60,258 nucleotides of DNA from a virus. Its lineage: Duplodnaviria > Caudoviricetes. Positions within the stretch are counted from its first letter, which is position 1. The number at the start of each line of letters is the position of its first letter. Made by a program: the position numbers and the translations under genes. Location: the IMG/VR virus record IMGVR_UViG_3300009167_000009, positions 1 through 60,258 of that record. One strand, written 5' to 3'. The notes beneath the pieces are model-generated. The model was given only the letters and a program-made list of their open reading frames with translations, was not told the origin of the DNA and did not search any database. Shown here one piece after another: positions 1-60,258 of this stretch.

Positions 1-27
1 CGGTGCGCGTATTTAAGGATGTGAATT

Positions 28-483
28 ATGGCAATGTACGCAGCGGTGTTCGACGGCATCAGCGTGGACGCGATTGCCGACCTGTTCTATCTGAAGCCGC
101 CCTCGACGCGGGCGGTCATCATCCACGAGATCCGCATCACGCAGGAAACGAGCGAGACGTCGGAGACGTTGCCGCTCAAGCTGTTCCGCACGGCGACGGA
201 CAACTCCGCGCAGGGCACAGGGAACACACCCGCGACACTCGGGGCGGATGGCACTGTGGCCTCGACGGTGCGGACGCTCATCACGGGTGCGAACCTCTCC
301 GCTGAAACGACGCTGCTGCGCGTCGAGTCGGAGAACGTCTTGGGCGGCTGGCACTATCTCCCGACGCCCGAGAACCGCATCCACATTGTCCCAGGCGGCA
401 ACGGTTTCGCGGTGAAGCTGAAGACGGCCCCGGCAGCGGCCCTCACGCTGGACGGCGTGATGGTGTTTGAGGAGGTGGGATAA
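28..483 (+). CDS. putative virion structural protein (beta-rich)
   Basis: 151 aa ORF with AAGGA RBS; TAATG coupling to next gene; in tail region. Confidence 0.6.
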   Translation: MAMYAAVFDGISVDAIADLFYLKPPSTRAVIIHEIRITQETSETSETLPLKLFRTATDNSAQGTGNTPATLGADGTVASTVRTLITGANLSAETTLLRVESENVLGGWHYLPTPENRIHIVPGGNGFAVKLKTAPAAALTLDGVMVFEEVG

Positions 484-860
484 TGAAGCGCATCATTGCG
501 GCCTTCGTGGCGCTGGCCCTGTTGGGGTTCGCCAGTGCCTCGCTTGCGCAGACCAAACCGCAGAACCCGCGTGAAGGCACGTTCACGGCCTCACCGGACC
601 ACGCGCAGATCGACAAGTACGTCCTCGGGTTCTTCCTGCCGGGGGCCACGACACCCGTGCAGACACAAGACCTCGGGAAGCCCGTGCCGGACGGGGCGAA
701 CGTCTGCACGTTCACGTTCAACTCGCAGCCGCTATCGTTCGGCGCGGATTACACGGGTAAGGTGAAGGCCGTCGCCGGGACCGCTGAGAGCGAGTGGAGT
801 CTCGCCAGCAACCCTTTCGACCGGGTTCCCGGCCCGCCCGGAAAACCTGTGATTCGGTAG
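483..860 (+). CDS. secreted FN3/Ig-like small protein
   Basis: Sec-type signal MKRIIAAFVALALLGFASASLA; C-terminal Y-x-G-x-VKAV...ESEWS...PGKP resembles fibronectin type III. Confidence 0.6.
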   Translation: MKRIIAAFVALALLGFASASLAQTKPQNPREGTFTASPDHAQIDKYVLGFFLPGATTPVQTQDLGKPVPDGANVCTFTFNSQPLSFGADYTGKVKAVAGTAESEWSLASNPFDRVPGPPGKPVIR

Positions 861-913
861 GCTGGCCGTGGCGCTGGCTGTGGATCTGGCTGAAGAAGTG
901 TGAGGGATAACCG

Positions 914-1456
914 ATGGCCGTAACCGCACTCTATCGCATCAGTTCGGGCGAGGTTCTCAAAATCAGCCCCAAAGGGCAGACGTTTGCCGACCGTGACCCG
1001 GCATTCTTCGGCGTCGTGACCGACCCGGTGCTGCCGGATGGGAATACCGTGCGGGCGCTGAACCCCGATGGCACGATGGGGCCGCTGCGCGTGCTTGGGT
1101 TCGCGAAGCACTACGTCGGCATCGGGCAGGACATCCGCAACGCGACCCAGGCCGAGATCGACAGCTACGCCGCGAAGGAACTGACCGATGACAAGCAGCT
1201 AGATGCCTTGCGGGTTGGCGAGTTGTTCTCGGTCCATCCCCAGTGGCGCAAGGCGTTCAAGGCGCTGCTGAAGCGCATCCTCGCCGTGACCAACGCGCAC
1301 GCCGACCAGCACAACGCGCTGCGGGCGCAGATCGCAGCGGCGACGTCGCTGGCCGATCTCCAGTCGCGTGTGGCGGCGAACACGGCGGATCTGAACACGT
1401 ACACCCTCGTTCAAGCAGCGTCGGCACTGCTGAACGACATCAGCGCGGACGACTGA
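914..1456 (+). CDS. hypothetical tail-associated protein
   Basis: 180 aa ORF, RBS GAGG, helical C-terminal half, operon context. Confidence 0.6.
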   Translation: MAVTALYRISSGEVLKISPKGQTFADRDPAFFGVVTDPVLPDGNTVRALNPDGTMGPLRVLGFAKHYVGIGQDIRNATQAEIDSYAAKELTDDKQLDALRVGELFSVHPQWRKAFKALLKRILAVTNAHADQHNALRAQIAAATSLADLQSRVAANTADLNTYTLVQAASALLNDISADD

Positions 1457-1457
1457 C

Positions 1458-1898
1458 ATGGGGCAGACCATCAAGCGGTATCCAGTGGTGGAGGTGGCCA
1501 TTCTCACCCAGAGCCACGCGCCACTGGCCTCCGGCCACGAACGGGCCGTCGAGGGCGACATCATCGCCGTCCGCCCGCCGTCCAACGGTGTCGGGATGCT
1601 CGAGATGCACCGGCACCTCTGGCTGCGCGTGTCGGGGTGGGAAGAGGGCGAGTTCGGCACACTGACGGAGGGCGTCAGGGACGGAGCGGTGTCGCATGAG
1701 AAGCGGCGTCACGCCATCCCGCTCGGGCGGCTGAAGCAGCTGAAGGCCGACTTCGACGAGGGGAAGGCTCGCAACCCGAACGAGGTCTATCAGCCGTTCC
1801 TCACGGTGGACGAGGACACCGGCCTGTTCACATCCTGTGCGCCGCCGTTCGACGCGCAGGGCTTGATCCTCGACAAGACGACCGGGAGGTACAAGTAG
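1458..1898 (+). CDS. hypothetical protein
   Basis: 146 aa ORF tightly packed between neighbours. Confidence 0.6.
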   Translation: MGQTIKRYPVVEVAILTQSHAPLASGHERAVEGDIIAVRPPSNGVGMLEMHRHLWLRVSGWEEGEFGTLTEGVRDGAVSHEKRRHAIPLGRLKQLKADFDEGKARNPNEVYQPFLTVDEDTGLFTSCAPPFDAQGLILDKTTGRYK

Positions 1899-1899
1899 T

Positions 1900-4818
1900 A
1901 TGGCATCGTCCCGCCGTACCGGCACCAACGAGTCGCGGTGGACGGGCAGCGAGTGGGCCAGCGGTGTCAACACGTTCGCGGCTTCTGGAGCGGACTACTC
2001 AGACCTGTCGGTGTGGGAGAGTGACACCGGCCAAAACCTTGTGACCGCCACCAGAAGTGCGGTCCTGGAATGTGCAGCGGGAACGTATACCGTAACCAGC
2101 GTGATCCTGTTTTGGGGCGCAGACACGAACAGTTCGTACATGCGAATTGTGCGTGCCAATTCGTCCTCGCGTCACGGCGGCATCCCCGGAGTTGGAGCGA
2201 AGTTTCTCTCGACCACGGGATCGATACAGTTTGCGGAACACTATCTCAAGCTCCACGATCTTGAGTTTGTCGGTGCGTATAATTCGGCAGACGCACTCGC
2301 CGGATTTCAGGACGCTGGCTATGGTTATCTTAGTTGGGAGTTCGTTGGCCTGTTAGCGTCCGGTTCAAACTCGGGGTCAGGAATTGGGTGCGGATGCTCG
2401 TTCGTCTCTGGACATACCTACAACGTCATCGCCAACTGTGTGTTTTATGGTTCTGACGAAGATGGGTGTGTCTCCACTACCTATGTCGGTGGATTCTACA
2501 ACTGCTCGGCTATTAACAATGGCCGGTATGGATTCACCCTGGGTGCAGGTACGAGTTCGCCGTTCAAGGATTGCATTGGCTATGGCAACGCGACGGCAGA
2601 CTACTACGGAACCTTTCCAACCGGCACCACGCACAACCTGTCTTCTGACGCAACCGCTCCGGCCGTCGGAGTCTACTACCGCAGCAAGTCCCTAACCTTT
2701 GAGAATGTCGGCGCGGACAACTACGACCTCGTGCGTGCGGACAGCGACGCCATCGCGCAAGGTGCGAATCTCAGCGCCGATGGGACGTTCGCCTTCAATG
2801 ACGACATCGCCTTCTCAGCCAGGGGCGCGGGCCAATGGGATGTGGGCGCATTTGCCTATACCGGCACGTTGTCATCTCGTCGGCGTGGCACGAACGAAGA
2901 CATCAAGACGTTCGGCGATACCGGGTTCAGCCGCGACTACACCGCGCTGGCAACATGGGAAACGGATACGGACATCGACCTCGTGTCAGCGGCGCAGAGC
3001 AAGGTCGTGGAGTGCTACGCGGACGCGGCGAGCTACGCTGGCCAATACGTCGTGTACGCGGATGCTGTTGCGAACGCTCTGTATCATCGCATCCTTCGAG
3101 CCGCATCGACAGCACGCCATCTTGGCGTTCCCGGTGCCGGGATCGTGCTGTATGGCAGTGCGTTCGTGGGGGTAGATGAAGACTATTTCTCGGTTCAAGA
3201 CATCGAAATCAACAACGTCAGCAACGACATCGAAACGCGCTGGTGCGTGCGGCTTCATTATGGATCCGGTGGTATTGGAGCGACTTGCGTTGGGTGCCTT
3301 GTCTCAGCCGCGAACAACGGCAGCGGAGTCGGGGAGGGGATATATCTCGCCAGTGTGAGCGCGCCGTTGTCTCATGCGGTCGTGAACTGCGTGGCGCACG
3401 ACTGTGATGATAATGGGATTTACGGGCTATGGACAGGTAGTTTTATCTATAACTGTACGTCCATTGACAATGGCGTGTACGGGTTCTCTGGCCATCCGAC
3501 GCAGACCTGGTACGTGTCTATCTACAAGAACAACATCGGCTACAGCAACGCGACGGCAGACTTCCTCGGCGACGCATTGAACGGCACCACGCACAACCTG
3601 AGCGGGGATGCCACAGCCCCGGCAGCCGGCACCTACTATCGCAGCAAAACCCTCTACTTCATGGCGGCGCAGGGGCGGACGGGTGACTACCGCATCGCGC
3701 CAGCGGACCTCACCAACGCGCAGGGCAAAGCCACCAGTCTATCGACAGACGGGGCGTACCCCTTCGACGACGACATCGCGTTCAACCTGCGCTCTGGCGC
3801 GTGGGATCTCGGGGCCAGCAATTACGCGCCTGCGGGCGGCTCACGCCGCACCGGTCTGAATGAGCAGATCAGCACGTTCGGGGATACGGGGTTCGGGCGC
3901 GACTATACCAGCGTCTACACATGGGAGGATACGACAGACGTCGACCTCGTTGCGGCTCGTGAGTGCGAAGTGCTGGAGTGTTACAAGGACGCGGCCAGCT
4001 ACGCCATTGGTGGGTTTGGGTTTCTGGGCGCGACAACGAGCCATAACTACTTCCGTCTTGTTCGGGCAGTGGCGTCGGCTCGCCATCTCGGTGTACCGGG
4101 TACGGGCGTGAAGTTCGTCCCATCCGGCTACTGGATTTCGCAGGATGGCGAAGCGTGGCTCGGCATTGAAGACCTGGAGTTTGCCGTCGCGTGGAACAGC
4201 ACTGGCGATGGGCCTTCCATCTTTTTCAATGGCACGGCGCCGTATTCGCGGCTCGTGGGGTTGATCGTATCAGCAACCAACGCAGGAACGGGAGTCGCGA
4301 GTGGCGTCGCCTCCACCGACGGCACTGTGAACATCATCAACTGCGTCGTCCACGACTGCGAGGGCTACGGGATCGCGCATACGCTGAAAGCCGTCTATAG
4401 CTGCACTGCTGTTAGTTGTGGCACCTACGGGTTCGACGTCACCGGCGGCGCGGGGTATGACCCTGAGCGTAAGAACTGCATCGGGTATGGGTGTGGCACA
4501 GTCGATTTCCGGGTCTCGACCGGGTATGAGAGCTTCGGCACCAATAACCTGAGCGAAGACACGACGGCACCCGGCACAGTCAACTACCGCAACAAGTCGC
4601 TGACGTTCGAAGACGCCGCGAACGGTAACTATGCGCTAGTCCTGTCAGACATTGATGCGATCAACAGAGGCATATCACTTCTGACAGACGCGACGTTCCC
4701 GTTCAACGATGACATCGCCTTTACCACACGACCAGTAGCTGCCGAGTGGGATGTCGGGGCATTTGAGTATTCCGGCCCATTCCCGTTCAAGCACTTCATT
4801 CGTAGGTGGCGGTGGTAA
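1900..4818 (+). CDS. tailspike/adhesin-like protein with three tandem pectin-lyase-like beta-helix modules
   Basis: 972 aa; three ~320 aa repeats starting SRRTGTNE/SRRRGTNE/SRRTGLNE and ending FNDDIAF...WDxGA; NCV..DC/YNCT ladders typical of right-handed beta-helices. Confidence 0.7.
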   Translation: MASSRRTGTNESRWTGSEWASGVNTFAASGADYSDLSVWESDTGQNLVTATRSAVLECAAGTYTVTSVILFWGADTNSSYMRIVRANSSSRHGGIPGVGAKFLSTTGSIQFAEHYLKLHDLEFVGAYNSADALAGFQDAGYGYLSWEFVGLLASGSNSGSGIGCGCSFVSGHTYNVIANCVFYGSDEDGCVSTTYVGGFYNCSAINNGRYGFTLGAGTSSPFKDCIGYGNATADYYGTFPTGTTHNLSSDATAPAVGVYYRSKSLTFENVGADNYDLVRADSDAIAQGANLSADGTFAFNDDIAFSARGAGQWDVGAFAYTGTLSSRRRGTNEDIKTFGDTGFSRDYTALATWETDTDIDLVSAAQSKVVECYADAASYAGQYVVYADAVANALYHRILRAASTARHLGVPGAGIVLYGSAFVGVDEDYFSVQDIEINNVSNDIETRWCVRLHYGSGGIGATCVGCLVSAANNGSGVGEGIYLASVSAPLSHAVVNCVAHDCDDNGIYGLWTGSFIYNCTSIDNGVYGFSGHPTQTWYVSIYKNNIGYSNATADFLGDALNGTTHNLSGDATAPAAGTYYRSKTLYFMAAQGRTGDYRIAPADLTNAQGKATSLSTDGAYPFDDDIAFNLRSGAWDLGASNYAPAGGSRRTGLNEQISTFGDTGFGRDYTSVYTWEDTTDVDLVAARECEVLECYKDAASYAIGGFGFLGATTSHNYFRLVRAVASARHLGVPGTGVKFVPSGYWISQDGEAWLGIEDLEFAVAWNSTGDGPSIFFNGTAPYSRLVGLIVSATNAGTGVASGVASTDGTVNIINCVVHDCEGYGIAHTLKAVYSCTAVSCGTYGFDVTGGAGYDPERKNCIGYGCGTVDFRVSTGYESFGTNNLSEDTTAPGTVNYRNKSLTFEDAANGNYALVLSDIDAINRGISLLTDATFPFNDDIAFTTRPVAAEWDVGAFEYSGPFPFKHFIRRWRW

Positions 4819-7800
4819 ATGCCGAAGTGGGTCTTCCGCCCCGGTTGGTCGATTCGCGGGCCACGCGCACGGCGCGTGTACGTCGAGGAGTCCCAGGGCG
4901 GCACCGGGCCGCAGACGCTAACCGGGCAGGCGGTCGAAGTCCTCTGGGGCGTCACGGCCGCAGCCGTGATCGCAGGTGCAATCACCATCGCGGGCAGTGC
5001 GCCCGAAGCCGTTCTCACCGTTGACGCGGCCACGCCGCAAGCGACCATCACACTCGCCGGACAGGAGCCGTCCTCGACATGGGCGGTGGATGCGGCCACG
5101 CCGATCCCCGGCGCAGCGACGATCACGGGCCAAGTTGTAGATGTAACGTTTGGCGTCACCCCCGCCGACGTCTTGCCCGGCGGGGTCACGCTGTCTGGGC
5201 AGGAGTGTGTCTCCACCTTCGCCGCCGACGATGCGGGCATCTCGGTTGAAGGCGGCACACAGGTTGTTGACGGCGTGGCGGCGGAACTGTCTGCGAACGT
5301 CGATGGCGCGGCCATCGTTCCCGGTGCCGTCACCCTGAATGGGCAGGCCGTCGAGGCGCTGGCGGCAGTGGACGTCGGGACGCTGCTCCCCGGCGCGGTC
5401 ACCCTTGACGGCCAGCCCATCGTTGCCGTCCATGCGGTAGACACAGCGGCGCTCGTCATCGAGCCGGTAACGCTCGCAGGCCAAGCCGTTGCCGCCGTCG
5501 CGGCGGTGGATGCGGCGGCAGTACTACCCGGTGCGGTCACGCTCAACGCGCAGGAAGTCGAAACCGTCGCGCACGTCGAACCGGCGGCGGTCGTGGCGAC
5601 GGTCACGGTCGCAGGCGACGCCCCGAACACGGCGCTGGCGGTTGAGGCGGCGGCGGTGCTGCCGGGGGCGGTGACGCTCGATGGGCAAGCCGCTGAGGCG
5701 CTCCATGCGGTCGATGCGGCCACGGTTGCGGCGGGCGGCGTCACGCTGGATGGGCAGGCGGTTGAAGCGGTTGCGACAGTTGACGCGGCTACACTTATAC
5801 CCGGCGCGGTTACACTGGCGGGCGATGCCCCTGACGTAACCCTTACGGTCGAGGTTGCGACCATTCTGCCGGGGGCGGCGACGCTCGAGGGACAGGAGCC
5901 CCAGGACATATTCGCGGTCACGACGGCGGCGATCCAAGCGGAGGAAGGCCCGGTCGCCGATTACTTCTTTGCCCGCCGCGCGCAGGTCTCGACGTTCCGC
6001 AGCGTCTTCCGGGGCCGGTCGTTCGTCCGCCATGTGCGGCGGATGACGTGGATACTGACCGCTGGTCCATCGCCGCAGACGATCAATGGCGATGCTGTGC
6101 CGGTCGTGTTTGCGGTGGACACGGCCGCGATCCTCGCAGGGCCAGTCACGCTAGACGGCGACGCGCCGGGAGTGGCGGCGGCAGTCGAGACGGCGGCGCT
6201 GGTCGCCACGGCCACGCTCGCGGGTGAGGCGGTTGAAGCCGTCGCGGCCGTCGATGCGGCCACGGTTCTCCCCGGCGCGGTGACGCTGGAGGGGGTTGCG
6301 CCAGAAGCCGCCCTCGCGGTCGAGGCCGCTGCCGTCGTGCCGGGAGCCGTCACGCTGACCGGACAGGAACCGGTTGCCGTCCATGCGGTCGACACGGCGG
6401 GCATTAGTAGCGGTGTCATTCGGGAAGGCCAACCCGTCGAGTCGGTCTTTGCCGTAGACGCGGCTACCATCATCCCCGGCGCGGTAACGGTGGCCGGTCA
6501 GGCGCCAGAAATCCTGCACGCAGTCACGGATGCCGCAATCCTGCCGACTGTGACGCTGGCCGGGCAAGAACCCCAACTTACCGCAGAGGTTCAAGCGGGC
6601 AACGTCGTGGCGGTTGCGGTCCTTGCCGGTCAGCCGGTCGAGTCGGCATTCGCCGTTGAGGTCGCAGCCGTCGTCGGGGGACCGGCAACCATCGTCGGCC
6701 AGTCGGTGGAGGGTGTCTGGGCTGTCCAGACCGCGCAGATCATCGCCCAGGGTGGGCCGCAAACGCTTGACGGCGTTGCGCCCGTGGCGATGACGCTGGT
6801 TGATACCGCAACAGTTGTTCCCGGTGCCATTACCGTTCAAGGGTCAGCGCCAGAAACACTGGCCACTGTTACCGAGGCCCTGGTCCATCGGAGTGTGGCA
6901 GGGGATGCGCCCAGCACTGTGGCTGCAGTTGATACGGCCGCATTGCTCGCGACGATTACTCTACCGGGCGATATGCCGGAATCCGTGGCGGCGGTCACGC
7001 CTGCGACGGTTATCCCCGGAGCCGCCACGATTGCGGGCGTTGCCCCGGAAAGTGTCTTTGGCGTTGAGACTGGCACGGTCACGGGTGCAGGGGTTATCGC
7101 GGGGCAACCGGTCGAGGTGCAGTTTGCCATTACGACGGCGGCTGTGCTTCCCGGTGCCGTTACCGTTGCCGGGTCTGCTCCGGGCGCAGTACTGGCCGTG
7201 GACGCGGCCACACTGGTCGTTGAACCACTGACACTGGCCGGGGACGCGCCAGAAGCCCTATGCGCGGTCGAAATGGGTGCGGTCCTTCCCGGATCCGCAA
7301 CGGTTCTTGGTCAGTCGGTCGAAACGACCTTCGACGTCCAGACCGCCGCTATCGTCCCCACGGCCACGATTGCAGGCCAAACGGCCGAGGTCGTCTACGG
7401 CGTCACGCCTGCGGCGGTCATTACTGGCCCAGCAACAATCACGGGCCAGATAGTCGAATCCGTTTGGGGTGTAGCGACCGCGAATCTTGTCGCGCAGGAT
7501 GCGCCGCAGACGATTCTGGGGACACCGGTTGAAGGTCAGTTTGTCGTTGCCACGGCACAAGTCCAGTCGACCATGACCCTGGCCGGTCAGCCGGTTGAGA
7601 CGGTACTAGCCGTGTCAGTGGCAACCCTTACCGCCAACCCGTACCCGGACTGGCGCCTGGTTAGTTCGCTGATTCACGCGTCCGTTACGCAGGCCACAAT
7701 CTTGCACGCGTCGGGAACACAGGCCGCGACTTTGCACGCGTCCGTGACCAGTGCGGATTTGGTGCATCCGTCCGTAACAAGTGCAGGTATCATACACGCG

Positions 7801-7854
7801 TCAGTCACGACAACGACATCGGTACATCTGGACGTGCGCGGGAGTGAACCATGA
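4819..7854 (+). CDS. long repeat-rich fibre-like virion protein
   Basis: 1011 aa; many ~23 aa repeats (PGAVTLxGQAVEAxxAVDAAxVL); C-terminal 10 aa His repeats. Confidence 0.7.
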   Translation: MPKWVFRPGWSIRGPRARRVYVEESQGGTGPQTLTGQAVEVLWGVTAAAVIAGAITIAGSAPEAVLTVDAATPQATITLAGQEPSSTWAVDAATPIPGAATITGQVVDVTFGVTPADVLPGGVTLSGQECVSTFAADDAGISVEGGTQVVDGVAAELSANVDGAAIVPGAVTLNGQAVEALAAVDVGTLLPGAVTLDGQPIVAVHAVDTAALVIEPVTLAGQAVAAVAAVDAAAVLPGAVTLNAQEVETVAHVEPAAVVATVTVAGDAPNTALAVEAAAVLPGAVTLDGQAAEALHAVDAATVAAGGVTLDGQAVEAVATVDAATLIPGAVTLAGDAPDVTLTVEVATILPGAATLEGQEPQDIFAVTTAAIQAEEGPVADYFFARRAQVSTFRSVFRGRSFVRHVRRMTWILTAGPSPQTINGDAVPVVFAVDTAAILAGPVTLDGDAPGVAAAVETAALVATATLAGEAVEAVAAVDAATVLPGAVTLEGVAPEAALAVEAAAVVPGAVTLTGQEPVAVHAVDTAGISSGVIREGQPVESVFAVDAATIIPGAVTVAGQAPEILHAVTDAAILPTVTLAGQEPQLTAEVQAGNVVAVAVLAGQPVESAFAVEVAAVVGGPATIVGQSVEGVWAVQTAQIIAQGGPQTLDGVAPVAMTLVDTATVVPGAITVQGSAPETLATVTEALVHRSVAGDAPSTVAAVDTAALLATITLPGDMPESVAAVTPATVIPGAATIAGVAPESVFGVETGTVTGAGVIAGQPVEVQFAITTAAVLPGAVTVAGSAPGAVLAVDAATLVVEPLTLAGDAPEALCAVEMGAVLPGSATVLGQSVETTFDVQTAAIVPTATIAGQTAEVVYGVTPAAVITGPATITGQIVESVWGVATANLVAQDAPQTILGTPVEGQFVVATAQVQSTMTLAGQPVETVLAVSVATLTANPYPDWRLVSSLIHASVTQATILHASGTQAATLHASVTSADLVHPSVTSAGIIHASVTTTTSVHLDVRGSEP

Positions 7855-8255
7855 GTATAGAAACGCAGCTTGAACGTACGACAAGCCGGATCATCTTCCT
7901 TCTCACCGATACGGATGGCGTGACGGGGCTAGCGAATCTGTCGACGGTGTTGACGACGTTTAAGTTGACACTGTACGAACGGTACACGTTGACCGTCATC
8001 AACAGTCGCAGTGGCCAAGATGTCAAGAACACGAACGGGTTTACGGTCTACGACACGCCGCAGACCGATCCCGTGACCGGCGAAACGTACAACGTGCTTG
8101 GACGACTGGACGCGGAGGATAACGCTCTGGTCGGGACCAAGAATCTTGAAACACACATCGCGCAGTTTGAGTGGACATGGGGCACTCCACTTCGAACCGG
8201 GCGCGGTGCCGTGGCCATTCCCGTGCAGAATATGGCCTTAGTCCCCTTGGCATAA
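7851..8255 (+). CDS. hypothetical tail/baseplate-associated protein
   Basis: 134 aa beta-rich ORF overlapping the stop of the fibre gene. Confidence 0.55.
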   Translation: MSIETQLERTTSRIIFLLTDTDGVTGLANLSTVLTTFKLTLYERYTLTVINSRSGQDVKNTNGFTVYDTPQTDPVTGETYNVLGRLDAEDNALVGTKNLETHIAQFEWTWGTPLRTGRGAVAIPVQNMALVPLA

Positions 8256-8271
8256 AAAGGAAAACAGTCCG

Positions 8272-8766
8272 ATGCCCAACGAGAACATTACCCGTGGCGA
8301 GTTTGGCGAGTGGCGGCGTGAGGAAGGCGATTTTCGCCGTCGCCTCGAAGACCGCATGGCCCGCCAACATGCCGATCTGACGTCGCAGTTAACGCAGGTC
8401 ATTTCTCTACAACGGGAGGCGAACGGTCGCGTCGGCAAGGCCGAAGCCTGTATCGCTATCATCCAGCGCGAACTTGAAGCGATCAAGGATGAGGACCGAT
8501 CCATCGAGGCGGTCGTGACCCGCATTGAGACCGAGGGGTGTCGAAACTTCGAGAAGCATCTGGACACCGCCACGGTACTGGAAGGCGCGGGTGTCTTGCC
8601 GAACACCGATGGGCCGTGCCGGGCCATGTCGTTCCCGCAGTTATCGAATCGCCAGAAAGTGGCCGCAGGCGTTGGCGCGACGGCGTTACTCATTCCAGCG
8701 ATATCGGACCTGTTCAAAGCGTTGAATTCCTTGTTTCAGTGGTTGATGACAGCCAACATCAAATAA
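8272..8766 (+). CDS. coiled-coil protein with C-terminal hydrophobic segment (lysis-cassette membrane protein)
   Basis: Coiled-coil N-half; hydrophobic VAAGVGATALLIPAI near C-terminus. Confidence 0.5.
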   Translation: MPNENITRGEFGEWRREEGDFRRRLEDRMARQHADLTSQLTQVISLQREANGRVGKAEACIAIIQRELEAIKDEDRSIEAVVTRIETEGCRNFEKHLDTATVLEGAGVLPNTDGPCRAMSFPQLSNRQKVAAGVGATALLIPAISDLFKALNSLFQWLMTANIK

Positions 8767-8782
8767 AGAAAAGGGGGCAGGC

Positions 8783-9847
8783 ATGGACTTTAGAATTGGG
8801 TCACCCGGAAAGGAGTACGAGCTGCATATCCAGGGAGACGGCAACCTGGTCATGTACCGTGCCGACGGCTCGGTGCGGTGGGCGCTCGGCGTGGACCCCG
8901 ACCCTTTACCGCCGACGCCGCCCGTGACGGCGCTGCCGAGGCTGGTCATCGACGGCCAATTCTTCGCGCAGGACGGCGTGGGGCGGTGGACCGCGATTGA
9001 GTGTTCGGATTTCAACTTGCTGAACCGCTGGCAGCACGGCGAGGGCATCACGCCCATCCTAGCGCAGCGGCGGGATGCCGGGTTCAACGTGCTGCGGGTG
9101 TGGACGCTCTACGACCTGGCCTCCGCGAACATCGGGGTATTCCTCGACATCGACTACGGCCTCATCCCGGCGTTTCTGGATCTGTGCGCGAGCTACGGGC
9201 TGTATGTCGAGTTCACGGCCTACACGTCGCTCGAACGCAAAGACCATTGGGACAAGCTCGTTTCGGCGTGCGCGGGGTGCCCAAGCGTGCTCCTCGAGCT
9301 GGTCAACGAGGGCACCCTGTCGGTGAACCAGATCGACATGACGCACTACTATCGACCGACAATGGCCCTCGCGTCACATGGCAGCGGTGGCTCAGAAGGC
9401 GTGCCGCCGTGGGATCCGTGGGATTACTGCACCTTCCACACGAACGGGGCCTCCGAAGAGCAGCGCAAGGTCGGCCACAACGCGATGTACGATGTGGCTG
9501 ACGTGTACCATGTTCCCGCCCTGACTAACGAGACAAGCCGGTATCCCGACGTCGGCATGTGGCGCGGCGCGGACGCGGATCGCGCGCGGGCGCTGGCGTT
9601 CGACTCGGCGGCGGGGGCCGCGCTCCTCTGCGCGGGCAGTTGCTTTCACAGCGTCGCCGGAAAGACGTCCGTGCTCTGGGATGGGGCAACGGAAGCCGTG
9701 GCGCAAGCCTGGGCAACTGGGGCGCGGTCGGTGTCCGTGGCGTGTCAGGCGGGCAACTACCGCCGCCGCGATGACCTATTGACTGACGACCTGTTGCGCG
9801 TCTACCAGCGCGGCACGTCCGGGTGCATTGTCGAAATTCGGAAATAG
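8783..9847 (+). CDS. clan GH-A (GH5-like) glycoside hydrolase with N-terminal bulb-type lectin motif
   Basis: QGDGNLVMY matches QxDxNxVxY; Pro linker; GFNVLRVW, ELVNE (acid/base) and LTNE (nucleophile) TIM-barrel motifs. Confidence 0.7.
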   Translation: MDFRIGSPGKEYELHIQGDGNLVMYRADGSVRWALGVDPDPLPPTPPVTALPRLVIDGQFFAQDGVGRWTAIECSDFNLLNRWQHGEGITPILAQRRDAGFNVLRVWTLYDLASANIGVFLDIDYGLIPAFLDLCASYGLYVEFTAYTSLERKDHWDKLVSACAGCPSVLLELVNEGTLSVNQIDMTHYYRPTMALASHGSGGSEGVPPWDPWDYCTFHTNGASEEQRKVGHNAMYDVADVYHVPALTNETSRYPDVGMWRGADADRARALAFDSAAGAALLCAGSCFHSVAGKTSVLWDGATEAVAQAWATGARSVSVACQAGNYRRRDDLLTDDLLRVYQRGTSGCIVEIRK

Positions 9848-9856
9848 GAGGCTCCT

Positions 9857-10051
9857 ATGATCACCCTGTTCCTCTACATCGTCGTCGCCGTGCTGCTCGG
9901 CTACCTCACGATCTGGGTTGCCGGGAAACTTGCGCCGGGGCATCCGGCCATTATCGACAACATCATCTGGGTCGTGGTCGTCCTGTTCGTGGTGCTGCTC
10001 GTGGCCAATGCGGTCGGCCTCACGGACCTCGCGGTGCCGCGACTCCGGTAG
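9857..10051 (+). CDS. small 2-TM membrane protein (holin/antiholin candidate)
   Basis: 64 aa, two hydrophobic helices, strong AGGAGG RBS. Confidence 0.65.
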   Translation: MITLFLYIVVAVLLGYLTIWVAGKLAPGHPAIIDNIIWVVVVLFVVLLVANAVGLTDLAVPRLR

Positions 10052-10067
10052 AAGGAGGGAGGGGCAA

Positions 10068-10316
10068 ATGCTGACGCGCGATTCGTGGGTCTGGATCATC
10101 ACGTTCATCGGCCTGCTGTTATCGCATTTGATCACGGCCGAAGCGCCGCCGACACAGTGGAGCTACATGGAGTGGCTCAAGTTCCTCGCGACGTTCCTCG
10201 CGGGCGTCGTCGGCTGGCTGTCCTCGTCGCCGCTGGCGGGCGCGAAGACGCCCCGGCGAGAAAGCTATGATGCGCTTGCGGGCCTCATCCGCGTGAAAGA
10301 AAAGGAGAAGACATGA
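10068..10316 (+). CDS. putative holin
   Basis: Start MLTRDSW after GGAGG; two TM segments and charged C-terminus. Confidence 0.6.
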   Translation: MLTRDSWVWIITFIGLLLSHLITAEAPPTQWSYMEWLKFLATFLAGVVGWLSSSPLAGAKTPRRESYDALAGLIRVKEKEKT

Positions 10317-10735
10317 AACGCCTGCTGACGGTTCTGTTGCTCCTGCCCGTGGTCGCGGCCTGTGGGCCAAAGACCAAGCCGGTCCTCATCAAAACGGACC
10401 AGGCCATTTATCTGGCCGTGAAGGCCCTTCACGAAGGGGCGGTCAATCTGGGCAACGCGGGGGTAATTACCCCTGCCCAGGAGCTCCGCATCCAGGAAGC
10501 CATTCTGCCCGTCACGATTCTGGGAGAACAAGCGTCCCGTATTCTCGCGGAATGGAAAAGCGGGCCGACCCCGGACGAAGTGACTCGGCTGGTGGAACGG
10601 ATGGGGGTACTGGTCCAGGAAATTATCAAGATTCTGCCGAACAACGATGACGCCCGAGCCACTTTGTTGCAGTTAACGTCCGTCGTGCAACAAGCCATTC
10701 TCAGTGCCATCGTGATTGCGAAGGGGGGCGTATGA
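10313..10735 (+). CDS. lipoprotein (spanin candidate)
   Basis: Lipobox signal MKRLLTVLLLLPVVAA-C; in lysis cassette. Confidence 0.65.
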   Translation: MKRLLTVLLLLPVVAACGPKTKPVLIKTDQAIYLAVKALHEGAVNLGNAGVITPAQELRIQEAILPVTILGEQASRILAEWKSGPTPDEVTRLVERMGVLVQEIIKILPNNDDARATLLQLTSVVQQAILSAIVIAKGGV

Positions 10736-10950
10736 CACCCGAAACCATTTTGAAGTGGGCCGAAGTCGGGGCCGTGCTCATCAATCAACTGGGCGTGCCG
10801 ATTGTGTCCATGATCCGGATGTTCCGCGAAGCCGGGGGTACCGAGGAAGAACTGCTGGAACTGATTGCCCGGTGGGTCACCCTCCACGACACGGTGGAGG
10901 CGCGGATAGCCTTTTTGAAGGCGGCAATTCTCGCCGCGTCGGAACCATGA
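10732..10950 (+). CDS. hypothetical protein
   Basis: 72 aa with ATGA overlaps on both sides. Confidence 0.6.
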   Translation: MTPETILKWAEVGAVLINQLGVPIVSMIRMFREAGGTEEELLELIARWVTLHDTVEARIAFLKAAILAASEP

Positions 10951-11372
10951 CTCCTGCTGGGCCGTCACCGCACCTGTATTGGATTGAGTTGGCGTGTAAA
11001 GACGGCACGCCTTATCCCATGATCTGGCGCAGTACACGGGCCTTGATTCTAGCCAAAGAATTCGAGGCCTTTCGACACTTGTGCGGGGACCGCCCGCTGG
11101 AAGTCTTGTCGGCGTTCCGGACACCCGAGTGGAACCGGCGTGTCGGCGGGGCCAGTAATAGTCAACATGTGCATGGTCGCGCCCTGGACATCTTGAAACC
11201 CACCAACTTCACGCTGGAGCAGTTTTGGAACATGGCCCATGCTTACGCCATGACCAGCGACAGCGGCCTGTACGGACTGGGCCGGTATCCGTGGGGGGTC
11301 CATCTGGACATCCGACCGGCGAACCGGCTGGCGGTGTGGAACGGGTCACGGCCCGAGGCGGACAATGGATAG
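10947..11372 (+). CDS. endolysin, peptidase M15 (LAS-type Zn peptidase)
   Basis: SAFRTPEWNRRVGGASNSQHVHGRALD and GLGRY..GVHLDIR motifs; start at ATGA overlap 10947. Confidence 0.85.
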   Translation: MTPAGPSPHLYWIELACKDGTPYPMIWRSTRALILAKEFEAFRHLCGDRPLEVLSAFRTPEWNRRVGGASNSQHVHGRALDILKPTNFTLEQFWNMAHAYAMTSDSGLYGLGRYPWGVHLDIRPANRLAVWNGSRPEADNG

Positions 11373-11418
11373 CGAATATCGGGCGAATGTGGGGGAATTC
11401 TGGTGCCCACAAAACCGT

Positions 11419-11508
11419 GTCTTAGCGTCCCTGTAGCGGCCGTGGGCATCCGGGGGGTATCCCAACCCCGCCCGGACCCCGGAAAATCGCTTAGCGGGGC
11501 GCTAAGAC
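11419..11508. repeat. ~90 bp element with 13 bp terminal inverted repeats at the convergent gene junction
   Basis: gtcttagcgtccc (11419) versus ggggcgctaagac (11496-11508), 1 mismatch; related copy at ~29362-29451. Confidence 0.6.
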
Positions 11509-13706
11509 CGGTGCGCGGGGGGTGTTTGGGTGGCGGTCGGACCCGTAACGGCCGGGGACAGGTCCGATCCGTTCACTTTTCGTATCCGCATCTTGACCTT
11601 TGATATTTCGCGGACGCGCAATTCATCCTCGGTCCGGTACAATTCTGCACCCAGAATCGCGTTCTTGATATAGGGGGTCAACGACCAGGTATGCCGGTAG
11701 CCGCCATCGGCTCCATGGCGTTGCACAATGTCCAGTACGTTCAGATCTTGAAGGATGCGGCTGACCGTCGCCTGGGGATAACGCGAGATAGCGGCCAGGT
11801 CCACCGTCGAGATCGGGGCGGTCATCGAGGGATGCTGCCGAATCATGTAGCGAATGATGTCCTCGGTCCGTTGCGGCACCGTATCCAGCATTACCTTCTT
11901 CAGGAGGGTGTATTCCGGTTCCCCGACTTTCGGATGGCCATAGACAATGGCGAGGGACTGTCCGAGCTTTGCCAACTGGATGCCCAGTCGACTGCCAATC
12001 TCTGCGCTTGGTCGGCTGGTGATGATGTCGTTGTGGTAGGTGTCACGAGAAACCGTGCCACGCATCCGTGCGCCGAACATCCCAAGCTGTACGATACGAC
12101 GTGTAAGCGGCTCAGGCAATGTGGGGAGGTGTCGATGTGCCACTCTATCGGACAGAAAGGCGCGTACCACGTCTTGTAATTCATGCTGCATCGCCGTTTC
12201 TTTGTTGATGTTCTTGATGGCACGGGCAATGATGGCTTCCTCGCTATGGTGATTCAGGTTGTCGCCCATCATCAGTTTCATAAACCGTTCGCCCAGTTGG
12301 GCGTGCTGCCCCGCCAGGTCGTAGATGCGCGGCGTCACGGCCGCCAGGATCGAGAACCGGCTGGTGTAACTACGGACCACGCCATTGCCAAAGACCTTTC
12401 CACATTTCCCATCATACGCATCGCGCAGGATGCCGAAGATTTCGTCCTTGTCCGCGTCCCGCATGGACAGGATACTCGTGAAATCCTTGATGACCATGAT
12501 GCGGCCATTCAACTTCGGTATTAGTGACGGGTCCACACCATCTTTAATATTCGCACCAGAAATAAGACTAGGCGGCGTCAGTGTCGACGTCATGTAGACT
12601 TCTGGGTACAGCGACAACGCATTCAGCGTTTCGGTCTTGGCCCCACCGGGCGGCGACACCAGGAACATCCAGATCGGGGGGCCGGTGATATTCTGGCTCA
12701 CGATGGTTGCCAACATGACTTCAATCGGCACGGTGGAATCCAAGTATAGCCATTTCTTGAACACGGTGTTGACGTCTGCGATGGTCGGCACGGTGGTCGT
12801 CCAGTTGGACTTCGGCTCACCGGAAGCACGCGACGGTGGGGGACTGGCGGGCGCGGGGCGATTGTCCCATTCCCGCTTCGCTCGGTCCAGCGGGTCCAAT
12901 GTCCGGGTGTTGGAATTGAACAACTTTTTCAAGTTGGCCACACACGCCTTCGGTTTCTTATCTTTGACCATCCACCGGATGACCCAGTCCCGCACGTCGT
13001 ACCCTACTGGTAGTCCTGCGGGCCAGTGCAGGTAGGTCAACGATTGCACGGCGGTCTTCAACCGTTTCTCAACAAGCAGTTCCCCGTGTTCTCCGGCCCC
13101 GTCATTGTCGTACAGGGTATGGACCGTGCGGCCTGCGAACCACGGCACCCAGTCGGTTTTTAGCACGCCCGCGCCCGGTACACCGACCACGATTCCTGGC
13201 TCTCCGGCCTGCCGCAACGCTTCGTCCCAGGCGACCGTATCCCACTCGCCTTCACAGATGTAGACCGGTGCGGCCAGATCGCGGTTCAGCCGATGTGCGC
13301 CGAACAACCCGACCTCGATCCCTGCGGTCGAAATGGCGCGGCCTCCGGGTTTCCAGGTCCGAATGTCGACCATGTTACCCGAGGGGTCCAGATACGGAAT
13401 GGCATAGGTGTAGCCCGTCCAGCCCAAGTTCCACGGATGTAGGGCCGTGACCGGCAATCCCCGGTCATGCGCCAAGGCATTTAACCGGTCGGGTGTCAGC
13501 CGTTTGCGGTACAGCTTATGTATCTCGGCCAGGAAGCGGGGAATGTTGCCGCTGAGGCCAGCGGTCTTCGAGTCCCAGAGCCACGTCTTGATATTGACGT
13601 AGAACTTTTCCGCTTTATCGGTGAACGGGCAGGTGCCATAGATCTCGTCCCCGCGTTCGCCTGTGAATTCCACCCCATGCGACTCAAAGATGCGCCGCTT
13701 ATCCAT
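11502..13706 (-). CDS. DNA primase (Toprim)-helicase fusion
   Basis: CPF Zn-ribbon-like N-terminus; Toprim ICEGEWD and YDNDGAG; degenerate P-loop SPPGGAKT and IKDFT in the AAA+ part. Confidence 0.85.
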   Translation of the reverse strand: MDKRRIFESHGVEFTGERGDEIYGTCPFTDKAEKFYVNIKTWLWDSKTAGLSGNIPRFLAEIHKLYRKRLTPDRLNALAHDRGLPVTALHPWNLGWTGYTYAIPYLDPSGNMVDIRTWKPGGRAISTAGIEVGLFGAHRLNRDLAAPVYICEGEWDTVAWDEALRQAGEPGIVVGVPGAGVLKTDWVPWFAGRTVHTLYDNDGAGEHGELLVEKRLKTAVQSLTYLHWPAGLPVGYDVRDWVIRWMVKDKKPKACVANLKKLFNSNTRTLDPLDRAKREWDNRPAPASPPPSRASGEPKSNWTTTVPTIADVNTVFKKWLYLDSTVPIEVMLATIVSQNITGPPIWMFLVSPPGGAKTETLNALSLYPEVYMTSTLTPPSLISGANIKDGVDPSLIPKLNGRIMVIKDFTSILSMRDADKDEIFGILRDAYDGKCGKVFGNGVVRSYTSRFSILAAVTPRIYDLAGQHAQLGERFMKLMMGDNLNHHSEEAIIARAIKNINKETAMQHELQDVVRAFLSDRVAHRHLPTLPEPLTRRIVQLGMFGARMRGTVSRDTYHNDIITSRPSAEIGSRLGIQLAKLGQSLAIVYGHPKVGEPEYTLLKKVMLDTVPQRTEDIIRYMIRQHPSMTAPISTVDLAAISRYPQATVSRILQDLNVLDIVQRHGADGGYRHTWSLTPYIKNAILGAELYRTEDELRVREISKVKMRIRKVNGSDLSPAVTGPTATQTPPAHRS

Positions 13707-13718
13707 CGGGGAACGCCT

Positions 13719-13901
13719 TTACTGCCCGGCAATGCGCCGGACTTCTTGTTCGAGCTGTTGGAGCCGTTGTTGCACCTGTACGAGATAACTGTGAACGTGG
13801 GTCATCTCCTGTTTAGAAAGGAACTCGCGCGTGGGCTTTCGCCGTGTGGTGTGGACCAGACGACAGATGTCGTTGCACAGGTTGATGCGGTCTGACTTCA
13901 T
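13719..13901 (-). CDS. small hypothetical protein
   Basis: 60 aa with coiled C-terminus; overlaps polymerase 3' end. Confidence 0.45.
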   Translation of the reverse strand: MKSDRINLCNDICRLVHTTRRKPTREFLSKQEMTHVHSYLVQVQQRLQQLEQEVRRIAGQ

Positions 13902-16900
13902 GGTGTGCTTCTACCTTCAGCGATGCGTCAACTTTGTACGGGCAGTCCTGCATAAACTCCCGTAATTCCGCGAACGGGGCTTCGTCACGCGGCACCCCGC
14001 CCTTTACCCAGGGCGGTAGTTTGATATCCACCGTATGCGACCAGCGTTTCCACGCGACCTTCATCCCCACGGGCAACGGCACTGGGATACCGCAGTGTTC
14101 AGAATCCATCTGCATCACCCACACAATGTCTTGCATCAGCCGCATCGAGTGGGACTCGAATGGTACTTCGATAATCATCTCATCATGGACCGTATTCAGA
14201 AGTCCAAGCAGGGGGTGCTGCCACCGATGGTCCAGCATCCAATCGACGCGCATCGTGGCGACCTTCAACAGGTCCGCGGCCGATCCCTGGATGAGATAAT
14301 TCACAACCTTGTACGCCCATTCCCGTTCCAGTTTGTAGCGGCGTCCGTACAGGTTCCAGGCCTCACCATTGGCCGTAGCTTCGTTGGTCATCTTTCGCAT
14401 GAAGGTGACAACGGACGAAAACTGTTCCTCGAATGAGTCGATAAATGCCTTGGCTTCCCGGAACGGCATCTGCAACAGTTTCGTCATCCGTCCGGGGCGC
14501 TGTTCGGTGCCGACGCCGCCGCCGTACAGTTTCCCGAACATGATGAGCTTGGCCAACTTGCGATAGTACTTCTTCCGTTGCTCGTAATCCGGTTTGCGGA
14601 CGAAAGATTTGTCCGCGACGCCCTGGTGGAAATCATACCCAGAAAGGAGGAGCTCCTGCATGTTGGCCTCACCCGACATGAACGCGAACAACCAGACTTC
14701 AATCTGACTGTAATCGGGCAGATACCACAGGCATCCGGGGCGCGGCCCGAAACACTCACGCGGTCGGGCCGGGATATCGGCTTTGCGTAGTCCGGTGGTG
14801 GCCGACGCCACCTGCTGCAGATTGGGGTCTGAATTTTTTGCGCTCAATTCCCCGGCAAAGAAGTTGTGGTGTTCATCAATCCACAAGTCATATACCGGAC
14901 GCATGACTGTCAATGGCTCAACACGTATGACACGATGATTGCCCCCTATTCCTCGGTCATAGTAAGGATTATTCGGTCGGCCGCGCAGCCCCCGCGCAAA
15001 TTTCTTTACCGTTTCCAAAGAGTAAAATTCCTTGACGTGTTTCCGGAAACAGGTATAGTCAAGGTGTTCGCCACGGCACGCCAAGGTCATCGACCATCGG
15101 TACTTTTCCAAGGTGGTCGTGATCGTTTCCCGTGTCCAATGGGTGTAGTTGCCGTTGTTTTCTCCTTTTGAATGATCTGATTTGTGAAGGTGCTCTGACC
15201 TCCATTCCAAGTTACTGGGACGATTGTCTTGAAAATTGCCGTTGCAATGGTGCGCGTGCATTCCTGGCAACGCCCGAGCCCTTGCCATTTCTTCAAGAAT
15301 GAACCGTGACTCGTACTGTAGAGACTGTTCCGTGACCGCAACACGCGCCCTATTTCTTGGGGAATCACGGTGTATTGCAGCAATGTGATCTCCAGGGCAT
15401 AAGTCTCTTGCTGCTACCCATTGTCCATCGACCGTACGAAGTTTATGCTCTGGCGTAACGTCTAGGTGTCCAATCCGTTGACGCCCTTTTCCTTGTTTTC
15501 CCCTCCAGTGAACCCGCACTAGAGCATGGGCGATGCCTCGGTTCCACACCTTCTTTACTTTACGTAGATGTAGGGTGCCCGTATCTTCGTCCATACAATA
15601 GGCCCAGTCACCGGGACGCACATCTTGTACTGGAATGCCCTCTGGGTGCTGCGACAAGTCACGGGCAATCTCAATCGGCGTGTCCTCCGCAATGCAACAG
15701 GTCATGCGCCCGGTAACGGCCCCGGTTTGGTTATAGTTTGGATGGAGAATCCATACGCCTTTGCTTCCATCCCATTTCCCATCTGGACAACGAACTGCAT
15801 TTCCTGTCCGGCCTGGGTACGAAGTTGGATACCAAAACTTGGCGTAGATATTGAGAAACGATTTGATGGACTGCTTCGCCGCACGCCATTCGAGGACCGC
15901 TTTCGCGAGCGGATCCTTGAACTCCCCCGTGTCTTCATCTGTGGCCCCCAATTCCGCCAACTTGTCTTTGCCCAGGGCCATGTTCCCCTTTTCCGTGTAC
16001 ATCGGGGCATACCCCAGCTCGGTATAAAACTTGTGGGTGAGCTGTTTGGGCGACATGAAGTTCATGCCAGCCCCGCCGTTTGCGTCGGCCATCTTCCGCA
16101 TCTTGGCCATGTACTGCGTATACCAGACGACCAGATGCTCGGTCCAATCGGGATAGACCCGCGTTCCCCGCTTCTCCATTTTCCGCAATACCCAGAACAG
16201 TTGCATCTCCCGTTCATACGTAGCCCGGATGCGCGGATCCCGATCCAGTTCCGCAACCATGAGTAGGTACAGCATCATGGCGCGTTCCACATCCCCGACC
16301 GCGTATCGCTGACACAGGTCGGGCGGGGCCAGCCAGTAATCGGCCTTGACCGGTTTGTTCCCGGCGAACACGACACGCTCGCCCCGTTCAACTTCTTTCT
16401 TTCCTCCCGCAATCAGCCAGCCCTTGGCCCGTGCCTCGCGTCGGGCCTCGGCCACGGCATGTTCCAGTTCCTTCTCATCGTCGTCCGGAAAGGCCAGGTA
16501 TTTCTTGCACAACGGCTTCAACGCATACGACAACTCATCCCCGGCCGTCACCACATGGGCCAGTACCATCGTGTCGTCTACGTTGTGATTCGTAATGGTA
16601 TAGCCCATGGCCTCCAACATCCGCAGGTCATAGGCGATGTTGTGGCCGACCAGTTGTAGGGTATTGTCCGTGGCAATGCGTTTCAGAATGGCTTGCTCGG
16701 CCGGGGTGCCCAGCACTACGCGCCGCGTACTGGGCTCGACCTTCCATCGGAAGTAGGCCGTGTTCCCTTCGCCATCGCAGAACGCGAACGCGAACGGCCG
16801 CGCCGGATAGTAGCCCCAGTACTCGGGCGGACCGTAGGGAATCAGGCCCGTGCCCTCCGTATCGAACGAAATCCGGTTCGACCGGAAATTCGAGAACAAT

Positions 16901-16926
16901 CGCGGCAACGCGGACCGGACCAGCAT
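13813..16926 (-). CDS. polA: DNA polymerase family A (3'-5' exonuclease + polymerase), intein-interrupted
   Basis: ExoI FDTEGTG, ExoII GHNIAYD, ExoII YAVGD-type motif; motif A DYSQIE, B RKLAKLIMFGKLYG, C VHDE; start set at TGATG overlap 16926. Confidence 0.93.
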   Translation of the reverse strand: MLVRSALPRLFSNFRSNRISFDTEGTGLIPYGPPEYWGYYPARPFAFAFCDGEGNTAYFRWKVEPSTRRVVLGTPAEQAILKRIATDNTLQLVGHNIAYDLRMLEAMGYTITNHNVDDTMVLAHVVTAGDELSYALKPLCKKYLAFPDDDEKELEHAVAEARREARAKGWLIAGGKKEVERGERVVFAGNKPVKADYWLAPPDLCQRYAVGDVERAMMLYLLMVAELDRDPRIRATYEREMQLFWVLRKMEKRGTRVYPDWTEHLVVWYTQYMAKMRKMADANGGAGMNFMSPKQLTHKFYTELGYAPMYTEKGNMALGKDKLAELGATDEDTGEFKDPLAKAVLEWRAAKQSIKSFLNIYAKFWYPTSYPGRTGNAVRCPDGKWDGSKGVWILHPNYNQTGAVTGRMTCCIAEDTPIEIARDLSQHPEGIPVQDVRPGDWAYCMDEDTGTLHLRKVKKVWNRGIAHALVRVHWRGKQGKGRQRIGHLDVTPEHKLRTVDGQWVAARDLCPGDHIAAIHRDSPRNRARVAVTEQSLQYESRFILEEMARARALPGMHAHHCNGNFQDNRPSNLEWRSEHLHKSDHSKGENNGNYTHWTRETITTTLEKYRWSMTLACRGEHLDYTCFRKHVKEFYSLETVKKFARGLRGRPNNPYYDRGIGGNHRVIRVEPLTVMRPVYDLWIDEHHNFFAGELSAKNSDPNLQQVASATTGLRKADIPARPRECFGPRPGCLWYLPDYSQIEVWLFAFMSGEANMQELLLSGYDFHQGVADKSFVRKPDYEQRKKYYRKLAKLIMFGKLYGGGVGTEQRPGRMTKLLQMPFREAKAFIDSFEEQFSSVVTFMRKMTNEATANGEAWNLYGRRYKLEREWAYKVVNYLIQGSAADLLKVATMRVDWMLDHRWQHPLLGLLNTVHDEMIIEVPFESHSMRLMQDIVWVMQMDSEHCGIPVPLPVGMKVAWKRWSHTVDIKLPPWVKGGVPRDEAPFAELREFMQDCPYKVDASLKVEAHHEVRPHQPVQRHLSSGPHHTAKAHARVPF
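14833..15696 (-). mobile_element. intein (288 aa) with HNH homing endonuclease
   Basis: Starts CIAEDTP, block B VTPEHKL, block F PVYDLWI, ends HNFFAGELSAKN before Ser; splits TGRMTC|SDPNLQ; internal HHCNGNFQDNRPSNLEW; AT-richer than flanks. Confidence 0.92.
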
Positions 16927-17357
16927 CACTCGATCTCGGCCGTGTGCGGGTACAGCCACGGCAACATCAGACACGCGTCACAGGGGTCGTCTCCGGCATG
17001 TTTCTTGGTGCAGGGATTCTGTTCGCACCAGCGCGTGATGGCGAGCAGATACTCCTTCTTGTGTGTGATGATAAAGTCCATCATCACCGCGTAGTTGGCG
17101 ATATCCACCAGATGATTGTGCAGCGTGTCGCCTTCCAACGGTCGGCCGGTGCGGATGCCGGTCTGAATCGCGCCCCAATGCTTCCGCATGGCATTGTAGA
17201 TGGATAGCTCTGGTGTGGTGTTGGTCTCGGCTGCCGTCCACCAGGCTTCGCTGATGGCAATATCCTTGGGTGCATAGTCACGTCCCTTGTCGTACATGAT
17301 GACTACACACTTGTCAAAGAATTCGCGTGTGAAGATGATTTGGTCCCGAACGGTCAC
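16926..17357 (-). CDS. Nmad1/DUF1599-like (MazG-fold) nucleotide-modification-associated protein
   Basis: KGRDY and HLVDIANYA motifs; all-alpha; start position uncertain. Confidence 0.7.
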   Translation of the reverse strand: MTVRDQIIFTREFFDKCVVIMYDKGRDYAPKDIAISEAWWTAAETNTTPELSIYNAMRKHWGAIQTGIRTGRPLEGDTLHNHLVDIANYAVMMDFIITHKKEYLLAITRWCEQNPCTKKHAGDDPCDACLMLPWLYPHTAEIE

Positions 17358-17474
17358 GCCCACGACATCCCCCAGCGGTAATGGACCGCCCTTAGCGGTC
17401 CTACAGTCAACGAAATGGACCGGGGCGGGGTACAACCCCCGGCCCCGGCCCGACCGCCTACAGATGACGTGGTG

Positions 17475-18251
17475 TTACTTCTTGCCCCGGCCCTTTTTCG
17501 GCGCGGCCTTGGGTTCCGGGGGCGCGGCATCGACCACGGCCTGGAGTTTGTCGCCGCCCACGCGCAGCACGCGACCGTCCTCCAGCTTCACCCGCACCTT
17601 CCCTTCGTCCTCGAGGAGTTCGAGCACCTCACCCTTGAATTTGCCCTTGGCCGAATCCACCACAACGATCATGCCGGGCTGGATGTCCACGGTATCGGCG
17701 TCCTCGTCTTCTTCCTCGGGCTGCTCCTCCTCTTCCTCTTCCGCTGCCGGTTCCGGGGCCGCTTCCTCTTCCGGTTCCTCGGTTTCGGTGACGCCGGTAT
17801 CTCCTTGCACCTCATCCCCGGCCGCGTATACCTTGTCGATGAACAGGTTCTGGAATTCACCCTTGGTCTTCAGGCGAATCTTGCACAACGGCTTGGTCTG
17901 CGCGATGTCGTTCAGGATCTCCTGCAACTGTTCGGCCTTGTCCGGCAGTTCATACCCCAACTCACGCAACCGGAGGCCCAACCAATAGAGATTCTGTTCC
18001 GTTTCAAGGCCGGAGAAATCGAGTTTGTTCTGGCCCTCGTATTCCCCCTCCTCGAACTTGAATGTCCAGGTGATCTGCAGCCGCCCCGACGACTGTGACT
18101 TTCCGATGCTACCGCCCATCAACCGGGCCACATACCGGCCATCCTCGTATTCCGTGAACTGCGATCCCTTCGCCGCCTCGGCCTTGGTCTTGGCCGTGGC
18201 CCACAGTCCCTGTGCCGCTTTCAACTGCTTGCTGAAATTCTCGGGTGCCAT
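17475..18251 (-). CDS. ssDNA-binding protein-like (DUF669-like) with acidic linker and KOW-like C-terminus
   Basis: EDGRYVARL...SSGRLQITWTF...GEYEG pattern; E/D tract; position in recombination module. Confidence 0.65.
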   Translation of the reverse strand: MAPENFSKQLKAAQGLWATAKTKAEAAKGSQFTEYEDGRYVARLMGGSIGKSQSSGRLQITWTFKFEEGEYEGQNKLDFSGLETEQNLYWLGLRLRELGYELPDKAEQLQEILNDIAQTKPLCKIRLKTKGEFQNLFIDKVYAAGDEVQGDTGVTETEEPEEEAAPEPAAEEEEEEQPEEEDEDADTVDIQPGMIVVVDSAKGKFKGEVLELLEDEGKVRVKLEDGRVLRVGGDKLQAVVDAAPPEPKAAPKKGRGKK

Positions 18252-18255
18252 ACGC

Positions 18256-19134
18256 TTAACTCCTCGGGGTGGTCCGAATCCGAAATGCCGATTTCTGTTG
18301 AGGCGTCACAATCGCCTCGGCCTTACGCATCGCCCCGCCAACCAATCGGTCAGCGGTATGTCCGGACTCCATATCCAGGACGAACGTCCAGGGAATCCGT
18401 AGGGTGCCGGTTGCGCCGACGTAGCGCGGAAAATCTGTCGCCAGTCGGGCAATGGCCAATCCACACTTCACCATCCGCTCTGGGATGGACCCTTGTCCGC
18501 CGATCACCTCTCCTTTCTGTTTGTCGTACCGCGACTTGGTAAAGGGCGCATCCATGCAGACGCGGAATTCCCTTACGCCTTGGGCAATGGCCCAGAGGAC
18601 CAGATGCCGGTCATCCAGGCCATAGGCGTCCGGAGGGTACGAGTATTGGGAATATAGGGCGTGGTCATACACCTGGAACATCATGGCCACGGTGGGGTAC
18701 GAGGTGAGTCCGTTAATCGTCTGTTTCTGGCCTATTTTTGTGCGGTCGAAGTGAATGGCCGTGTTGTGCATCCCGGCCATGATGACGGGCTTCGCCGGCC
18801 ACTCCTGGGCACACTGGACCAAATTGCGAAGGCCCAGTGCGCTGCGATGCACGGCATTGTCATCGGTCACAACATAGTGACTGTACTTTCTGGCGACCGC
18901 TACCTGGCGTAAACACTCACGGGCCACGGCCACAGACCCAGTGGGGTTGTCATAGGTCGAAATCGCCACCAGCGGCGCTGTTTTCGCCAGCATCTGGGTG
19001 TACGCATCCTGTTCCTTTCGTTCAAGGCCGATGATCGTCTCCCGGTTGTTGAGCCACGGCATTTTCTGTAGTGATTTTCGTAACACATCCACCCGTTGCC
19101 GGGACGGAATCAATACACAGAACGAAGAGGCCAT
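18256..19134 (-). CDS. GT-A fold glycosyltransferase, TAGT/GREB1-like (putative DNA glycosyltransferase)
   Basis: VLIPSRQR, AVARECL, YVVTDDN, GLDDRHLVL and GGQ motifs; embedded among replication genes. Confidence 0.75.
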   Translation of the reverse strand: MASSFCVLIPSRQRVDVLRKSLQKMPWLNNRETIIGLERKEQDAYTQMLAKTAPLVAISTYDNPTGSVAVARECLRQVAVARKYSHYVVTDDNAVHRSALGLRNLVQCAQEWPAKPVIMAGMHNTAIHFDRTKIGQKQTINGLTSYPTVAMMFQVYDHALYSQYSYPPDAYGLDDRHLVLWAIAQGVREFRVCMDAPFTKSRYDKQKGEVIGGQGSIPERMVKCGLAIARLATDFPRYVGATGTLRIPWTFVLDMESGHTADRLVGGAMRKAEAIVTPQQKSAFRIRTTPRS

Positions 19135-19135
19135 G

Positions 19136-20008
19136 TTACCCCCTTACTACCTTCTTAATCACGGGAGCCGGGGTCGTTTCCTCTTCGGGGGAAATCACAA
19201 TGGGCTTGTACTTGTTGGCGAAACACGCGACCAGATTCCGGTACGCTTCCTGGGCCGAAGACCCCATGTGAATCTCGCGCACTTCTTTACCGTTGTACCG
19301 GAAATTTTCTTGCAGCCGGTTCCCGGCCATGATGTGCTCGTCGCCCCGGATTTGCAGCACGCGTTGCGTCCCCTCGTACGTGTAGTACGCCCAGATGTCG
19401 ACCATCCCTTCTACGATGTCACGAGCCTGATTGCTCATGGTCGGCTGGATGCGGTCGTACTTCGTCCCAGACCGGGTCTTGATTTCTCGCTCCGTGGCGT
19501 GCGAAATCAGGATAACACCTTTGCCGATGTTCAACAGCACCTGCATCTGGGCGGTAAATTCATCGCGCACGGCGCTCCAGCCACGGCCCCAATCTTCCTC
19601 GGACGGGTGCGCGATGCCCAACTTCTGGCACGCATAGGTTTCGGCCATCTTGAACAGCAGGTCCACGGTATCGACCACGATGGTCTGGAACCGTTTGCCT
19701 TCGGGCGTCCGCAACAGTTTCAGCGTATCCCGAAACATGCGCCAGTCTAGGATCGCAATCTGGTACACGGGCAGGGCGCGTGCGCCCGGTTCCGTCATCA
19801 GGAACAGGGCATCGGGAAATTGTGCCGCCAGGGAAGTTTTCCCGACCTTCTTATCCCCGAAGACTAGAAAGGAATAATCCCCCAACTTTACGGATGGCAC
19901 GGATGGGGCTGTGGGAAGTTTAACGGCTGTCGCGGCCGATGTGGGCGCGACAGAGACGGCGGGCTTAGTTATCCCGCCAGACGGAACGGTACGCTTGACA
20001 ACGGCCAT
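19136..20008 (-). CDS. AAA ATPase, Sak4/AAA_24-like recombination protein
   Basis: Walker A GDKKVGKT, Walker B IVVDTVD, ILISH. Confidence 0.85.
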   Translation of the reverse strand: MAVVKRTVPSGGITKPAVSVAPTSAATAVKLPTAPSVPSVKLGDYSFLVFGDKKVGKTSLAAQFPDALFLMTEPGARALPVYQIAILDWRMFRDTLKLLRTPEGKRFQTIVVDTVDLLFKMAETYACQKLGIAHPSEEDWGRGWSAVRDEFTAQMQVLLNIGKGVILISHATEREIKTRSGTKYDRIQPTMSNQARDIVEGMVDIWAYYTYEGTQRVLQIRGDEHIMAGNRLQENFRYNGKEVREIHMGSSAQEAYRNLVACFANKYKPIVISPEEETTPAPVIKKVVRG

Positions 20009-20117
20009 GCTGCCCCTCCTAAAAACCTGCTATTTTTGGCCACAATGCCTGCGCCGGGTCCAATGCGGCCCCCAATCATGGGCCGGAATGCCCATAGAAA
20101 GCAACACCGAAAACCTA

Positions 20118-21185
20118 CTATTTTTCGCCCGTTTCCGCCAACTCCTGCGGCGTGGGGTAGACGCCATTGGTCGGCACCCAGCGAACTGCGCCTCCGGCCA
20201 TGGACTCCGGTGCCAGCACCCAGAAGGGGTTCTGTTCCGGACGGTGCGCCCGTGGCAGCTGCGCGTCGGACGCATCGGCCGGATGCTTGCCATCCGGTGT
20301 CCAGGACGTCATGGCCGACATCGTGGCCCGTCCCGCCCGGTCACTGTGGCTGCCTAAGTTGGCCCAGATACGTTCGGGACAATGGATGTGCAGTTCCCGG
20401 AGCATCAGCTGCGCCACACAGTTAATTTCCCAGTCCATGACGTGTTCCAGCCGATTGGCCAGTACGCCCTTCAACGCCTGATAATTGTAGATGGCGTGGA
20501 TGTAGGTCTGCGTTCCCATCGTCAGCACGCGACGGGCATCCTGCCACGGGATCCCGGCATCGACTAGGGCCGCGTAGATGAACTTTCCTTGCTCAATGTG
20601 TTCCTCGATCACGGAGTCCAAGCCAATGGCTTTTGGTGGAACTCCTCGAACACTGGCTTCGTATTTCATCAGATCGTCAAGGGGTTTCCAACTTGTCACA
20701 CAACACCCTTCCGGGTAAGGTTGTGCTGATTTCTTTCCATGAGCGAGGTCAGCTTCACAGGCACGAGCAATCGTCTCGGGCATGGTCCAGCCCCGGTGCC
20801 GCCAATCGTTGTCGCGGCCTCCGTGCTGCATGAAGGCCGCGCCCATGCGCGTCCGAACCAGCTGGTGTGTGGTGGCTCGGCTCACCCCGTCGATGGTGAA
20901 CCAGAACGTCAGACCCTCCAACACCTGGGGCAACGTCTGCCCGGCGAAACACCGGTCCAGATAAGCGTCGGCATCCGGGTTGTCTGTAGCTTCGTTCACA
21001 ATGCGCGATGGGGATTCACCCCAGTTCGCTTGTAAGGCGTCGTACATGGGGCGCTCGAAGTCCTTCGGACCCCAGGTGTCCAAGGTCACCGTGATCCCGT
21101 AGGGACCACGTGAGATCGGTGTGGTCGGCGGCTCACCCGTATGCACAGCATGAGGCCGATGGCCCACGTCAGTTGGTTTTGGCAC
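20118..21185 (-). CDS. thyX: divergent FAD-dependent thymidylate synthase (ThyX-like)
   Basis: FTIDGVSRATTHQLVRTR...R, GIPWQDARRVL, NRL...WEI; signature residues substituted. Confidence 0.8.
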   Translation of the reverse strand: MPKPTDVGHRPHAVHTGEPPTTPISRGPYGITVTLDTWGPKDFERPMYDALQANWGESPSRIVNEATDNPDADAYLDRCFAGQTLPQVLEGLTFWFTIDGVSRATTHQLVRTRMGAAFMQHGGRDNDWRHRGWTMPETIARACEADLAHGKKSAQPYPEGCCVTSWKPLDDLMKYEASVRGVPPKAIGLDSVIEEHIEQGKFIYAALVDAGIPWQDARRVLTMGTQTYIHAIYNYQALKGVLANRLEHVMDWEINCVAQLMLRELHIHCPERIWANLGSHSDRAGRATMSAMTSWTPDGKHPADASDAQLPRAHRPEQNPFWVLAPESMAGGAVRWVPTNGVYPTPQELAETGEK

Positions 21186-22152
21186 GTTTTTCCTCCTTGT
21201 CCATAATGTCTTGTAACGAGGTGACCCACGATAGTTGCCCGTCTATCCACTCTAATTTCGCCTTGGGTTGTAAGGCCGGGTGTCGCTGCATCCAGTAGGT
21301 GCGAATCCCAGCTTGAAGATACTGACGGACGAATTGTTCTTCATCGTCAACAGCGAACATGACTTGTCTACTGATATCTCGGACATTGATCTGATGGGCT
21401 TTGTCGAATCCCCACCAGACAAAGTCATACGCGAACGCGCCGTGATTTAACCAGTGTAGGGTGTCATCGTAAAGCGTCGGGTACTTGTCAATCGGGCGTG
21501 AGGTTAGGATGATGATCTTCCATCCCTTGTCCCGGCACCACCGGGTAAACTCCGCGGCCTTTGGCCGAGCGGGCAGCATCCGTTTCGCCCCCGAGGTGCG
21601 GAAGGCGTGTTTGATTTCCAGCCACACCTGCTGACTGCATTGCAAGGATGCGGCGTTGATCCACTCGACACCGTGGGCCAATTCCTCTAATGCTTCACTT
21701 GAGGCCCCTACCGCATCCGTCCACAGCGTGGACTTGATCCACTGGACCAGTCCCCGTGGATAGTCGCACAACACGTTGTCCAGGTCTAGAATGACCATCG
21801 GCCCGGTCAACTGCTGGACCCATTCTTCGACATACCGTTGACGGACGGCTGCCGATTTGCGCCAGTACGCGTCGTCCAGTTCTTCCTCGGTGAACCCCCA
21901 CACCTGCGCCACGGTGATCCAGTACTTGCGAATGTCCGTCAACTCCGCCAGGATCTGCGGTCGGTTTTCCGGCACGACCTCCCGCCGATGGGACTTCCAC
22001 GCCCCACTGGCCCGGAGCAATTCATCGCACTCCGAAATCAGGTGTAGTACCATCTCCTTGGTCAGGGCGGTGCGCTCCGGATAGGTGGTTGGCCAGTTGG
22101 GGCGTAGCAATCGATTGAATTCATGTTGATCGCGCCAGATGTCACTGTCCAT
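21169..22152 (-). CDS. dimeric dUTPase/MazG-like NTP pyrophosphatase fused to HAD 5'-nucleotidase
   Basis: N-half ISECDELL..WKSH..AELTDI..AYWRK; C-half ILDLDNVLCD, LTSRP, K, VDD HAD motifs. Confidence 0.8.
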   Translation of the reverse strand: MDSDIWRDQHEFNRLLRPNWPTTYPERTALTKEMVLHLISECDELLRASGAWKSHRREVVPENRPQILAELTDIRKYWITVAQVWGFTEEELDDAYWRKSAAVRQRYVEEWVQQLTGPMVILDLDNVLCDYPRGLVQWIKSTLWTDAVGASSEALEELAHGVEWINAASLQCSQQVWLEIKHAFRTSGAKRMLPARPKAAEFTRWCRDKGWKIIILTSRPIDKYPTLYDDTLHWLNHGAFAYDFVWWGFDKAHQINVRDISRQVMFAVDDEEQFVRQYLQAGIRTYWMQRHPALQPKAKLEWIDGQLSWVTSLQDIMDKEEKRAKTN

Positions 22153-22330
22153 GTTTCACCTGCTTGTGAGGAACGGCAGAAATACGTTTGCTCCAAACAT
22201 GGCTGCACACATTACACACCAGTTCGTAGAAGTGAAGCTGATGCGTGGCCGTGCGGGTCTGTGTCTCGGACATCTCTAGTAATGTCGGATCTTTGTTTCC
22301 ACACTTCGGGCAGACCGCGCCTTTGGTCAT
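22142..22330 (-). CDS. small Zn-ribbon protein
   Basis: CPKC...CNVC; 62 aa; ATGA overlap with upstream gene. Confidence 0.65.
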   Translation of the reverse strand: MTKGAVCPKCGNKDPTLLEMSETQTRTATHQLHFYELVCNVCSHVWSKRISAVPHKQVKHGQ

Positions 22331-22722
22331 GCGGTTCTCCGTTTCCGGACTACGCGAAGTTTCCCGACTTTCACCGGTTGGCTCTGCGCCCTTGCCTCGG
22401 GCAAGGCCTGGTGAACGACATGAGCAATTTGATACCGATACAGCATGGACTGGTCGACGCCACGCGGCGTCACCCACTGCGGCGGGTCGTGTGGCTCGTC
22501 GCTGGGCGCGGCGGTACCGCCCGCGTATCTTGCTGTATTCCCGCGATGATAGGTGTCGGTCGTTTCCAACAACAGGTCATGCCACAGTTGGCCGGTCGTC
22601 AACGGCTCCCGCCGACGTTGCTGTTTACGCCGGGTGCGTTCCTGTCGCACTGACTGGAGGTACGCCCGCCGTTCGGAGACCAAAGCGGTCAGCCCATGCC
22701 ACAATGCGATCATACGTTTCAT
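22327..22722 (-). CDS. hypothetical protein
   Basis: 131 aa with GGAGG RBS; overlaps flavoprotein 3' end. Confidence 0.5.
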   Translation of the reverse strand: MKRMIALWHGLTALVSERRAYLQSVRQERTRRKQQRRREPLTTGQLWHDLLLETTDTYHRGNTARYAGGTAAPSDEPHDPPQWVTPRGVDQSMLYRYQIAHVVHQALPEARAQSQPVKVGKLRVVRKRRTA

Positions 22723-23503
22723 GGATTAACTCCTCCGGCAACCAGGCCGCAAACCGGCCGAAACAGAAGATGTTCTTGTCCACTAACTGCGCCACAGTCT
22801 GCGCAGCGCGGGGGTTGTGGTGAATCTTTCCTGGAACAATTTTCCGGGCGGTGCTGCCCGGCATCGGAGACAGCGCTTCGTAATGTCGCTCGTTCCCCCG
22901 ATCCGTGAACCGGTAGGGCGCAACCGTAGGGTCTGAGATATAGTTGACATAGACCATGTTCGGCGGGTAGGGCGCGTCCGGGGGACGTTCACTGACCTTG
23001 ACAAAGATCGGGTCATACCGAAAGGTTGATCCTATCGATACATCCAGCATCCGCAGCAACGCGTACAAGGGAATGGTCGAGACAAGAATTTCGTATTCGA
23101 GATACTTCCCGTTCCGCAGATGTAGTTCGTGTCGAACCATGTCGATGTGTGTAACGGCGCAGCCATAGTCGATTCGGGGATCGGGAAAGGCACAGTCATA
23201 TCCCGTGGTCTGTAACATGAACTGGTCGGATAAGTGATCCGTCACGTCCCAAGCCTTTCCAATCTTGACCTTATACGCCAGCACATTTTCCTTGGTCGCG
23301 GGTGCGCCGTCAACGTGCGTAATGACTGGGAAAGACGTCACCGGCAATCCCGGTATCGGCTTCCATAAATAGTTGGCCCCATACCGGCGGGTCTGGGGCT
23401 TATGCACCTGGTCTGGCGGTCGCCAATCCAGCAAACGGGTCTGCGGCACCACCAACTGGACCAGTTGGCCGGTGATCCCGCCCCCGATGCAGACGATTCT
23501 CAC
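22625..23503 (-). CDS. FAD-dependent oxidoreductase, UDP-galactopyranose mutase-like
   Basis: N-terminal Rossmann IVCIGGGITG; LVSTIPL; C-terminal FGRFAAW; GTG start after AAGGAGG. Confidence 0.7.
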   Translation of the reverse strand: MRIVCIGGGITGQLVQLVVPQTRLLDWRPPDQVHKPQTRRYGANYLWKPIPGLPVTSFPVITHVDGAPATKENVLAYKVKIGKAWDVTDHLSDQFMLQTTGYDCAFPDPRIDYGCAVTHIDMVRHELHLRNGKYLEYEILVSTIPLYALLRMLDVSIGSTFRYDPIFVKVSERPPDAPYPPNMVYVNYISDPTVAPYRFTDRGNERHYEALSPMPGSTARKIVPGKIHHNPRAAQTVAQLVDKNIFCFGRFAAWLPEELIHETYDRIVAWADRFGLRTAGVPPVSATGTHPA

Positions 23504-23778
23504 GTGAGCCTCCTTCGAAGGTCTTGTAACAGACGCCCTGTCTTGGGCGTATGGTCGCATCGGTGCGGCGTCCCGTCCGAGCGACGAAGCCGCCAATGGT
23601 GCGGCCACATCTCGTGCCAGTAGAGCGGATACTCCCCGCAGAATTTGCAGCGTTTGGGTTGCGGTCCCCTGAGCCGACTGATGTCACAGCCGATGTAGGG
23701 CAAGTCTTCGTATTCGTCCCATTCAAGGCCGTTGTCCCAGTCCGCACTTCCCAGCAGCCAATCTGCCATGTCGCCCAT
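23500..23778 (-). CDS. hypothetical protein (CxxC)
   Basis: 92 aa coupled by TGATG/GTGA overlaps. Confidence 0.55.
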   Translation of the reverse strand: MGDMADWLLGSADWDNGLEWDEYEDLPYIGCDISRLRGPQPKRCKFCGEYPLYWHEMWPHHWRLRRSDGTPHRCDHTPKTGRLLQDLRRRLT

Positions 23779-24788
23779 CACACACCTTCTAACTCCATGA
23801 AGATGCGGTCGCGCTGGTAGAATCCCGTGGTATCCCGGCGCGAACAGATCGGCAGCATGTGGCACGTTCCGTACTTGTTTTCACAGTGTGCCGAATTCTT
23901 GTAGTGGCCCGTCTGGCCCCGCCACCACATCAGGAAATCACCCACCAGATCCATCAACTCCTGTTCTGCGCGATCCAAGTCACGCATGTCTATGGTCATG
24001 TCCATCCGAATGAAGTAGAAGTCGGGGCGGTCGTGGATGTCCGCGACGATCCTGGCGCCGAATTGCGCTAAGGATTCCTGCTGTTTTTGCCTGAGTTGGG
24101 GCCGACGCAGGATGTTGTATTTGACCCCCGCCGGAGTTTTCCCCAGCATCTTGTACAGGGCAATCAAGTAGGTATTGACCTGTAGCTCGAACGGCATGAT
24201 ATCGACCAACGCGCCTTCTTCAATACGTCCCTTGGTCTTGGTCTCAAACAACCACGGCCGGTCGCTACCCTCCTTGAAGAACACGCCGTCCATCTTGCCC
24301 CGCAGGAATGTCTTCCAGGGGGTGCGGCCCGCGTGTCCGCTGATAGGAATTTTGAACTCGTGTTCCAGCCCTTTCTCCATCCAGTGTATCTGGGTGAAAT
24401 CATCCACCCAGTGTTTGAAGTAGATAGGGAGAATGGCCGCGGACAGGGTTTCAACTTGTTCCAGGAACTGGACAGCTTTGGCACTGGCCAATGGATTCTC
24501 CGTGCGCCATTCCTTGGCGATGTCCTGCAACAGTCCCTGGATGCGGTCCTCGGTCGGGGGTTTCTTCAACCGTTTGGCTTGCGCATCGGCATACACCCGA
24601 TGGAAGACCTCGTGGACGACATCTCCGAAGATGAGGGGGAAACTGGGTTCGACAGCGGTCCAGCCATTCAGCCCCAACCGACACAGCTCGCGGCAATCCT
24701 TGAATGCCGTGAGCAAACTGAATGTGACGCCATCCCGTTCAGGATCGTAGCGCACTGGCAACGATGTGGGAGTTTTCTTTACTTTCAT
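23778..24788 (-). CDS. PD-(D/E)xK exonuclease (RecB/Cas4-like, Fe-S)
   Basis: GKMDG, ETKTK, QVNTY; N-terminal Cys plus C-terminal C..C..C cluster. Confidence 0.85.
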   Translation of the reverse strand: MKVKKTPTSLPVRYDPERDGVTFSLLTAFKDCRELCRLGLNGWTAVEPSFPLIFGDVVHEVFHRVYADAQAKRLKKPPTEDRIQGLLQDIAKEWRTENPLASAKAVQFLEQVETLSAAILPIYFKHWVDDFTQIHWMEKGLEHEFKIPISGHAGRTPWKTFLRGKMDGVFFKEGSDRPWLFETKTKGRIEEGALVDIMPFELQVNTYLIALYKMLGKTPAGVKYNILRRPQLRQKQQESLAQFGARIVADIHDRPDFYFIRMDMTIDMRDLDRAEQELMDLVGDFLMWWRGQTGHYKNSAHCENKYGTCHMLPICSRRDTTGFYQRDRIFMELEGV

Positions 24789-25270
24789 GTGGTCTCCTTT
24801 AAGTCTTTGAACCACAGACCAATGCCCACGGCATCCCAGGCATGTGTCTTAACACCCGATGTCTGCGCCCACTCCTTTCCTAGACGAGTAATGATGCGGT
24901 CGGTGACAATGCTTTTCGGCAGCTGCCCTTTCCAAGTCGACGGTTTGACCGGCACAAACTGGCAAGACGGATTTCTGCCAGCGATATACCCGACCAGAAA
25001 TGTCAATTTCTGCAAATCGCCTTTGGCCCATCCCATGCTGCGGGCGGTTCCCGACTGAAACTCGGGAAACTCACACACGACGATGGGCTGCGATGTCAAG
25101 TGGGGCAGGTGCTGCACGATCCGCTCACACCGCCCCGCCAATTCCCCTAACGGGGGCGGGGGAATGACGCCTACGGCGTCGGGAGCTTCCGTATCCGCAT
25201 ACCAGATAGCCCATCCCGTTCCCGCAAGACCGGGGTCAATGGCGAGTAGTGTACGGTAACGTCGTGCCAT
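24785..25270 (-). CDS. RuvC-like Holliday junction resolvase
   Basis: LAIDPG, VCE, PSTWK, HAWDAVGIG. Confidence 0.8.
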   Translation of the reverse strand: MARRYRTLLAIDPGLAGTGWAIWYADTEAPDAVGVIPPPPLGELAGRCERIVQHLPHLTSQPIVVCEFPEFQSGTARSMGWAKGDLQKLTFLVGYIAGRNPSCQFVPVKPSTWKGQLPKSIVTDRIITRLGKEWAQTSGVKTHAWDAVGIGLWFKDLKETT

Positions 25271-25370
25271 GCGCCCTTCCACGTCCGCGTGCAGCGGAGG
25301 AAACACTCCAAACAAGTGAAATGCGGGATCTCCACTTCATTCGGACACCCCGGACAAATGCAACCATATC

Positions 25371-25523
25371 CTAACGGGGGATGCTGGCGATCATGCCTTG
25401 TAGAACTTTGAACGCCCACACCACCCACGCGAACGACAGCAGCAGTAGTCCCAGCATCGCCAAGACGCCGACCACGGATCCGAACTGCCCGACGATGAAG
25501 GTAGGCCATGACTTGTCACTCAT
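25371..25523 (-). CDS. small single-TM membrane protein
   Basis: Manual translation MSDKSWPTFIVGQFGSVVGVLAMLGLLLLSFAWVVWAF..., 50 aa; below ORF-track cutoff. Confidence 0.5.
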   Translation of the reverse strand: MSDKSWPTFIVGQFGSVVGVLAMLGLLLLSFAWVVWAFKVLQGMIASIPR

Positions 25524-26958
25524 CTTTGTCTCCAATGTACAGTTGTTTAATCCGCGTTTTCAGCGGGGTGGTCGCCAGCATCGCGTTTCGCGCAAACAGC
25601 CGGTTCCCGCCATAGACAATGGCGAAGTCACGTTTCACGTTCTCGAGCAGACGAGACATGAACGTGCGGGCGGTGACACTTTTATCTTTCAAGGTGTCGA
25701 CAACTGCCGTATCGACGGTGTTGCGCGTAATCAAGTCAATGTACAGCAACGGTTCGTGTTTCAACGGATGCACGATGCGGTCCTCGGACTGCGCCCGGCC
25801 CTCATAATCGTAGTCGTTGGAATAGTAGATAGCGGTCGAGGCCCGCGATAGGTTCAGCCCGAACTTTCCACATTTGACTTGCATTAGCATGACCTGCACC
25901 TGCCCTTCCTGAAACAACTGTTGATAGCTGCGTCGAAGGTCAGGCGGGGTGTCCCCCGTGATACTGCGATAACTGATGCCCGCCCCGTCAAGGCGGGACG
26001 CGACATGGTGCAGTTCTTCGTTGAACCGGAACCAGACGACAACCGGCTCATTCTTCAATTCCGAGGACAGTAGAAGGAGAATTTCCTCGGCCTTCGCATC
26101 TGAGATCAATTCCGGATGATCTTGATCTGGGCTAAATCCCCCGGCCAGCCGTGCCGCCCACACGTACTGGGTCACTACCCACTTTGTCTCGAGGTCTTTA
26201 AAGGCGAACTTCCGCATCACCTGGTAATACCAGCGACCTTGGGGTTTGGTCATGCTGACATACCGGCGTTCGTAGACCTTTCGTTCGCCCATGCCTGCGG
26301 CCTTCCGGGTCAGGACGAACGCCAACCGATGCACCTCCTTCTTCACCAGGTCCACCGTCCCGGTCTTCGGCATCCACTCCCATCCTTTGACATCCGGGTA
26401 AAAGTAGCGGTCTCGAAATGACCAGAAATTGTACCGATCCAGGAACTGACCGTGGAGAAACGCCAGTTGACAGTAGTAGTCGAGCGCACCTTCTGGGGCC
26501 GGTAATCCGGACAGGATCGCCCGTCGCGTGATGTGTGCCGTGCGCGTCAGGAGGAAACGGGTCGTCTTTGCTTTAGGATTCCGAATCCGGGTTGACTCAT
26601 CCAGAATGAGCGCCGACCACGGCAACGCCAGTAGCTGCGGGGCATGGACGATGGCTTCGTAATTGCACAACGCCCAGCCCTCGTCGATCTCATTCGCCAT
26701 AGCCACACGGTCACGGGTCGGGCCTTCTAAGAAGAAGACGTCCGTGGCACGGACATCTTCTTTGGACAGTTCCTCGACCCACCCCGGCAACACCGACAAC
26801 GGGGCCAGGACCAGGATCCGGCCGCACCGATGGTGCTTGGCCCAGTGGATAGCGACCTTGGTCTTTCCCAGGCGCATCTCCATGAATAGGGCGATACGGT
26901 TCCGCGTCTGCGCGTACCGCAACGCCTCGTGCTGCTGCGGCAGTAGGGTGCGCGACAT
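25516..26958 (-). CDS. SNF2-family helicase
   Basis: MRLGKT, ILDES, LSGLP, GLNL, QSEDRI. Confidence 0.9.
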   Translation of the reverse strand: MSRTLLPQQHEALRYAQTRNRIALFMEMRLGKTKVAIHWAKHHRCGRILVLAPLSVLPGWVEELSKEDVRATDVFFLEGPTRDRVAMANEIDEGWALCNYEAIVHAPQLLALPWSALILDESTRIRNPKAKTTRFLLTRTAHITRRAILSGLPAPEGALDYYCQLAFLHGQFLDRYNFWSFRDRYFYPDVKGWEWMPKTGTVDLVKKEVHRLAFVLTRKAAGMGERKVYERRYVSMTKPQGRWYYQVMRKFAFKDLETKWVVTQYVWAARLAGGFSPDQDHPELISDAKAEEILLLLSSELKNEPVVVWFRFNEELHHVASRLDGAGISYRSITGDTPPDLRRSYQQLFQEGQVQVMLMQVKCGKFGLNLSRASTAIYYSNDYDYEGRAQSEDRIVHPLKHEPLLYIDLITRNTVDTAVVDTLKDKSVTARTFMSRLLENVKRDFAIVYGGNRLFARNAMLATTPLKTRIKQLYIGDKDE

Positions 26959-26960
26959 GG

Positions 26961-27230
26961 TCAGCGGTCAGAAACGGTGTGGCCATTGTCTGTGGCCGGG
27001 ATGACGAATAACAGCCCTTTCAGCAGGGTGCGGCACCCCAGTTTCAGTTCCCCATCGTTGTCGGTGTAGACCGCAACAATCTCAGCTTTATGCTCAGCGG
27101 GAAAGGTTGAAACATAGATGATCGGATCGTCTACCGGCCAGCGGTAACTGCCGACGGGAATGGAATCCGCTTTGGTGATGATGCGGCCGACCAGGTTGGT
27201 CTGCACGCGTGCGGGTGCTTTCGTGGCCAT
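26961..27230 (-). CDS. hypothetical protein
   Basis: 89 aa with GGAGG RBS. Confidence 0.6.
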   Translation of the reverse strand: MATKAPARVQTNLVGRIITKADSIPVGSYRWPVDDPIIYVSTFPAEHKAEIVAVYTDNDGELKLGCRTLLKGLLFVIPATDNGHTVSDR

Positions 27231-27301
27231 ACGACCTCCGATTCAGAATGTGAAAATGGGGTCCAGCCCCTATGATGCCCCGGCTGGACCCCGGCCTACG
27301 C

Positions 27302-27793
27302 CTACTCGGTCTCTTCCTCTTCGTCCTCGACGGGTTCGGCCTTCGCCTTCCGCCCTCGGACCTTCACCGGCTTTGACGGGGCCAGCTTTCCCATGCCCTT
27401 CGGCACGGACGGCGGTTTGCCGCCTCCGCCTCCGCCCCGGACCATGGGACTGCCCTGGGCATCGAACTCGGTCAACGTCTTGGCCGGAGGCTGGCCATCC
27501 TGACTCGCGCGCTTCCCGTGGTTGAACATGGAGCGGATGCCCTTGACGTGTGCGGTCGTAAAGGCCGCGGCCATTGGGAACTCGGCCCGCATGATCTCGG
27601 CCAGGCGCTCGTCGGTGAGCTTGGCCTTGTAATTCTCCCGCATCAGCTTGTCCTGAAACGCCATGACCCGCATCCCGGTCGTGCGCCCCAGGTACTTCGA
27701 CGGCGTCTCCTTCTTCGCCGCCTTGGCCTTCGGTTCCGTTGCCTCGGCCTTCGCCGGGGCCGTGGACCCCTTCACCCGCAGAATCTTCGCCAT
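27302..27793 (-). CDS. Lys/Ala-rich putative DNA-binding protein (paralog of 37938-38504)
   Basis: Core PSK...QD...KLTD..LA...R..FP.A...T..HV.G.R..FN.G shared with 37938-38504. Confidence 0.7.
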   Translation of the reverse strand: MAKILRVKGSTAPAKAEATEPKAKAAKKETPSKYLGRTTGMRVMAFQDKLMRENYKAKLTDERLAEIMRAEFPMAAAFTTAHVKGIRSMFNHGKRASQDGQPPAKTLTEFDAQGSPMVRGGGGGGKPPSVPKGMGKLAPSKPVKVRGRKAKAEPVEDEEEETE

Positions 27794-27916
27794 ACACACT
27801 CCGTTTTGACCGATGACAATACCGACCTTCCATGATGGAAGGCTGCCCCACTCGTGCCGGTTGTCATGGTCCCTGGTAAGGGCAGCAGGGGGTGGTGAAT
27901 CCCCATTGCACGGCTC

Positions 27917-27945
27917 ATATTACACCCCACCGAGCTTGGAAGCAA
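27917..27945 (-). promoter_or_regulatory. sigma70-like promoter upstream of the replication operon
   Basis: TTGCTT-N17-TAATAT on - strand. Confidence 0.55.
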
Positions 27946-28222
27946 CGGGTTTCGGGGCGCTTGAAACATTTATTTCAGGCCCGTCCTTGGCCCCCCGTCG
28001 CGGGCATACTTCTTCCAGCGCGGAACCGCTGAATCTGGGCTCGAACATCATCGGACGCGGCCGAACCACGGCAGGCCGTCCGCACCGATAGCACGTTGTG
28101 ATGTACAGCGGAAACATCACCCGGATGCTGGCATCGAACGGACGGAGCGCGTGGCCCAATTTCTGCGCGATGACCCGCGCTTCGTGTTTAATCTGACGAT
28201 GTGGACTGCGGTGATCGTCCAT
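27920..28222 (-). CDS. hypothetical protein
   Basis: MDDHRSP..., CxxC. Confidence 0.45.
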   Translation of the reverse strand: MDDHRSPHRQIKHEARVIAQKLGHALRPFDASIRVMFPLYITTCYRCGRPAVVRPRPMMFEPRFSGSALEEVCPRRGAKDGPEINVSSAPKPVASKLGGV

Positions 28223-28223
28223 G

Positions 28224-28466
28224 TCAGCACCACTTCGGATCGGTCGGGCAGTCCATGGCGACTGCGGGACCGCCAATGTCGATCTCATTCGGGGCCGGGT
28301 GCTGGATGACCTGCACATACGCGGGGCATTTCTCACACTTGGCCGCGCCACGATGCCCATGTGCCTCGGTCCAGCTGGTGGTGTTGATGCGCCGGATGAA
28401 GTGCCCTCGTACTTTGCACGCCAAGCGTGCGTCCTTCTTCAACTCTTCGTAGGTTCTGCCTAACAT
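28224..28466 (-). CDS. hypothetical protein
   Basis: 80 aa, GGAGG RBS, CxxC. Confidence 0.6.
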   Translation of the reverse strand: MLGRTYEELKKDARLACKVRGHFIRRINTTSWTEAHGHRGAAKCEKCPAYVQVIQHPAPNEIDIGGPAVAMDCPTDPKWC

Positions 28467-28480
28467 TGCCCCTCCAACTT

Positions 28481-28680
28481 TTTCACCTCACGTTTGGCGA
28501 ATGGGTGGCGTGTCGGCCCCCAGGTTGGGGGAAGGGGGGAACCCACCCCACCCACCCCCATTCTTTATCTCTCATATAGATCTTTCTTTTCTTATAGAAG
28601 GATATGTATGGGGATGGCGACCATGACTTCCCCCACCTGGGGCGGCGCATGGTGTCCATCCGCCAATCGTGAGCTGAATT
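28481..28680. repeat. palindromic origin-like element, copy 1
   Basis: ~48 bp imperfect inverted arms (28487-28534 / 28627-28673) with terminal TTCAnCTCACGnTTGGC motif around an AT-rich core. Confidence 0.75.
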
Positions 28681-28683
28681 GCT

Positions 28684-29070
28684 CTAATACTCCGGCAACC
28701 CATACACCCCTTTGATGGCCTGGACCACCTCCTTGGCCCGTTTTCGTAGCGTTTCATCTACGGTCTGGATGTCCGTGAACGACCAGTCAATGCCCTTGTT
28801 TGTCAGATCCTTGACAATGGACATGGCCTGCTTGATGGTCAGGATGCCGTGCAACACCCGCTGCCCCGTCGGGATGTGGGTCAGGGTCCAATCCTTCCCC
28901 TCCTGTTTCGGTTCCATGCTGCCCACTGGCACCGTCACCGGACGATGGAGGGCGAAGATGTCCTTGACCAAGATACGAGCGTCCACAACGTAGGGATAGA
29001 ACTCTCGTGGCCTGGCCCCTGGTACCTTTATCTGGATCGTAATGCGAGTCACTTTCGGTACATTCATCAT
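28684..29070 (-). CDS. hypothetical protein
   Basis: 128 aa, AAGGAG RBS; WTLTHIPTG motif. Confidence 0.65.
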   Translation of the reverse strand: MMNVPKVTRITIQIKVPGARPREFYPYVVDARILVKDIFALHRPVTVPVGSMEPKQEGKDWTLTHIPTGQRVLHGILTIKQAMSIVKDLTNKGIDWSFTDIQTVDETLRKRAKEVVQAIKGVYGLPEY

Positions 29071-29077
29071 TTCTCCT

Positions 29078-29362
29078 TTACCAGCGATACAGATCGGGAT
29101 GCACGGTCATGGCCGGGAGCTTCCGATACAGCTCGAAGCTGACGTTCATCCACCACGCCATCCCCTGTTCTGGCCAGAGTACGACGACATGCATCCAGCC
29201 ATCTCGATGAAAGGCATGGTCATAGATGATCGGAAACCGCGCTCCGGCCGGTAACCGGGTGAACCGGGGATGCTCGTACTGGTCGGTCCATCCTCGGCGG
29301 ACGCGTTCCCGCTCGGCCGCGAGCAACAATGGCCGCGTGAAATACCGCAATCTGCGCATCAC
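29078..29362 (-). CDS. hypothetical protein
   Basis: 94 aa ORF in early cluster. Confidence 0.5.
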   Translation of the reverse strand: MMRRLRYFTRPLLLAAERERVRRGWTDQYEHPRFTRLPAGARFPIIYDHAFHRDGWMHVVVLWPEQGMAWWMNVSFELYRKLPAMTVHPDLYRW

Positions 29363-29500
29363 ATTTGCCGCCCCTTACAGGCCCGAACGGGCCACGGGCG
29401 GACCCGCAACCCGTCCCGGCCCCCGTTCGCGTCCTACAGGGACGCTAAGACGCCTTCCCGTGGTCAATTTATTGACGCCCAAACCCCGGATCGGCCCCCA

Positions 29501-29782
29501 TTACCGCATCCGCTTGAGAAGACCGATATCTCGGGGGTGGAAGCTGTGCGGCGGCGTAATCAACTTCATCACCGCCTCGGCTTCGGTTGTGGCTTCGACT
29601 TTCACCTGTTTCGGTGACTTGAATTTGCCCACTCGGATCTCCGCAATCCAGTGCGGACGGTGCGGCGGTCGCTCCCGTTTGACGGGGACTGGCGGCACGG
29701 TCGGGACCGATGGCGGCTCGGGCTGGTAATGATGCGCCCACCATACAGCAAGTATGATGACGCCGACCAGGACGAGCGTCAT
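29501..29782 (-). CDS. membrane-anchored hypothetical protein
   Basis: N-terminal TM helix and Pro-rich linker. Confidence 0.6.
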   Translation of the reverse strand: MTLVLVGVIILAVWWAHHYQPEPPSVPTVPPVPVKRERPPHRPHWIAEIRVGKFKSPKQVKVEATTEAEAVMKLITPPHSFHPRDIGLLKRMR

Positions 29783-29791
29783 GCGTGTGCC

Positions 29792-30511
29792 TCATTTGAG
29801 GTTCCGTTTTACAGACAGGTTCATCCGCCCCCCATCTTCGTATCCACGGGCATAGGCGGCTCCGTCTGCGATTCGAGGTTTTCGAGTTGATTGTGCGGTT
29901 CCCCGCTCGCGCAGATACGCGTCAATGGCTGACGATTTATCCTGCACGACCAGGGCCATGGTTGAGGCCTCCTCTCGACTGAGCTGGTTTCCGGCTTCCT
30001 GGGCACGTTTGGCCATCCGGCTGCTGAACCCAATGGCGTAGGCCGTGTGGCGCGACGACCATCCCGAGCCATAGGTGGACCGGGCAGCCCGGCGTACGGC
30101 TTCCAGAAAGATGATGAAGATTTCGGCGGCAATCGCCACGTCCTCCTCCATCCCAATGAACTGCATCTTGGACAGTCCATCCCACCGGTTCTTTCCGGTA
30201 GAGACCACGGCGCGTGTCCCGGTCAGCGTCATCACGCACGACGCCACGTTGTAGTCGTAATAGGCGAAGTCCGAGATTTTCCGGGTGTAGGCCGTGTACT
30301 CCCGGACCCGCTCCCGCAACTGGTTGACGTGTTCCGGTGTCCCCAGTTTCATCTCAACTTCTGCCATGGACAGATTGTGCCGCGCCATCATTTCCTTGGC
30401 GCGGGAGATCGCCAACAACATCTCGGCCTCGGTCGTGTTCGCGTCCGAACTGCCCAGGCGAAACAACTTCACGATGCGGTCGAGAATCTTGTCTTTATTG
30501 GCGTCAACCAT
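29792..30511 (-). CDS. DUF2786-domain protein
   Basis: KILDRIVKLFRL...EAE..A...A..MMARHNL N-terminus; AYARGYEDG C-terminus. Confidence 0.8.
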   Translation of the reverse strand: MVDANKDKILDRIVKLFRLGSSDANTTEAEMLLAISRAKEMMARHNLSMAEVEMKLGTPEHVNQLRERVREYTAYTRKISDFAYYDYNVASCVMTLTGTRAVVSTGKNRWDGLSKMQFIGMEEDVAIAAEIFIIFLEAVRRAARSTYGSGWSSRHTAYAIGFSSRMAKRAQEAGNQLSREEASTMALVVQDKSSAIDAYLRERGTAQSTRKPRIADGAAYARGYEDGGRMNLSVKRNLK

Positions 30512-30523
30512 TGGGTCTCCTTG

Positions 30524-30781
30524 TTAGTGCCGTGTGTCGGACTGCCCCCCGGCAGGGATCATCGTGTCGAAGATGGCCAGAATGGCCTCGTCCTCCTTCA
30601 TCTTAAAGTACACGACGTTGCCGCCCTGGTCATAGGACTTGAACACGAACATCCCATCCTTCTTCCACATGCATTCATAGTCCAGGTTCATCTCCTGGAA
30701 TCCGCCGTTGGTGGTCACACTGACCTGAATCAAGCCGTTCAGCGGGGCCTGGACCGGGGTTTCGTTGTCGATGGCGAGCAT
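30524..30781 (-). CDS. hypothetical protein
   Basis: 85 aa, AAGGAG RBS. Confidence 0.6.
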   Translation of the reverse strand: MLAIDNETPVQAPLNGLIQVSVTTNGGFQEMNLDYECMWKKDGMFVFKSYDQGGNVVYFKMKEDEAILAIFDTMIPAGGQSDTRH

Positions 30782-31003
30782 GATGTCTCCTTATACACTT
30801 TGCACCGTAGGGGACGGCGTACCAGCTGGTCGCACCAGTCCGTCATCCAGATGGCCTGTGTGGGCCACCACCACTTGACGCCCCACGACATGAGGCGGCT
30901 CCACTCACGGTTGTCGATAGCGTCTGCCATCGCGGACGATCCGGGTGCTCGGCCGGGATAGACGGCGACGGAACAGACACGGCCCCGCAGAATATGCGGG
31001 TAA

Positions 31004-31225
31004 CTACTTCTTGACTGGGGGGCCGACACGGATTCCTCCGATGTAGCGTTCCTGTTCGTCAATGCCGAACGCCTCGGCCAGTGCCACGGCGATCACGAAA
31101 CTCCGACTGACGTTGTGGCGACGGGCCAGCCGCTCGACCTCGTGCCGGATGTCCCGAATGACACAGGCCGGCAGGGGATCACGCCCGCCCTTCACTGGGC
31201 GTTGACGACGGATCGGCTTCTTCAT
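31004..31225 (-). CDS. ribbon-helix-helix DNA-binding protein
   Basis: IRHEVERLARRHNVSRSFVIAVAL pattern. Confidence 0.7.
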   Translation of the reverse strand: MKKPIRRQRPVKGGRDPLPACVIRDIRHEVERLARRHNVSRSFVIAVALAEAFGIDEQERYIGGIRVGPPVKK

Positions 31226-31490
31226 GGACCTCCTTCTTGGCCCACCGCTTGGCGTTCATGGCCGCGATCTTCTTCTTCCCCTCCGGGGTCTGCGTCCAGT
31301 GGGGCTTGGACGCCTTGTGGCGTTTGGTGGCGAGATCCTTGCGGATGGCCTTGGCCTTCTTCTTCAGTTCCGGCACGACGGCGGGGGTGTCTTCGCCCCA
31401 CATCGCCCCCAGGCGATCCAGGTCGTCGGCCGTGGCGGACAGCTGCGTCGCCATCGCTCGCATCGCGCTGGACAGTCCTTTGGCGATCAT
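31179..31490 (-). CDS. basic hypothetical protein
   Basis: MIAKGLSS...HWTQTPEGKKKI; ATGA overlap. Confidence 0.6.
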   Translation of the reverse strand: MIAKGLSSAMRAMATQLSATADDLDRLGAMWGEDTPAVVPELKKKAKAIRKDLATKRHKASKPHWTQTPEGKKKIAAMNAKRWAKKEVHEEADPSSTPSEGRA

Positions 31491-31735
31491 GCCTTTCTCC
31501 CCCGGCGCAACCGGCCCTTGATGGGAACGGGTGCTTCCGTGACCAGGGAAGGGTCCAGGTCGGTGCCGCCGAACACGGCGCTCAACGCTTGGGTCACGGC
31601 GGACAGTACCGTGTCGAATTCCGCTTGCCAGACGTTCATGGACTGGGTGCGCGTGATCTTTCCCTCCCCATCCAACGACTGGATGCGGACGAAGATCCGT
31701 TCGCTCGTGGGTTTCTGACCAAACTGTAACGGCAT
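31487..31735 (-). CDS. hypothetical protein
   Basis: MPLQFGQK start after AGGAGG. Confidence 0.6.
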   Translation of the reverse strand: MPLQFGQKPTSERIFVRIQSLDGEGKITRTQSMNVWQAEFDTVLSAVTQALSAVFGGTDLDPSLVTEAPVPIKGRLRRGRKA

Positions 31736-31746
31736 ACGGTGACCTC

Positions 31747-32106
31747 CTACTCGGTGAAAATGTGGACAGGCACGCCAGCACTTGCGGCGCGGTTCACCAT
31801 GTCCTTTGTCCCTTTGGACTCGGACAGGTTCGGGTGAAAGGCCAGCACCAGATGGATGCCGGTCTTCAACATCAGTTGGTTGCGGATCGGACCAGCGGCC
31901 CGTCCCTGCGTCCCCCAGTTCGCTGGGTACTCCTCCACGTCCATGTTCAGTTGCCACGCGCAACTAGTGGCCAGGGTGTCTGCGCCCCGGCATCCGCCAG
32001 CGATGACGGTGATGGGACCGACGTGCTTCTTCCGAAGCTCCAGCAACTCACGATAGATGCTGGCCCGGTTGGTCCAGTTCCGGTCGCCACAGACGAGCAC
32101 TCTCAT
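31747..32106 (-). CDS. SLOG-family (DUF2493/YspA-like) nucleotide-binding protein
   Basis: MRVLVCGDRNW, GGCRGAD, AAGPIRNQLM, SKGTKDM. Confidence 0.85.
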   Translation of the reverse strand: MRVLVCGDRNWTNRASIYRELLELRKKHVGPITVIAGGCRGADTLATSCAWQLNMDVEEYPANWGTQGRAAGPIRNQLMLKTGIHLVLAFHPNLSESKGTKDMVNRAASAGVPVHIFTE

Positions 32107-32357
32107 CGTTTGCCCCTCCGATCCCACGGATGCTCGTTTCGGTCCTCCATGTTCCGAATCTCCTGCTCGGTGTCCTTGGTTAGGTATGCGCCCTTCGGCG
32201 GGAATCCGCCACGGAGCAGCCATTGATTCAGTTCGAGGATCTGTTCCACCATCTTGACCAGAACATCCGGGTCCAAGCTGGCGGCCGGGTCCATGTCCTC
32301 GATGTCGATGCTGGCGGCCGTGTCCACGATGTCCTGCCACGCCTGTTGCGGGTCCAT
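32103..32357 (-). CDS. hypothetical protein
   Basis: MDP...LNQWLLRGGFPP; coupled to neighbours. Confidence 0.6.
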   Translation of the reverse strand: MDPQQAWQDIVDTAASIDIEDMDPAASLDPDVLVKMVEQILELNQWLLRGGFPPKGAYLTKDTEQEIRNMEDRNEHPWDRRGKR

Positions 32358-32542
32358 CAGATGTGCTCCCGTATCGTGCGGAGGATGAGTTTGGCCTGTT
32401 CCACAGCGGACACGGCCGCATCGTCCAAGCTGAGGTCAATATTGGAGTTCGCGTGCATCCCGGCCGTGATCATCCCTGCGACCAGGAATATGAGTTGCTC
32501 ACGGTCGAAGTCAATCGTAATTCGGCCATAGACTGCAGGCAT
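32357..32542 (-). CDS. hypothetical protein
   Basis: 61 aa with TGATG overlaps. Confidence 0.55.
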   Translation of the reverse strand: MPAVYGRITIDFDREQLIFLVAGMITAGMHANSNIDLSLDDAAVSAVEQAKLILRTIREHI

Positions 32543-32578
32543 CAGTCACACCCCCGTTCCAGTTTATCGGCGCAGGTG

Positions 32579-33001
32579 TCACCGTCCATACTTGCACTGT
32601 TTGCACACGCCCGGCCGGTAGGCCGATTTCCTTCGGTGACAGATCGAACACGGTTGAGGAAGCAAAGGGGCATACCGTACTCCTTTCTTACGGGGATGAA
32701 TGTCCCGCATCTGGTGTAAACGTCCATCTTCCTTCATGTGACACCGCCGACATAGCGGCACGCACTTTTCCATTTCTTCTAAAATACGCTCGATGGACGC
32801 ACCGAGTTTTACCAAGTGCGTAACGGCTGTGTGTCGATGCGCAGCGCGGACACGGTGATGCCACTCTATAGGCCAATCTTCTGGCGGCGGTTGTGTGTGA
32901 CACCCCTCACACTCGGTCTCTGCCATTACTTGTGCAAACCAATACCTATTGCGCAGTATGGCCCTTTGTTTACCGGCAGAGTATTTATCCCAATAGGGCA
33001 T
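32579..33001 (-). CDS. HNH endonuclease
   Basis: CEGC...EWHH...EMEKCVPLCRRCH; AT-richer than flanks. Confidence 0.75.
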   Translation of the reverse strand: MPYWDKYSAGKQRAILRNRYWFAQVMAETECEGCHTQPPPEDWPIEWHHRVRAAHRHTAVTHLVKLGASIERILEEMEKCVPLCRRCHMKEDGRLHQMRDIHPRKKGVRYAPLLPQPCSICHRRKSAYRPGVCKQCKYGR

Positions 33002-33447
33002 TAAGGTGCTCCACGCTCAACGGCGTCACTGCACGCATCACATTGGTAGCCCAACGCCTTGTCCTTCGGCGTCAGGCGGTTCGGTTGCCCACAGGTGGGA
33101 CAGGGCAAGTTGCGCGGGTTCGAGGGTGTGGCCGCACGCAGCGCGCTGGTGCCGCCGGGGTCCGCGAATTCGCTGCGGTCATCCTCGTCGGGATAATCGA
33201 AGCCGGTGTCGGTGTCCTCGTCCTCATCCTCGCACGAGGGGCACGGGGAATCGTTCGCGTCCTTCTCATACCCCCCGTGCGTCGGGCATTTCCCTTCCCG
33301 GCGTTTGAGTTCGGCCTCGATGAGGTCAAGTTGGGACTTCATCCGGTCGATGTCCTGGTCCAAGGACATGTGCTCCTCACGGAGTTCGTCCGTGGTATAC
33401 TCCTCGATGGGGGTGCAATCACGCTCGTCGAAGGTGATGCGAAGCAT
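33001..33447 (-). CDS. Cys-rich acidic hypothetical protein
   Basis: MLRITF start after GGAGG; several CxxC pairs; ALRAATPSNPRNLPCPTC. Confidence 0.65.
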   Translation of the reverse strand: MLRITFDERDCTPIEEYTTDELREEHMSLDQDIDRMKSQLDLIEAELKRREGKCPTHGGYEKDANDSPCPSCEDEDEDTDTGFDYPDEDDRSEFADPGGTSALRAATPSNPRNLPCPTCGQPNRLTPKDKALGYQCDACSDAVERGAP

Positions 33448-33451
33448 TGGG

Positions 33452-33763
33452 TTACCTCCCCAGGAACAGGAACCGCACGCGTGTCCAGAAGGTGCGGTTG
33501 TGACTCTCCAGTGCGTCAACCCGCCCTTCCACTCGAAGCAGGTCGTTGTTCGTGGCCTCCATGGTGTCCGTCAACATCTTGATGAACGATCCTTCTACCT
33601 CCGTGATCCGGGTGTCCAGACGGTTCAACTCCTGCGTGTGGTCGGACACGCGATCCGTCATCTCCTTGTAGGCGGCGTCCACCGACCGGACGGACTCCGA
33701 ATACCGGATCAACTGCTCCTGCATCTGCTCACGGTTTAGCACGTTCCCTCCTCTCCTTCTCAC
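33452..33763 (-). CDS. coiled-coil hypothetical protein
   Basis: Heptad-rich ORF; exact start uncertain. Confidence 0.55.
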   Translation of the reverse strand: MRRRGGNVLNREQMQEQLIRYSESVRSVDAAYKEMTDRVSDHTQELNRLDTRITEVEGSFIKMLTDTMEATNNDLLRVEGRVDALESHNRTFWTRVRFLFLGR

Positions 33764-34025
33764 ATAGCGCCTTGTACTGTTCCCCGTACTTCTTGTTGTC
33801 CTCGTAGTCCCGATACAACGCGTCTTCCTCCTCCGCCTGACGTTTCAGGGCGGCCTCGGCCTCGGCCTTGAATTCGGGTTTCACATCCAGGGGCAGCTTG
33901 TCACTGCCGTCATCCGCGATGTGGTCGCACCCTTCGCTAGCCCACTCCCCGCAGATGGGACACTTCCAATTCCCCTGTGCGGGGCCGCATGACCAGCAAC
34001 AGTAATCGCCGCACATGCAGGCCAT
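33729..34025 (-). CDS. Cys-rich hypothetical protein
   Basis: MACMCGDYCCWSCGPAQG...CPIC. Confidence 0.6.
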   Translation of the reverse strand: MACMCGDYCCWSCGPAQGNWKCPICGEWASEGCDHIADDGSDKLPLDVKPEFKAEAEAALKRQAEEEDALYRDYEDNKKYGEQYKALCEKERRERAKP

Positions 34026-34246
34026 CAGTTCCCTCCTCCGTCCAGGACGCCGTAACGTTCCGCGACGACCGCGTTCAGCTTGTCACAGAAGTCCTGGATG
34101 TCCTTCCGTGCGATGCGGGAGTCGGACCCGGCCACGACCGTCAGCACGATGGTTGCCTTCTCGTTGCCGGTGTCGTCTGCGAACCCGTGCGCGTACAAGA
34201 CATGGGTCTGCGGCGCGACACGCTTCACCGTGAACATGGGCTTCAT
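34025..34246 (-). CDS. hypothetical protein
   Basis: 73 aa, coupled overlaps. Confidence 0.55.
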   Translation of the reverse strand: MKPMFTVKRVAPQTHVLYAHGFADDTGNEKATIVLTVVAGSDSRIARKDIQDFCDKLNAVVAERYGVLDGGGN

Positions 34247-34467
34247 CCTTCTCCTCCCTTTAACAGGATGCGGTGGAACGTATCCTTGACTGGATCGACC
34301 ACGTACTTGTCATGCTGGCGTGCAGCCCACGCGGACACGATCCACATCGGCAGGGTGCGAGCTGGCCGCGCCCCTGGGTACTGCGCGGCGTCGTAGTCCC
34401 GTGCCAATTCATCCCAGGTGAGCGCTGGGCCGTATTTCCTTCGTTTTCGGATGGTGACTCGGGCCAT
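34243..34467 (-). CDS. hypothetical protein
   Basis: 74 aa, coupled overlap. Confidence 0.55.
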   Translation of the reverse strand: MARVTIRKRRKYGPALTWDELARDYDAAQYPGARPARTLPMWIVSAWAARQHDKYVVDPVKDTFHRILLKGGEG

Positions 34468-34477
34468 GATACCCTTG

Positions 34478-34777
34478 TCAGATCAACCGGACGTAGGGAA
34501 TCATGCCTGCGTCGTCGATGGCGCGGATACAGACCTTCGACAACTTGACCGCATCCTCGTTCCGCAGGTCATAGTAGTTGTCGTTCAGACTGGCCAGGTG
34601 CTGCATCCAGGCCAAGAACATCCCAGTCATCTGCTGCTGCAGAGTGCGGTGTTCGCGGTCCATGTACTCGACGAACAACTTCGCCGAGTGACCTCGGTTC
34701 GCGCAGTCGGACAGCGCACGCACGGCGGCAGCCATGTCATCCTTTTCTTTCTGTTGCCAGTCGGTGTGTTCCGCCAT
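34478..34777 (-). CDS. hypothetical protein
   Basis: 99 aa, GGAGGAG RBS; HRTLQQ...YDLRNE. Confidence 0.65.
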   Translation of the reverse strand: MAEHTDWQQKEKDDMAAAVRALSDCANRGHSAKLFVEYMDREHRTLQQQMTGMFLAWMQHLASLNDNYYDLRNEDAVKLSKVCIRAIDDAGMIPYVRLI

Positions 34778-34778
34778 G

Positions 34779-34994
34779 TTACTCCTCCAGATTGTGCATC
34801 TTGCAATACGCCTTGTACACCTTCTTGTGGTTGCCGCGCAACCCGAACTTTGTCTTTACGTAGTTGAACACGGACCCCTTCGAATAGACGAGGCCGGTCT
34901 CCATCTGCACGTGCATGGCGTGCTTCAACTGGAGTAGGTGATACATCCTGATGCCTTTCGGCGTGTCGATGATCGTCGGGCCAGTTTCTTCCAT
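34779..34994 (-). CDS. hypothetical protein
   Basis: MEETGPT start after AAGGA. Confidence 0.55.
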   Translation of the reverse strand: MEETGPTIIDTPKGIRMYHLLQLKHAMHVQMETGLVYSKGSVFNYVKTKFGLRGNHKKVYKAYCKMHNLEE

Positions 34995-35102
34995 GGGAGT
35001 CCTTTCTTCCAGCGCTGGAACGCGGCGCACCGGGCGCACACGCACTCACGTGCTGCGGTACGGCGACGACCACACTGGACGCAGGTCATGTGTGCCTCCA
35101 AT

Positions 35103-35321
35103 CTACCAGTCCACCGACTCTTCGAGTTTCTTCACCGTGCCGATGCACCCGCTGCGCCCGCAGTAACGGCACACCACGTCCAGGTAGAAAGTGGTGCCGT
35201 CCCGTTCCATCGTGACCTTGGTCCAGTCGGGGCGGTGGGCTTTGCCCTTGTTCTTCGGGCACGAGGTTTCGGTCCCGTGTTCGCGCTCGTACAGTTCGGA
35301 AAACGTCAGTTGCTCTTCCAT
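35103..35321 (-). CDS. hypothetical protein
   Basis: MEEQLTF start after GGAGG; CxxC. Confidence 0.55.
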   Translation of the reverse strand: MEEQLTFSELYEREHGTETSCPKNKGKAHRPDWTKVTMERDGTTFYLDVVCRYCGRSGCIGTVKKLEESVDW

Positions 35322-35323
35322 GC

Positions 35324-35539
35324 TTACCTCCCCGTGACGCGCTTGTGGTTGGCGCGGCAGCATCGGCCGCACACTGCACCCAGAAACCGCTCTGGGCCGA
35401 GGTCACGGCCACACTGGAGGCAGGGATGTTCGGGCGACTTGGCCTTGGACGCGCACCGGGGGCAGCGAATCCGGTACGGCGTGGCTTGATAGACCGCGTG
35501 CCGGGTCAGCCGCCCACAATCTTCACACAGGGTGGGCAT
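35324..35539 (-). CDS. Cys-rich (Zn-finger-like) hypothetical protein
   Basis: Four CxxC pairs; AAGGAG RBS. Confidence 0.55.
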   Translation of the reverse strand: MPTLCEDCGRLTRHAVYQATPYRIRCPRCASKAKSPEHPCLQCGRDLGPERFLGAVCGRCCRANHKRVTGR

Positions 35540-35541
35540 GG

Positions 35542-35925
35542 CTACTCCTTTGGCATCTGGCACACGCCGTTGCACTTGGCACAGTAATCCGGGTTGTGCC
35601 GATGCTCCCGTTCCGGAACAGTGTCTTCTCCAGAATGGTCCTCCACGACCATGACCAAGTCGCGCCGGGCGTCCAGCAAGTCAAGACGGAACGCTTCGCG
35701 GAACCCCACCTTCAACGGGATGCTGATGCGGTCGGGCATGGTCTTCCACCTGCGGATGCTGCCGTTCATCCGCACATCGCGCAGCTGTCCGTCGTTGCAG
35801 ATGAGTTTGACACGGTGGATGTGCTGTGGCAGGTCGTAGATTTCGGCGTCGGTCAGTCGCCGCACCGTCAGCTGCCGCCGTGTCTTGTGCCGGTCGTATC
35901 CGTCAGGAAGTTGAAACGAGTCCAT
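35542..35925 (-). CDS. hypothetical protein
   Basis: MDSFQLP start after GAGGAG. Confidence 0.6.
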   Translation of the reverse strand: MDSFQLPDGYDRHKTRRQLTVRRLTDAEIYDLPQHIHRVKLICNDGQLRDVRMNGSIRRWKTMPDRISIPLKVGFREAFRLDLLDARRDLVMVVEDHSGEDTVPEREHRHNPDYCAKCNGVCQMPKE

Positions 35926-36166
35926 CGGTGCGCTCCTCATTCGGGATGGGAAGACAGTTGCACTTCCGCGCCAATCCGCCGCAGATGCCGCACACACCGG
36001 GCTTGGGCTGCGGCGGTGGGACCATGCCGATCCACAGGCGCACGGTGCCCGAGGGGGGCCGGTCGATCTTGGTCAGTACCTCGCGGTAGTCGTCGGCGGT
36101 TACGTCCTCCGACTTGAGCTTGATGTTGTGACGCCCGTAGTACGTCACGCGATACAGATAGGACAT
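35903..36166 (-). CDS. hypothetical protein
   Basis: 87 aa, GGAGG RBS. Confidence 0.55.
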   Translation of the reverse strand: MSYLYRVTYYGRHNIKLKSEDVTADDYREVLTKIDRPPSGTVRLWIGMVPPPQPKPGVCGICGGLARKCNCLPIPNEERTDGLVSTS

Positions 36167-36374
36167 GTCTGTGCCTCCATTCAGGTGTAGTCAATCGGCG
36201 GTGCTGCGGCCAATCGACGGGCGAAGGTGAATCCCTCGATCCACGGCTTGTGATAGTAGTGGGGGATGGGAATCAGCTCGTCCTCACCATAGGACTCGTG
36301 CGTTTTCCCGTACTCGAATCCCTCCATGTAGTAGAAATCCCGGTCCTCGGGTGACATATCTGTCCAGGACATGG

Positions 36375-36695
36375 CTACCCCGTAACCTTCACCACGTATC
36401 CATCTTTGACTTGCACGACCGCGTACCACCGATGCGGCTTGGGGTAGTGCGGCCCCTCGATGACGTCGCTGCCATTCTTCGGTGTGGGGAACATCCCACT
36501 TGGATTGTAGGTGTACAGCCGCGCCGGTTCGCCACCGGGGAACTCCTTGTGCAGCGTTTCCGTGTCCATCAGGTAACCGACCTGACCGGGCCGGAGCTTG
36601 TTGCGCGATTGAATCAAGTCGTGATACCGGCGCCAGCGGTCGACGGCGGCCTTGAACTCCTTCTTGGACTTGAAATCCGGGTCAACGTAACTCAT
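36375..36695 (-). CDS. hypothetical protein
   Basis: FKSKKEFK...EGPHYPKPHRWYA. Confidence 0.65.
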   Translation of the reverse strand: MSYVDPDFKSKKEFKAAVDRWRRYHDLIQSRNKLRPGQVGYLMDTETLHKEFPGGEPARLYTYNPSGMFPTPKNGSDVIEGPHYPKPHRWYAVVQVKDGYVVKVTG

Positions 36696-36973
36696 GTGAC
36701 CACCTTTGCATCCAGGGTGATGCCGTCTGTCTGGGGTGAGTCATACGGGGTGCCTGCGTGTAGCGAGGCGATGGTCAGCACCGCCGCATACGGAATGCAG
36801 ACGTGGCACAGACGGGCCTCATTGCCGAACACCACCACCTGTCCGCAGGACCAGATGTTGTGGCCGCTGTCCACATGGGACAGCTGAATGGGGACGCAGG
36901 TGCTGGGTTCATCGCCCTCGGTGTGGAAGTAGAATTGAATCGTGTCTTGCCCGGTGTCCGGAACTTTGCTCAT
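36692..36973 (-). CDS. hypothetical protein
   Basis: 93 aa, ATGA overlaps. Confidence 0.5.
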   Translation of the reverse strand: MSKVPDTGQDTIQFYFHTEGDEPSTCVPIQLSHVDSGHNIWSCGQVVVFGNEARLCHVCIPYAAVLTIASLHAGTPYDSPQTDGITLDAKVVT

Positions 36974-37188
36974 TCTCCCACCTCCTCAAACGGTTTCACT
37001 CGCGTCACTTCCACGAACTGCGGTTCGTTCGGCTCGTCCTCGTTCGGATCACTCCACTCCAACGCGTCAGCGTCGGTGTTGATGACGGCCTGAGCTTTGA
37101 CCTTGGCCTCATCGGGGGTCACGGCCTCGACCTCGATGGTCGTGTAGGAGTCGTGACGGCGGTAGAACTCGACCCTGAACGTGGCCAT
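36970..37188 (-). CDS. small acidic hypothetical protein
   Basis: IEVEAVTPDEA..KA pattern; AGGAGG RBS. Confidence 0.6.
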   Translation of the reverse strand: MATFRVEFYRRHDSYTTIEVEAVTPDEAKVKAQAVINTDADALEWSDPNEDEPNEPQFVEVTRVKPFEEVGE

Positions 37189-37189
37189 A

Positions 37190-37579
37190 TCATCCCTCCT
37201 GCGCGACATTGAACAACGCTTCGGCCAGCGTGCGGCCCCGCGCCACGGCGCTGAAGTTGGACGTGGCCTCCTGGCTGCCGTAGGCCACTTCCCAGTATTG
37301 TCCGTGGTGCTCGATGCGCAGCCACTGGACCGTGTGCGTGGTCATGCCGACGTTCCGAGTGTCCTCGGGCCAGTTGCCATCCTTGTCTTTGGATAGGAGT
37401 TTGGCCGTGGCGCGAGTCAGCTGTTCGCGGTTCGTGGCCATGTAGCGCACATGGCCCATCAGCTCACGGGCGTCGGATTCCTCGTCTTCGGCGAGGGGGA
37501 CGTTGAAGAAGTCGGCGGGTGTCGCATCGCGGATGAACTCGTCGTAGATGCGATCTTCCCACGTACGGGCTGCGGGCAT
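37190..37579 (-). CDS. hypothetical protein
   Basis: MPAART start after GGAGG. Confidence 0.6.
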   Translation of the reverse strand: MPAARTWEDRIYDEFIRDATPADFFNVPLAEDEESDARELMGHVRYMATNREQLTRATAKLLSKDKDGNWPEDTRNVGMTTHTVQWLRIEHHGQYWEVAYGSQEATSNFSAVARGRTLAEALFNVAQEG

Positions 37580-37639
37580 GGTGCCTCCCATGAAAGCGGG
37601 CGGGACCACTGGGATGTGGCCCCGCCCTGCGGTGAACGC

Positions 37640-37867
37640 CTACTCGCTGGTGATGGTGATCGTCACGGACTTGCCCTTAGACACATCCAAGGACTTGTGG
37701 ACGTAGACCACGCCCCCGCGCCCGATCAACAGGGGCCACTTGTCCCCTTCGAGCGCGGCCATCGGGCCGAACTTGTTGTAGGCCGCCGAGCTGTCGGTGG
37801 CCGGGATGGTGTAGCTGACGGACACGGGCGCGACCGCCTTCGGGGCGGCGTCTTCCTTCTTGGCCAT
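37640..37867 (-). CDS. hypothetical protein
   Basis: MAKKEDAAPK start; GGAG RBS. Confidence 0.6.
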   Translation of the reverse strand: MAKKEDAAPKAVAPVSVSYTIPATDSSAAYNKFGPMAALEGDKWPLLIGRGGVVYVHKSLDVSKGKSVTITITSE

Positions 37868-37937
37868 GATCATCTCCTCTGCAGGTTACGAACGCCTCAC
37901 GTGAATGGGACCAGGGGTGGGGGCACCCCCGGCTGGA

Positions 37938-38504
37938 CTACGCCGCTTTCACGCGGTTCGTCTTGATGGTCATGCCCTTCGCCTTCGCGACGGGCGCGGT
38001 CGGCTTCGGCGCGACGGGTGCGGCCTTGGTCGGCTCGGCCTTGGGCGCGGGGGCCGTCTTCGGCGCGACGGGCGCGGCCGACTTGGCCTCGGTCACGGCC
38101 GTCCGCTTGCCGTCCACGAGGATGAACTCGGGGACGGAGAAGGTGCGGCCCCGGAACTCCTTCGAGTGCCGACCCGCGTTGAAGTCCCGCCGTGCGCCCT
38201 GCACGTGGAACTCGGTGTAGGCGACGGCGTTGGGGAACACCCGGCGCCAGTCGGCCGCGAGCTCGACGTCGGTGAGCTTCTTGGTCGGGTTGACCGCGAA
38301 GGTCATGTCCTGGTACTCGGCGACGTGGACGCGCTTCGGCTGCCCGTCCCACGTCACGGTCGCCACGAACTTGCTGGGCGCCTTGGGCGGGGCGTCCTTC
38401 GCGGCAGGGGTGAGCGCCCCCGTCTGCTTCGTGGCAGCGGCGGCGGTGGCCGGCACCTTGATGGTTCCGGTCTTGGCGGCGACGGCGGCGGTCTGCTTGG
38501 CCAT
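37938..38504 (-). CDS. Lys/Ala/Pro-rich putative DNA-binding protein (paralog of 27302-27793)
   Basis: Shared core domain; H1-like APK/PVA tails; GGAGG RBS. Confidence 0.7.
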   Translation of the reverse strand: MAKQTAAVAAKTGTIKVPATAAAATKQTGALTPAAKDAPPKAPSKFVATVTWDGQPKRVHVAEYQDMTFAVNPTKKLTDVELAADWRRVFPNAVAYTEFHVQGARRDFNAGRHSKEFRGRTFSVPEFILVDGKRTAVTEAKSAAPVAPKTAPAPKAEPTKAAPVAPKPTAPVAKAKGMTIKTNRVKAA

Positions 38505-38613
38505 ACGGCCCTCCAGAATGTGTCCCTCCGACCGGGAGGGTGCGGGGTGTGGGGAACCCACTCCACGATGCCCATGACCTGCGGGGGCAGAGGTCACGGG
38601 CGTCCTGCAATGG

Positions 38614-38796
38614 CTATTCCTCACGCACGAGCGTGACCTTCACCTCGGAAATCTCCTCGGGCAGCAACGCGTCGTTCGACCGGCTGCAATCGTGTGTCAG
38701 CTGCCGTGGGATGCTTTCCAGCAGCACGGCGATGGCCTCGTCGGGCGGGACCATGGCCTCGTCGGACACCAGAAACTCTACTTTGAACTGCCTCAT
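38614..38796 (-). CDS. hypothetical protein
   Basis: 60 aa downstream of a putative promoter. Confidence 0.5.
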   Translation of the reverse strand: MRQFKVEFLVSDEAMVPPDEAIAVLLESIPRQLTHDCSRSNDALLPEEISEVKVTLVREE

Positions 38797-38916
38797 ATAC
38801 GCACCGCCTTTCTGGAATCATCCCCTGCGTCGGCCGTGGCCGACACCATGATCGTCGCACAATCGAGGTAACTTGCAACCTACAAAATGTGCGACTTTGG
38901 CCTAAAAACGCACGAT

Positions 38917-39171
38917 TTAGCAGTGATCGCACGCCGACTGGATGGCCTCGGCCAACGTCGGCTTGAATTCCCCCTCCGCCGTGTGGTGGCCCCCGGCCCA
39001 GCTGGTGCCATCGGTGCTTGGCCCCCAGGCGTCGAAGGTTTCCCATGTCACTTGCCAGCCCATGCGCTCGTCACGCACGAAGCTGGTTTCGGTGCGGTGG
39101 TCCCACGATTCCTGCTGGAAGAGGGACAACAACGCGGCCACGTCTTTCTCGGTCACGGGCTGTGGTGTCAT
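38917..39171 (-). CDS. hypothetical protein
   Basis: 84 aa, GGAG RBS. Confidence 0.55.
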   Translation of the reverse strand: MTPQPVTEKDVAALLSLFQQESWDHRTETSFVRDERMGWQVTWETFDAWGPSTDGTSWAGGHHTAEGEFKPTLAEAIQSACDHC

Positions 39172-39174
39172 CGG

Positions 39175-39663
39175 TTACTCCAAGTAAAACCATCCCTCAT
39201 TGAACACGGGGAGCGTGGTCAAATCTTGCCACGGAGTCACCAGTGTGTAGATGGTGCCATTCTCGTGCGTGGACCCTGGCCCCACGACGTAGCCACCTTC
39301 GCCACGCACATCGAAGCGCGTGGCACGCGCATTGCGCTCACAGGGGGTGTTGGCCTGGTAGTAGAAGTGACGGCCGCGCCCCGTCAGCACCATCAGGGTA
39401 ATGGGCAAGTGTTGTTTGCACCACTCGACTTGCGTGGGGGTGTCGGCGTCCACGACCACCAGGTTAGAGATGGCCCCGGTCACCAGCCCGAGGTTATAGG
39501 GCATCCCCAACTTTGGGTCGAGGAAGCGGCGGTCCCATTCCGCGCATTGCTCGCGGGTGGGCCGCTCGGTCTGGTAGCGTTTCCACGGCATCAGCGGCAC
39601 CTTTTGTCGCTGCCGTAGCGGGATGGGGCACAGCCCCATGTCCCATGCCTCGGTGAAGGTCAT
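39175..39663 (-). CDS. stand-alone bifunctional primase-polymerase (Prim-Pol) domain
   Basis: KVP..W..YQ, NLGLVTG, VVVDAD, TGRGRHFYY, DVRGEGGYVVGPGS. Confidence 0.85.
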   Translation of the reverse strand: MTFTEAWDMGLCPIPLRQRQKVPLMPWKRYQTERPTREQCAEWDRRFLDPKLGMPYNLGLVTGAISNLVVVDADTPTQVEWCKQHLPITLMVLTGRGRHFYYQANTPCERNARATRFDVRGEGGYVVGPGSTHENGTIYTLVTPWQDLTTLPVFNEGWFYLE

Positions 39664-39879
39664 GTCACCACTCCTGTTCTTCGATGCCCCCGAATTGGCG
39701 GCTGCACTGGACCAGATACCGCGTCCACTCGCGGTTGAACTGCCGGCGAGGGCTGATGCGCCGGGGCGTTGGGCCTTCGGTGACGATGACTGGATCGATG
39801 GCCAGTCGCGGGTCGTCGGCCACCGCCAGCAACAGGTGGTCGGCGGCTTTTTCCAAGTGGTCGGACACGAATGCGGACT

Positions 39880-40236
39880 TCACAGTTTCACCCCATCGGG
39901 CAGGAATGCCGCCTTTCCGGGCGGTGCGGTGCGCTGCAGCTCATCCCATGCGCTCACGCACACGGGGCAGCCCGGTCCCTTCGTCACGAACGGAATCCAC
40001 AGCACTTTGCGGTCGTCGATCATGCCGTTTGCCAAGCGTAGACCGAATCGCTTGTTCGGCACGGGAGCCATGTGGCCCCGCGAGATGGTGCGCTCGCCCC
40101 AGACCGGGGTGCGTGCGCCGCAGTGGATGCACCGCACCAGCGGCGCCCCGGCTGCATCGAACGTGTACAGCGGTTCACGCTGCACAGGGACGGGGCGCAT
40201 CGGCTCCGTCCCGAGTTTGTCCCAATTCACGAGCAT
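39880..40236 (-). CDS. hypothetical protein
   Basis: 118 aa with two CxxC. Confidence 0.55.
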   Translation of the reverse strand: MLVNWDKLGTEPMRPVPVQREPLYTFDAAGAPLVRCIHCGARTPVWGERTISRGHMAPVPNKRFGLRLANGMIDDRKVLWIPFVTKGPGCPVCVSAWDELQRTAPPGKAAFLPDGVKL

Positions 40237-40314
40237 AATGTGAAGGTGCCCCTTTCCGGCCGGGATTCGGCCATACGATGATCATACGGCTCGTCCCGAC
40301 GCTTTGGAACTTTA

Positions 40315-40566
40315 TTAGTCGACTTCCCACACGTCGAGCAACGCGTCCAGCGTGTCGAACACTTCGACGGGTGCCTTGGGGTCGAAGCTGAACATGTTGG
40401 TCAAGTACACCTGCCAGCCAGCGGCGCGTGACTCGTCCAGCACGACGCCGATGCGCCGGTTCAGGCCGCGGTCGTGTGTCTTCACGGGGGCCATCAGAAA
40501 GGTCACCCACGCGTTCGGGTTCTGCAAGTAGCGGCGGTCTTCATTGCGTGTGTCGTCACTCATCAT
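40315..40566 (-). CDS. hypothetical protein
   Basis: 83 aa, AAGGAG RBS. Confidence 0.6.
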   Translation of the reverse strand: MMSDDTRNEDRRYLQNPNAWVTFLMAPVKTHDRGLNRRIGVVLDESRAAGWQVYLTNMFSFDPKAPVEVFDTLDALLDVWEVD

Positions 40567-40777
40567 CGTCTCCTTCGTATTCCCGCTGGCTCTGCGGGAT
40601 CAATTCCTGCCCGAACAGGTTGTAGTAGCGTCCGCACTCACACTCCGTGTCGTCGAACTGGATCGTGACTTCACGACCGCATGGGCAAGTGCCCACCGTG
40701 CGCTTCTTCGGCTTGATGCCGAGCGGGTCCGTATCGGTCGGGACCGTGAGCAAGATGGTGTGCTTATTCGTGAGCAT
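40556..40777 (-). CDS. hypothetical protein
   Basis: CxCG...CxCGRYYNLFGQEL; GGAGG RBS. Confidence 0.6.
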   Translation of the reverse strand: MLTNKHTILLTVPTDTDPLGIKPKKRTVGTCPCGREVTIQFDDTECECGRYYNLFGQELIPQSQREYEGDDDE

Positions 40778-40787
40778 TGTCCCTCCG

Positions 40788-41027
40788 TTAGTCCCGGTTC
40801 GGGAGCAGCCAGCGGTCGCCGTCCTGGGTCACGGCAATCCAAGTGCCATTCTTGCCTTCCAGGATAGCGAACATCCGGCCGTCCTGCAACGGACGTTCCC
40901 GTGTGATCTGCCAGTAGGTGGACCCGCTAAAGTAGCGGGGGTGGTCAAGAACCCGGACTGGTCGTTCCGGTCGCGCCACGATGCTGCCGCAGGTCGGGCA
41001 CGCGTAGCGTCGAGCAATGTCCCTCAT
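40788..41027 (-). CDS. hypothetical protein
   Basis: 79 aa, CxxC, ATGA overlap. Confidence 0.5.
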   Translation of the reverse strand: MRDIARRYACPTCGSIVARPERPVRVLDHPRYFSGSTYWQITRERPLQDGRMFAILEGKNGTWIAVTQDGDRWLLPNRD

Positions 41028-41362
41028 CGCACGCGCTCCTCAAAGAAATAGGCCACGGCGTCCCGTGCGGACTGGTCGCACGAGAGGTCAAAGTCCTTGT
41101 CGAGCTCAATCGTCCACCGGATCTCGCCGATGCCGTTGATGCTCGCGATGAAGTACGGGTACTGGTTCCCGTAGCCTCGCGGATACGCCACCGAGCCCTC
41201 GGGATCCCAGACCGCGACGTAGCTGTTGCCCCGAGGACTCCACCACACCGCGTCGGTGGAGTGCATGTGGGGCAGGGTGCGAGCGACGCCGTGCCCACCC
41301 AAGCTGGTGAGCGTGCGCCCCTCGCGCAACACGAACTGCCTTGCCATGATGTTGGCCTCCAT
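41024..41362 (-). CDS. hypothetical protein
   Basis: ORF in early cluster; start could be the later Met after GGAGG. Confidence 0.55.
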   Translation of the reverse strand: MEANIMARQFVLREGRTLTSLGGHGVARTLPHMHSTDAVWWSPRGNSYVAVWDPEGSVAYPRGYGNQYPYFIASINGIGEIRWTIELDKDFDLSCDQSARDAVAYFFEERVR

Positions 41363-41403
41363 TCCAGCGGCCCATCCGCTGGCATTAGCTCACGACCACG
41401 GAC

Positions 41404-41778
41404 CTACGAGATGCCGCCCTTGGCGCGGGGCATCTCGTTGAACAGTTCGGGCATCTGGCCCAGAATGGTGATGGACACCACGCTGGACAGGCCCACGGCC
41501 ACATCGTAGTTGCGGTCGGCCGGGGTGTACGTGAAGTACGCTTCGCCGTGCGCGTCTGGCCCAGACATGTAAAACCCCTGGGCAGTGGTTACGGTGACGG
41601 CGTTCGACTCCGCGTTGTGGATGAGCAACGTGACCCCTCGCGTGGCGGGGCGCACGCACGGCTCCGCATACGCAGGGACCGGCACGGCACGGTCCGCTTC
41701 CGTGGCGTAGACGGCCACATTCGGCTCGTCTGGGACCGGATACGCGGTCGGGACTGGGACGGGTCGCACTTTCTTCAT
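41404..41778 (-). CDS. hypothetical protein
   Basis: MKKVRPV start after GGAGG. Confidence 0.55.
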   Translation of the reverse strand: MKKVRPVPVPTAYPVPDEPNVAVYATEADRAVPVPAYAEPCVRPATRGVTLLIHNAESNAVTVTTAQGFYMSGPDAHGEAYFTYTPADRNYDVAVGLSSVVSITILGQMPELFNEMPRAKGGIS

Positions 41779-42107
41779 GACGCCCTCCGAACGGTGCGGT
41801 TGACTGAACGCGGCACGGTGTCGCAGCATGGGCCTGCCAACGCGGGGCGACCGCCGCCCACGTGGAGGCGTTGCGCGATGAGCCACGGGGCTGCCTTGTG
41901 GCACCGGGGGCACTGGAACCCGAACTGATTGGGACCGGGGAGCCACACGTCTCCCGGTTGGTGGACGGGCCTGGGGACTGTGATGGGTTGCGTGCTGGAC
42001 GGGGCGGATGCGCCCCTGCCCAGGCCGCGCCCGTTCCGGCCGATGACGGCGAGGGACCGGCGGCACCGGGAGGGGTCGAGGGTGAACGGCGGATGTGGTT
42101 TCTGCAT
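41775..42107 (-). CDS. hypothetical protein
   Basis: MQKPHPP start after AAGGA; CPRC; ATGA overlap. Confidence 0.45.
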   Translation of the reverse strand: MQKPHPPFTLDPSRCRRSLAVIGRNGRGLGRGASAPSSTQPITVPRPVHQPGDVWLPGPNQFGFQCPRCHKAAPWLIAQRLHVGGGRPALAGPCCDTVPRSVNRTVRRAS

Positions 42108-42919
42108 AGCGATTGTCCTTTCCCGGACGTGGGTGAGCTGCGGTGACGGGTCGGGTCGTGAGCTAATGGCAACGGACGGTGGACTGCGGAGTGGAGGGGT
42201 GGACCGGTGGGAAACAGGGGTCCGGTCGGCGGCACGCGCTGCGCGGCCGACCGGACCCGTGCTCTCACGTGCGCGGGTGCGCTCGGTTGGCCGTGTGCGA
42301 CAAGGATTTGGGCGACTTACCGCGACGTCAGCGAACCCACGGTTCCGACGACTGCGGCGACCGGCCGGGTGCGGGATCTTGGGCTTGGGTGCCTTGGTCC
42401 CCACGCATCCAGAGCTTGTCCGGTCCCTGTCTCGTCAGAATGTGTGCCACCCGCCGCACTGCGGCGAATGGTGCCGTGGGGGAACTGACGACCGCGCTGG
42501 GTCGCCGGGGCGCGTGTTTGCTGCGCGCCGGGTGTCTGCGCGTTGGTCACGGGTGCCACGACTGACAGATAAACCGCCCGGCCACCAACTTCGTTGGCGG
42601 CGTTGTGGCGTCCTGCGTGGCGTGTCCCGATCTGCGCAAACCCCTTCCCTTCCCCGTCGGGACCGTGGACGGACACGGCCCTGCCGATGCGGTTGTCAAA
42701 GCTGCGACGCCCACTCACGGTCCCGATTTCTGCGGCATGTAAGTCGGACGGGACGCGCCACATGGTTGCTGGCACGAAGCCGGTGGGGGCCGACGCGCAG
42801 ATGGCGTCGGCCGTGGGCGGTAGGACACCGATGGACTCGACTGTATACGGCGACGTGAGACGGACCCGTCCGTCCCCCGTCCGTCCGCCGCATCCGCCGT
42901 GTCCACATGCCATGTGGAC

Positions 42920-42955
42920 ATGGTATCAATCCTATTGGGGATAGCAACTACAAAA
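42920..42955 (-). promoter_or_regulatory. sigma70-like promoter with upstream TTTTGTAG motif
   Basis: TTTTGTAG-TTGCTA-N16-TACCAT with TG extension. Confidence 0.55.
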
Positions 42956-43539
42956 GGTGGACTGAAACCTACAAAAGTGTCTGACTTTTGTTCAGAAAAA
43001 CAGGGCGAGCCTGCTATGGAAGAAAGACGGACAGAGGGGAGAGTGGCATCCTCATTGCATGTGGTGAGGGAAAAGTAGGGGGAAGGGAAAGATTAAGTGT
43101 TAGCCAGTTTCGAGTTCTTCGAAGCCCTTCCGCTCGGTCTTTCTGACTACGATCTGGCCCTCAGGGGAGTCCTTTCTCCACGCGGTGTAGTTCTACAAAG
43201 CCTATACAGCTGAATACCGCCTCGCGAAGACTTTAAGCCCCTTATTCTACATCTTACTACGAGTGTAGACGAGATAAGGCTCACAAAGTGGAACATACCA
43301 CGCATCGTCCGCTTTATAGACTACATAAGGCTTGCTTACGCCTTTCTCCAGCCCAGCCTGGCCGAGACTGCCTATCGTCTTTCTGGAGTAGAGAATAGAT
43401 AAGGCTAGGGCTAGGTGGCGGCGGCTCCAGCGCGCGCTTCTAGCGCTAGCGCTCCCGGATCTCAGGCAAGCCCTAGGCGGCGATCCGAAGCCTCGCCCCT
43501 TCCTCAGGGGGAGCGGAGCAGAGGCTGGGCACCCGGCCG

Positions 43540-43580
43540 AAAAAAAACGACCGGACCGGCCGCGATGGCCGATCCGGCCG
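43540..43580 (-). terminator. intrinsic terminator
   Basis: - strand CGGCCGGATCGGCC-ATCGC-GGCCGGTCCGGTCG followed by T8. Confidence 0.85.
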
Positions 43581-43596
43581 TTTCCGGCCGTTCCGT

Positions 43597-43827
43597 TTAC
43601 CGCATGTTCACGTCGCGTAATGCCGCCAACGTCATCATGTCCGGCGATACATAACACGCGTCATGCACCCCGCAATCGGCGCGTCCGCACGCGGGCGCAT
43701 ATCGGCACGTCGCCATCCCATCCGCACAACGGCGGATGTTGCGGGCAATCGGGCATCCACGCCATAATCCCGGCACCCACGTTTCGACGAATACCCGAAT
43801 TCGGTATATGTTCATTGTCGTGTCCAT
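43597..43827 (-). CDS. small Cys-rich hypothetical protein (AG/CT-free gene 2)
   Basis: 76 aa; stops just before the terminator. Confidence 0.5.
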   Translation of the reverse strand: MDTTMNIYRIRVFVETWVPGLWRGCPIARNIRRCADGMATCRYAPACGRADCGVHDACYVSPDMMTLAALRDVNMR

Positions 43828-43871
43828 GGAAACGGCCGGATCCCGCGTATGGGATCCGGCCGATTGTCCGA

Positions 43872-44543
43872 TTACGCCGTTTTGGTGTCACGCCACACAC
43901 GGGCGGCCGTTTCCGCCATCGCATTGTTCATGCCGGGTGTGTCGTTGTGGTCGTGGGCGACGAAACGCCCGAACGTCGACGCGAAATAATCCGCGTGGGT
44001 TCGATAATCGCATTTCGTGGTCCCCAACACGAAACGCCACACGGCCGCGCCGAAATTCACCGGGATCCGTTTCCACGGGATCCCGGCAACCATGAACGCA
44101 ATGTAAATCGCGTTTTGTGTCCGGGCGATATCGGACCCGGATCCCAACGTATACCGGTGACCACGTGACGGTGCCGGGGTCGCGTCGGCCGCGTTCAACG
44201 CGTCGATCCACGCGTCAAACGATGCCGCGTTCCGATCCGTGTCCGGGATCCGATTCCACGCGACGTCAATTGTCGCGCACATCGGGCCGATCCACGCGGG
44301 GACGTTTCCGACATGTTCGGGAAACAATACCCGGAACGTGTCCGGAAACGTCGGCACGGCCGGAACGTCGACGGCCGGAACGTCGGGGACAATCCCGACC
44401 AACGTGTCGGCCGACGTGGACGTGTCGGCCGTGGACGTGTCGGCCGACGTGGTAACGATGTCGGCCGGAACGTCGGCCGTGGACGGTGCCGGGATGGCCG
44501 GTACCGTGTGCCGTTTCGAACCCCGAACGGAACGTGTGGGCAT
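43872..44543 (-). CDS. hypothetical protein with low-complexity N-terminus (AG/CT-free gene 1)
   Basis: 223 aa from MPTRSV; AG-free RBS GCGGGGA; TSAD/PADV repeats then a globular domain. Confidence 0.7.
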   Translation of the reverse strand: MPTRSVRGSKRHTVPAIPAPSTADVPADIVTTSADTSTADTSTSADTLVGIVPDVPAVDVPAVPTFPDTFRVLFPEHVGNVPAWIGPMCATIDVAWNRIPDTDRNAASFDAWIDALNAADATPAPSRGHRYTLGSGSDIARTQNAIYIAFMVAGIPWKRIPVNFGAAVWRFVLGTTKCDYRTHADYFASTFGRFVAHDHNDTPGMNNAMAETAARVWRDTKTA

Positions 44544-44653
44544 GTTGTTTCCCCGCGTCGTAACGTCGACGCAACCGTCCACGCCACACGACACGCATAC
44601 GCCGTTCGCGGGATTGCGTACGGCGGAAACGGGGTCGCGTGTCATGGCGACCG

Positions 44654-44733
44654 ACCAGTTCTTGAGCTGAAGCCCTAAAGTGGAAAAAGTGATTTTACCA
44701 GTTCTTAAGCTTGCCCCCTAAAGTGGGAAAAGT
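44654..44733. repeat. tandem 37 bp direct repeat (period 43)
   Basis: 44654-44690 versus 44697-44733, 31/37 identical. Confidence 0.85.
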
Positions 44734-44749
44734 CAATAAAGCTACGAGC

Positions 44750-44958
44750 AATTCAACTCACGTTTGGCGAACCCCCCCCGTGTCCGGTGGTGCGGCCCCA
44801 TTGATGGGAAGTCCCCCAATAACCACCCGATCTTATATGTCTTAAGTAATTTTTTTTTTTTAACTAAGGATCAATGATCATGGGGGCCAACCCGCCTTCC
44901 CCCATTACCGGCCCCCCTCCCCGCCCACCACGTCCATGTGCCAACCGTGAGGTGAATT
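44750..44958. repeat. palindromic origin-like element, copy 2
   Basis: aattcaactcacgtttggc ... gccaaccgtgaggtgaatt around an AT-rich core with T12; same architecture as 28481-28680. Confidence 0.75.
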
Positions 44959-45094
44959 CCGCATTTTTGAGCAAGTTTCCCCGCAATCCGTAAGTCCCCC
45001 CAATACAACAACTTACCAACTTCCTTCCCCTACTTAATCGCCGCCCCATCCCCCGAAAAAACCCGTCAAAAAAAGTGCGGCGATTTCCCCCCGA

Positions 45095-45105
45095 TGTGGT
45101 ATGAT
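45095..45105 (+). promoter_or_regulatory. extended -10 promoter, probably giving a leaderless mRNA
   Basis: TGTGG-TATGAT ending 6 nt before ATG at 45112. Confidence 0.5.
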
Positions 45106-45111
45106 CCCCCC

Positions 45112-45798
45112 ATGAGCGACCGCCCAACCGACCAAGCCCCGCCGCGCCCCGAATGCGCCCTTCCCGGATGCCAGTCGCCAGCGGCACGCCGCTACGACCG
45201 CCCTGGGAAGTATCGGCGGTGGTGCGACCGGCACACCCGCCGCACCGCACGGCACAAGACCCATCGCCGGGGCCGTCCCCCCATCGCACAGCCCCCGGAC
45301 CCCGACGCCCCCGATGCCCGCGTATGCCCGGTTCCAGGGTGTGTCCGCAAGCGCGAATTGCGGGGCCGTCACCCCACCACCGGCCACCCCATCTTCCGCT
45401 GGACGTGTCAAGCGCATCGGGGCGCGATTCCGAACCGCACCGTGCCGCCGCCCCCGCCAGCCAAGCCCCGCACGCCGTGGAAGCCACAAGTGGACGCCCC
45501 CGTCCACCCCTTGCCCATTCCCGCCCCCATCAAGACCAAGAAACATCGCGGCCCCACGCACACGCCGCTGGTCAACGCCCCCGTGTCCGTGCCCGCCGTG
45601 ACCGTGACCACGTCGAGCGACGGCACCTGGCAATTGAGCCGGGACGATGTCACCTTCTTGACCCAGCAACAGCGGCGCGGCACGCCCGCCTTCGAAGTCG
45701 GCATGTCCCCCCACCTCAGCCGCCCCCTGCCCACCAGTGTCGTGTATCGGGTCTGGGGGTTGATGAATCGCGAAGAACTTAAACTGGAGGACGTATGA
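45112..45798 (+). CDS. Pro/Arg-rich protein with two CxxPGC...CxxH Zn-finger-like motifs
   Basis: CALPGC..WCDRH and CPVPGC..TCQAH. Confidence 0.6.
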   Translation: MSDRPTDQAPPRPECALPGCQSPAARRYDRPGKYRRWCDRHTRRTARHKTHRRGRPPIAQPPDPDAPDARVCPVPGCVRKRELRGRHPTTGHPIFRWTCQAHRGAIPNRTVPPPPPAKPRTPWKPQVDAPVHPLPIPAPIKTKKHRGPTHTPLVNAPVSVPAVTVTTSSDGTWQLSRDDVTFLTQQQRRGTPAFEVGMSPHLSRPLPTSVVYRVWGLMNREELKLEDV

Positions 45799-46007
45799 AA
45801 CGGACGCGAATACAGGTGACCGTAGACATCCAGACCGAGGACGAGTGGGCGTCCGGGGGCATTGAACCCTGGCGCGTCAGTCGGGCTATCGTCTTGCCCG
45901 CCGCAGACCACATGAATCCGGAAGCGATACGCTCGGCAATACATGTCGTGTGTGACGAAGTCATCGGGAACACCGTCGAGTATCTCGGCCTGAGGTTCCC
46001 CGCATGA
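45795..46007 (+). CDS. hypothetical protein
   Basis: 70 aa, GGAGG RBS, ATGA overlaps. Confidence 0.55.
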   Translation: MKRTRIQVTVDIQTEDEWASGGIEPWRVSRAIVLPAADHMNPEAIRSAIHVVCDEVIGNTVEYLGLRFPA

Positions 46008-46243
46008 CCCTGGGCGTGCGACTGGTCGGACACAGCCCCCTGCACCCCCAGACCCAGGTCACCCTGGACGGGCAGGACATTACCCAATCCCTTCGTGGAC
46101 TGGCGATTCGGGCCTACGTCGGGGAATTGACGGAAGTCACGCTGGACCTGATTGGCGTCACCCTTGACACATCCCTTCAGGAGGTGTCCGTGCCGGTGCA
46201 ATACACGCTACCGTTTCCAGAAGCGGAGGCCGTCCGTGCGTAG
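46004..46243 (+). CDS. hypothetical protein
   Basis: 79 aa beta-rich, coupled. Confidence 0.55.
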   Translation: MTLGVRLVGHSPLHPQTQVTLDGQDITQSLRGLAIRAYVGELTEVTLDLIGVTLDTSLQEVSVPVQYTLPFPEAEAVRA

Positions 46244-46423
46244 CTCGACCGAGACCGTGGTGGAAGTGTACTGGGATCGGGACGGCTGGCGGTTTCGCAC
46301 CGTCCATACGCGACGGCAGCTGGGCGACACGAGTGTGCTCTATTCCAGTAAGACCAAATGCCTGCGGGACGCCCGGTTGTGGCACCCAGGCGTGCCGGTG
46401 GTCTTCATACCGAAGGAGAACGC

Positions 46424-46861
46424 ATGACACGGGAAGGCCGAGAGGAAGACCGGGAATATCTCGCCCTCGCCAAGCGCCTCGCCCACCTGGAGGCGGAGAA
46501 CACGGCGCTGAAGGCGGAGCAACGCGCTGATGGTCAAGCTATCGACCTATTGCGTGGGCAAAAGCATCAGGCCGAAGCCGGGCGCGACGCCCTCCACGCC
46601 GACCTCGCCAAAGCCCGTGCCTACATTGAGGCGGATAAGGACGCCCACTGTCTGCCGACCTGTGACTCGCGTGGCCACGACGCCAACTGCCCCTATGTCG
46701 ATGCGGTGGAACACTTCGCGCAAGTCAAGGCCGACCTCGCACGGGCGCGGGCGGTGCTGGAGACGGTGGTTGAGTGTGGGGCACATCCGTTTAGTGATTC
46801 CCTATACCTGATAGGGATAGACCGCGCCGCATGGCAGGCGTGGCGTGAGGGGAAGCCATGA
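46424..46861 (+). CDS. coiled-coil hypothetical protein
   Basis: MTREGRE start after AAGGAG. Confidence 0.55.
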   Translation: MTREGREEDREYLALAKRLAHLEAENTALKAEQRADGQAIDLLRGQKHQAEAGRDALHADLAKARAYIEADKDAHCLPTCDSRGHDANCPYVDAVEHFAQVKADLARARAVLETVVECGAHPFSDSLYLIGIDRAAWQAWREGKP

Positions 46862-47142
46862 CGGACATCAAGGCGCTGCGCGAGGCGGTGGCTGAAACCA
46901 TCCCCTATTGTGGTCAAGGCGAAACCGTGCCGAACGCATGGGCGCGGCGCGGAAGGGCCGAGCGTAAGCTGCTTGACGCTATCCCTGCCCTGCTCGACGA
47001 ACTCGAAGCGGCGCGGGCGGTGCTGGACAGCGCCGCGTTGACGGGCGACACGTCCTGGGATCATCCACCTGATCCACGCGTGGTGGTGACGCTGGACAAA
47101 GCGAAGTGGTTGGCATGGCGGGAGGCGAAGCATGAGTCGTAA
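46858..47142 (+). CDS. hypothetical protein
   Basis: AIPALLDELEAAR motif; C-terminus resembles that of the preceding gene. Confidence 0.55.
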   Translation: MTDIKALREAVAETIPYCGQGETVPNAWARRGRAERKLLDAIPALLDELEAARAVLDSAALTGDTSWDHPPDPRVVVTLDKAKWLAWREAKHES

Positions 47143-47686
47143 GGTGAAGATTGCCATTGACGAAGGCGAGGAGTACCCCGTCTATAGCCTGGACCCGTTG
47201 AAGGGGCGGAAGGCCGGTGTATGGGAGAACGTGGTCGAGGTGGATGCAGCAACGTTGAAGCGCTGGCAAGATGCCATCGCGGCGGCGAACGCCGTCAACG
47301 TGGAACTGGGAGAGTTGCACAACCGCCTGGAAACTGAACGGCGGAACCGGGAATTAGAGTCCCGCCGCGCCACTTTTCGCTATGTGAACGATGGTGCCGT
47401 GTTGATGAAGGGCAAGGCGACCATTGGCCTGCTCCTGGACGATGGCGCGATCTACGAGGAACAGACCGTTAAGAACAACACCACGGCCGTCACATGGGAC
47501 AGTGTCCCAGACGGGAAGGTGGTCGTCGGGTATCGCTCACGAATGCCGACGCCGAAGGGCATTCTGAAGGAGTTCCCTGAGTACAAGAAGGAAATCGTGC
47601 TGAAGGTGATGCTGCCCGATCCCGTCACGGCGAACGGCGGCGACATTACGCTCACGTTTGAGCAAGGCATTCATCTGTTGGCCTAG
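47132..47686 (+). CDS. hypothetical protein
   Basis: 184 aa, GGAGG RBS. Confidence 0.6.
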   Translation: MSRKVKIAIDEGEEYPVYSLDPLKGRKAGVWENVVEVDAATLKRWQDAIAAANAVNVELGELHNRLETERRNRELESRRATFRYVNDGAVLMKGKATIGLLLDDGAIYEEQTVKNNTTAVTWDSVPDGKVVVGYRSRMPTPKGILKEFPEYKKEIVLKVMLPDPVTANGGDITLTFEQGIHLLA

Positions 47687-47695
47687 GAGGAAAGG

Positions 47696-47914
47696 ATGAG
47701 CATGGGATGGCAATGTCCGCGATGCGGGCGGATCTATGCCCCGTTCGTGGCCGAATGCGAGCGGTGTAACACCCCGGCCACGACCACGACCGGCACCTAC
47801 ACGGACGTCTGCGCCAACTGTGGTCAGCCGAGGCACTTGCCCGGTTTGACCAGCTGCCCTCTGGGGTCGCACTGGGGGACGTTCACGACCACCCGCACAC
47901 CGGACACGACATGA
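47696..47914 (+). CDS. Cys-rich hypothetical protein
   Basis: GWQCPRCGRIYAP..C..C. Confidence 0.6.
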   Translation: MSMGWQCPRCGRIYAPFVAECERCNTPATTTTGTYTDVCANCGQPRHLPGLTSCPLGSHWGTFTTTRTPDTT

Positions 47915-48046
47915 AGACACAGATCAACGTCATCCGGTTAGTTTCTCCCAGCGATGACGCCCTTTGTTGCACGTTTCGAGAACCGTGGATGGGACCGCAC
48001 CCGTTGTGCGAGGTGGAAACGACACGACTAGCAAAGGAGTATCACG

Positions 48047-48412
48047 ATGCTTTCGCGGCGGGGATTTCTCACCGGCACCTTGATGGCCGCAGCCACGGCC
48101 GGAACCGCACTGCTGACGGCGACACCCGAAGAAATACAGGCCTTCGGTAAGCCCTTAGTCGGGCCGGTCCGTGTGATGCAGCCCGATCCCATTCCCATCG
48201 TCGCAGACATGCGCCCGATGGGAGAGGCCGGAGAATTCGTGTACAATCACAAGGGCGACATCATCGGGGTCATTTCCGAGATGACCGTCACACGCGAGCC
48301 CATTGACGTGACTTCCTACGGTATGGACTGGCGTGCATATCGGTCGGGACTGTTGGAGGTCCGCTATACCGTCGTCGGCACCGGATTTGCCCAGGTAAAG
48401 GTCGGCACATGA
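48047..48412 (+). CDS. twin-arginine (Tat) signal protein
   Basis: MLSRRGFL followed by a hydrophobic stretch; AAGGAG RBS. Confidence 0.65.
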   Translation: MLSRRGFLTGTLMAAATAGTALLTATPEEIQAFGKPLVGPVRVMQPDPIPIVADMRPMGEAGEFVYNHKGDIIGVISEMTVTREPIDVTSYGMDWRAYRSGLLEVRYTVVGTGFAQVKVGT

Positions 48413-49092
48413 AAATTGCCCTTCGTCGCGCACAGGAAAAGCAAACACAGGCGATGGTCCCCCCGCGCTCGGGACGGTGCAATGCTATTCTACCCAGCGG
48501 TAAACGGTGTGCGCGGCCCAGCGGTAGCGGGACCACCCATGCGGGGTTGGGGCCGTGTCATCTGCACCAGACGGCCAAGAAACCCTACGATCCGACACGC
48601 CGGTACCGCGAGGCCATCGAGGACGGCACGATCCGGGCGCGGCTGTCGAAGTTGGGGAAGGTCGAGGATGACCTCCTGGATCTGATGCCCGAGGTCCAGA
48701 TGGTACGGGCCTTGATCATTGAGTTCATCAATCGCTATGACGAGTTGACGGGTGCCCTTATCGAGTGGAACCGGGAGAAAATCGGGCGCCCCCAAGCCGT
48801 GCCCGATATCACCCAGGCCGCCAGCCTACTGGAGATGGTCACCCGCATGGTCGAGCGCATCCATCGGATCCAGACGACCGGGGCGATCTCCCTTGACACC
48901 TTTCGCCGCGTGTTAGAAGAAATGGGCATCGTCGTGGCTCGCCATGTGCGAGACGGCGCGACCCTGGACAGGATCGAGGTCGATTGGGCAAAGATTTCAA
49001 CCACCGACCGCGGCCGAGTCGAGGCGTTGCCCGAGTCCCAGACCAACGCCAAGCACGCATTGTCGCCTCCATCCGAGCGTGATGCGTCTTAG
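48409..49092 (+). CDS. terS: terminase small subunit (putative)
   Basis: C..C..G.GT.H.G.G.C..H N-terminal motif; helical body; directly upstream of TerL. Confidence 0.7.
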   Translation: MKIALRRAQEKQTQAMVPPRSGRCNAILPSGKRCARPSGSGTTHAGLGPCHLHQTAKKPYDPTRRYREAIEDGTIRARLSKLGKVEDDLLDLMPEVQMVRALIIEFINRYDELTGALIEWNREKIGRPQAVPDITQAASLLEMVTRMVERIHRIQTTGAISLDTFRRVLEEMGIVVARHVRDGATLDRIEVDWAKISTTDRGRVEALPESQTNAKHALSPPSERDAS

Positions 49093-49107
49093 TTGGCCCC
49101 TTTCCCA

Positions 49108-49137
49108 TTGACTTCACCTGTCTTTGTCAGGGATAAT
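49108..49137 (+). promoter_or_regulatory. sigma70-like promoter before TerL
   Basis: TTGACT-N18-GATAAT ending 8 nt before ATG. Confidence 0.45.
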
Positions 49138-49145
49138 CCGCGCCG

Positions 49146-50752
49146 ATGAAACCGCCACGTACCCTGGGGGACGTCTTGTTGCGACGGCAGGCCGAGCCGA
49201 CCTCGACCTCGACGCCACTGATGCCCGCAATTACCGGGCTGCGGGCCGCACGCGGTGATACTCCCAAGCAACAGCGTATCGCCGCGTGTGAATCCAGTAT
49301 CGAGACATTTTGTACGACCTACCTCCGGCACCACTTCTCCAAGAAGTTCTGTGAGCTCCACCACGACATCTTCACGATTTGCGACGACCCGGCCCCCGGC
49401 AAACGCAAAGCCCGCATCGCGCCCAGAAAGTTCGGCAAGACCACCATCATCAGCTTAGCCAAACCGTTACAGGAGCTCGCGTATAAGCGCAAAGAATTCA
49501 TCCTGATGATTGGCGAGGCGGCGGCGGTTGCCGAGTCGAACCTGGCCACCATCATTCAGGAGCTCGACACCAACGAACTACTGCTCCAGGATTTCCCGCA
49601 CCTCTCGCCCGCAAAAGACCCCAAGGGCCAGATGATCAAATGGACGGACCGTCAGCTGGTCTTTGTCAGCGGCGCAACCGTCGTGGCCAAGGGGATGGGC
49701 AGCCGGATGCGCGGCCTAAAACATCGTCATGCGCGACCGGACATGGCGATTCTGGACGATCCGGAGTCGCCCGAGACGGCCGATACGTTCCTGAAACGGC
49801 GGCGGCACAAGCGGTGGTTCGGCGGCACGTTCCTGGGATTGGGCGCGTCGGACTGGGACGTGTACGTGATCGGGAACTTGCCGAATCACGATTGTCTAAT
49901 TGCGGACTTGGTCAAGGATCCGGCATGGGATGGCCGGTTATGGCGAGCGATCAACATCCCCGCTCGTAGAGATGAGCGCTACCCCCTTGGCAACACACGG
50001 GAGGATGGCTCCGCCCTGTGGCCAGAGGAATGGTCGCTCGCCAAACTCGAGGCCTATAAGAAGGAGCCCGAGGTCGGATCGCTGGGGTTTGCGCGGGAAA
50101 TGCTGAATGACCCGCGCGAGGAAGAAGACAAGTCCTTTGACCCGGCGACGTTCACGTATCTGGAATGGACGCCGAACTTGTTGTCGACGTACTCGGCCAT
50201 TCGGACCTATATCGACCCGGCCGGAGGGGAGAAGCCAGGGGAGATGAAACGGGGCAAGCGGGACTGGTGCGTGGTGGTGACGGCGGGGCGCACGAAGAAG
50301 GAAGGCTATATCGACGTGTTCGATGTCCGGATGAACCGCTTTCTTCCCAACAAACAGATTCAGGTCATGTTAGACGCTTACGCCGCGTATGGGGCGCAGG
50401 AAATCGGCGTCGAGGAAAACATGTTCAAGAACCTGATTGCGCCCACGATCCAGGGCCTTGCGCGGAAACGTGGCCTCTATCCGCGCATTGTGCCGAACGT
50501 CAACACCTCGAATAAGATTAGCCGCATCCTGGGCATTCAGCCGCTGATTGAAAGCGGGGTGGTGCGGTTCGCTCGCCATCTGGTCGATAAGGTGCCGGAG
50601 TACTTTGGGCAGTTCGACGAGTTCCCTGCGGACTTTGACGATGGTCCCGATGCCAGTGAAGGCGTCATCCGCATGTTAGAATCCGGACGGAAGTCCTTTG
50701 GCCGGTTGTCGGGGCCAACCGCGTCGAAGTCGTATTGGAAGGGAGTGGCCTG

Positions 50753-50753
<1 letters not shown>
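49146..50753 (+). CDS. terL: terminase large subunit
   Basis: APRKFGKT, MRG...RPDMAILDDPE, nuclease YIDPA, GVEEN, DDGPDA. Confidence 0.93.
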
Positions 50754-52193
<1,440 letters not shown>

Positions 52194-52194
<1 letters not shown>

Positions 52195-52409
52195 TGCCTA
52201 CCGCCTTTGTCCCAGCGTACCCTTCTCGCCCTCGGACACGTTCGATCAACGTCCAAGAAGCGGTGACCCAGCAACTGACCCAGATGCGCGAGCTGCTCGA
52301 CGTCGCACACGATGTCCGTGCCATCACAATCAGTGTAAAGATGAAGAACGGTACCCCCGTTGTACGCGCCGTTGTTGTGCAGATCGACACGGAGACGACC
52401 ATCGAGTGA
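52194..52409 (+). CDS. hypothetical protein
   Basis: 71 aa, TAATG overlap with portal. Confidence 0.55.
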
Positions 52410-52417
52410 AATAATCG

Positions 52418-52446
52418 TTGACATGCCCCCCGTCAAGTGGTAGTTT
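52418..52446 (+). promoter_or_regulatory. sigma70-like promoter for head genes
   Basis: TTGACA-N17-TAGTTT with TG extension. Confidence 0.6.
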
Positions 52447-52484
52447 CTAGACAGGCCATACGCTCGTCCGTCAGAGGGGTGGAG

Positions 52485-52526
52485 ACGGGACGCACACCAG
52501 CATTGGGTTGCGCGTCCCGTTTTTTT
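52485..52526 (+). terminator. intrinsic terminator
   Basis: ACGGGACGC...GCGTCCCGT stem followed by a T run. Confidence 0.75.
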
Positions 52527-52537
52527 GTAGGAGAGTG

Positions 52538-52921
52538 ATGGTGCAAGTCATTAAAACCGACGCCAAACGCCAACAGGTCTTCGGCTGGGCCAGCATCGCC
52601 ATGTCCACTGACGGAGAAGCCGTGGTGGATTCCTACCAGGATATCATCGTGCCCGAGGATTTGGAGGATGCGGCGTACGACTTTGTCCTTCGCTTCCGTG
52701 ACTTGAACGAACGCCATGAAGGCCCGGTCCAGGGCCATTTGATTGAGTCGTTGGTCGTGACCCCGGAAAAGTTGGAGAAGATGGGGCTTGGCGGTTCGGC
52801 CCTTCCCGTGGGGTGGTGGGTGGGATTCTGGGTGCCAGACGCTCGCATCTTTGCCAAGATCGAGTCGGGCGAGTACACCATGTTCTCTATCGAAGGACAC
52901 GCGCACCGTGTCCCGGCATAA
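52538..52921 (+). CDS. XkdF-like putative prohead serine protease
   Basis: QQVFGWA, VDSYQD, NERH, IES, GWWVGF, GEYTMFSIEG. Confidence 0.8.
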   Translation: MVQVIKTDAKRQQVFGWASIAMSTDGEAVVDSYQDIIVPEDLEDAAYDFVLRFRDLNERHEGPVQGHLIESLVVTPEKLEKMGLGGSALPVGWWVGFWVPDARIFAKIESGEYTMFSIEGHAHRVPA

Positions 52922-52941
52922 GGAAAGGCAGGAGGGGCAAG

Positions 52942-53547
52942 ATGCCGTATCGGTTGCGTGACCTGACGATTTCAAAGGTCGCGCTCGTTCCCAAGGGAGC
53001 CAATCCTGGCGCCCATATCGTGTTGTTCAAGCACGATCCCTCGACACCGGGGCCGCTATCCGTTTTGACGGCGGAGGATGCCCCTGCCCCGGCAGTCGCT
53101 GCCGTACCGGATGCGGCCCCGGTCTCGAGAGAGCTGGTCTCCTTTGCAGGACCGGACTCGACCTGGCCCATTCACACGCCGCAGGATGTGACGACGGTGG
53201 TCCGGGCGCTGACTCGCTCGGGAAAATCGGGGCTGATTACACGCGGGCGGAAGGACCGTATCACGCGCCGCACCATTGCTTTGGCCAAAGCAAAGGGACC
53301 GGCGTTCGAAGCACGGCTCCCGCCTGCGTGGCGCGTGGCCAAGGTGCAGTTCACGGATGTCCAGTCGGACTACGAGCAAATGGAGAAGAAGGAAGAAGCG
53401 TGGGAGGCCATCTCAGCGTATATGGACTCGTTGAGATTGGCGATGGGCATGACCCTGTTCGCGGGAGATGGCCCGATGTCCGATATCGACAAGTCCATTA
53501 GCCAGTTCCGTGACGCGGTGGCCGCTGCGCTTACGGACGTTTCCTGA
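52942..53547 (+). CDS. head morphogenesis protein (protease-associated)
   Basis: RLRDLTISKVALVPKGANPGA.I.LFK N-terminus; FAGPDSTWPI segment. Confidence 0.6.
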   Translation: MPYRLRDLTISKVALVPKGANPGAHIVLFKHDPSTPGPLSVLTAEDAPAPAVAAVPDAAPVSRELVSFAGPDSTWPIHTPQDVTTVVRALTRSGKSGLITRGRKDRITRRTIALAKAKGPAFEARLPPAWRVAKVQFTDVQSDYEQMEKKEEAWEAISAYMDSLRLAMGMTLFAGDGPMSDIDKSISQFRDAVAAALTDVS

Positions 53548-53560
53548 AGGAGAGAACGAC

Positions 53561-54151
53561 ATGAAGGTATCCATTGACCGAGCCAAGCTGAGCCAGGATG
53601 AAGTGGCTCGCCTGGACGAGCTCGAAGCTCTGGCCAAGCAGCACGAGCCCGACCCGGAACCGGAGCCGGAACTGCCGGACACGGTAAAGAAGGAGTTGGC
53701 GGACCAGCGGGACGCCATCGCCAAACAGGCCGCCGAGAACGAATCGCTTCGCCAGGAGATTGCCAAGCGCGATGAGGCCATTGCGCGAGAGGCGTTCATC
53801 AAGGCCGAGTCCGGTACCGTGCCGTCGCTGCCGGGAACGGCCGATGAAAAGGGCGCGGTGCTGTACACGTTGTCGAAGGCCTTGGCCAAGGAGGACTACG
53901 ACAAAGTCATTGCCCTCCTCAAGGCCGGGGACGCGGCCCTGGCCGCGAACCTGACGGCGACAGCCGAGGTTGGCACGACGCACGCGTTGACCGGGGCCAC
54001 GGCCCTGGACCAGATGACGGAACTGGCTAAGACCAAGGTGGAAAAGGGCGAGGCCAAGACGATGGCCCTGGCCTTCGACATGGTAACTCGCGAACACCCG
54101 GAACTGGCCGCCAAGCACCTGAACGCCTCGCGCGGCACGGCCGTCGAATAA
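53561..54151 (+). CDS. scaffolding protein (putative)
   Basis: Acidic helical protein; AAGGAG RBS; upstream of decoration and capsid genes. Confidence 0.65.
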   Translation: MKVSIDRAKLSQDEVARLDELEALAKQHEPDPEPEPELPDTVKKELADQRDAIAKQAAENESLRQEIAKRDEAIAREAFIKAESGTVPSLPGTADEKGAVLYTLSKALAKEDYDKVIALLKAGDAALAANLTATAEVGTTHALTGATALDQMTELAKTKVEKGEAKTMALAFDMVTREHPELAAKHLNASRGTAVE

Positions 54152-54179
54152 CCCGATAGTCATCAAAGGAGACAACGAC

Positions 54180-54569
54180 ATGGCATTCGAGATTCCTGGC
54201 CAGCAGCTGTCGTTCGAGGCAGCGGCGGACCTCAGCGCGAAGCGATTCTATTTCGTCAAGCTTGACTCGGACGCCAAGCTGGTGCTGTGCGGAGCGGTCA
54301 CGGACCTTCCCATTGGCATTTTGCAGAATACCCCGACCCTGGGCCAGATGGCGACCGTCATGGTCGATGGCGTGTCTAAGGTCGTGGGCGGTGCGGATCT
54401 GGCCAAGGGGAATATGGTCGGCACCGACGCCAACGGCAAGGCGGCGGCGTACGTGCATGGCACCGACACCACGAAGTACATTGTGGGGCAGGTGCTGCTT
54501 GATAACTCCGCGGATGGTGGGATTGCCACCATCGTCTTCAACTGCATCGGCGCGGGCCGTGCGGCCTAG
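54180..54569 (+). CDS. capsid decoration/cement protein (DUF2190-like)
   Basis: AAADL...YFVKL...IGILQN.P..G..A.V...GVSKV. Confidence 0.75.
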   Translation: MAFEIPGQQLSFEAAADLSAKRFYFVKLDSDAKLVLCGAVTDLPIGILQNTPTLGQMATVMVDGVSKVVGGADLAKGNMVGTDANGKAAAYVHGTDTTKYIVGQVLLDNSADGGIATIVFNCIGAGRAA

Positions 54570-54712
54570 TGATAACTGGTCATGCACTTACGTACTCTGC
54601 AGCTTCATCTGGTGTTCATCCGCCTCATCCGGGGCGGGTGTTCGGCATGGGAAGCGTGGGTCCGTGAGCAACTGGCCGCATTGAAACAGACTTCTGACCA
54701 GGAGCAGAAAAC

Positions 54713-55681
54713 ATGAGCGTTCTCGTCCGAAAGGCCCAGCCGTCGCAGAGTGAAGTTCACACCGACGAAATGCTGGACAACATCAGTATCGCCTACATCC
54801 AGTCGCAGGATGCGTACCTCTTTCCGAAGGTGTTTCCCATCGTCCCGGTCGGGAAGCAGTCGGATAAGTACTACACGTTCACCAAGAATGACTGGTTCCG
54901 TGACGAGGCCCAGAAGCGGGCCGACTCGACGGAGTCGGCCGGCAGCGGGTACGGCCTCTCGTCGGACAGCTACTTCTGCGATGTGTGGGCGTTCCACAAG
55001 GACGTCGGTTCGCAGACGCGTGCCAACGCCGACACGCAGATCGACCTGGCGCGTGGTGCGGTGCAGTTCGTGACCCAGCGCCTGTTGCTCCGGCAGGAAC
55101 TGCAGTGGGTGGCCGACTATTTCACCACCAGCAAGTGGGGGACGGACGCCACACCGAGCAACCTGTGGAGCGATTATACGGCCTCTGATCCGATGGAAGA
55201 CATCGAGACGGCGAAGGAGACCATTCTGTCCACAACCGGGTTCCTGCCGAACACCCTGGTGCTTGGGTACCAGGTCATGCGGAAGCTGAAGAATCACCCG
55301 GACTTCCGTGATCGGATCAAGTACACGTCGGCGGAGAACATCACTCCGGCGCTGCTTGGTTCACTGCTGGAAATCCCGAACGTCTACGTGGCCAAGTCGA
55401 TTAAGGCGACCAACCTCGAGGGCGAAACGGCCGGGTACGCGTTCGCGCACGGTAAGCACGCCTGGCTGGGCTACGTGAACCCGACGCCTGGACTCATGAT
55501 GCCGTCAGCGGGGTACACGTTTGCGTGGACCGGCGTCAGCAGCACGCCGTCGTCCACCATCGGCATCGACCAATTCGAGATGCGCTCGATCAAGTCGATC
55601 CGGTACGAGGGTGAAGTCGCGTTCGACAACAAGGTGGTGTCGTCCGACCTCGGGTATTTCTTCAACGGGGCGGTGGCGTAG
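54713..55681 (+). CDS. major capsid protein
   Basis: 322 aa; L.NISIAY, FP.VPV.KQS.KY, PNTLVLG, PSAGYTF, DLGYFF..AVA. Confidence 0.88.
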   Translation: MSVLVRKAQPSQSEVHTDEMLDNISIAYIQSQDAYLFPKVFPIVPVGKQSDKYYTFTKNDWFRDEAQKRADSTESAGSGYGLSSDSYFCDVWAFHKDVGSQTRANADTQIDLARGAVQFVTQRLLLRQELQWVADYFTTSKWGTDATPSNLWSDYTASDPMEDIETAKETILSTTGFLPNTLVLGYQVMRKLKNHPDFRDRIKYTSAENITPALLGSLLEIPNVYVAKSIKATNLEGETAGYAFAHGKHAWLGYVNPTPGLMMPSAGYTFAWTGVSSTPSSTIGIDQFEMRSIKSIRYEGEVAFDNKVVSSDLGYFFNGAVA

Positions 55682-55798
55682 ACCACGCCCGAATAGGCAA
55701 TGGGTCCGGGAGTGGCTGGGTGCTCCCGGACCTTCTGCCTCCTTTGAGTACGGCCCTCGGCGCATGTGGCGCGGGGGGATTTGCAGAGGGGACATGAC

Positions 55799-56476
55799 AT
55801 GCCGCAGATCATCACCAAAGGAAAAGCCATCGCGGGTCAGTATTCGCTCGTCTCGGGCGTGATGTGGATTTCTGGGTCTGGTGCGCCGTCCGATGGCGTC
55901 ACGGGCGCGGGTGTGGCCGAGAAGGGTTCGTTCTATGTGCGTCTGTCGAACGGGGCGCACTACTACAACACGGGGACGAAGGCCTCGCCCACCTGGACCC
56001 TGGTCGGTACCATTTCGTCGGATACGGTTACGTCCGCCATGATGACGGAGACGTTGATCAAGTATGCCGAGGTAGCTATCAGTTCAGCGGACATTGTCTC
56101 GGCATCGGCGGGCAAACTCAGTCACGCTCAGGGTCAGATTCTTGTGGCTGCGCCGGGTGCAGGCAAGCTGCTCGAGCTGCTCAGTGCCACGCTCATCTAC
56201 GACTACGCCGGAGCCGGGTACGGCGGTGGCGGTAACTTGACAGTTAACTGGAGTGCGGGCGGTGCGGCGTTGACCGGTCTGGTCAGTGCGGCCAACTCGC
56301 TTGGCGCGGGGGCTGACAAAGTTGTTACCTTCGTTCCACTGTCCACGGCCGCGATCCCGATGGTGGTCAACGCAGGACTGAATCTAGTTACGTCCTCGGT
56401 CCCCTGGACCCTTGGTTCGGCCACAGGCGTGGTCCGTATGAAGGTGGCGTACCGCGTTCACACCACGGGCCTGTAA
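55799..56476 (+). CDS. putative head-associated structural protein
   Basis: GSGAP...GSFY...YYNTGTKASPTW motif; directly after capsid gene. Confidence 0.6.
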   Translation: MPQIITKGKAIAGQYSLVSGVMWISGSGAPSDGVTGAGVAEKGSFYVRLSNGAHYYNTGTKASPTWTLVGTISSDTVTSAMMTETLIKYAEVAISSADIVSASAGKLSHAQGQILVAAPGAGKLLELLSATLIYDYAGAGYGGGGNLTVNWSAGGAALTGLVSAANSLGAGADKVVTFVPLSTAAIPMVVNAGLNLVTSSVPWTLGSATGVVRMKVAYRVHTTGL

Positions 56477-56486
56477 GGAGGGCTGA

Positions 56487-56834
56487 GTGGACATCCTATA
56501 CCGTGGAGCCGTGGTTCTTGGCAGCCAGACGTTGAGCAAAACGACTACTGCGAATCCGATGGCGGATGTGGGCGTGCTCGCGGTGGATGTGCTTCGGACC
56601 AAGTACCTCACGTTCAGCGCCGTGACCAATACGTTATCGGTCCAGATTCTGGGCAGCCAAGATGGTGGACTGACGTATCCCACAACGGTCGAGGCCGCGT
56701 TCGATGTCACGGTCGCGGCACAGGTGTTGAAGACGAACACCACGTTCTATACGCATCTCAAAATCCAGGTGGCTCCCAAGGTCGGGGGGTCGCATGGGAC
56801 GTTGACGGCACGGTTCAAAGGATCGTCGTACTGA
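56487..56834 (+). CDS. hypothetical structural protein
   Basis: 115 aa beta-rich; AAGGAGG RBS. Confidence 0.55.
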   Translation: MDILYRGAVVLGSQTLSKTTTANPMADVGVLAVDVLRTKYLTFSAVTNTLSVQILGSQDGGLTYPTTVEAAFDVTVAAQVLKTNTTFYTHLKIQVAPKVGGSHGTLTARFKGSSY

Positions 56835-56850
56835 CATTGGAGGGGCAGCC

Positions 56851-57054
56851 ATGTTGTGCGTGGTACAGAAGAAATTCGACGGGCCGGGAGACCGGCACTA
56901 TACGGTCGGTGAGCTGGTGGATGCGACGGACTGGCGGCTTCGCGACAAGTTGATCGAGGGCCGTTATATGCGTCCCGCGACGGATCGTGAAGTCGCCTCG
57001 GCCGAAGAAGTTGACGTACCGGAGAAACCGGTGCGGAAACGGAGTAAACGGTGA
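56851..57054 (+). CDS. hypothetical protein
   Basis: 67 aa, GGAGG RBS. Confidence 0.55.
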   Translation: MLCVVQKKFDGPGDRHYTVGELVDATDWRLRDKLIEGRYMRPATDREVASAEEVDVPEKPVRKRSKR

Positions 57055-57461
57055 GCTGGACGTATAACATCGAGTCCGGGCTGGTTCGAGACCAGGTGCG
57101 CTTGTTGATTGGGGATACGTTGTCGACGGATCCCCAATTCTCGGACGAGGAACTGGACTGGTTAGCCACTAGCAATGGTAGCGGGCTGTATCGCACGGCC
57201 GGGGCCGCGTGTCGGGTGCTGGCCACTCGGTACAGCCGCTATGCAGATAAGTGGGTCGGGGATCTGAAGATTCTCGCCTCACAGAAGGCGCGGAATTACC
57301 TGGTCATGGCCGCGTCCTTTGATAAGCAGTCAGGGGCGCAGTCCTGGGCCGTGCCTACGGCGGGCGGGATCTACGTGGATGAGAAGGAGGCCGCAGCCGA
57401 AGACACGACCCTGGTGCAGCCGGAATTCACACGGGGCATGATGACGAACACGGAGTCGTAG
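57051..57461 (+). CDS. head-tail adaptor (putative)
   Basis: SWTY...DQVRLLIGDT...FSDEEL; synteny. Confidence 0.75.
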   Translation: MSWTYNIESGLVRDQVRLLIGDTLSTDPQFSDEELDWLATSNGSGLYRTAGAACRVLATRYSRYADKWVGDLKILASQKARNYLVMAASFDKQSGAQSWAVPTAGGIYVDEKEAAAEDTTLVQPEFTRGMMTNTES

Positions 57462-57462
57462 C

Positions 57463-57828
57463 ATGTTTGAGGCCGAGTTTCTGACGATGATGCCGCATAC
57501 GGTAACCATTTATCCCAGGACGGGGTACACTGACAACGGGGTACCCTCGCATGTGGGGGCGGTGGGAAAAGCGTACCGGTGCCGGATCGTTGGGAAGAAT
57601 TTGTCGTTGCGCCGGTCCCAGGTCCAGGACCAGACGGTGGTGTTCGACATCTACCTGAACTCGGGCGGGGACGTGATCGGGATGGAGGATAAAGTCGAAT
57701 TGCCGGATGATGGGGCGTGGCTGGACCGATATCCGATCATGTTCGCGGTCGCACGGGCCACGGACGAAGACGGACATCACCATACGAAATTGCAGTGCGG
57801 ATGGCAATATCATAGACAAGGACAATGA
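57463..57828 (+). CDS. head closure protein (putative)
   Basis: MMPHTVTI...YRCRI...DKVELP; synteny. Confidence 0.65.
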   Translation: MFEAEFLTMMPHTVTIYPRTGYTDNGVPSHVGAVGKAYRCRIVGKNLSLRRSQVQDQTVVFDIYLNSGGDVIGMEDKVELPDDGAWLDRYPIMFAVARATDEDGHHHTKLQCGWQYHRQGQ

Positions 57829-57830
57829 CT

Positions 57831-58268
57831 TTACTCCACATGTCTCCAGTACGTGCCGTTTACAATGCGCCTTATGGCCTTGTACTCGACGTGTGGGTAC
57901 AGTCGGGCGATGACCGACTTTTTCATGGTCTTCGCCAATACACGAATCTGGCGCACGTCATCTGGGGTCAATTTTCGGGTATTGTGTTTGTGCCAAAGAC
58001 GAATCATGTAGTCACGGGCATTGTCCGCACGAGTTCCGAGGTAAAGATGCGAGGGGCGCACACAGTATTTCACATCGCAGGATTTGTGAAGTACTTGTTT
58101 GCCCTTTGGTATCTGGCCTTTGAAAATCTCCCAAGCTACGTGATGCGCGTAACGGACGCGACCGCGCCAGTTAACTTGTCCGTATCCGTTGGGCCGTTTA
58201 CTCAAAGTCCAAAGCCAACACGTTGGAGTCTTGTTAAGACCTTCGATAAACTCAGTCCGTGTATGCAT
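57831..58268 (-). CDS. free-standing HNH homing endonuclease, antisense to the late operon
   Basis: CWLW...GYG...AHHVAW...VLH.SCD...CVRPSHL..GT..DN; C-terminal KLT..DV..IR helix-turn-helix. Confidence 0.88.
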   Translation of the reverse strand: MHTRTEFIEGLNKTPTCWLWTLSKRPNGYGQVNWRGRVRYAHHVAWEIFKGQIPKGKQVLHKSCDVKYCVRPSHLYLGTRADNARDYMIRLWHKHNTRKLTPDDVRQIRVLAKTMKKSVIARLYPHVEYKAIRRIVNGTYWRHVE

Positions 58269-58311
58269 ACCGCACATTGTATCACATGCCGGGTCAGGCA
58301 GGGACAGTAAC

Positions 58312-58968
58312 ATGGCACTCACGGGCATCCAGCAAGAAGTTCAACGGTTATTCCGTGAGTCCAACCAGTCGTCTCTGGGCGGAGGGGCGGTCAACGTATC
58401 TGGTATGAAGCTGACGGTTGAGAATATCGACAAGTTGATGAAGGGCATCGTCATGCAGTGCGCATTTCAAAGCCGTGCCGGTGCCGACGCCATTCTTGCT
58501 CGTGCCGAACATTACTGTCCTGTCGATACGACGGCATTGGTTAACACGGGGACAGTCCGAAGTTCGGATGCCATGGCGGTTCCGAAATTCTCGGGTATTG
58601 AACCAGATACCGGGGGGTCAAGTGCGGACTTCACCTTCCAGCAAAAACAGCGGACCTTGTGGTGGGTGACGTTCGGAGATGAGAACGTCGATTACGCAGC
58701 GGCCATTCACGAGAATCCTGGTGGTAGGTTTGAGATCAACAAGGGCATCAATCCTGACGCCAGGGACCACTACTTGTACTACGCGTTTGTCGAGCATGAA
58801 CCCTACATCTCGAAACGGATTGTGGACCGGATCCAGGGGCAGATTGCAAAGGCCGGGATTACGGGCGCGTCGATTGCGGCAGCAGCAGAAGCACAGGCCA
58901 AGGCCTTTGGCCGTGGATTGGGGTCTGGGATGATAGGGCCTCGGTTGGTGAAAAAGGGCGCAGTATGA
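58312..58968 (+). CDS. HK97 gp10-like neck/tail completion protein
   Basis: A...CPVDT..L and YAAAIHE motifs. Confidence 0.7.
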   Translation: MALTGIQQEVQRLFRESNQSSLGGGAVNVSGMKLTVENIDKLMKGIVMQCAFQSRAGADAILARAEHYCPVDTTALVNTGTVRSSDAMAVPKFSGIEPDTGGSSADFTFQQKQRTLWWVTFGDENVDYAAAIHENPGGRFEINKGINPDARDHYLYYAFVEHEPYISKRIVDRIQGQIAKAGITGASIAAAAEAQAKAFGRGLGSGMIGPRLVKKGAV

Positions 58969-59363
58969 GCACCCTCACTGAGCTGGGCGCATACCTGGTG
59001 ACACAAGGGATCGGTGCCCTGGGTTCGACCTTGTTCTTAGGGAACTTGCCGATGGGGGTGGCTGCGGGGGTGTCGGTCGTGATGATGAGTGCAGGATCCC
59101 CGGTTCGATCCATGGGCGCATCCTTGGGTGCGCCGGTTGCCGATACGCCCGCGTTCCAGGTGGTGGTACGGAATCCGGATCCTACGGCTGGCGAAGCGAA
59201 GGTCAGCGCCGTGATTAACGCCCTTGACTTCTACACTGGGCTTATGGGGTCTACCGCGTATCTGTTGGTTACGTTGGAGTATGGTCCGGTCTATGTCGGA
59301 CTGGACGAGAACAATCGGCATCGGTGGTCGATCACGTTTCGGGCCACGAAGAGGCGATCATGA
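58965..59363 (+). CDS. tail terminator protein (putative)
   Basis: L.AYL...G.G..G..LF, FQVVVR, GLDENNRHRWSITF. Confidence 0.7.
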   Translation: MSTLTELGAYLVTQGIGALGSTLFLGNLPMGVAAGVSVVMMSAGSPVRSMGASLGAPVADTPAFQVVVRNPDPTAGEAKVSAVINALDFYTGLMGSTAYLLVTLEYGPVYVGLDENNRHRWSITFRATKRRS

Positions 59364-59626
59364 TCGAGGACTTGATCATGAAGCAGTTGTTGGCGACACG
59401 CGCTTCGGCGGAGGCGCTGATTCAGAGCATCGACATGTTTCAGTCGTTGGTCATGGACCGTAAACCTGCCCCTGGGAAGGCACCAGCGCCTCCGCCGCCG
59501 ATGACGCTGAATGCGGACGAGTGCAGTCACCCGATTGAGCATCGGTTGCCGACCCCGACGATGGGCAATTTGCAGCGCCAGATGTGCGGCGTGTGCGGGA
59601 AGGAGATCCCCCGTGAAGACGTATAG
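59360..59626 (+). CDS. hypothetical protein
   Basis: C.H...C..C; ATGA overlap. Confidence 0.5.
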   Translation: MIEDLIMKQLLATRASAEALIQSIDMFQSLVMDRKPAPGKAPAPPPPMTLNADECSHPIEHRLPTPTMGNLQRQMCGVCGKEIPREDV

Positions 59627-59834
59627 GAACGTCGGCACGTCGACTATCGTGGTGGACGGGTCGCACGCGCCTGGGTCTGTGTTCACTGTCGAGATGCCCC
59701 CAAGCACCGAGACATTTCTCACCCAGATTGGGGCCATCGTTGAAGTGATTCCCGATCCCGACCCCGTGGTTCCGGACGCAGAAGAAGTTGTAGCCCCGCA
59801 TCGGCGTCTACACCGTAAGAAGGAGGAGCAGTAA
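59613..59834 (+). CDS. hypothetical protein
   Basis: GTG start after AAGGAG; TAATG coupling to tail tube gene. Confidence 0.5.
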   Translation: MKTYRNVGTSTIVVDGSHAPGSVFTVEMPPSTETFLTQIGAIVEVIPDPDPVVPDAEEVVAPHRRLHRKKEEQ

Positions 59835-60258
59835 TGGCCACGTTGACGATCACGGACGCCAAAATCATAGTTGGCGGCTACAACCTCAGCGGATTTCACT
59901 CGTCGTGTGAGATGACGTATGAGGTCGAGATTCTGGATGACACGACCTTCGGTACGAGCGGTACCCGGTCGGCCAAGCCCGGACTGAAGACGTTCTCGTT
60001 CACCGGCAATATGTTCTGGGACACTTCGGTGGACGAGATGCTGTTCAACCGCATCGGGGCCGTACCCGAGGTCATGAGCATCGCGCCCGTGGGCAATGCC
60101 GAAGGCGACCGGTCTTACTGCTTGAAGGGGGTGGGCGCGACCTACTCTCCGGCCAGCGGCGAGGTCGGAGCGCTGATGCGAACGAATCTGGACTGCCGGG
60201 CCTCTGGCACGCCCCTGGTCCGGGGGCAGTTGATGACTACTGGAGCCAAAGGGACCAC
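59834..60258 (+). CDS. tail tube (major tail) protein, 3'-truncated by window end
   Basis: Manual translation MATLTITDAKIIVGGYNLSG...LDDTTFG...PGLK.F...G.VGAL; open to window end. Confidence 0.75.
   Translation, partial: MATLTITDAKIIVGGYNLSGFHSSCEMTYEVEILDDTTFGTSGTRSAKPGLKTFSFTGNMFWDTSVDEMLFNRIGAVPEVMSIAPVGNAEGDRSYCLKGVGATYSPASGEVGALMRTNLDCRASGTPLVRGQLMTTGAKGT

Follow-up and report, generated by a model that had tools for sequence, protein, structure and literature searches.

In this study, we describe two related cis elements, E1 and E2, in the window, i.e. the complete 60-kb virus record (60,258 nt) that was analysed as a whole. Judged from sequence, E1 and E2 are genuine control elements, with replication origins or switch-like promoters as their most probable roles. 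The reading that we favour, with a probability of roughly 40%, is that they are twin replication origins, perhaps coupled to transcription. Their architecture is best read as a meltable AT island held between two sites in head-to-head orientation, to which a phage protein specific to the lineage would bind. E1 (28482..28678, 197 bp) consists of an outer word, a GC-rich arm, an AT-rich core, a second GC-rich arm and the inverted word, and E2 (44752..44956, outer span 205-209 bp) is built in the same way, in agreement with the size of about 200 bp given in an earlier note on this DNA. That note had proposed twin origins or recombination sites, an interpretation that is partly supported as a whole.

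The outer word TTCANCTCACGNTTGGC has exactly four matches in the window, which form two inward-facing pairs (28482/28662 and 44752/44940), as the earlier note had claimed; its left coordinates were too low by 1-2 nt and its right ones marked the far end of the motif. When up to two mismatches were allowed, the same four exact matches were recovered (chance expectation 0.15), and none of 100 shuffles gave at least four. Three mismatches added a single match (30899) against 2.08 expected by chance, thus no sites above chance other than the four were found in this window scan. The exact matches are TTCACCTCACGTTTGGC (28482-28498, plus strand) and TTCAGCTCACGATTGGC (28662-28678, minus strand) in E1, and TTCAACTCACGTTTGGC (44752-44768, plus strand) and TTCACCTCACGGTTGGC (44940-44956, minus strand) in E2. 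When its six preceding bases are included, the E2 left word is 92% identical over 24 nt to the reverse-complemented E1 right word region (pair I22). The outer words are significant inverted repeats in E1 and E2 (0/500 within-arm shuffles each) and in all nine elements of the window and its relatives (0/500 shuffles each). Each of E1 and E2 has one inverted pair only, and an iteron array is absent.

The AT-rich cores span 50 nt each, at 28560..28609 in E1 (0.76 AT) and at 44829..44878 in E2 (0.80 AT). In a composition scan they were the top two AT-core/GC-flank contrasts of the 60-kb genome, with a flank AT of 0.29 and a next-ranked site of 0.62. The E2 core holds a T12 run (44850-44861) and the E2 left arm a C8 run (44772-44779), the sole homopolymers of such kind in the window, and the E1 left arm carries a canonical G-quadruplex motif, GGGGGTGGGTGGGGTGGG (28542..28559, minus strand), on the outward-reading strand. 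Both elements possess GGGAAG...CTTCCCCCA as an inner feature, a GTCCAT that precedes the right motif and a T-rich core with AAGGAT at its end, and their cores align better in the same orientation (local score 40) than in the opposite one (16), which bears out the earlier description of both points. The two copies have only the short words in common; their interiors are strongly diverged and a common crossover core is absent. E1 and E2 are read as old paralogues of one cis-acting module. The term "palindromic" holds for the outer words of both elements, whereas complementarity of the inner arms beyond base composition was detected in E1 (z 5.5) but not in E2 (z 0.0; 318 of 500 shuffles as good). 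Whole-element single-stranded folds were more stable than whole-sequence shuffles (z -6.1 for E1, -3.6 for E2). However, inner-arm pairing beyond composition occurs in only two of the nine elements, and therefore a long hairpin is not a conserved feature. "Sites flanking an unwinding element", as proposed before, remains a fair description of the anatomy.

E1 fills the entire gap between two minus-strand genes (stop 28684, start 28466), of which one is the last of the early genes and the other opens the replication-side operon. Its left word lies 16 nt from start codon 28466 of the downstream gene, just upstream of a GGAGGGG ribosome site. Just downstream of E1, two tandem small Cys-rich (zinc-ribbon-like) paralogues are encoded on the minus strand (28224-28466 and ~27920-28222), with which the gene downstream of the E1 equivalent in the relative G007 has a CxxC...GGxA...C motif in common; the gene of an SNF2-type (SF2) helicase follows 1.5 kb below E1. 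The phage also encodes a Prim-Pol and a 734-aa primase-like protein. E2 is located inside a 448-bp gap where the window has its one divergent strand switch, 4.2 kb upstream of the terminase (Mu-like, 28% identity). As stated previously, the two elements enclose about 16 kb of mostly small ORFs, which lie on the minus strand, and the second copy sits at the strand switch.

The two divergent genes that flank E2 each have their own promoter or leader block outside E2. The first rightward gene, P0001 (45094..45798, plus strand), encodes two zinc-finger-like motifs (CxxPxC...WCxxH and TCxxH) and has a positional orthologue in all four lineages; its product is a candidate binder of the outer words. 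A promoter-like extended -10 (TGGTATGAT, 45097..45114, plus strand), then 6 nt, precede the ATG at 45112, whose Met is invariant across lineages. Thus, P0001 looks leaderless, with its putative extended -10 about 140 bp outside E2. The first leftward (early) gene, P0002 (43872..44645, minus strand), has a C-terminal domain conserved in all four lineages and probably starts at the conserved Met at 44543. Between this gene and E2 are two tandem 43-nt units (44654..44739; 33/43 identical), of which the close relative has one nearly identical copy. We interpret the units as the leader or promoter of the early operon, a conserved block that lies outside the palindrome.

A close relative (L125 and L126, from one metagenome; 82% and 70% nucleotide identity in the flanks) has retained E1, E2 and the motif. 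Within E1, the window and this relative agree at about 99% of positions in the left arm and core, against about 82% in the right arm and the sequence beyond. About 15 of 40 right-arm positions differ, the changes are not compensatory, and the adjoining outer word is unchanged. Therefore, the words and the core are under selection, and arm pairing is not.

Distant relatives (G007, G009 and L087; 40-55% protein identity, with a range of 33-59% to the window for G007 and G009) retain the layout with other words. G007 and G009 carry two elements each (201-211 bp), syntenic with E1 and E2, the first between SNF2-side replication genes and DUF2786 early genes and the second 3.6-4 kb upstream of the terminase; in L087 the terminase-side element (199 bp) is present. 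E2-type elements were found 1-4 kb upstream of the terminase or portal gene in the window, G007/G009, L087, G014 and G006, and in G000, G007 and G009 the two elements are the top two AT-core/GC-flank contrasts of the genome. The earlier note had named absence of the motif from relatives as a point against it, which applies by half: the exact motif, kept in the close relative, is absent from the distant ones and is replaced at equivalent places by other inverted words. The outer word is TTCAnCTCACGnTTGGC in the window, ...GACGGAAwCTCTG in G007, AAATGGGGGGCGTTTCC in element B of G009 and GTGAACGTTTTATTTC in L087. Across most of their length, G007 and G009 share 95-99% identity, which falls to 77-82% around element B, where both words are altered together. 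At the level of sequence, these comparisons show lineage-specific replacement of the outer words, with an inverted pair every time, and conservation of place, size and build across lineages. The view that the two are related, functional-looking cis elements with the early module between them is supported, and their positions and build persist in close and distant relatives.

In G007/G009 the left arms are pyrimidine-rich and the right arms purine-rich (skew 0.45-0.67), and G-quadruplex motifs lie on the outward-reading strand in seven of eight arms, against one of four in the window. Nascent strands or primers that leave the core outward would therefore be purine- and G-rich, which would suit R-loop priming or primases of the archaeo-eukaryotic type. 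These arm features, the paired words, the conservation in relatives, the core contrasts and the position of the flanking promoter or leader blocks outside E2 are taken to favour origins, as are the SPP1 and HSV precedents described below.

Several observations sit less easily with origins. The AT core is 65-75 bp away from the outer words and separated from them by the region's most GC-rich DNA; binding sites of the origins used for comparison abut the unwinding element. A single inverted pair per element, the absence of iterons and the lack of a recognisable initiator family among the scanned ORFs also count against them. The GC-skew check suggested in the earlier note gave a turn at E2, which coincides with the strand switch, and none at E1. 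Furthermore, no clear element accompanies the SNF2 gene in relatives that have only the replication module in common (G010, G012, G013 and others); such an element was found in 2 of 11 loci, those of G007 and G009. Finally, the cores of G007, G009 and L087 contain an asymmetric, promoter-like block, TTTCTA-16/17 nt-TA(A/T)AT(A/T), which is always directed at the downstream operon (element A toward the replication genes, element B toward the terminase-side genes), a regularity that an origin does not need.

This block also speaks for a purely transcriptional switch, which we consider a possible, somewhat less probable reading. The AT island would be a promoter or a back-to-back pair and the inverted words operators, with E1 serving the replication operon and E2 the early and late-side operons, and a phage regulator would loop the interval of about 180 bp to time middle and late expression. 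E1 and E2 both lie at operon heads, their AT islands are local exceptions in a 60% GC genome, and the TTTCTA block faces the downstream operon in all cases examined in G007, G009 and L087. Because the ribosome site of the downstream gene directly adjoins the E1 left word, any promoter for that gene would have to lie inside E1 or upstream. A protein with two zinc-finger-like motifs, encoded beside E2 in all four lineages, also fits this reading. However, a sigma-70 consensus scan returned no promoter-like sites in E1 or E2, a weak point, as the consensus may not apply to the host. Outside E2, the rightward gene appears to start without a leader from a putative extended -10 of its own, which lies at a variable distance from the word (~20 bp in G007, 85 bp in L087, 140 bp in the window). 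In addition, the cores face the same way in the window (40 vs 16) but are inverted relative to each other in G007/G009 (35 vs 63-69) despite the same gene order, thus a single fixed promoter direction does not fit all lineages. The long arms with G and C runs would be left without a role.

The elements could act as recombination sites, either by excising, amplifying or inverting the 16 kb of early genes or as preferred seams where phages swap modules, but this is unlikely. In its favour, a module is flanked by two related sites, a sharp divergence step lies within or beside E1 (from about 99% to about 82%, window vs close relative), element B is the 77-82% patch in G007/G009, and the proteins flanking E2 are 42% (left) and 70% (right) identical between the window and the close relative. 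Nevertheless, no integrase, recombinase, resolvase, invertase or transposase family was detected among 93 ORFs scanned or 57 compared with PHROGs, a crossover core is lacking, and core orientation varies between lineages without a change in gene order, which disfavours this alternative of the earlier note. Even less probable are packaging or entry signals. In the first case, the words would be bound by terminase and surround the cleavage zone of a pac-type site; in the second, the elements would halt injection or mark a boundary at the edges of an early region that enters first. The position of E2-type elements upstream of terminase or portal genes in several lineages would fit, as would the symmetry of the words about a central zone, which recalls the pac layouts of P1 and SPP1. 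E1, however, heads the replication operon and is remote from the packaging genes, terminal repeats are absent from the record, and with a Mu-like terminase at 28% identity nothing places the genome ends here.

A composite-transposon-like early module between MITE-like elements is improbable to a similar or slightly greater degree. Bacterial MITEs such as Correia elements are intergenic, 100-400 bp long, with terminal inverted repeats and hairpin potential, and E1/E2 resemble them in size, placement, folding and their 17-20-nt terminal repeats. In contrast, E1 and E2 are two old, internally diverged paralogues that are syntenic across lineages at 40-55% protein identity, and neither has a target-site duplication. 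The paired pattern was found at 3 places in 185,579 species genomes, none window-like beyond the pattern itself, and the single word gave 71 lone chance-level matches in IMG/VR and never a pair. The MITE reading is largely refuted by the syntenic two-copy pattern, with no duplication, transposase or host copies found. Least probable is a structured RNA or long 5'-leader hairpin for processing, antitermination or translational control, for which the E1 fold energy and the same word on both outward transcripts, as in paired nut sites, could be cited. Against it, inner-arm pairing is not general, the E1 right arm changed without compensation, Rfam gave no family at gathering score (sub-threshold microRNA/sRNA noise only), and the small outward ORFs are not conserved (TGA after 10 codons in the close relative).

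Known origins offer partial parallels. In the T7 primary origin, at the boundary of early and DNA-metabolism genes, promoters occur together with an AT-rich stretch, and transcription activates initiation. E1 resembles it in its AT-rich stretch at an early-gene/replication-gene boundary. The T7 promoters serve the phage's own RNA polymerase and flanking inverted words are absent, unlike here, where such words are present and no RNA polymerase gene was found among the scanned ORFs. P4 ori and crr are separated cis sites with a common recognition word, multiple short iterons and the alpha primase-helicase as initiator, about 4.5 kb apart. By analogy, the 734-aa primase-like protein may bind the word at E1 and E2, although these lack iterons and are about 16 kb apart. 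The GalR/HU repressosome has two sites about 100-200 bp apart around an AT-rich bendable promoter region, bridged by one known regulator at dyad-symmetric operators; in E1 and E2, asymmetric words form an inverted pair and the regulator is hypothetical. HSV palindromes span tens of bp, with boxes that abut a short AT spacer, in contrast to the long GC-rich arms and ~200 bp span of E1 and E2. HSV OriS and OriL are redundant origin copies with UL9 boxes on both palindrome arms, and dimers of UL9, an SF2 helicase, bind both arms cooperatively and bend the intervening DNA (PMC12543377). E1/E2 would share the twin copies, the sites on two arms and a nearby SF2 helicase gene; sequence or protein homology is absent, and the likeness is limited to the working principle. 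SPP1 oriL and oriR are related origin elements of one genome, separated by about 13 kb. Each has protein-binding repeats and an AT-rich unwinding element, one is beside replication genes and the other intergenic between transcription signals, and the composition of the SPP1 genome is biased most strongly at AT-rich islands (PMC6316719). In these respects the phage studied here appears similar. In SPP1, direct repeats are bound by gp38 and oriL lies within gene 38 (PMC6316719), whereas E1 and E2 have one inverted pair each, far from the core, and GC-run arms, and no gp38-like initiator was found in this phage.

For twin origins, we propose the following model. Two head-to-head copies of a 17-20-nt recognition word bound each module of about 200 bp, in which GC-rich arms with G and C runs enclose a meltable AT island of about 50 bp. 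A phage-encoded sequence-specific protein would bind both words, and two copies or a dimer of dimers would constrain the intervening ~180 bp into a small loop. Candidates are P0001, the zinc-ribbon proteins below E1, the SNF2-type helicase and the primase-like protein. The AT island would then open and bidirectional DNA synthesis would begin there, probably assisted by outward transcription from the core. E1 would thus be an origin heading the replication operon and E2 an origin between the divergent early and late-side operons, and the specificity of the binding protein would drift with the phage lineage.

E1 (28482..28678) and E2 (44752..44956), the two non-coding modules that bracket the early genes, are a genuine feature of this phage group, a conserved pair of cis-modules with lineage-specific inverted words. 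The motif that the earlier note had counted four times, in inward-facing pairs, was recovered as four exact 17-nt copies (28482/28662 and 44752/44940), against 0.15 expected by chance, and none of 100 shuffles reached four. Up to three mismatches added one further site in the window, which is the chance level. Both modules also carry the inner features described there (GGGAAG...CTTCCCCCA, GTCCAT preceding the right-hand word, and a T-rich core that closes with AAGGAT). The second copy does lie at the strand switch: E2 (205 bp) is situated inside a 448-bp gap that constitutes the only divergent switch, and E1 (197 bp) occupies the entire gap between two minus-strand genes. The cores, 50 nt with an AT fraction of 0.76-0.80 between flanks of 0.29, are the top two AT-core/GC-flank contrasts of the window genome, and the outer words, as we call the motif copies at the module ends, sit 65-75 bp from the core beyond very GC-rich DNA. 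C8 and T12, the sole runs in the window (C/G of at least 7, A/T of at least 9), are both found inside E2. The term palindromic was only partly borne out, since the outer words are significant inverted repeats but inner-arm complementarity is significant in E1 only and absent in E2 (z 5.5 for E1 and 0.0 for E2, with the arms shuffled separately at constant composition). When E1 is compared with E2, the outer words are the only common sequence and the interiors have strongly diverged. A terminator-like hairpin (28415-28431, plus strand) is located outside E1. Beside E2, a 43-nt unit that is single in the close relative is tandemly duplicated at 44654-44739 (33/43 identical by direct comparison); this duplication was missed by Tandem Repeats Finder. 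Unitigs of two public sequencing runs, X4 and X5, end at 44650-44652, adjoining it.

The record is linear, 60,258 bp long and an estimated 96% complete (IMG/VR). Genes were called by GC3, and ORFs were scanned against Pfam (93 ORFs) and PHROGs (57 ORFs), which resolved three gene blocks. The plus-strand structural block runs from 45094 to the record end and then from 28 to about 10950, and includes the terminase (49146-50753), a Mu/P23-45-like portal, a capsid protein and a tail terminator. The replication block (11502-28466, minus strand) encodes a primase-like 734-aa protein, a family-A DNA polymerase with an intein, AAA_24, ThyX, a PD-(D/E)XK nuclease and an SNF2-type helicase. Finally, the early block (28684-44645, minus strand) contains about 45 mostly small and mostly unannotated genes, with DUF2786/DUF7168, a SLOG domain, an HNH endonuclease and Prim-Pol among the recognised families. 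The polymerase gene (13813-16974, minus strand) carries its intein at 14833-15697 (Intein_splicing 458-709 and HNH_3 in Pfam); the terminase relative G001 (locus L089) is contiguous across this 865-nt insert and therefore represents an intein-less allele. A contig of run X3 cleanly skips both the free-standing HNH endonuclease gene (phrog_3106; 32579-33001, minus strand) and a small neighbour (32357-32542, minus strand), with joints 32579->33041 and 32357->32542, and the two genes are a presence/absence polymorphism among the early genes. Two plus-strand proteins matched no Pfam family and probably belong to the tail or its fibres: one of 972 aa (1900-4818) contains three tandem repeats of about 960 nt, and one of 1011 aa (4819-7854) a repeat array with a 69-nt period. 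No tRNA was found in a tRNA scan. GC skew at 36000-43000 is neutral to positive (maximum +0.096) despite the minus-strand genes, and differs in the rest of the block. The E1 and E2 regions had no DNA match by blastn in a collection of 50,697 phage records, in which the top protein matches were only 27-29% identical. By these comparisons no cultured phage is close to the window; the phage group itself is uncultured.

Relatives were found by a paired-inner-word scan of metagenome contigs (close) and via ThyX and terminase (distant). The paired pattern gave three loci, two real relatives from one metagenome and one unrelated perfect palindrome. The close-relative contigs are 82% identical to the window around E1 and 70% around E2, and both elements are present in them with the words of the window. 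Their E1 matches the window at about 99% in the left arm and core, and its right arm has about 15 differences over 40 nt without compensating change on the other arm, next to an unchanged outer word. Therefore, the targets of selection are the words and the core rather than a long hairpin. The distant relatives G007 (51.9 kb) and G009 (76.2 kb) have replication as well as structural genes in common with the window, at 33-59% identity and in conserved order, and their two strongest AT-core contrasts are again two elements of about 200 bp. The first lies between SNF2-side genes and a DUF2786 early gene, in the place of E1; the second, in the place of E2, is found at the divergent switch, with the terminase 3.6-4 kb downstream. 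A third distant relative, L087 (terminase 54% identical), carries the terminase-side element. The span is 197-211 bp in eight of nine elements (computed by script), and the ninth, E2 of the close relative, measures 205 bp by pattern match. In all nine the outer words form a significant inverted pair, while inner-arm pairing exceeds composition in only two.

The words themselves are lineage-specific (...GACGGAAwCTCTG in G007, AAATGGGGGGCGTTTCC in the E2-type element B of G009, GTGAACGTTTTATTTC in L087). G007 and G009 are mostly 95-99% identical, yet only 77-82% around element B, where both words have changed together. The absence of the motif from relatives, which the earlier note had raised as a point against it, applies to the phages G006-G010, where the motif (up to three mismatches) does not rise above a reversed-pattern control, but not to the close relative, which keeps it. 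The motif was also not found in G001, whose sequence corresponds only to window 45090-60258 and 1-16150. In total, 12 terminase-relative loci were recovered, and those that are 88-94% identical end short of E2. IMG/VR single-protein queries with the SNF2 protein and with P0002, the first leftward early gene, returned no relatives.

The cores of G007, G009 and L087 harbor an asymmetric, conserved block, TTTCTA-16/17-TA(A/T)AT(A/T). An nhmmer profile of it had no match in the window, G010, G012 or G013, and thus the cores of the window resemble those of the relatives in build, not in sequence. The G007-lineage core word matched 29 IMG/VR loci, five of them real (G007, G009 and the L087 contig). 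An element accompanies the SNF2 gene in two of 11 loci, both from G007/G009, and phages with the replication module alone mostly lack one. Smaller palindromic AT-core elements with C-run and G-run arms occur at other places in three phages that share only this module with the window (G006 5205-5305, G011 9767-9889, G014 29784-29928); those of G006 and G014 are upstream of packaging genes. The block CCCCTCCC...TTTTTAATTTAAT is common to G006 (43% GC), G011 and the cores of G007, G009 and L087.

Genes flanking the elements are positional orthologues in all four lineages. The protein right of E2, encoded by the rightward gene P0001, has two zinc-finger-like motifs (CxxPxC...WCxxH and CxxPxC...TCxxH), the one left of E2 has a conserved C-terminal domain, and small Cys-rich proteins are encoded below E1. 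In Pfam and NCBIfam (E up to 1), no family beyond weak zinc-finger hints was detected for these proteins, and no relative was present in PDB; their Atlas matches, all below 0.9 with TM below 0.5, are leads only. The zinc-finger gene has an extended -10 (TGGTATGAT; TGGTATAAT in the relative) six bases ahead of its Met, a residue invariant across the lineages. Across the four lineages (window 45097-45114, L126, L208 and L087) the conserved Met follows a -10-like hexamer (TATGAT, TATAAT, GACAAT, CATAAT) by 6-8 nt. The gene thus seems to begin at this Met, which would mean leaderless transcripts and gives a hint of an actinobacterial or similar host; the actinophage matches of the protein searches, though distant, make an actinobacterium a reasonable guess. 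Candidate word binders encoded by the genome are the primase-like 734-aa protein (11502-13706), the SNF2 helicase (25516-26958), P0001 (45112-45798) and two small zinc-ribbon proteins (27920-28466); a Prim-Pol is encoded as well.

From this architecture, we tentatively favor E1 and E2 as twin replication origins that would probably be transcription-coupled, at a probability of roughly 0.4. Passages in PMC6316719 and PMC12543377 describe twin origin copies as known in SPP1 and HSV, respectively. With palindromic viral origins the modules share a working principle, a meltable island between two head-to-head specific sites, and the likeness to the HSV OriS/OriL type is that of inverted boxes on two arms around an AT-rich center, as seen in nine of nine elements. 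The spacing in HSV origins is far smaller than in E1 and E2. No family of UL9-type origin-binding proteins was detected among the 93 ORFs, and the likeness to HSV is an analogy only, the modules having no DNA similarity to any record of the phage collection. Iteron-plus-DUE origins (SPP1, lambda, SaPI ori) resemble the modules in their AT-rich unwinding element, to which the cores correspond, but possess an array of at least three initiator repeats beside it, whereas E1 and E2 each have one inverted pair. In favor of an origin, E2 lies between divergent genes whose own leader and promoter blocks (the 43-nt block and the extended -10) are outside it. In G007 and G009 the left arms are rich in pyrimidines and the right arms in purines, and G-quadruplex motifs are located on the outward-reading strand in 7/8 of these arms and in 1/4 of those of the window. 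Therefore, outward primers would be purine- and G-rich, which would suit R-loop priming or enzymes of the phage Prim-Pol type. GC skew, which had been proposed as a check, does have its minimum at E2, but the same spot is the strand switch, so that replication and transcription are inseparable in this signal.

Alternatively, E1 and E2 might be purely transcriptional switch modules, which we consider a somewhat less probable, though serious, possibility. The conserved core block of G007, G009 and L087 is aimed at the downstream operon each time. Moreover, the position of the words 65-75 bp off the core behind GC-rich DNA, the lack of an iteron array and the lack of a recognisable initiator family (none was found in the Pfam, PHROGs or NCBIfam scans) speak against an origin or for a switch. 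The rarity of an element beside the SNF2 gene in phages that have only the replication module in common with the window, and the placing of the smaller elements of G006, G011 and G014, count on the same side. On the other hand, neither E1 nor E2 contains a site of the sigma-70 consensus (-35/-10 at 16-18 nt), which may not be the consensus of the host. By eye, no convincing sigma-54 site, DnaA box or CtrA site was seen.

Within the origin reading, it is tempting to speculate on a bidirectional phage origin of an undescribed kind, although we regard this specific form as improbable. An AT island would lie between mirror-image C-run and G-run arms, so that the nascent strands or primer RNAs leaving in either direction would be purine-rich, prone to G-quadruplexes or R-loops and suited to the archaeo-eukaryotic-type primases of the phage. 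The two head-to-head words would clamp a loop of about 200 bp and be read by a fast-evolving phage protein, for which the adjacent double zinc-finger protein is perhaps a candidate. The pair would be kept on both sides of the early module, which would then be replicated earliest or most often. Searches of the full-text literature turned up no account of elements like these.

Most of the remaining probability is divided among recombination, MITE, packaging/entry and RNA readings. The proposal that the modules are recombination sites is disfavored: no recombinase family was present among the 93 (Pfam) or 57 (PHROGs) ORFs, although a host enzyme is possible, and the copies have outer words in common but no asymmetric crossover core. 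Nor is core orientation fixed, as the two cores point the same way in the window (40 vs 16) and are inverted in G007/G009 (35 vs 63-69) with the same gene order. In four public runs, analysed as assembled contigs, contigs of run X1, which may be the source sample, bridge E1 and E2, and none of the joints listed links E1 to E2; contigs do not reveal rare forms, read starts or depth, so that this result weighs neither for nor against excision, genome ends or origin firing. Inverted ends of 17-20 nt and the span of 197-211 bp would fit a MITE; however, no direct repeat of 3-10 nt flanks E1 or E2 (an AATT candidate at E2 belongs to the palindrome), and there are two syntenic copies per genome with strongly diverged interiors. 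The single word had 71 loci in IMG/VR, one match each and no pair, which is the chance level, and the paired pattern had three matches in 185,579 species genomes, none related to the window. Two chance pattern matches are themselves symmetrical: in L129 (an Acidobacteriaceae MAG, 2001-2176), a 70-nt core is enclosed by a perfect inverted repeat of about 62 bp, and L124 (2-197), a perfect palindrome of 197 bp, sits where its contig begins and may be an artefact of assembly. A known RNA and small outward ORFs in the arms were rejected, with no Rfam match at gathering score in the window (the matches at E 0.15-0.66 in the two module regions are noise), and the ORFs being interrupted in the close relative, by a stop codon after 10 codons and by a change of frame in E2.

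No other non-coding signals in these genomes are as clear as the twin modules, which mark the borders of the early, replication and late-side blocks. Their outer words differ between lineages, even between the nearly identical G007 and G009, and therefore co-variation and binding should make it possible to identify the protein by which they are read. If the modules are origins, their layout would be unlike the textbook in that the inverted sites are distant, the arms consist of GC runs and the outward strands are purine-only. As switches, they would instead define the regulatory logic of this phage group.

Follow-up and report, generated by a model that had tools for sequence, protein, structure and literature searches.

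An AG/CT-dense non-coding block lies directly behind the AG/CT-free early unit of a tailed phage

Why should a phage genome place its densest concentration of AG and CT dinucleotides directly against a unit from which both are absent? The question is raised by a locus in the window, by which we mean the whole stretch of DNA analysed, a complete virus record of 60,258 bp (IMGVR_UViG_3300009167_000009) from a tailed phage of 60% GC. ORF annotation of this genome recovers a Mu/P23-45-type portal, a major capsid protein, ThyX, an exonuclease and a Sak4-like protein, along with replication genes for a primase, an SNF2 helicase and a family A DNA polymerase with an intein; the large terminase (gene at 49146–50753) is only ~28% identical to that of the nearest deposited phages. 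Plus-strand genes run from 45094 onward, wrapping round to 10950, and mostly minus-strand genes run from 44645 down to 11049, with the dense block sitting just left of the point at which the leftward and rightward genes diverge. The stretch is present in five sequencing-run entries from four studies, with no RNA dataset among them.

The dense non-coding block spans 42932–43526 and holds 111 AG+CT in 595 bp, corresponding to a strand-symmetrised odds ratio of 1.50 vs 0.76 ± 0.08 (maximum 1.01) in the other 595-bp windows, so that in a windowed profile it exceeds every other part of the genome (z = 8.7). A previous sequence-only reading of this DNA had drawn attention to high AG/CT density between 42990 and 43526, and this is borne out, with 102 AG+CT in 537 bp compared with a mean of 48.3 (sd 8.7) for 537-bp windows of the genome and 66 in the next best non-overlapping window. 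The abrupt end at 43526 that it described also stands, but the dense stretch begins at 42932 rather than at 42990. The last CT of the block, at 43525–43526, is followed by a gap of 1132 bp without AG or CT, confirming that the block adjoins an AG/CT-free unit; the next longest such gap in the genome is 74 bp. The same reading had called the block saturated and of maximal density, which overstates the case, the block carrying one AG:CT step per 5.4 bp, or 0.19 per bp where 0.5 would be the theoretical ceiling.

Comparison with other non-coding DNA leads to the same picture. The 28 other non-gene stretches of at least 60 nt in this genome have AG/CT observed/expected ratios of 0.47–1.22 (0.49–0.98 for those of at least 200 bp), and the block lies outside this range. 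Its density is the highest in the genome, with a 400-bp maximum of 1.59 compared with 0.96–1.32 across 14 related or neighbouring loci profiled. We considered and rejected a foreign island of ordinary composition, as an odds ratio of 1.5 is higher than that of every window of those loci.

The enrichment is specific to the AG:CT step. The GA/TC odds ratio in the block is 1.10 (z = 0), showing that the AG/CT enrichment is not a purine/pyrimidine-tract effect, and GC drops only to ~45% in parts of the block. The enrichment is also diffuse, as the odds ratio is 1.38 with 121 nt of repeated motifs masked and again 1.38 with the conserved core of the block (described below) masked too. The AG/CT sites have a more even spacing than under a first-order Markov model, with seven gaps of at least 10 bp vs 13.0 ± 2.3 expected (P = 0.005, one of three statistics, the other two giving P = 0.059 and 0.86), and they show no helical or other periodicity. 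All five of the CTAG sites previously noted within ~43405–43476 are present (43405, 43411, 43440, 43446 and 43473), out of 29 in the genome. Outside the blocks, words joining two AG/CT steps are very scarce in this phage group: AGSCT has an observed/expected ratio of 0.14–0.17 there, a 5- to 7-fold depletion, and eight of the 26 copies in this genome fall inside the block.

The block has no credible coding content, in agreement with the sequence-only reading. The longest ORF fully within it encodes 52 aa, and a protein database search with a 136-aa frame that overlaps it found no homologue. A search of the whole window against Rfam gave no match at the gathering threshold; at E up to 1, the rows lay outside the block or far below threshold. 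RNA from the block is not unusually structured, with folding-energy z scores of −1.3 and −0.4 for the plus and minus strands. No encoded protein or known RNA family found by these searches accounts for the composition.

Adjoining the block is the AG/CT-free early transcription unit, at 43527–44656 on the minus strand. It contains ORF P0001 (257 aa, 43872–44645, minus strand) and a 76-aa ORF on the same strand (43597–43827), which is not conserved: a relative in run X4 skips 43594–43828, and a related contig, L019, is without a second ORF. A terminator-like hairpin on the minus strand (43547–43563) leads into a T8 run (43540–43547), and a further terminator-like hairpin is found on the plus strand at 43575–43590. 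The AG/CT-free zone begins 11 nt before the ATG and continues for 13 nt past the T8 run, so that it matches the transcribed unit, not the ORF alone; because it begins 11 nt before the start codon, the gene is without a Shine-Dalgarno sequence. Read in the direction of transcription, the cassette consists of a conserved promoter/repeat region, the AG/CT-free gene, the hairpin with its T8 run, 13 nt, and ~600 bp of repeats and palindromes.

The P0001 protein family is real but small, with 17 representative clusters among 1.84 billion proteins. P0001 and P0002 could not be assigned to any family in Pfam, PHROG or NCBIfam; for P0001, tblastn against 50,697 phage records gave no match and a protein atlas gave none of use. 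Foldseek searches of PDB and BFVD with the P0001 structural model (pLDDT >90 over residues 100–257) returned nothing at E up to 0.001, and the best VIA score (Z = 4.3) is not significant, the weak top rows being helical DNA-binding domains. A coding strand free of AG excludes Lys, Gln or Glu followed by Val, Ala, Asp, Glu or Gly, and 18 of 20 P0001 homologues are without any such AG-forcing dipeptide (per-protein chance 0.09 down to 3e-5), the two exceptional homologues carrying 12 and 4. The family uses Asp and Arg for Glu and Lys, and P0020, one of the two exceptions, uses Glu and Lys normally. The absence of forbidden dipeptides from most homologues, together with the Asp/Arg substitution, indicates that the AG/CT ban is old, family-wide and costly. 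Separately, the idea of the family as a uniform DNA mimic was rejected, as net charge varies among its members (pI 4.5–10.2).

Relatives of the locus allow both halves of the arrangement to be followed through divergence. Using a degenerate right-flank pattern in metagenomes, we retrieved 15 loci, of which 12 were chance matches and three were true relatives: the metagenomic contigs L019, L021 and L023, which form a second lineage, ~90% identical mutually and ~70% identical to the window in the gene. The L019 protein is ~51% identical to P0001, and the contig is laid out as two right-flank repeats, a GTG-started gene, a TAA stop, a hairpin with a T8 run, and then a dense stretch. Its AG/CT-free zone is 818 bp long (476–1294), ending 15 nt past the T8 run. 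Of the 31 differences between L019 and L021 in the free zone, not one introduces an AG or CT, an outcome with a chance of ~4e-6 at the all-substitution rate of 0.33 and ~1e-4 at the transition-only rate of 0.25; the pattern of substitutions indicates that the AG/CT-free state in the relatives is held by purifying selection.

The dense stretch of L019 carries 88 AG+CT in at least 476 bp and reaches the contig end, with an odds ratio of 1.48 (1.6–1.7 in 100-bp windows) and no fully internal ORF above 63 aa. Only a core of ~96 nt, next to the terminator, can be aligned between the two blocks: 43426–43521 of the window matches L019 268–361 in 67 of 97 columns, with a local alignment score of 31 vs 10.9 ± 1.3 (maximum 17) after shuffling. 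The other parts of the two blocks (494 nt of the window, 267 nt of L019) score 12–13, no better than after shuffling (10.0 ± 1.3), and these non-alignable parts have odds ratios of 1.44 in the window and 1.63 in L019 (1–260). Repeats are also lineage-specific, L019 carrying a 23-nt tandem repeat and a ~40-nt repeat, each in two copies, and all five of its AGSCT copies lie in its dense block. AG/CT density thus appears to be conserved between the blocks of the window and L019 while sequence outside the core has mostly changed, and the finding of the same density in non-alignable sequence, at ~51% protein identity, suggests that dinucleotide density itself is under selection; this conservation is based on one relative with block-side DNA, L019, and on a weak positional analogue, L012. 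The sequence-only reading had proposed selection in both directions and had named the keeping of density rather than sequence in relatives as a check. Both fare well, the first in view of the 31 differences free of new AG/CT, the 18 dipeptide-free homologues and the dense, non-alignable stretch of L019, and the second in that single relative.

L012 is a distant IMG/VR contig (terminase 54% identical) in which the homologous gene carries 21 AG and 43 CT. Its highest odds ratio, 1.32 (z = 3.4), is found in a non-coding stretch downstream of the homologue, with two ORFs in between and no sequence similarity to the block. A moderately dense stretch without an AG/CT-free gene suggests that the dense and the free features may not be mechanistically coupled. 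Further searches for relatives ended short of the locus or gave no match: the 12 IMG/VR loci related through the large terminase stop before it (the G001 record ends inside the polymerase gene); a distant blastn search of 42000–46000 against the phage collection was negative, as was a search of viral contigs with P0001, profile A2, two neighbouring ORFs and three DNA motifs; and profile A1 had no match in the first metagenome scan or in genome contigs. A betaproteobacterial MAG, L031, was examined as a host clue on one 20-mer match and, having no further similarity, was set aside as chance.

On the other side of the gene, the right flank (44657–44760) is AG/CT rich as previously noted, with 19 AG+CT in 104 bp (observed/expected 1.53). 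It overlaps two direct copies of a 37-nt repeat, ACCAGTTCTTNAGCT...CCCTAAAGTGGRAAAAGT (family D7, 44654–44733), located upstream of the early gene, and between the copies lies an extended −10-like element on the minus strand, TGGTAAAAT. L019 has two copies of the 37-nt repeat, and L021 and L023 have one copy each. Next to it, alignment with L019, L021 and L023 reveals a conserved divergent intergenic region (44761–45093) containing C-runs, a T12 run (44850–44861) and CAACCGTGAGGTGAATTCCG, which separates the leftward early genes from the rightward genes. Right-flank sequence is strongly conserved across the four relatives, more than the protein, without keeping its AG/CT density, which is 1.53 in the window and falls to 1.22 in L019 and 0.68 in L021, so that the left block alone looks like a compositional element. 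We also noticed that the read-through start of P0005 matches the translated right flank, in our reading.

On this anatomy, and on the selection acting in both directions, we infer a function for the block. Because the ban covers a transcription unit, the array sits just behind the terminator, and the density has persisted through sequence turnover, the block looks to us like an array of target sites. Specifically, our analysis leads us to favour, tentatively, an untranslated module that bounds the 3′ end of an immediate-early cassette of a single gene, serving as a cis-acting boundary or sink array for a putative reader of the AG:CT step. The block would be an array of sites for a factor that reads this step on phage DNA, and the early gene would be built to be invisible to the same factor; the array behind the terminator would then hold, soak up or stop the factor or a process that it drives, candidates being transcription read-through, DNA translocation and DNA entry. 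The array would in this way separate the first-expressed gene from the remaining early operon, much as the untranslated repeat region behind the pre-early genes may do in T5. Candidate readers would be a host nuclease, a CRISPR PAM reader, phage DNA modification, a primase, or the cassette's own protein. The transcriptional insulator proposed by the sequence-only reading fits by its placement, with the block starting 13 nt after the terminator T-run, but the insulating mechanism gains no direct support.

T5 is the closest comparison for such a boundary. According to the parts of one T5 study drawn on here, the untranslated repeat regions that follow the pre-early genes show stronger conservation than the ORFs and are believed to stop DNA entry (the injection-stop signal, iss), and EcoRI and CRISPR can reach their targets only in the part of the genome that enters first (bioRxiv 10.1101/866236). 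A first-entering region that alone is exposed to sequence-directed nucleases provides a reason to purge words there. The phage studied here resembles T5 in having a long untranslated stretch with direct and inverted repeats and palindromes after the first-expressed genes, and in having non-coding parts, here the right flank and the 96-nt core, that are at least as conserved as the adjoining ORF. Unlike T5, it is known from contigs, which show no terminal repeat or genome end, and it has no relatives of A1, A2 or dmp, as judged from the lack of a Pfam or PHROG family for the cassette protein. T5 also has paired DnaA boxes in a fixed arrangement, compared with one DnaA-box-like pair here, at chance frequency. 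Those parts of the T5 study do not describe a conserved dinucleotide density beside a dinucleotide-free gene (bioRxiv 10.1101/866236), which further distinguishes the two systems. The injection pause suggested by the sequence-only reading, with T5 as its model, found no supporting evidence in this analysis.

Chief among the rivals is an ordinary operator/promoter region or an origin, either of which explains the repeats and the core of the block but not its diffuse, sequence-independent density. In the first form, which we rate as unlikely though worth weighing in full, the block would be an ordinary control region containing delayed-early promoters or operators, perhaps bound by the 257-aa protein as activator, repressor or antiterminator, and AG/CT richness would be a by-product of the motifs. 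The block is indeed well supplied with elements. At its left edge lies the 74-nt AG/CT-free spacer (42858–42931), the second longest AG/CT-free gap in the genome, containing a palindrome, TGTCCACA-N5-TGTGGACA (42900–42920), followed directly by TGGTATCAA (42921–42929), extended −10-like with the final T absent. Inside the block, a repeat search found two plus-strand copies of CTACAAAAG (42948 and 42969), an 8-bp inverted repeat on the same strand, ACAAAAGT-N5-ACTTTTGT (42971–42991), several repeated 9–10-mers, and three plus-strand copies of a 21-nt repeat (family D5; 43261–43281, 43312–43332 and 43386–43406; 51 and 74 nt apart) ending in ATAAGGCT, a word absent from the rest of the genome. 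The conserved core (43426–43521), shared with L019, carries the palindromes AGCGCGCGCT and AGCGCTAGCGCT, and also GGATCTCAGGCAAGCCCTAG and GAAGCCTCGCCC; it holds three of the five CTAG sites (43440, 43446 and 43473), the others (43405 and 43411) lying just to its left. These repeats, palindromes and core, the position of the block between the terminator and the next leftward genes, and the helical DNA-binding domains among the non-significant structural rows of P0001 (Z ≤4.3) are all in keeping with a control region. Against it, the odds ratio of 1.38 persists with repeats and core masked, the density recurs in non-homologous L019 sequence, no other non-gene stretch of the genome exceeds 1.22, and a consensus scan of the block returned no sigma-70-like promoter.

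Two further readings of the edge elements were considered. The arms of the spacer palindrome, as an inverted pair at 42899–42921, match eight of nine positions of the DnaA box, using a consensus that may not be the host's; such words occur at chance frequency genome-wide (16 vs 14.3 expected). Terminal inverted repeats of a mobile cassette were rejected, since the inverted motif matches that the left edge shares with the right intergenic region are at chance level for 9-mers and cannot be aligned.

An improbable alternative is a replication origin or priming zone, in which the block would offer a dense supply of template 5′-CT-3′ sites on both strands to a DnaG-type primase making pppAG primers, and the neighbouring gene would be unprimable on either strand. 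Primase is a documented reader of this word: in the portion of the source used here, DnaG of Proteobacteria and Firmicutes initiates on d(CTG) and d(CTA), the third base being cryptic, and most E. coli primers start with pppAG (PMC2978363). An enzyme that reads template 5′-CT would pass over DNA in which neither strand has a CT, and would meet a hot zone in a dense stretch. Genes for a primase, a family A polymerase and a helicase are present in the phage itself, and the block has three 21-nt repeats that resemble iterons, along with AT-richer parts (GC down to ~45%); no initiator gene was identified. On the other side, the trinucleotide preference of DnaG is not seen in the block, where CTA and CTG are not favoured over CTC and CTT (44% of CTN vs 47% genome-wide), and the skew minima simply lie where transcription changes direction. 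The phage primase may prefer another site, and we see no reason why a single priming event within the gene would be lethal.

Only a slim chance is given to phage DNA modification, in which AG/CT would be the modification site, the block a hyper-modified patch blocking RNA polymerase or DNA transfer, and the gene the only unmodified stretch. A virus-encoded pair of this kind does exist in chloroviruses, where, in the excerpts on which we rely, Nt.CviQII nicks R^AG and M.CviQII methylates AG (PMC3017599), so that a two-letter reader whose specificity is essentially the AG step is on record. Unlike the chloroviruses, this phage yielded no nickase or methyltransferase gene: searches of Pfam for ~97 ORFs, and of PHROGs and NCBIfam for selected ORFs, found no methyltransferase, nickase or other DNA-modifying enzyme, and a novel one may be present among the many ORFs without any family. 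The densely modified patch suggested by the sequence-only reading thus gains no direct support. We know of no pairing of the chlorovirus system with AG-free genes or AG-dense arrays. A 327-aa MazG/HAD-like ORF was separately considered as a thymidine-hypermodification kinase and rejected after domain-family scans. Hexamer palindromes provide an indirect argument for modification, as those containing AG/CT are not depleted and those without it are (pooled observed/expected 0.95 vs 0.47, P = 0.0006, second-order Markov), a contrast that is retained after GC matching (P = 0.001 and 0.035). Under a mononucleotide expectation, however, both classes are about two-fold depleted, because AG/CT itself is depleted; the contrast depends on the model, and so does any inference of AG/CT protection. 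In addition, at least six hexamer palindromes are absent from the genome, which shows that its DNA is accessible to ordinary restriction enzymes.

Less probable again is a non-coding RNA, a plus-strand transcript that would run from TGGTATCAA at 42921 to the hairpin at 43575–43590 and act as a sponge or antisense barrier. The extended −10-like element and the palindrome upstream of it stand exactly where the density starts, and terminator-like hairpins for both strands mark the junction of block and gene; yet there is no Rfam match even at E up to 1, the folding scores given above are unremarkable, most of the sequence is not conserved in L019, and the −10 element is without its final T.

A packaging signal or adjoining physical genome end, also among the earlier suggestions, fits the position of the block in a ~2-kb non-coding-rich zone between the early and late arms, but is very improbable, gaining no direct support, with the small and large terminase genes (probable assignments) ~5 kb away, contigs of four runs and of L019, L021 and L023 crossing the neighbouring regions with no common end, and a better conserved end candidate in 44761–45093. 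The cos sites of some siphoviruses do fall between the early and the late arm. It weighs against our favoured reading, too, that no genome end is demonstrable close to the cassette; a fixed first-entering end would be hypothetical, as the relatives of the large terminase include Mu-like phages, which use headful packaging.

Returning to the boundary array, a more general proposal can be made, which we regard as possible but doubtful: that the AG:CT step is the recognition unit of a widespread process acting on phage DNA early in infection, and that phages would answer it with a step-free first gene, at a cost in Glu, Lys and Gln usage, and with a density-dependent array that captures or halts the reader, a class of cis element not described for phages. 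Full-text searches of open-access papers and bioRxiv found no description of dinucleotide-free early genes, or of dinucleotide-dense companion elements, in phages. If density is the signal, the block would be a cis-acting DNA element recognised by its composition and paired with a gene invisible to the same reader. The pair of free and dense stretches would then mark, from the DNA letters alone, the gene that a phage must express first, and would point to a process reading a two-letter step, with a defence nuclease, a PAM-type reader, DNA modification or a primase as candidates. Such pairs are easily searched for in metagenomes and could lead to immediate-early anti-defence genes and to whichever hosts or systems enforce the ban; the 257-aa family, of no recognised fold, offers a ready experimental handle.

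The locus can finally be set beside restriction-site avoidance, which it resembles in that hexamer palindromes are missing in this phage group, an absence indicating that word purging by selection is active there. Restriction-site avoidance usually concerns sites of 4–8 bp across a whole genome, not a two-letter step in one gene, and to our knowledge it has no enriched counterpart. As an observation in its own right, six hexamer palindromes have no copy in the genome of the window, and in 162 kb pooled from the phage group three of the six, CCCGGG, GGGCCC and GTGCAC, again have 0 copies each and CGATCG has 2.

Across the 60-kb genome, six hexamer palindromes (CATATG, CCCGGG, CGATCG, GCATGC, GGGCCC and GTGCAC) are entirely missing, despite an expectation of 8–46 copies each, and for three of them (CCCGGG, GGGCCC and GTGCAC) no copy occurs in 162 kb of sequence pooled from relatives either. 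Palindromes were counted over the whole window and in G001 (an IMG/VR relative record), L002, L005 and L012 (a distant IMG/VR relative), and the missing hexamers constitute strong restriction-site avoidance. Measured against a Markov expectation in the window and pooled relatives, hexamer palindromes that contain AG/CT are not depleted; palindromes without AG/CT occur about two-fold less often than expected. In the same sequences, words carrying two AG/CT steps 2–3 bp apart (AGSCT, CTNAG, AGAG and CTAG) are depleted 3- to 7-fold, and the depletion of AGCT is only that predicted from two independent steps.

Inside the AG/CT-free early unit, a relative assembled from sequencing run X4 joins position 43593 directly to 43829, so that 43594–43828 is missing, and the same segment has no counterpart in L019, a metagenomic contig with the same layout. 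Together, these two comparisons identify the 76-aa ORF P0002 as an insertion private to the window phage. The absence of every AG and CT step is maintained within the inserted DNA (43594–43828).

The divergent intergenic region (44761–45093) is conserved at the nucleotide level between lineages, as seen against L019 (1380–1700), where the neighbouring protein is only ~51% identical. Its sequence features include a T12 run, C-runs and the 20-mer CAACCGTGAGGTGAATTCCG, and early promoters or a cos-type end may lie here.

On the other side, between the AG/CT-dense block and the next clear gene, which starts at 42106 with GGAAAGGA upstream of its start, lies a GC-rich stretch of ~800 bp (42107–42930, 68–70% GC) that shows no coding GC pattern in any frame and includes a strong minus-strand hairpin at ~42215–42255; this stretch may represent a long leader or an RNA. 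Two small minus-strand genes (~41404–42106) are enclosed by a 26-nt inverted repeat whose arms, at 41372–41397 and 42154–42179, are 88% complementary.

Elsewhere in the genome, Pfam matches identify a minus-strand family A DNA polymerase gene (13813–16974) interrupted by an intein, with Intein_splicing at residues 458–709 and the HNH endonuclease domain HNH_3 at residues 570–593. Adjoining a long ThyX-like gene, a minus-strand fusion of a MazG/dUTPase-like domain and a HAD-phosphatase-like domain (21169–22152) encodes a putative nucleotide-pool enzyme. A plus-strand 1011-aa ORF (4819–7854), without a family match, carries at least eight diverged copies of a ~69–138-nt repeat and probably encodes a tail fibre or decoration protein built from repeat domains.

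A protein identical to P0003 is also found on a 68,665-bp contig, 8.4 kb longer than the window record, which could be a wrapped circular assembly, reflect a long terminal repeat or represent a larger variant. Two intergenic regions separated by 18 kb (11404–11436 and 29434–29466) carry the ~18-nt word CTACAGGGACGCTAAGAC in opposite orientation, and it may be a regulatory site common to both.

Follow-up and report, generated by a model that had tools for sequence, protein, structure and literature searches.

Organization of the locus

The window analysed here, a viral DNA of 60,258 nucleotides (IMG/VR record IMGVR_UViG_3300009167_000009), carries a compact cassette beside the strand switch. 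The virus record is typed 'linear', and the cassette is called first here in the sense that it heads the minus-strand arm. The cassette and its surroundings contain the following features:

44654..44733, minus strand: two 37-nt direct repeats, 43 nt apart, ending exactly at the edge of the void
44692-44700, minus strand: TGgTAAAAT, an extended -10-like motif between the 37-nt repeats
43527..44656, both strands: AG/CT-free zone of 1,130 bp with zero sites
44544..44656, minus strand: leader of 113 nt, AG/CT-free (10.4 sites expected)
43872..44543, minus strand: ORF A, 223 aa, with GGGGA 7 nt upstream of the ATG
43828..43871, minus strand: intergenic spacer, AG/CT-free (4.0 sites expected)
43830-43865, minus strand: hairpin with a 15-bp stem within the intergenic spacer
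43597..43827, minus strand: ORF B, an open reading frame of 76 aa, Cys-rich
43540..43590, minus strand: intrinsic terminator, a long G+C hairpin followed by T8 (43540-43547)
42943..43525, no strand: non-coding AG/CT-rich island of 583 bp, directly behind the terminator
43266..43406, minus strand: AGCCTTATNTNNTCTA, three promoter-like copies, inside the island and nowhere else

Both open reading frames have the coordinates and the TAA stops that an earlier sequence-only reading of this DNA had assigned to them. It had likewise correctly described the cassette as the first unit of the minus-strand arm, the ribosome-binding site upstream of the ATG at 44543 as atypical and the T8 tract as lying 13 bp within the zone edge. 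The start position of most ORF A relatives corresponds to the ATG at 44543 (MSKR/MPTR-like). An in-frame upstream ATG at 44645 would extend ORF A to 257 aa. The leader is partly conserved in relatives, where it is read as 'VRNPANG' in mis-called N-terminal extensions; folding predicts base pairing between it and the ribosome-binding site GGGGA (fold z -2.1). No relatives of ORF B were found, and its region (43593-43829) is skipped in one contig of another study (X4).

The 37-nt repeat region is AG/CT-rich (18 sites per 100 bp) and is probably a promoter or operator; a relative from study X3 has a single copy of the repeat. Should TAAAAT at 44692-44697 serve as the -10 element, 8 AG/CT sites would fall within the first ~30 nt transcribed. 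Scanning the window with Rfam and a tRNA search yielded nothing, and a search of RNA sequencing runs for the window sequence returned no RNA run holding it.

A transcription unit without AG or CT

A full recount of the window gave 5,419 AG/CT sites (0.090 per bp), with none across 43527..44656 on either strand. The claim that AG and CT are absent between the CT at 43525 and the AG at 44657 is therefore exact, and the dinucleotide counts proposed as a check leave this 1,132-bp gap standing alone, as the runner-up in the window measures only 74 bp. At the rate of the rest of the genome, 103.6 sites would be expected per 1,130 bp, or ~131 from the zone's own base composition, and the chance of finding none is P ~ e^-104. 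Other strand-symmetric dinucleotides have no comparable gap in the window (maximum 563 bp, for the rare TA). Among 18 control loci comprising relatives, phage M6 and the G006 contig (233,590 bases), the longest AG/CT gap was 91 bp.

The void is limited by the end of the promoter-like repeat on one side and ends just past the terminator on the other. As had been proposed, it spans coding and non-coding sequence of one promoter-to-terminator unit; ~227 nt inside it are non-coding, where ~21 sites would be expected. Given that it takes in the leader, ORF A, the hairpin, ORF B and the strong terminator, the absence is not a codon effect. Exclusion of a word together with its reverse complement is a signature of duplex recognition, and the strand symmetry of the sequence thus favours recognition of duplex DNA.

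With 109 AG/CT sites (18.7 per 100 bp), the adjoining island is the richest stretch of the genome and exceeds the average of other 583-bp windows by more than 9 sd (mean 53.0, sd 6.0, max 72). Its RNA fold is ordinary (z 0.31). With the repeat region, AG/CT-dense DNA lies on both sides of the ORF A cassette.

Conservation in the ORF A family

Within the cassette, the codons CTN, AGN, NAG and NCT are all absent. Leu is encoded by TTR only, Arg by CGN only, Ser by TCC/TCA/TCG only, and Lys, Gln and Glu by AAA, CAA and GAA only, with a G-starting codon never next. An AG/CT-free coding strand therefore forbids K, Q or E followed by V, A, D, E or G, a rule by which the void can be read from protein sequence; this is how it was assessed in 30 ORF A relatives, L018 apart. 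In 26 of the 30, none of 267 K/Q/E residues precedes one of these five residues, against a background of 449/1,209 (37%) for the same dipeptide rule in this phage. Leu makes up ~2% (1-3%) of the signature-bearing relatives versus 7.7% in the background. P0022, a relative of normal composition, has 9.4% Leu, which indicates that the ORF A fold tolerates this residue.

Judged from these proteins, both AG avoidance and CT avoidance are conserved in the ORF A family, in which identity falls as low as ~25%. The signature occurs in both deep clades and in proteins of many independent assemblies, while the four rows lacking it nest within one subclade; it is likely ancestral. The size of the depletion fits a long equilibrium with a shrunken codon set. 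Old and strong selection for AG/CT exclusion is thus supported by the family-wide protein signature.

At the DNA level, identical pieces of the void occur in contigs of three further studies, namely X3 (44007-44246), X4 (44207-44652) and X5 (three pieces between 43735 and 44652), and so the sequence is not an assembly artefact. The phage occurs in freshwater and wetland samples. A diverged X3 relative has 9 substitutions and 6 indels in 44622-44655, none of which creates an AG or CT, and keeps the void boundary at 44657. The expectation that relatives have an equivalent void is supported by the protein signature but not by the related phage L018, which has the same locus layout with normal AG/CT density (47 sites in the 603 nt of its ORF A homologue). 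Its second ORF is unlike ORF B, and no Pfam family was found in the ten ORFs upstream of its ORF A. At the same relative place as in the window, L018 has similar repeats ('GCGTAAGCTTAT'), and L018/G006 also have an island behind the cassette (66 sites per 400 bp; mean 39.7, sd 5.7), which in L018 aligns with that of the window only over short motifs. Since L018 keeps the layout and the island without the void, the island need not be linked to the void.

Beyond L018, no DNA relatives of ORF A were found when ORF A, P0032 and family alignments were compared with viral, metagenome and genome contigs. Neither tblastn with ORF A, P0022 and P0032 against 50,697 phage records nor blastn with 42500-46500 against phages gave a match. 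Twelve loci related through the terminase, plus five of their records, did not reach or did not hold ORF A; one of these terminase relatives, G001, stops inside the polymerase gene.

ORF A encodes a helical protein without a family match

ORF A consists of a basic N-terminus, a disordered P/A/V/T/D-rich linker and an all-helical C-terminal domain that was modelled with pLDDT 96-99. In the databases searched, the modelled helical domain matches no known family or fold. Pfam and PHROGs gave no family for ORF A, and Pfam on 31 alignment rows (ORF A and 30 relatives) gave just 4 single, weak, unrelated hits. The best PDB profile match had an E-value of 0.0084 over a short stretch; Foldseek against PDB and BFVD returned nothing at E<=0.001, the protein Atlas no usable match, and VIA-align a best Z of 4.2-4.7. 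For residues 169-257, fold matches are weak (Z 4.2 or less) and consist mostly of DNA-binding domains of the winged-helix or HTH type. Conserved polar residues include Q177, N178 and H233, along with W, C and Y positions.

Search for DNA-modification genes

The sequence-only reading had linked the void to a 'GT/ThyX cluster'. Such a cluster was not recovered: Pfam detected no glycosyltransferase, methyltransferase, nuclease or other DNA-modification family in 52 window ORFs (a scan of ORFs other than the plus-strand structural ones), and the sole find was a divergent ThyX-like protein (Pfam Thy1 E 3.8e-21; TIGR02170 58.8 bits vs a cut-off of 87.9). The set of C5-MT, TET-like dioxygenase and glycosyltransferase was likewise without a Pfam family in these 52 ORFs. 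When the thymidine-hypermodification proteins gp51-54 and gp58 of phage M6 and the neighbouring gp55 were compared with the window by tblastn, none matched (best E 0.13). At this BLAST sensitivity, the 5-hmdU DNA kinase (P-loop, 5-HMUDK) and aGPT-Pplase were unmatched (M6 gp54 and gp51, best E 1.4 and 3.2), as was the ThyA-family dUMP hydroxymethylase (M6 gp58). The matches of a 327-aa MazG and P-loop protein (21169-22152) are to polynucleotide-kinase-like families in PHROG and to 'hydrolase' genes of actinophages, and not to 5-HMUDK. In M6 itself, whose DNA carries a dinucleotide-context modification, no dinucleotide shows a void; such modification alone therefore need not demand a void.

Interpretation of the AG/CT-free cassette

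The sequence suggests some process acting on the AG/CT step in phage DNA. We consider the chances about even that the cassette is a target-free immediate-early unit evading a DNA-level agent specific for this step; the sequences show the void with its limits and coding consequences, its conservation in the family and the island, while the action on DNA, the first expression, the role of ORF A and the nature of the agent are what we infer. In favour stand the absolute and strand-symmetric absence, the age of the family signature, void limits that fall at functional elements, and the dense island that abuts the void here and also follows the cassette of L018/G006, a sign that this dinucleotide has local importance. 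Complete, family-wide exclusion implies that each site is penalised very strongly, which would point to a two-base-specific agent acting on phage DNA (less likely RNA) at the start of infection. What the agent recognises would be the AG/CT base-pair step of duplex DNA, and its effect, for instance through bulky modification of a base, a lesion, a nick or ligand binding, would be a template that can no longer be used. The whole unit from leader to terminator, ORF A and ORF B included, would be read before this agent is neutralised or bypassed, and because early reading is required, selection would have stripped every AG/CT even at the price of rewriting the protein. ORF A, a new helical protein, may then be the factor that opens the rest of the genome for use, where AG/CT density is normal and begins with the dense island.

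The agent could be the phage's own AG/CT-context modification of virion DNA, as the sequence-only reading had supposed, or come from outside, as an enzyme of the host or as a small molecule that binds DNA step-specifically; within the target-free-cassette reading we weight these two sources about evenly. Of the earlier modification proposal, the void, the extent of the unit, the strand symmetry and the selection are supported, and the GT/ThyX cluster is not supported by the 52 ORFs scanned. That void-less relatives keep the ORF A layout fits a general first gene with a void only where the DNA is marked. Against a target-free cassette speaks that an AG/CT-specific agent is neither known nor found here, that neither the 52 scanned ORFs nor the comparison with M6 yielded a modification enzyme, that M6 has modified DNA but no void, and that L018 keeps the cassette layout and the island with normal AG/CT density. 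Furthermore, if TAAAAT is the -10 element, a strict roadblock model would not tolerate the sites at the start of the transcript.

The same pattern could arise if the selecting agent acted on RNA, such as a ribonuclease of host or phage origin, or some other factor directed at RNA, with AG and/or CU as its site. We regard this as unlikely. The stable translatable mRNA would then be the AG/CU-free stretch, with its 5' leader trimmed to the last site and its 3' end at the terminator hairpin. Consistent with this, the void ends ~13-20 nt from the expected transcript 3' end, takes in the terminator hairpin, which is relevant to RNA stability and not to coding, and starts at the last AG/CU of the leader if the TSS is at ~44685. 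The ribosome-binding site is GGGGA and not a GGAG-type word; T4 RegB cuts GGAG, and mRNAs without ACA escape MazF. However, AG and its reverse complement CU are both missing from one strand, in the window and, by Leu and the dipeptide rule, in the family, so that an explanation at the RNA level calls for one agent with two unrelated specificities, or for two agents. We know of no ribonuclease with either two-base specificity, and no ribonuclease gene was recognised in the window. Self-immunity, in which ORF A itself binds, modifies or cuts DNA at AG/CT for host take-over and keeps its own gene target-free, seems to us improbable. The void does accompany one protein family over deep divergence, the flanks of the gene are AG/CT-dense on both sides, the conserved Q177, N178 and H233, with the W, C and Y positions, might make up a site of catalysis or binding in the model, and the winged-helix/HTH matches offer a lead only. 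Yet the remaining phage genome, being AG/CT-normal, would be hit too, void-less family members share the locus layout, and ORF A matches no enzymatic family or fold.

A mutational footprint that serves no function today, left by repeated context-specific editing (CT->TT, AG->AA) such as by a deaminase on transcribed DNA, would explain why the changes Leu CTR->TTR and Lys/Gln/Glu NAG->NAA are single synonymous transitions and why the void shows a mild enrichment of AA/TT (odds 1.35 vs 1.09). It is nevertheless very improbable, as the absence is total, its edges are sharp, the neighbouring DNA is the richest of the genome and the void is kept over deep divergence; a conserved protein whose composition is shifted to avoid words requires selection, not mutation only. 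A codon- or tRNA-level constraint would account for the missing CTN, AGN, NAG and NCT codons, but codon junctions and the non-coding ~227 nt are also AG/CT-free. An assembly artefact, for its part, conflicts with the same sequence in contigs from three other studies and with the signature in proteins of many independent assemblies. These non-coding and cross-study data already refute both, and we give them practically no weight.

Several further candidates were rejected. Avoidance of a CRISPR PAM or of many 4-6-bp restriction sites would not need every AG/CT to go, and 1.1 kb of site-free DNA leaves the rest of the genome unprotected. Avoidance of primase sites, avoidance of internal Shine-Dalgarno sequences and silencer binding do not predict absolute absence.

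Returning to a target-free cassette, the broader statement would be that in a widespread family of uncultured phages the first gene is kept AG/CT-free because incoming AG/CT steps are the substrate of an undescribed two-base-specific DNA-directed system, a claim to which we give somewhat less than an even chance. One form it could take is a new hypermodification under which the parental genome stays silent until licensed by ORF A; another is a new host or chemical defence, with ORF A as the protein that disarms it. Finding the agent would bring to light either a phage DNA mark of a new kind, with its own temporal switch, or a new defence together with its antidote, and ORF A would be the first representative of a new class of 'unlocking' proteins. 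Sequence alone could then lead, by way of dinucleotide voids, to such systems and their specificity. The protein signature (no K/Q/E before V/A/D/E/G, very low Leu) finds such genes from protein databases alone, and a scan for dinucleotide voids could uncover sister systems of other specificities.

Comparison with known systems

Motif avoidance in response to restriction or defence has been described for words of 4-7 bp and, more recently, for the first-injected region in particular; the first-step-transfer DNA of phage T5 is free of EcoRI sites. For Murciavirus and the Type I RM system Mme2I, absence of the motif from the first-injected region decides escape despite copies elsewhere in the genome (PMC12455610). 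The cassette resembles these motif-free leading regions in that the word is missing from a part of the genome that would have to work first and present elsewhere. It differs in that the word has only 2 bp, so that ~100 sites had to go, in that amino-acid composition is reshaped, and in that an entire protein family has conserved the absence. Leading regions free of defence motifs often carry counter-defence genes.

Two-base specificity has precedents among phage DNA-modifying enzymes. Hypermodification in TG/TC context is documented (PMC6449724), with 5-hmdU-derived bases in M6, ViI and phi W-14 (PMC6449724; PMC8989533), as are GpC-context C5-MT/5mYOX/glycosyltransferase pathways (bioRxiv 10.1101/2023.12.21.572611). 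These enzymes can mark DNA as the earlier modification model needs. Unlike in those phages, however, the defining enzymes were not found in the window ORFs scanned, and M6 has modified DNA but no modification-free zone. To our knowledge, DNA modification in AG/CT context has not been described.

Like the mRNAs that escape MazF or RegB, the cassette genes would evade sequence-specific attack by lacking the word. The words of these ribonucleases are 3-5 nt long and read on one strand, whereas a dinucleotide and its reverse complement are excluded here, which points to duplex DNA. Chlorella viruses encode frequent cutters and methylases of 2-3-base specificity, e.g., a nickase/methylase at R-AG. 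The likeness is to enzymes that act on DNA at an AG-containing word and attack host DNA with self-protection. These viruses infect eukaryotic algae, though, no homologue was recognised in the window, and we know of no report of site-free genes among them. A literature search of main articles returned no described dinucleotide-free gene or AG/CT-specific system. Set against these systems, what appears new in the sequences described here is the complete exclusion of a two-base word, kept across a family at the cost of a rewritten protein.

Size and reality of the AG/CT void

The sequence-only reading had claimed that AG and CT are missing from both strands over 43527-44656, and our recount agrees. 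Over 60,258 bp the window contains 5,419 AG/CT sites (0.090 per bp), and its longest gap spans 1,132 bp, bounded by a CT at 43525 and an AG at 44657; the runner-up measures 74 bp. For 1,130 bp, 103.6 sites are expected at the rest-of-genome rate and ~131 from the zone's own base composition. Gap counts for the remaining strand-symmetric dinucleotides revealed nothing similar, and in 18 other loci (233,590 bases in all) the maximum AG/CT gap was 91 bp.

An assembly artefact was excluded, as identical pieces of the zone are present in contigs of three further studies. Between 44622 and 44655 a diverged relative from run X3 differs from the window by 9 substitutions and 6 indels, none of which creates an AG or CT; its first AG lies again at 44657, and an unaligned continuation of 30 nt is also free of both. 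Elsewhere in the window, 563 bp at 31044-31607 lack TA (rough P 0.002), overlapping a minus-strand ORF (31179-31781).

Anatomy of the locus

The virus record is annotated as linear, with a completeness of 96%. Genes on the plus strand fill 1-10950 and 45094-60258 (terminase at 49146-50753) and those on the minus strand 11500-44645, with the zone as the first unit of the latter arm.

Features of the void locus
44654-44733, minus strand: two 37-nt direct repeats, 43 nt apart, ending exactly at the zone edge, with a TGgTAAAAT motif between the copies
113 nt inside the zone, before ORF A, minus strand: leader
44543-43872, minus strand: ORF A, 223 aa (257 aa from an in-frame ATG at 44645)
Between ORF A and ORF B, minus strand: hairpin
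43827-43597, minus strand: ORF B, 76 aa
After ORF B, minus strand: terminator, a long G+C hairpin followed by a T8 tract

The ATG at 44543 is the likely start of ORF A because most relatives begin at that position. Some 227 nt of the zone are non-coding, where ~21 AG/CT sites would be expected; these parts and the codon junctions are likewise clean, and the constraint therefore lies in the nucleic acid rather than in codons or tRNAs.

The 37-nt repeats occur nowhere else in the window, and the X3 relative carries just one copy, with 44698 joined to 44745. One X4 contig skips 43593-43829, exactly ORF B; the skipped piece is flanked by an inverted repeat of 15 nt without mismatches (43571-43585 and 43828-43842), and the contig may represent a natural variant lacking ORF B or a chimera. 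In the divergent intergenic region, 44772-44861 carries a C8 run and a T12 run in a minus-strand G-rich, low-G+C stretch, which may be a packaging or end-related site.

Coding under the constraint and nature of the products

In ORF A and ORF B, Leu is encoded only by TTG (6) and TTA (2), Arg only by CGN, and Ser only by TCC, TCA and TCG, while Lys, Glu and Gln are AAA, GAA and CAA throughout; AG or CT is present within 17.6% of codons across 18 further genes of this phage. Because AG/CT-free coding makes Lys, Gln and Glu codons end in A, a G-initial codon (Val, Ala, Asp, Glu, Gly) is barred from the position after these residues. Across 22 of the phage's proteins, one of those five amino acids follows 449 of 1,209 K/Q/E residues (37%), and Leu makes up 7.7%.

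ORF A matched no Pfam, PHROG or PDB-sequence family. AlphaFold, run on a 31-sequence alignment, modelled the first 100 residues as disordered and residues 100-257 as an all-helical domain (pLDDT 96-99). Foldseek found nothing for this model at E<=0.001, and the best VIA-align Z was 4.2; the weak rows for residues 169-257 were mostly winged-helix or HTH domains, a likeness that we treat only as a lead. Q177, N178, W203, H233 and W251 are invariant in the family. No relatives of ORF B were found.

Conservation of the signature in the ORF A family

A word-indexed search yielded 5 ORF A relatives, and a profile search of 1.84 billion representatives 27, 25 of them new. A test for an equivalent void in related phages had been suggested, and the protein signature points to one in 26 of 30 relatives, read from proteins, and from DNA for ~100 nt of one X3 contig; the homologue at L018, a locus on the related contig G006, has normal AG/CT content. 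The 26 have no forbidden dipeptide in 267 K/Q/E residues (~1e-64 if independent, which related proteins are not) and 1-3% Leu, and they are poor in Glu, Gln and Lys and rich in Asp. The depletion size fits equilibrium under the shrunken codon set, in which Leu falls from six codons to two and each of Glu, Lys and Gln keeps one of its two, with the next residue restricted.

Relative P0024 has one forbidden dipeptide, located in a mis-called N-terminal extension; P0031 has two and P0020 four. P0022, with 12 in 29, 9.4% Leu and normal composition, shows that the fold can accommodate such residues. A maximum-likelihood tree of 35 rows places the signature in each of the two deep clades; the non-void rows (P0020, P0022, P0031 and the L018 protein) all fall within a single subclade of 11 rows and require two to three changes. 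On this distribution, the void is probably ancestral and was occasionally lost.

Among ten representatives of ORF A relatives and their cluster-mates, 10 of the 13 listed contigs measure only 0.9-2.4 kb, possibly through the usual metagenome fragmentation; short contigs would also be expected if void-flanking DNA assembles or sequences poorly.

A relative without the void and an AG/CT-rich island

G006 is an IMG/VR contig of 55% G+C whose terminase and portal are 60% and 65% identical to those of the window. L018 has the same layout: its divergent intergenic region contains two repeats plus a TAAAAT motif, and next comes the ORF A homologue, which holds 47 AG/CT sites in 603 nt. Behind it lie a small unrelated ORF and a terminator, then ~0.8 kb of non-coding DNA in which promoter-like repeats occur, and then small genes.

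AG/CT-rich islands
42943-43525, window: 583 bp, non-coding, directly behind the void's terminator and bordering the void; 109 AG/CT sites, 18.7 per 100 bp
10900-11300, L018: equivalent island behind the cassette

Other 583-bp windows average 53.0 sites (sd 6.0, maximum 72), making the island the AG/CT-richest stretch in the genome, exceeding the mean by >9 sd; AG/CT is also dense in the promoter repeats on the void's other side. The richest 400-bp window of G006 (66 sites; mean 39.7, sd 5.7 over the whole 23-kb contig) likewise lies just behind the cassette's terminator. The two islands have only short motifs in common. AG/CT density is thus unusual at this locus in both phages, but the island does not depend on a void.

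Within the window's island, 43415-43531 forms the window's longest gap without AC/GT (116 bp; rough P 0.003 before multiple-test correction) and directly adjoins the void. The closest large relative, G001 (L014 / L015, 14001-46410), shares 83% DNA identity over structural genes and has ~24 kb without a DNA match between the equivalents of window positions 60249 and 549; the window may be missing a portion of the tail module, or a large insertion may be present in G001.

Search for a modification system

A Pfam scan of 52 window ORFs matched a family-A DNA polymerase with an intein, a primase, a Prim-Pol, AAA_24, a PD-(D/E)XK nuclease, a RuvC-like protein and an SNF2 helicase.

Genes considered in the search
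13813-16974: family-A DNA polymerase gene with intein (HNH_3 endonuclease domain; Pfam Intein_splicing residues 458-709)
20118-23608: three-protein cluster of a ThyX-like protein, a MazG-like/P-loop fusion and a protein placed near FAD/NAD-binding families by the protein Atlas

None of these ORFs matched a methyltransferase, a glycosyltransferase or any other family of DNA-modification enzymes. The proposed glycosyltransferase/ThyX cluster found no support, with no glycosyltransferase in the 52 ORFs and the divergent 355-aa ThyX-like protein scoring below the TIGR02170 equivalog cut-off. MazG-like and P-loop domains are fused in one 327-aa protein, and the likeness of the protein at 22625-23608 to FAD/NAD-binding proteins, suggested by the protein Atlas, is a lead only; the cluster is a possible nucleotide-metabolism or modification module. 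The hypermodification enzymes of phage M6, whose DNA is modified at TG/TC (PMC6449724), had no match in the window, and the M6 control genome has no void for any dinucleotide. The P-loop domain matched actinobacteriophage genes only (83 records) and the terminase has no cultured relative above ~28-29% identity, which hints weakly at the host.

Interpretation

AG and its reverse complement CT are both lacking, without exception, from coding and non-coding DNA of the zone, and have been kept out through a long evolutionary history. Such a pattern points to recognition of the duplex AG/CT step and to a strong penalty for each site. The location of the unit, its promoter-like element and its terminator fit a cassette that must work first. 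The reading we favour, at about even odds, is a target-free immediate-early cassette: the AG/CT step in duplex DNA would be the target, and the cassette, needed first, would be kept free of it. The agent could be the phage's own mark on virion DNA or an external one, with our expectation split about evenly. That void-less relatives keep ORF A fits an own mark slightly better; what speaks against it is that no modification gene was recognised and that M6 has no void.

Protection of the cassette at the RNA level would account for the terminator inside the zone and make sites in a trimmed 5' leader tolerable, but leaves the joint exclusion of AG and CU unexplained, and we consider it unlikely. 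Self-immunity to ORF A's own activity appears somewhat less likely still, and a mutational footprint very improbable. The chance of a codon effect or an artefact is negligible, given the AG/CT-free non-coding DNA and codon junctions on the one hand and the zone's recurrence across studies on the other.

Two-base specificity is typical of DNA-binding small molecules. It is also documented for phage hypermodification enzymes (PMC6449724, PMC8989533 and bioRxiv 10.1101/2023.12.21.572611), and actinomycete intercalators block phages early in infection (PMC13250531). The nearest known principle for the void is a motif-free first-injected region (PMC12455610): absence of a restriction motif from that region decides escape despite the motif elsewhere.
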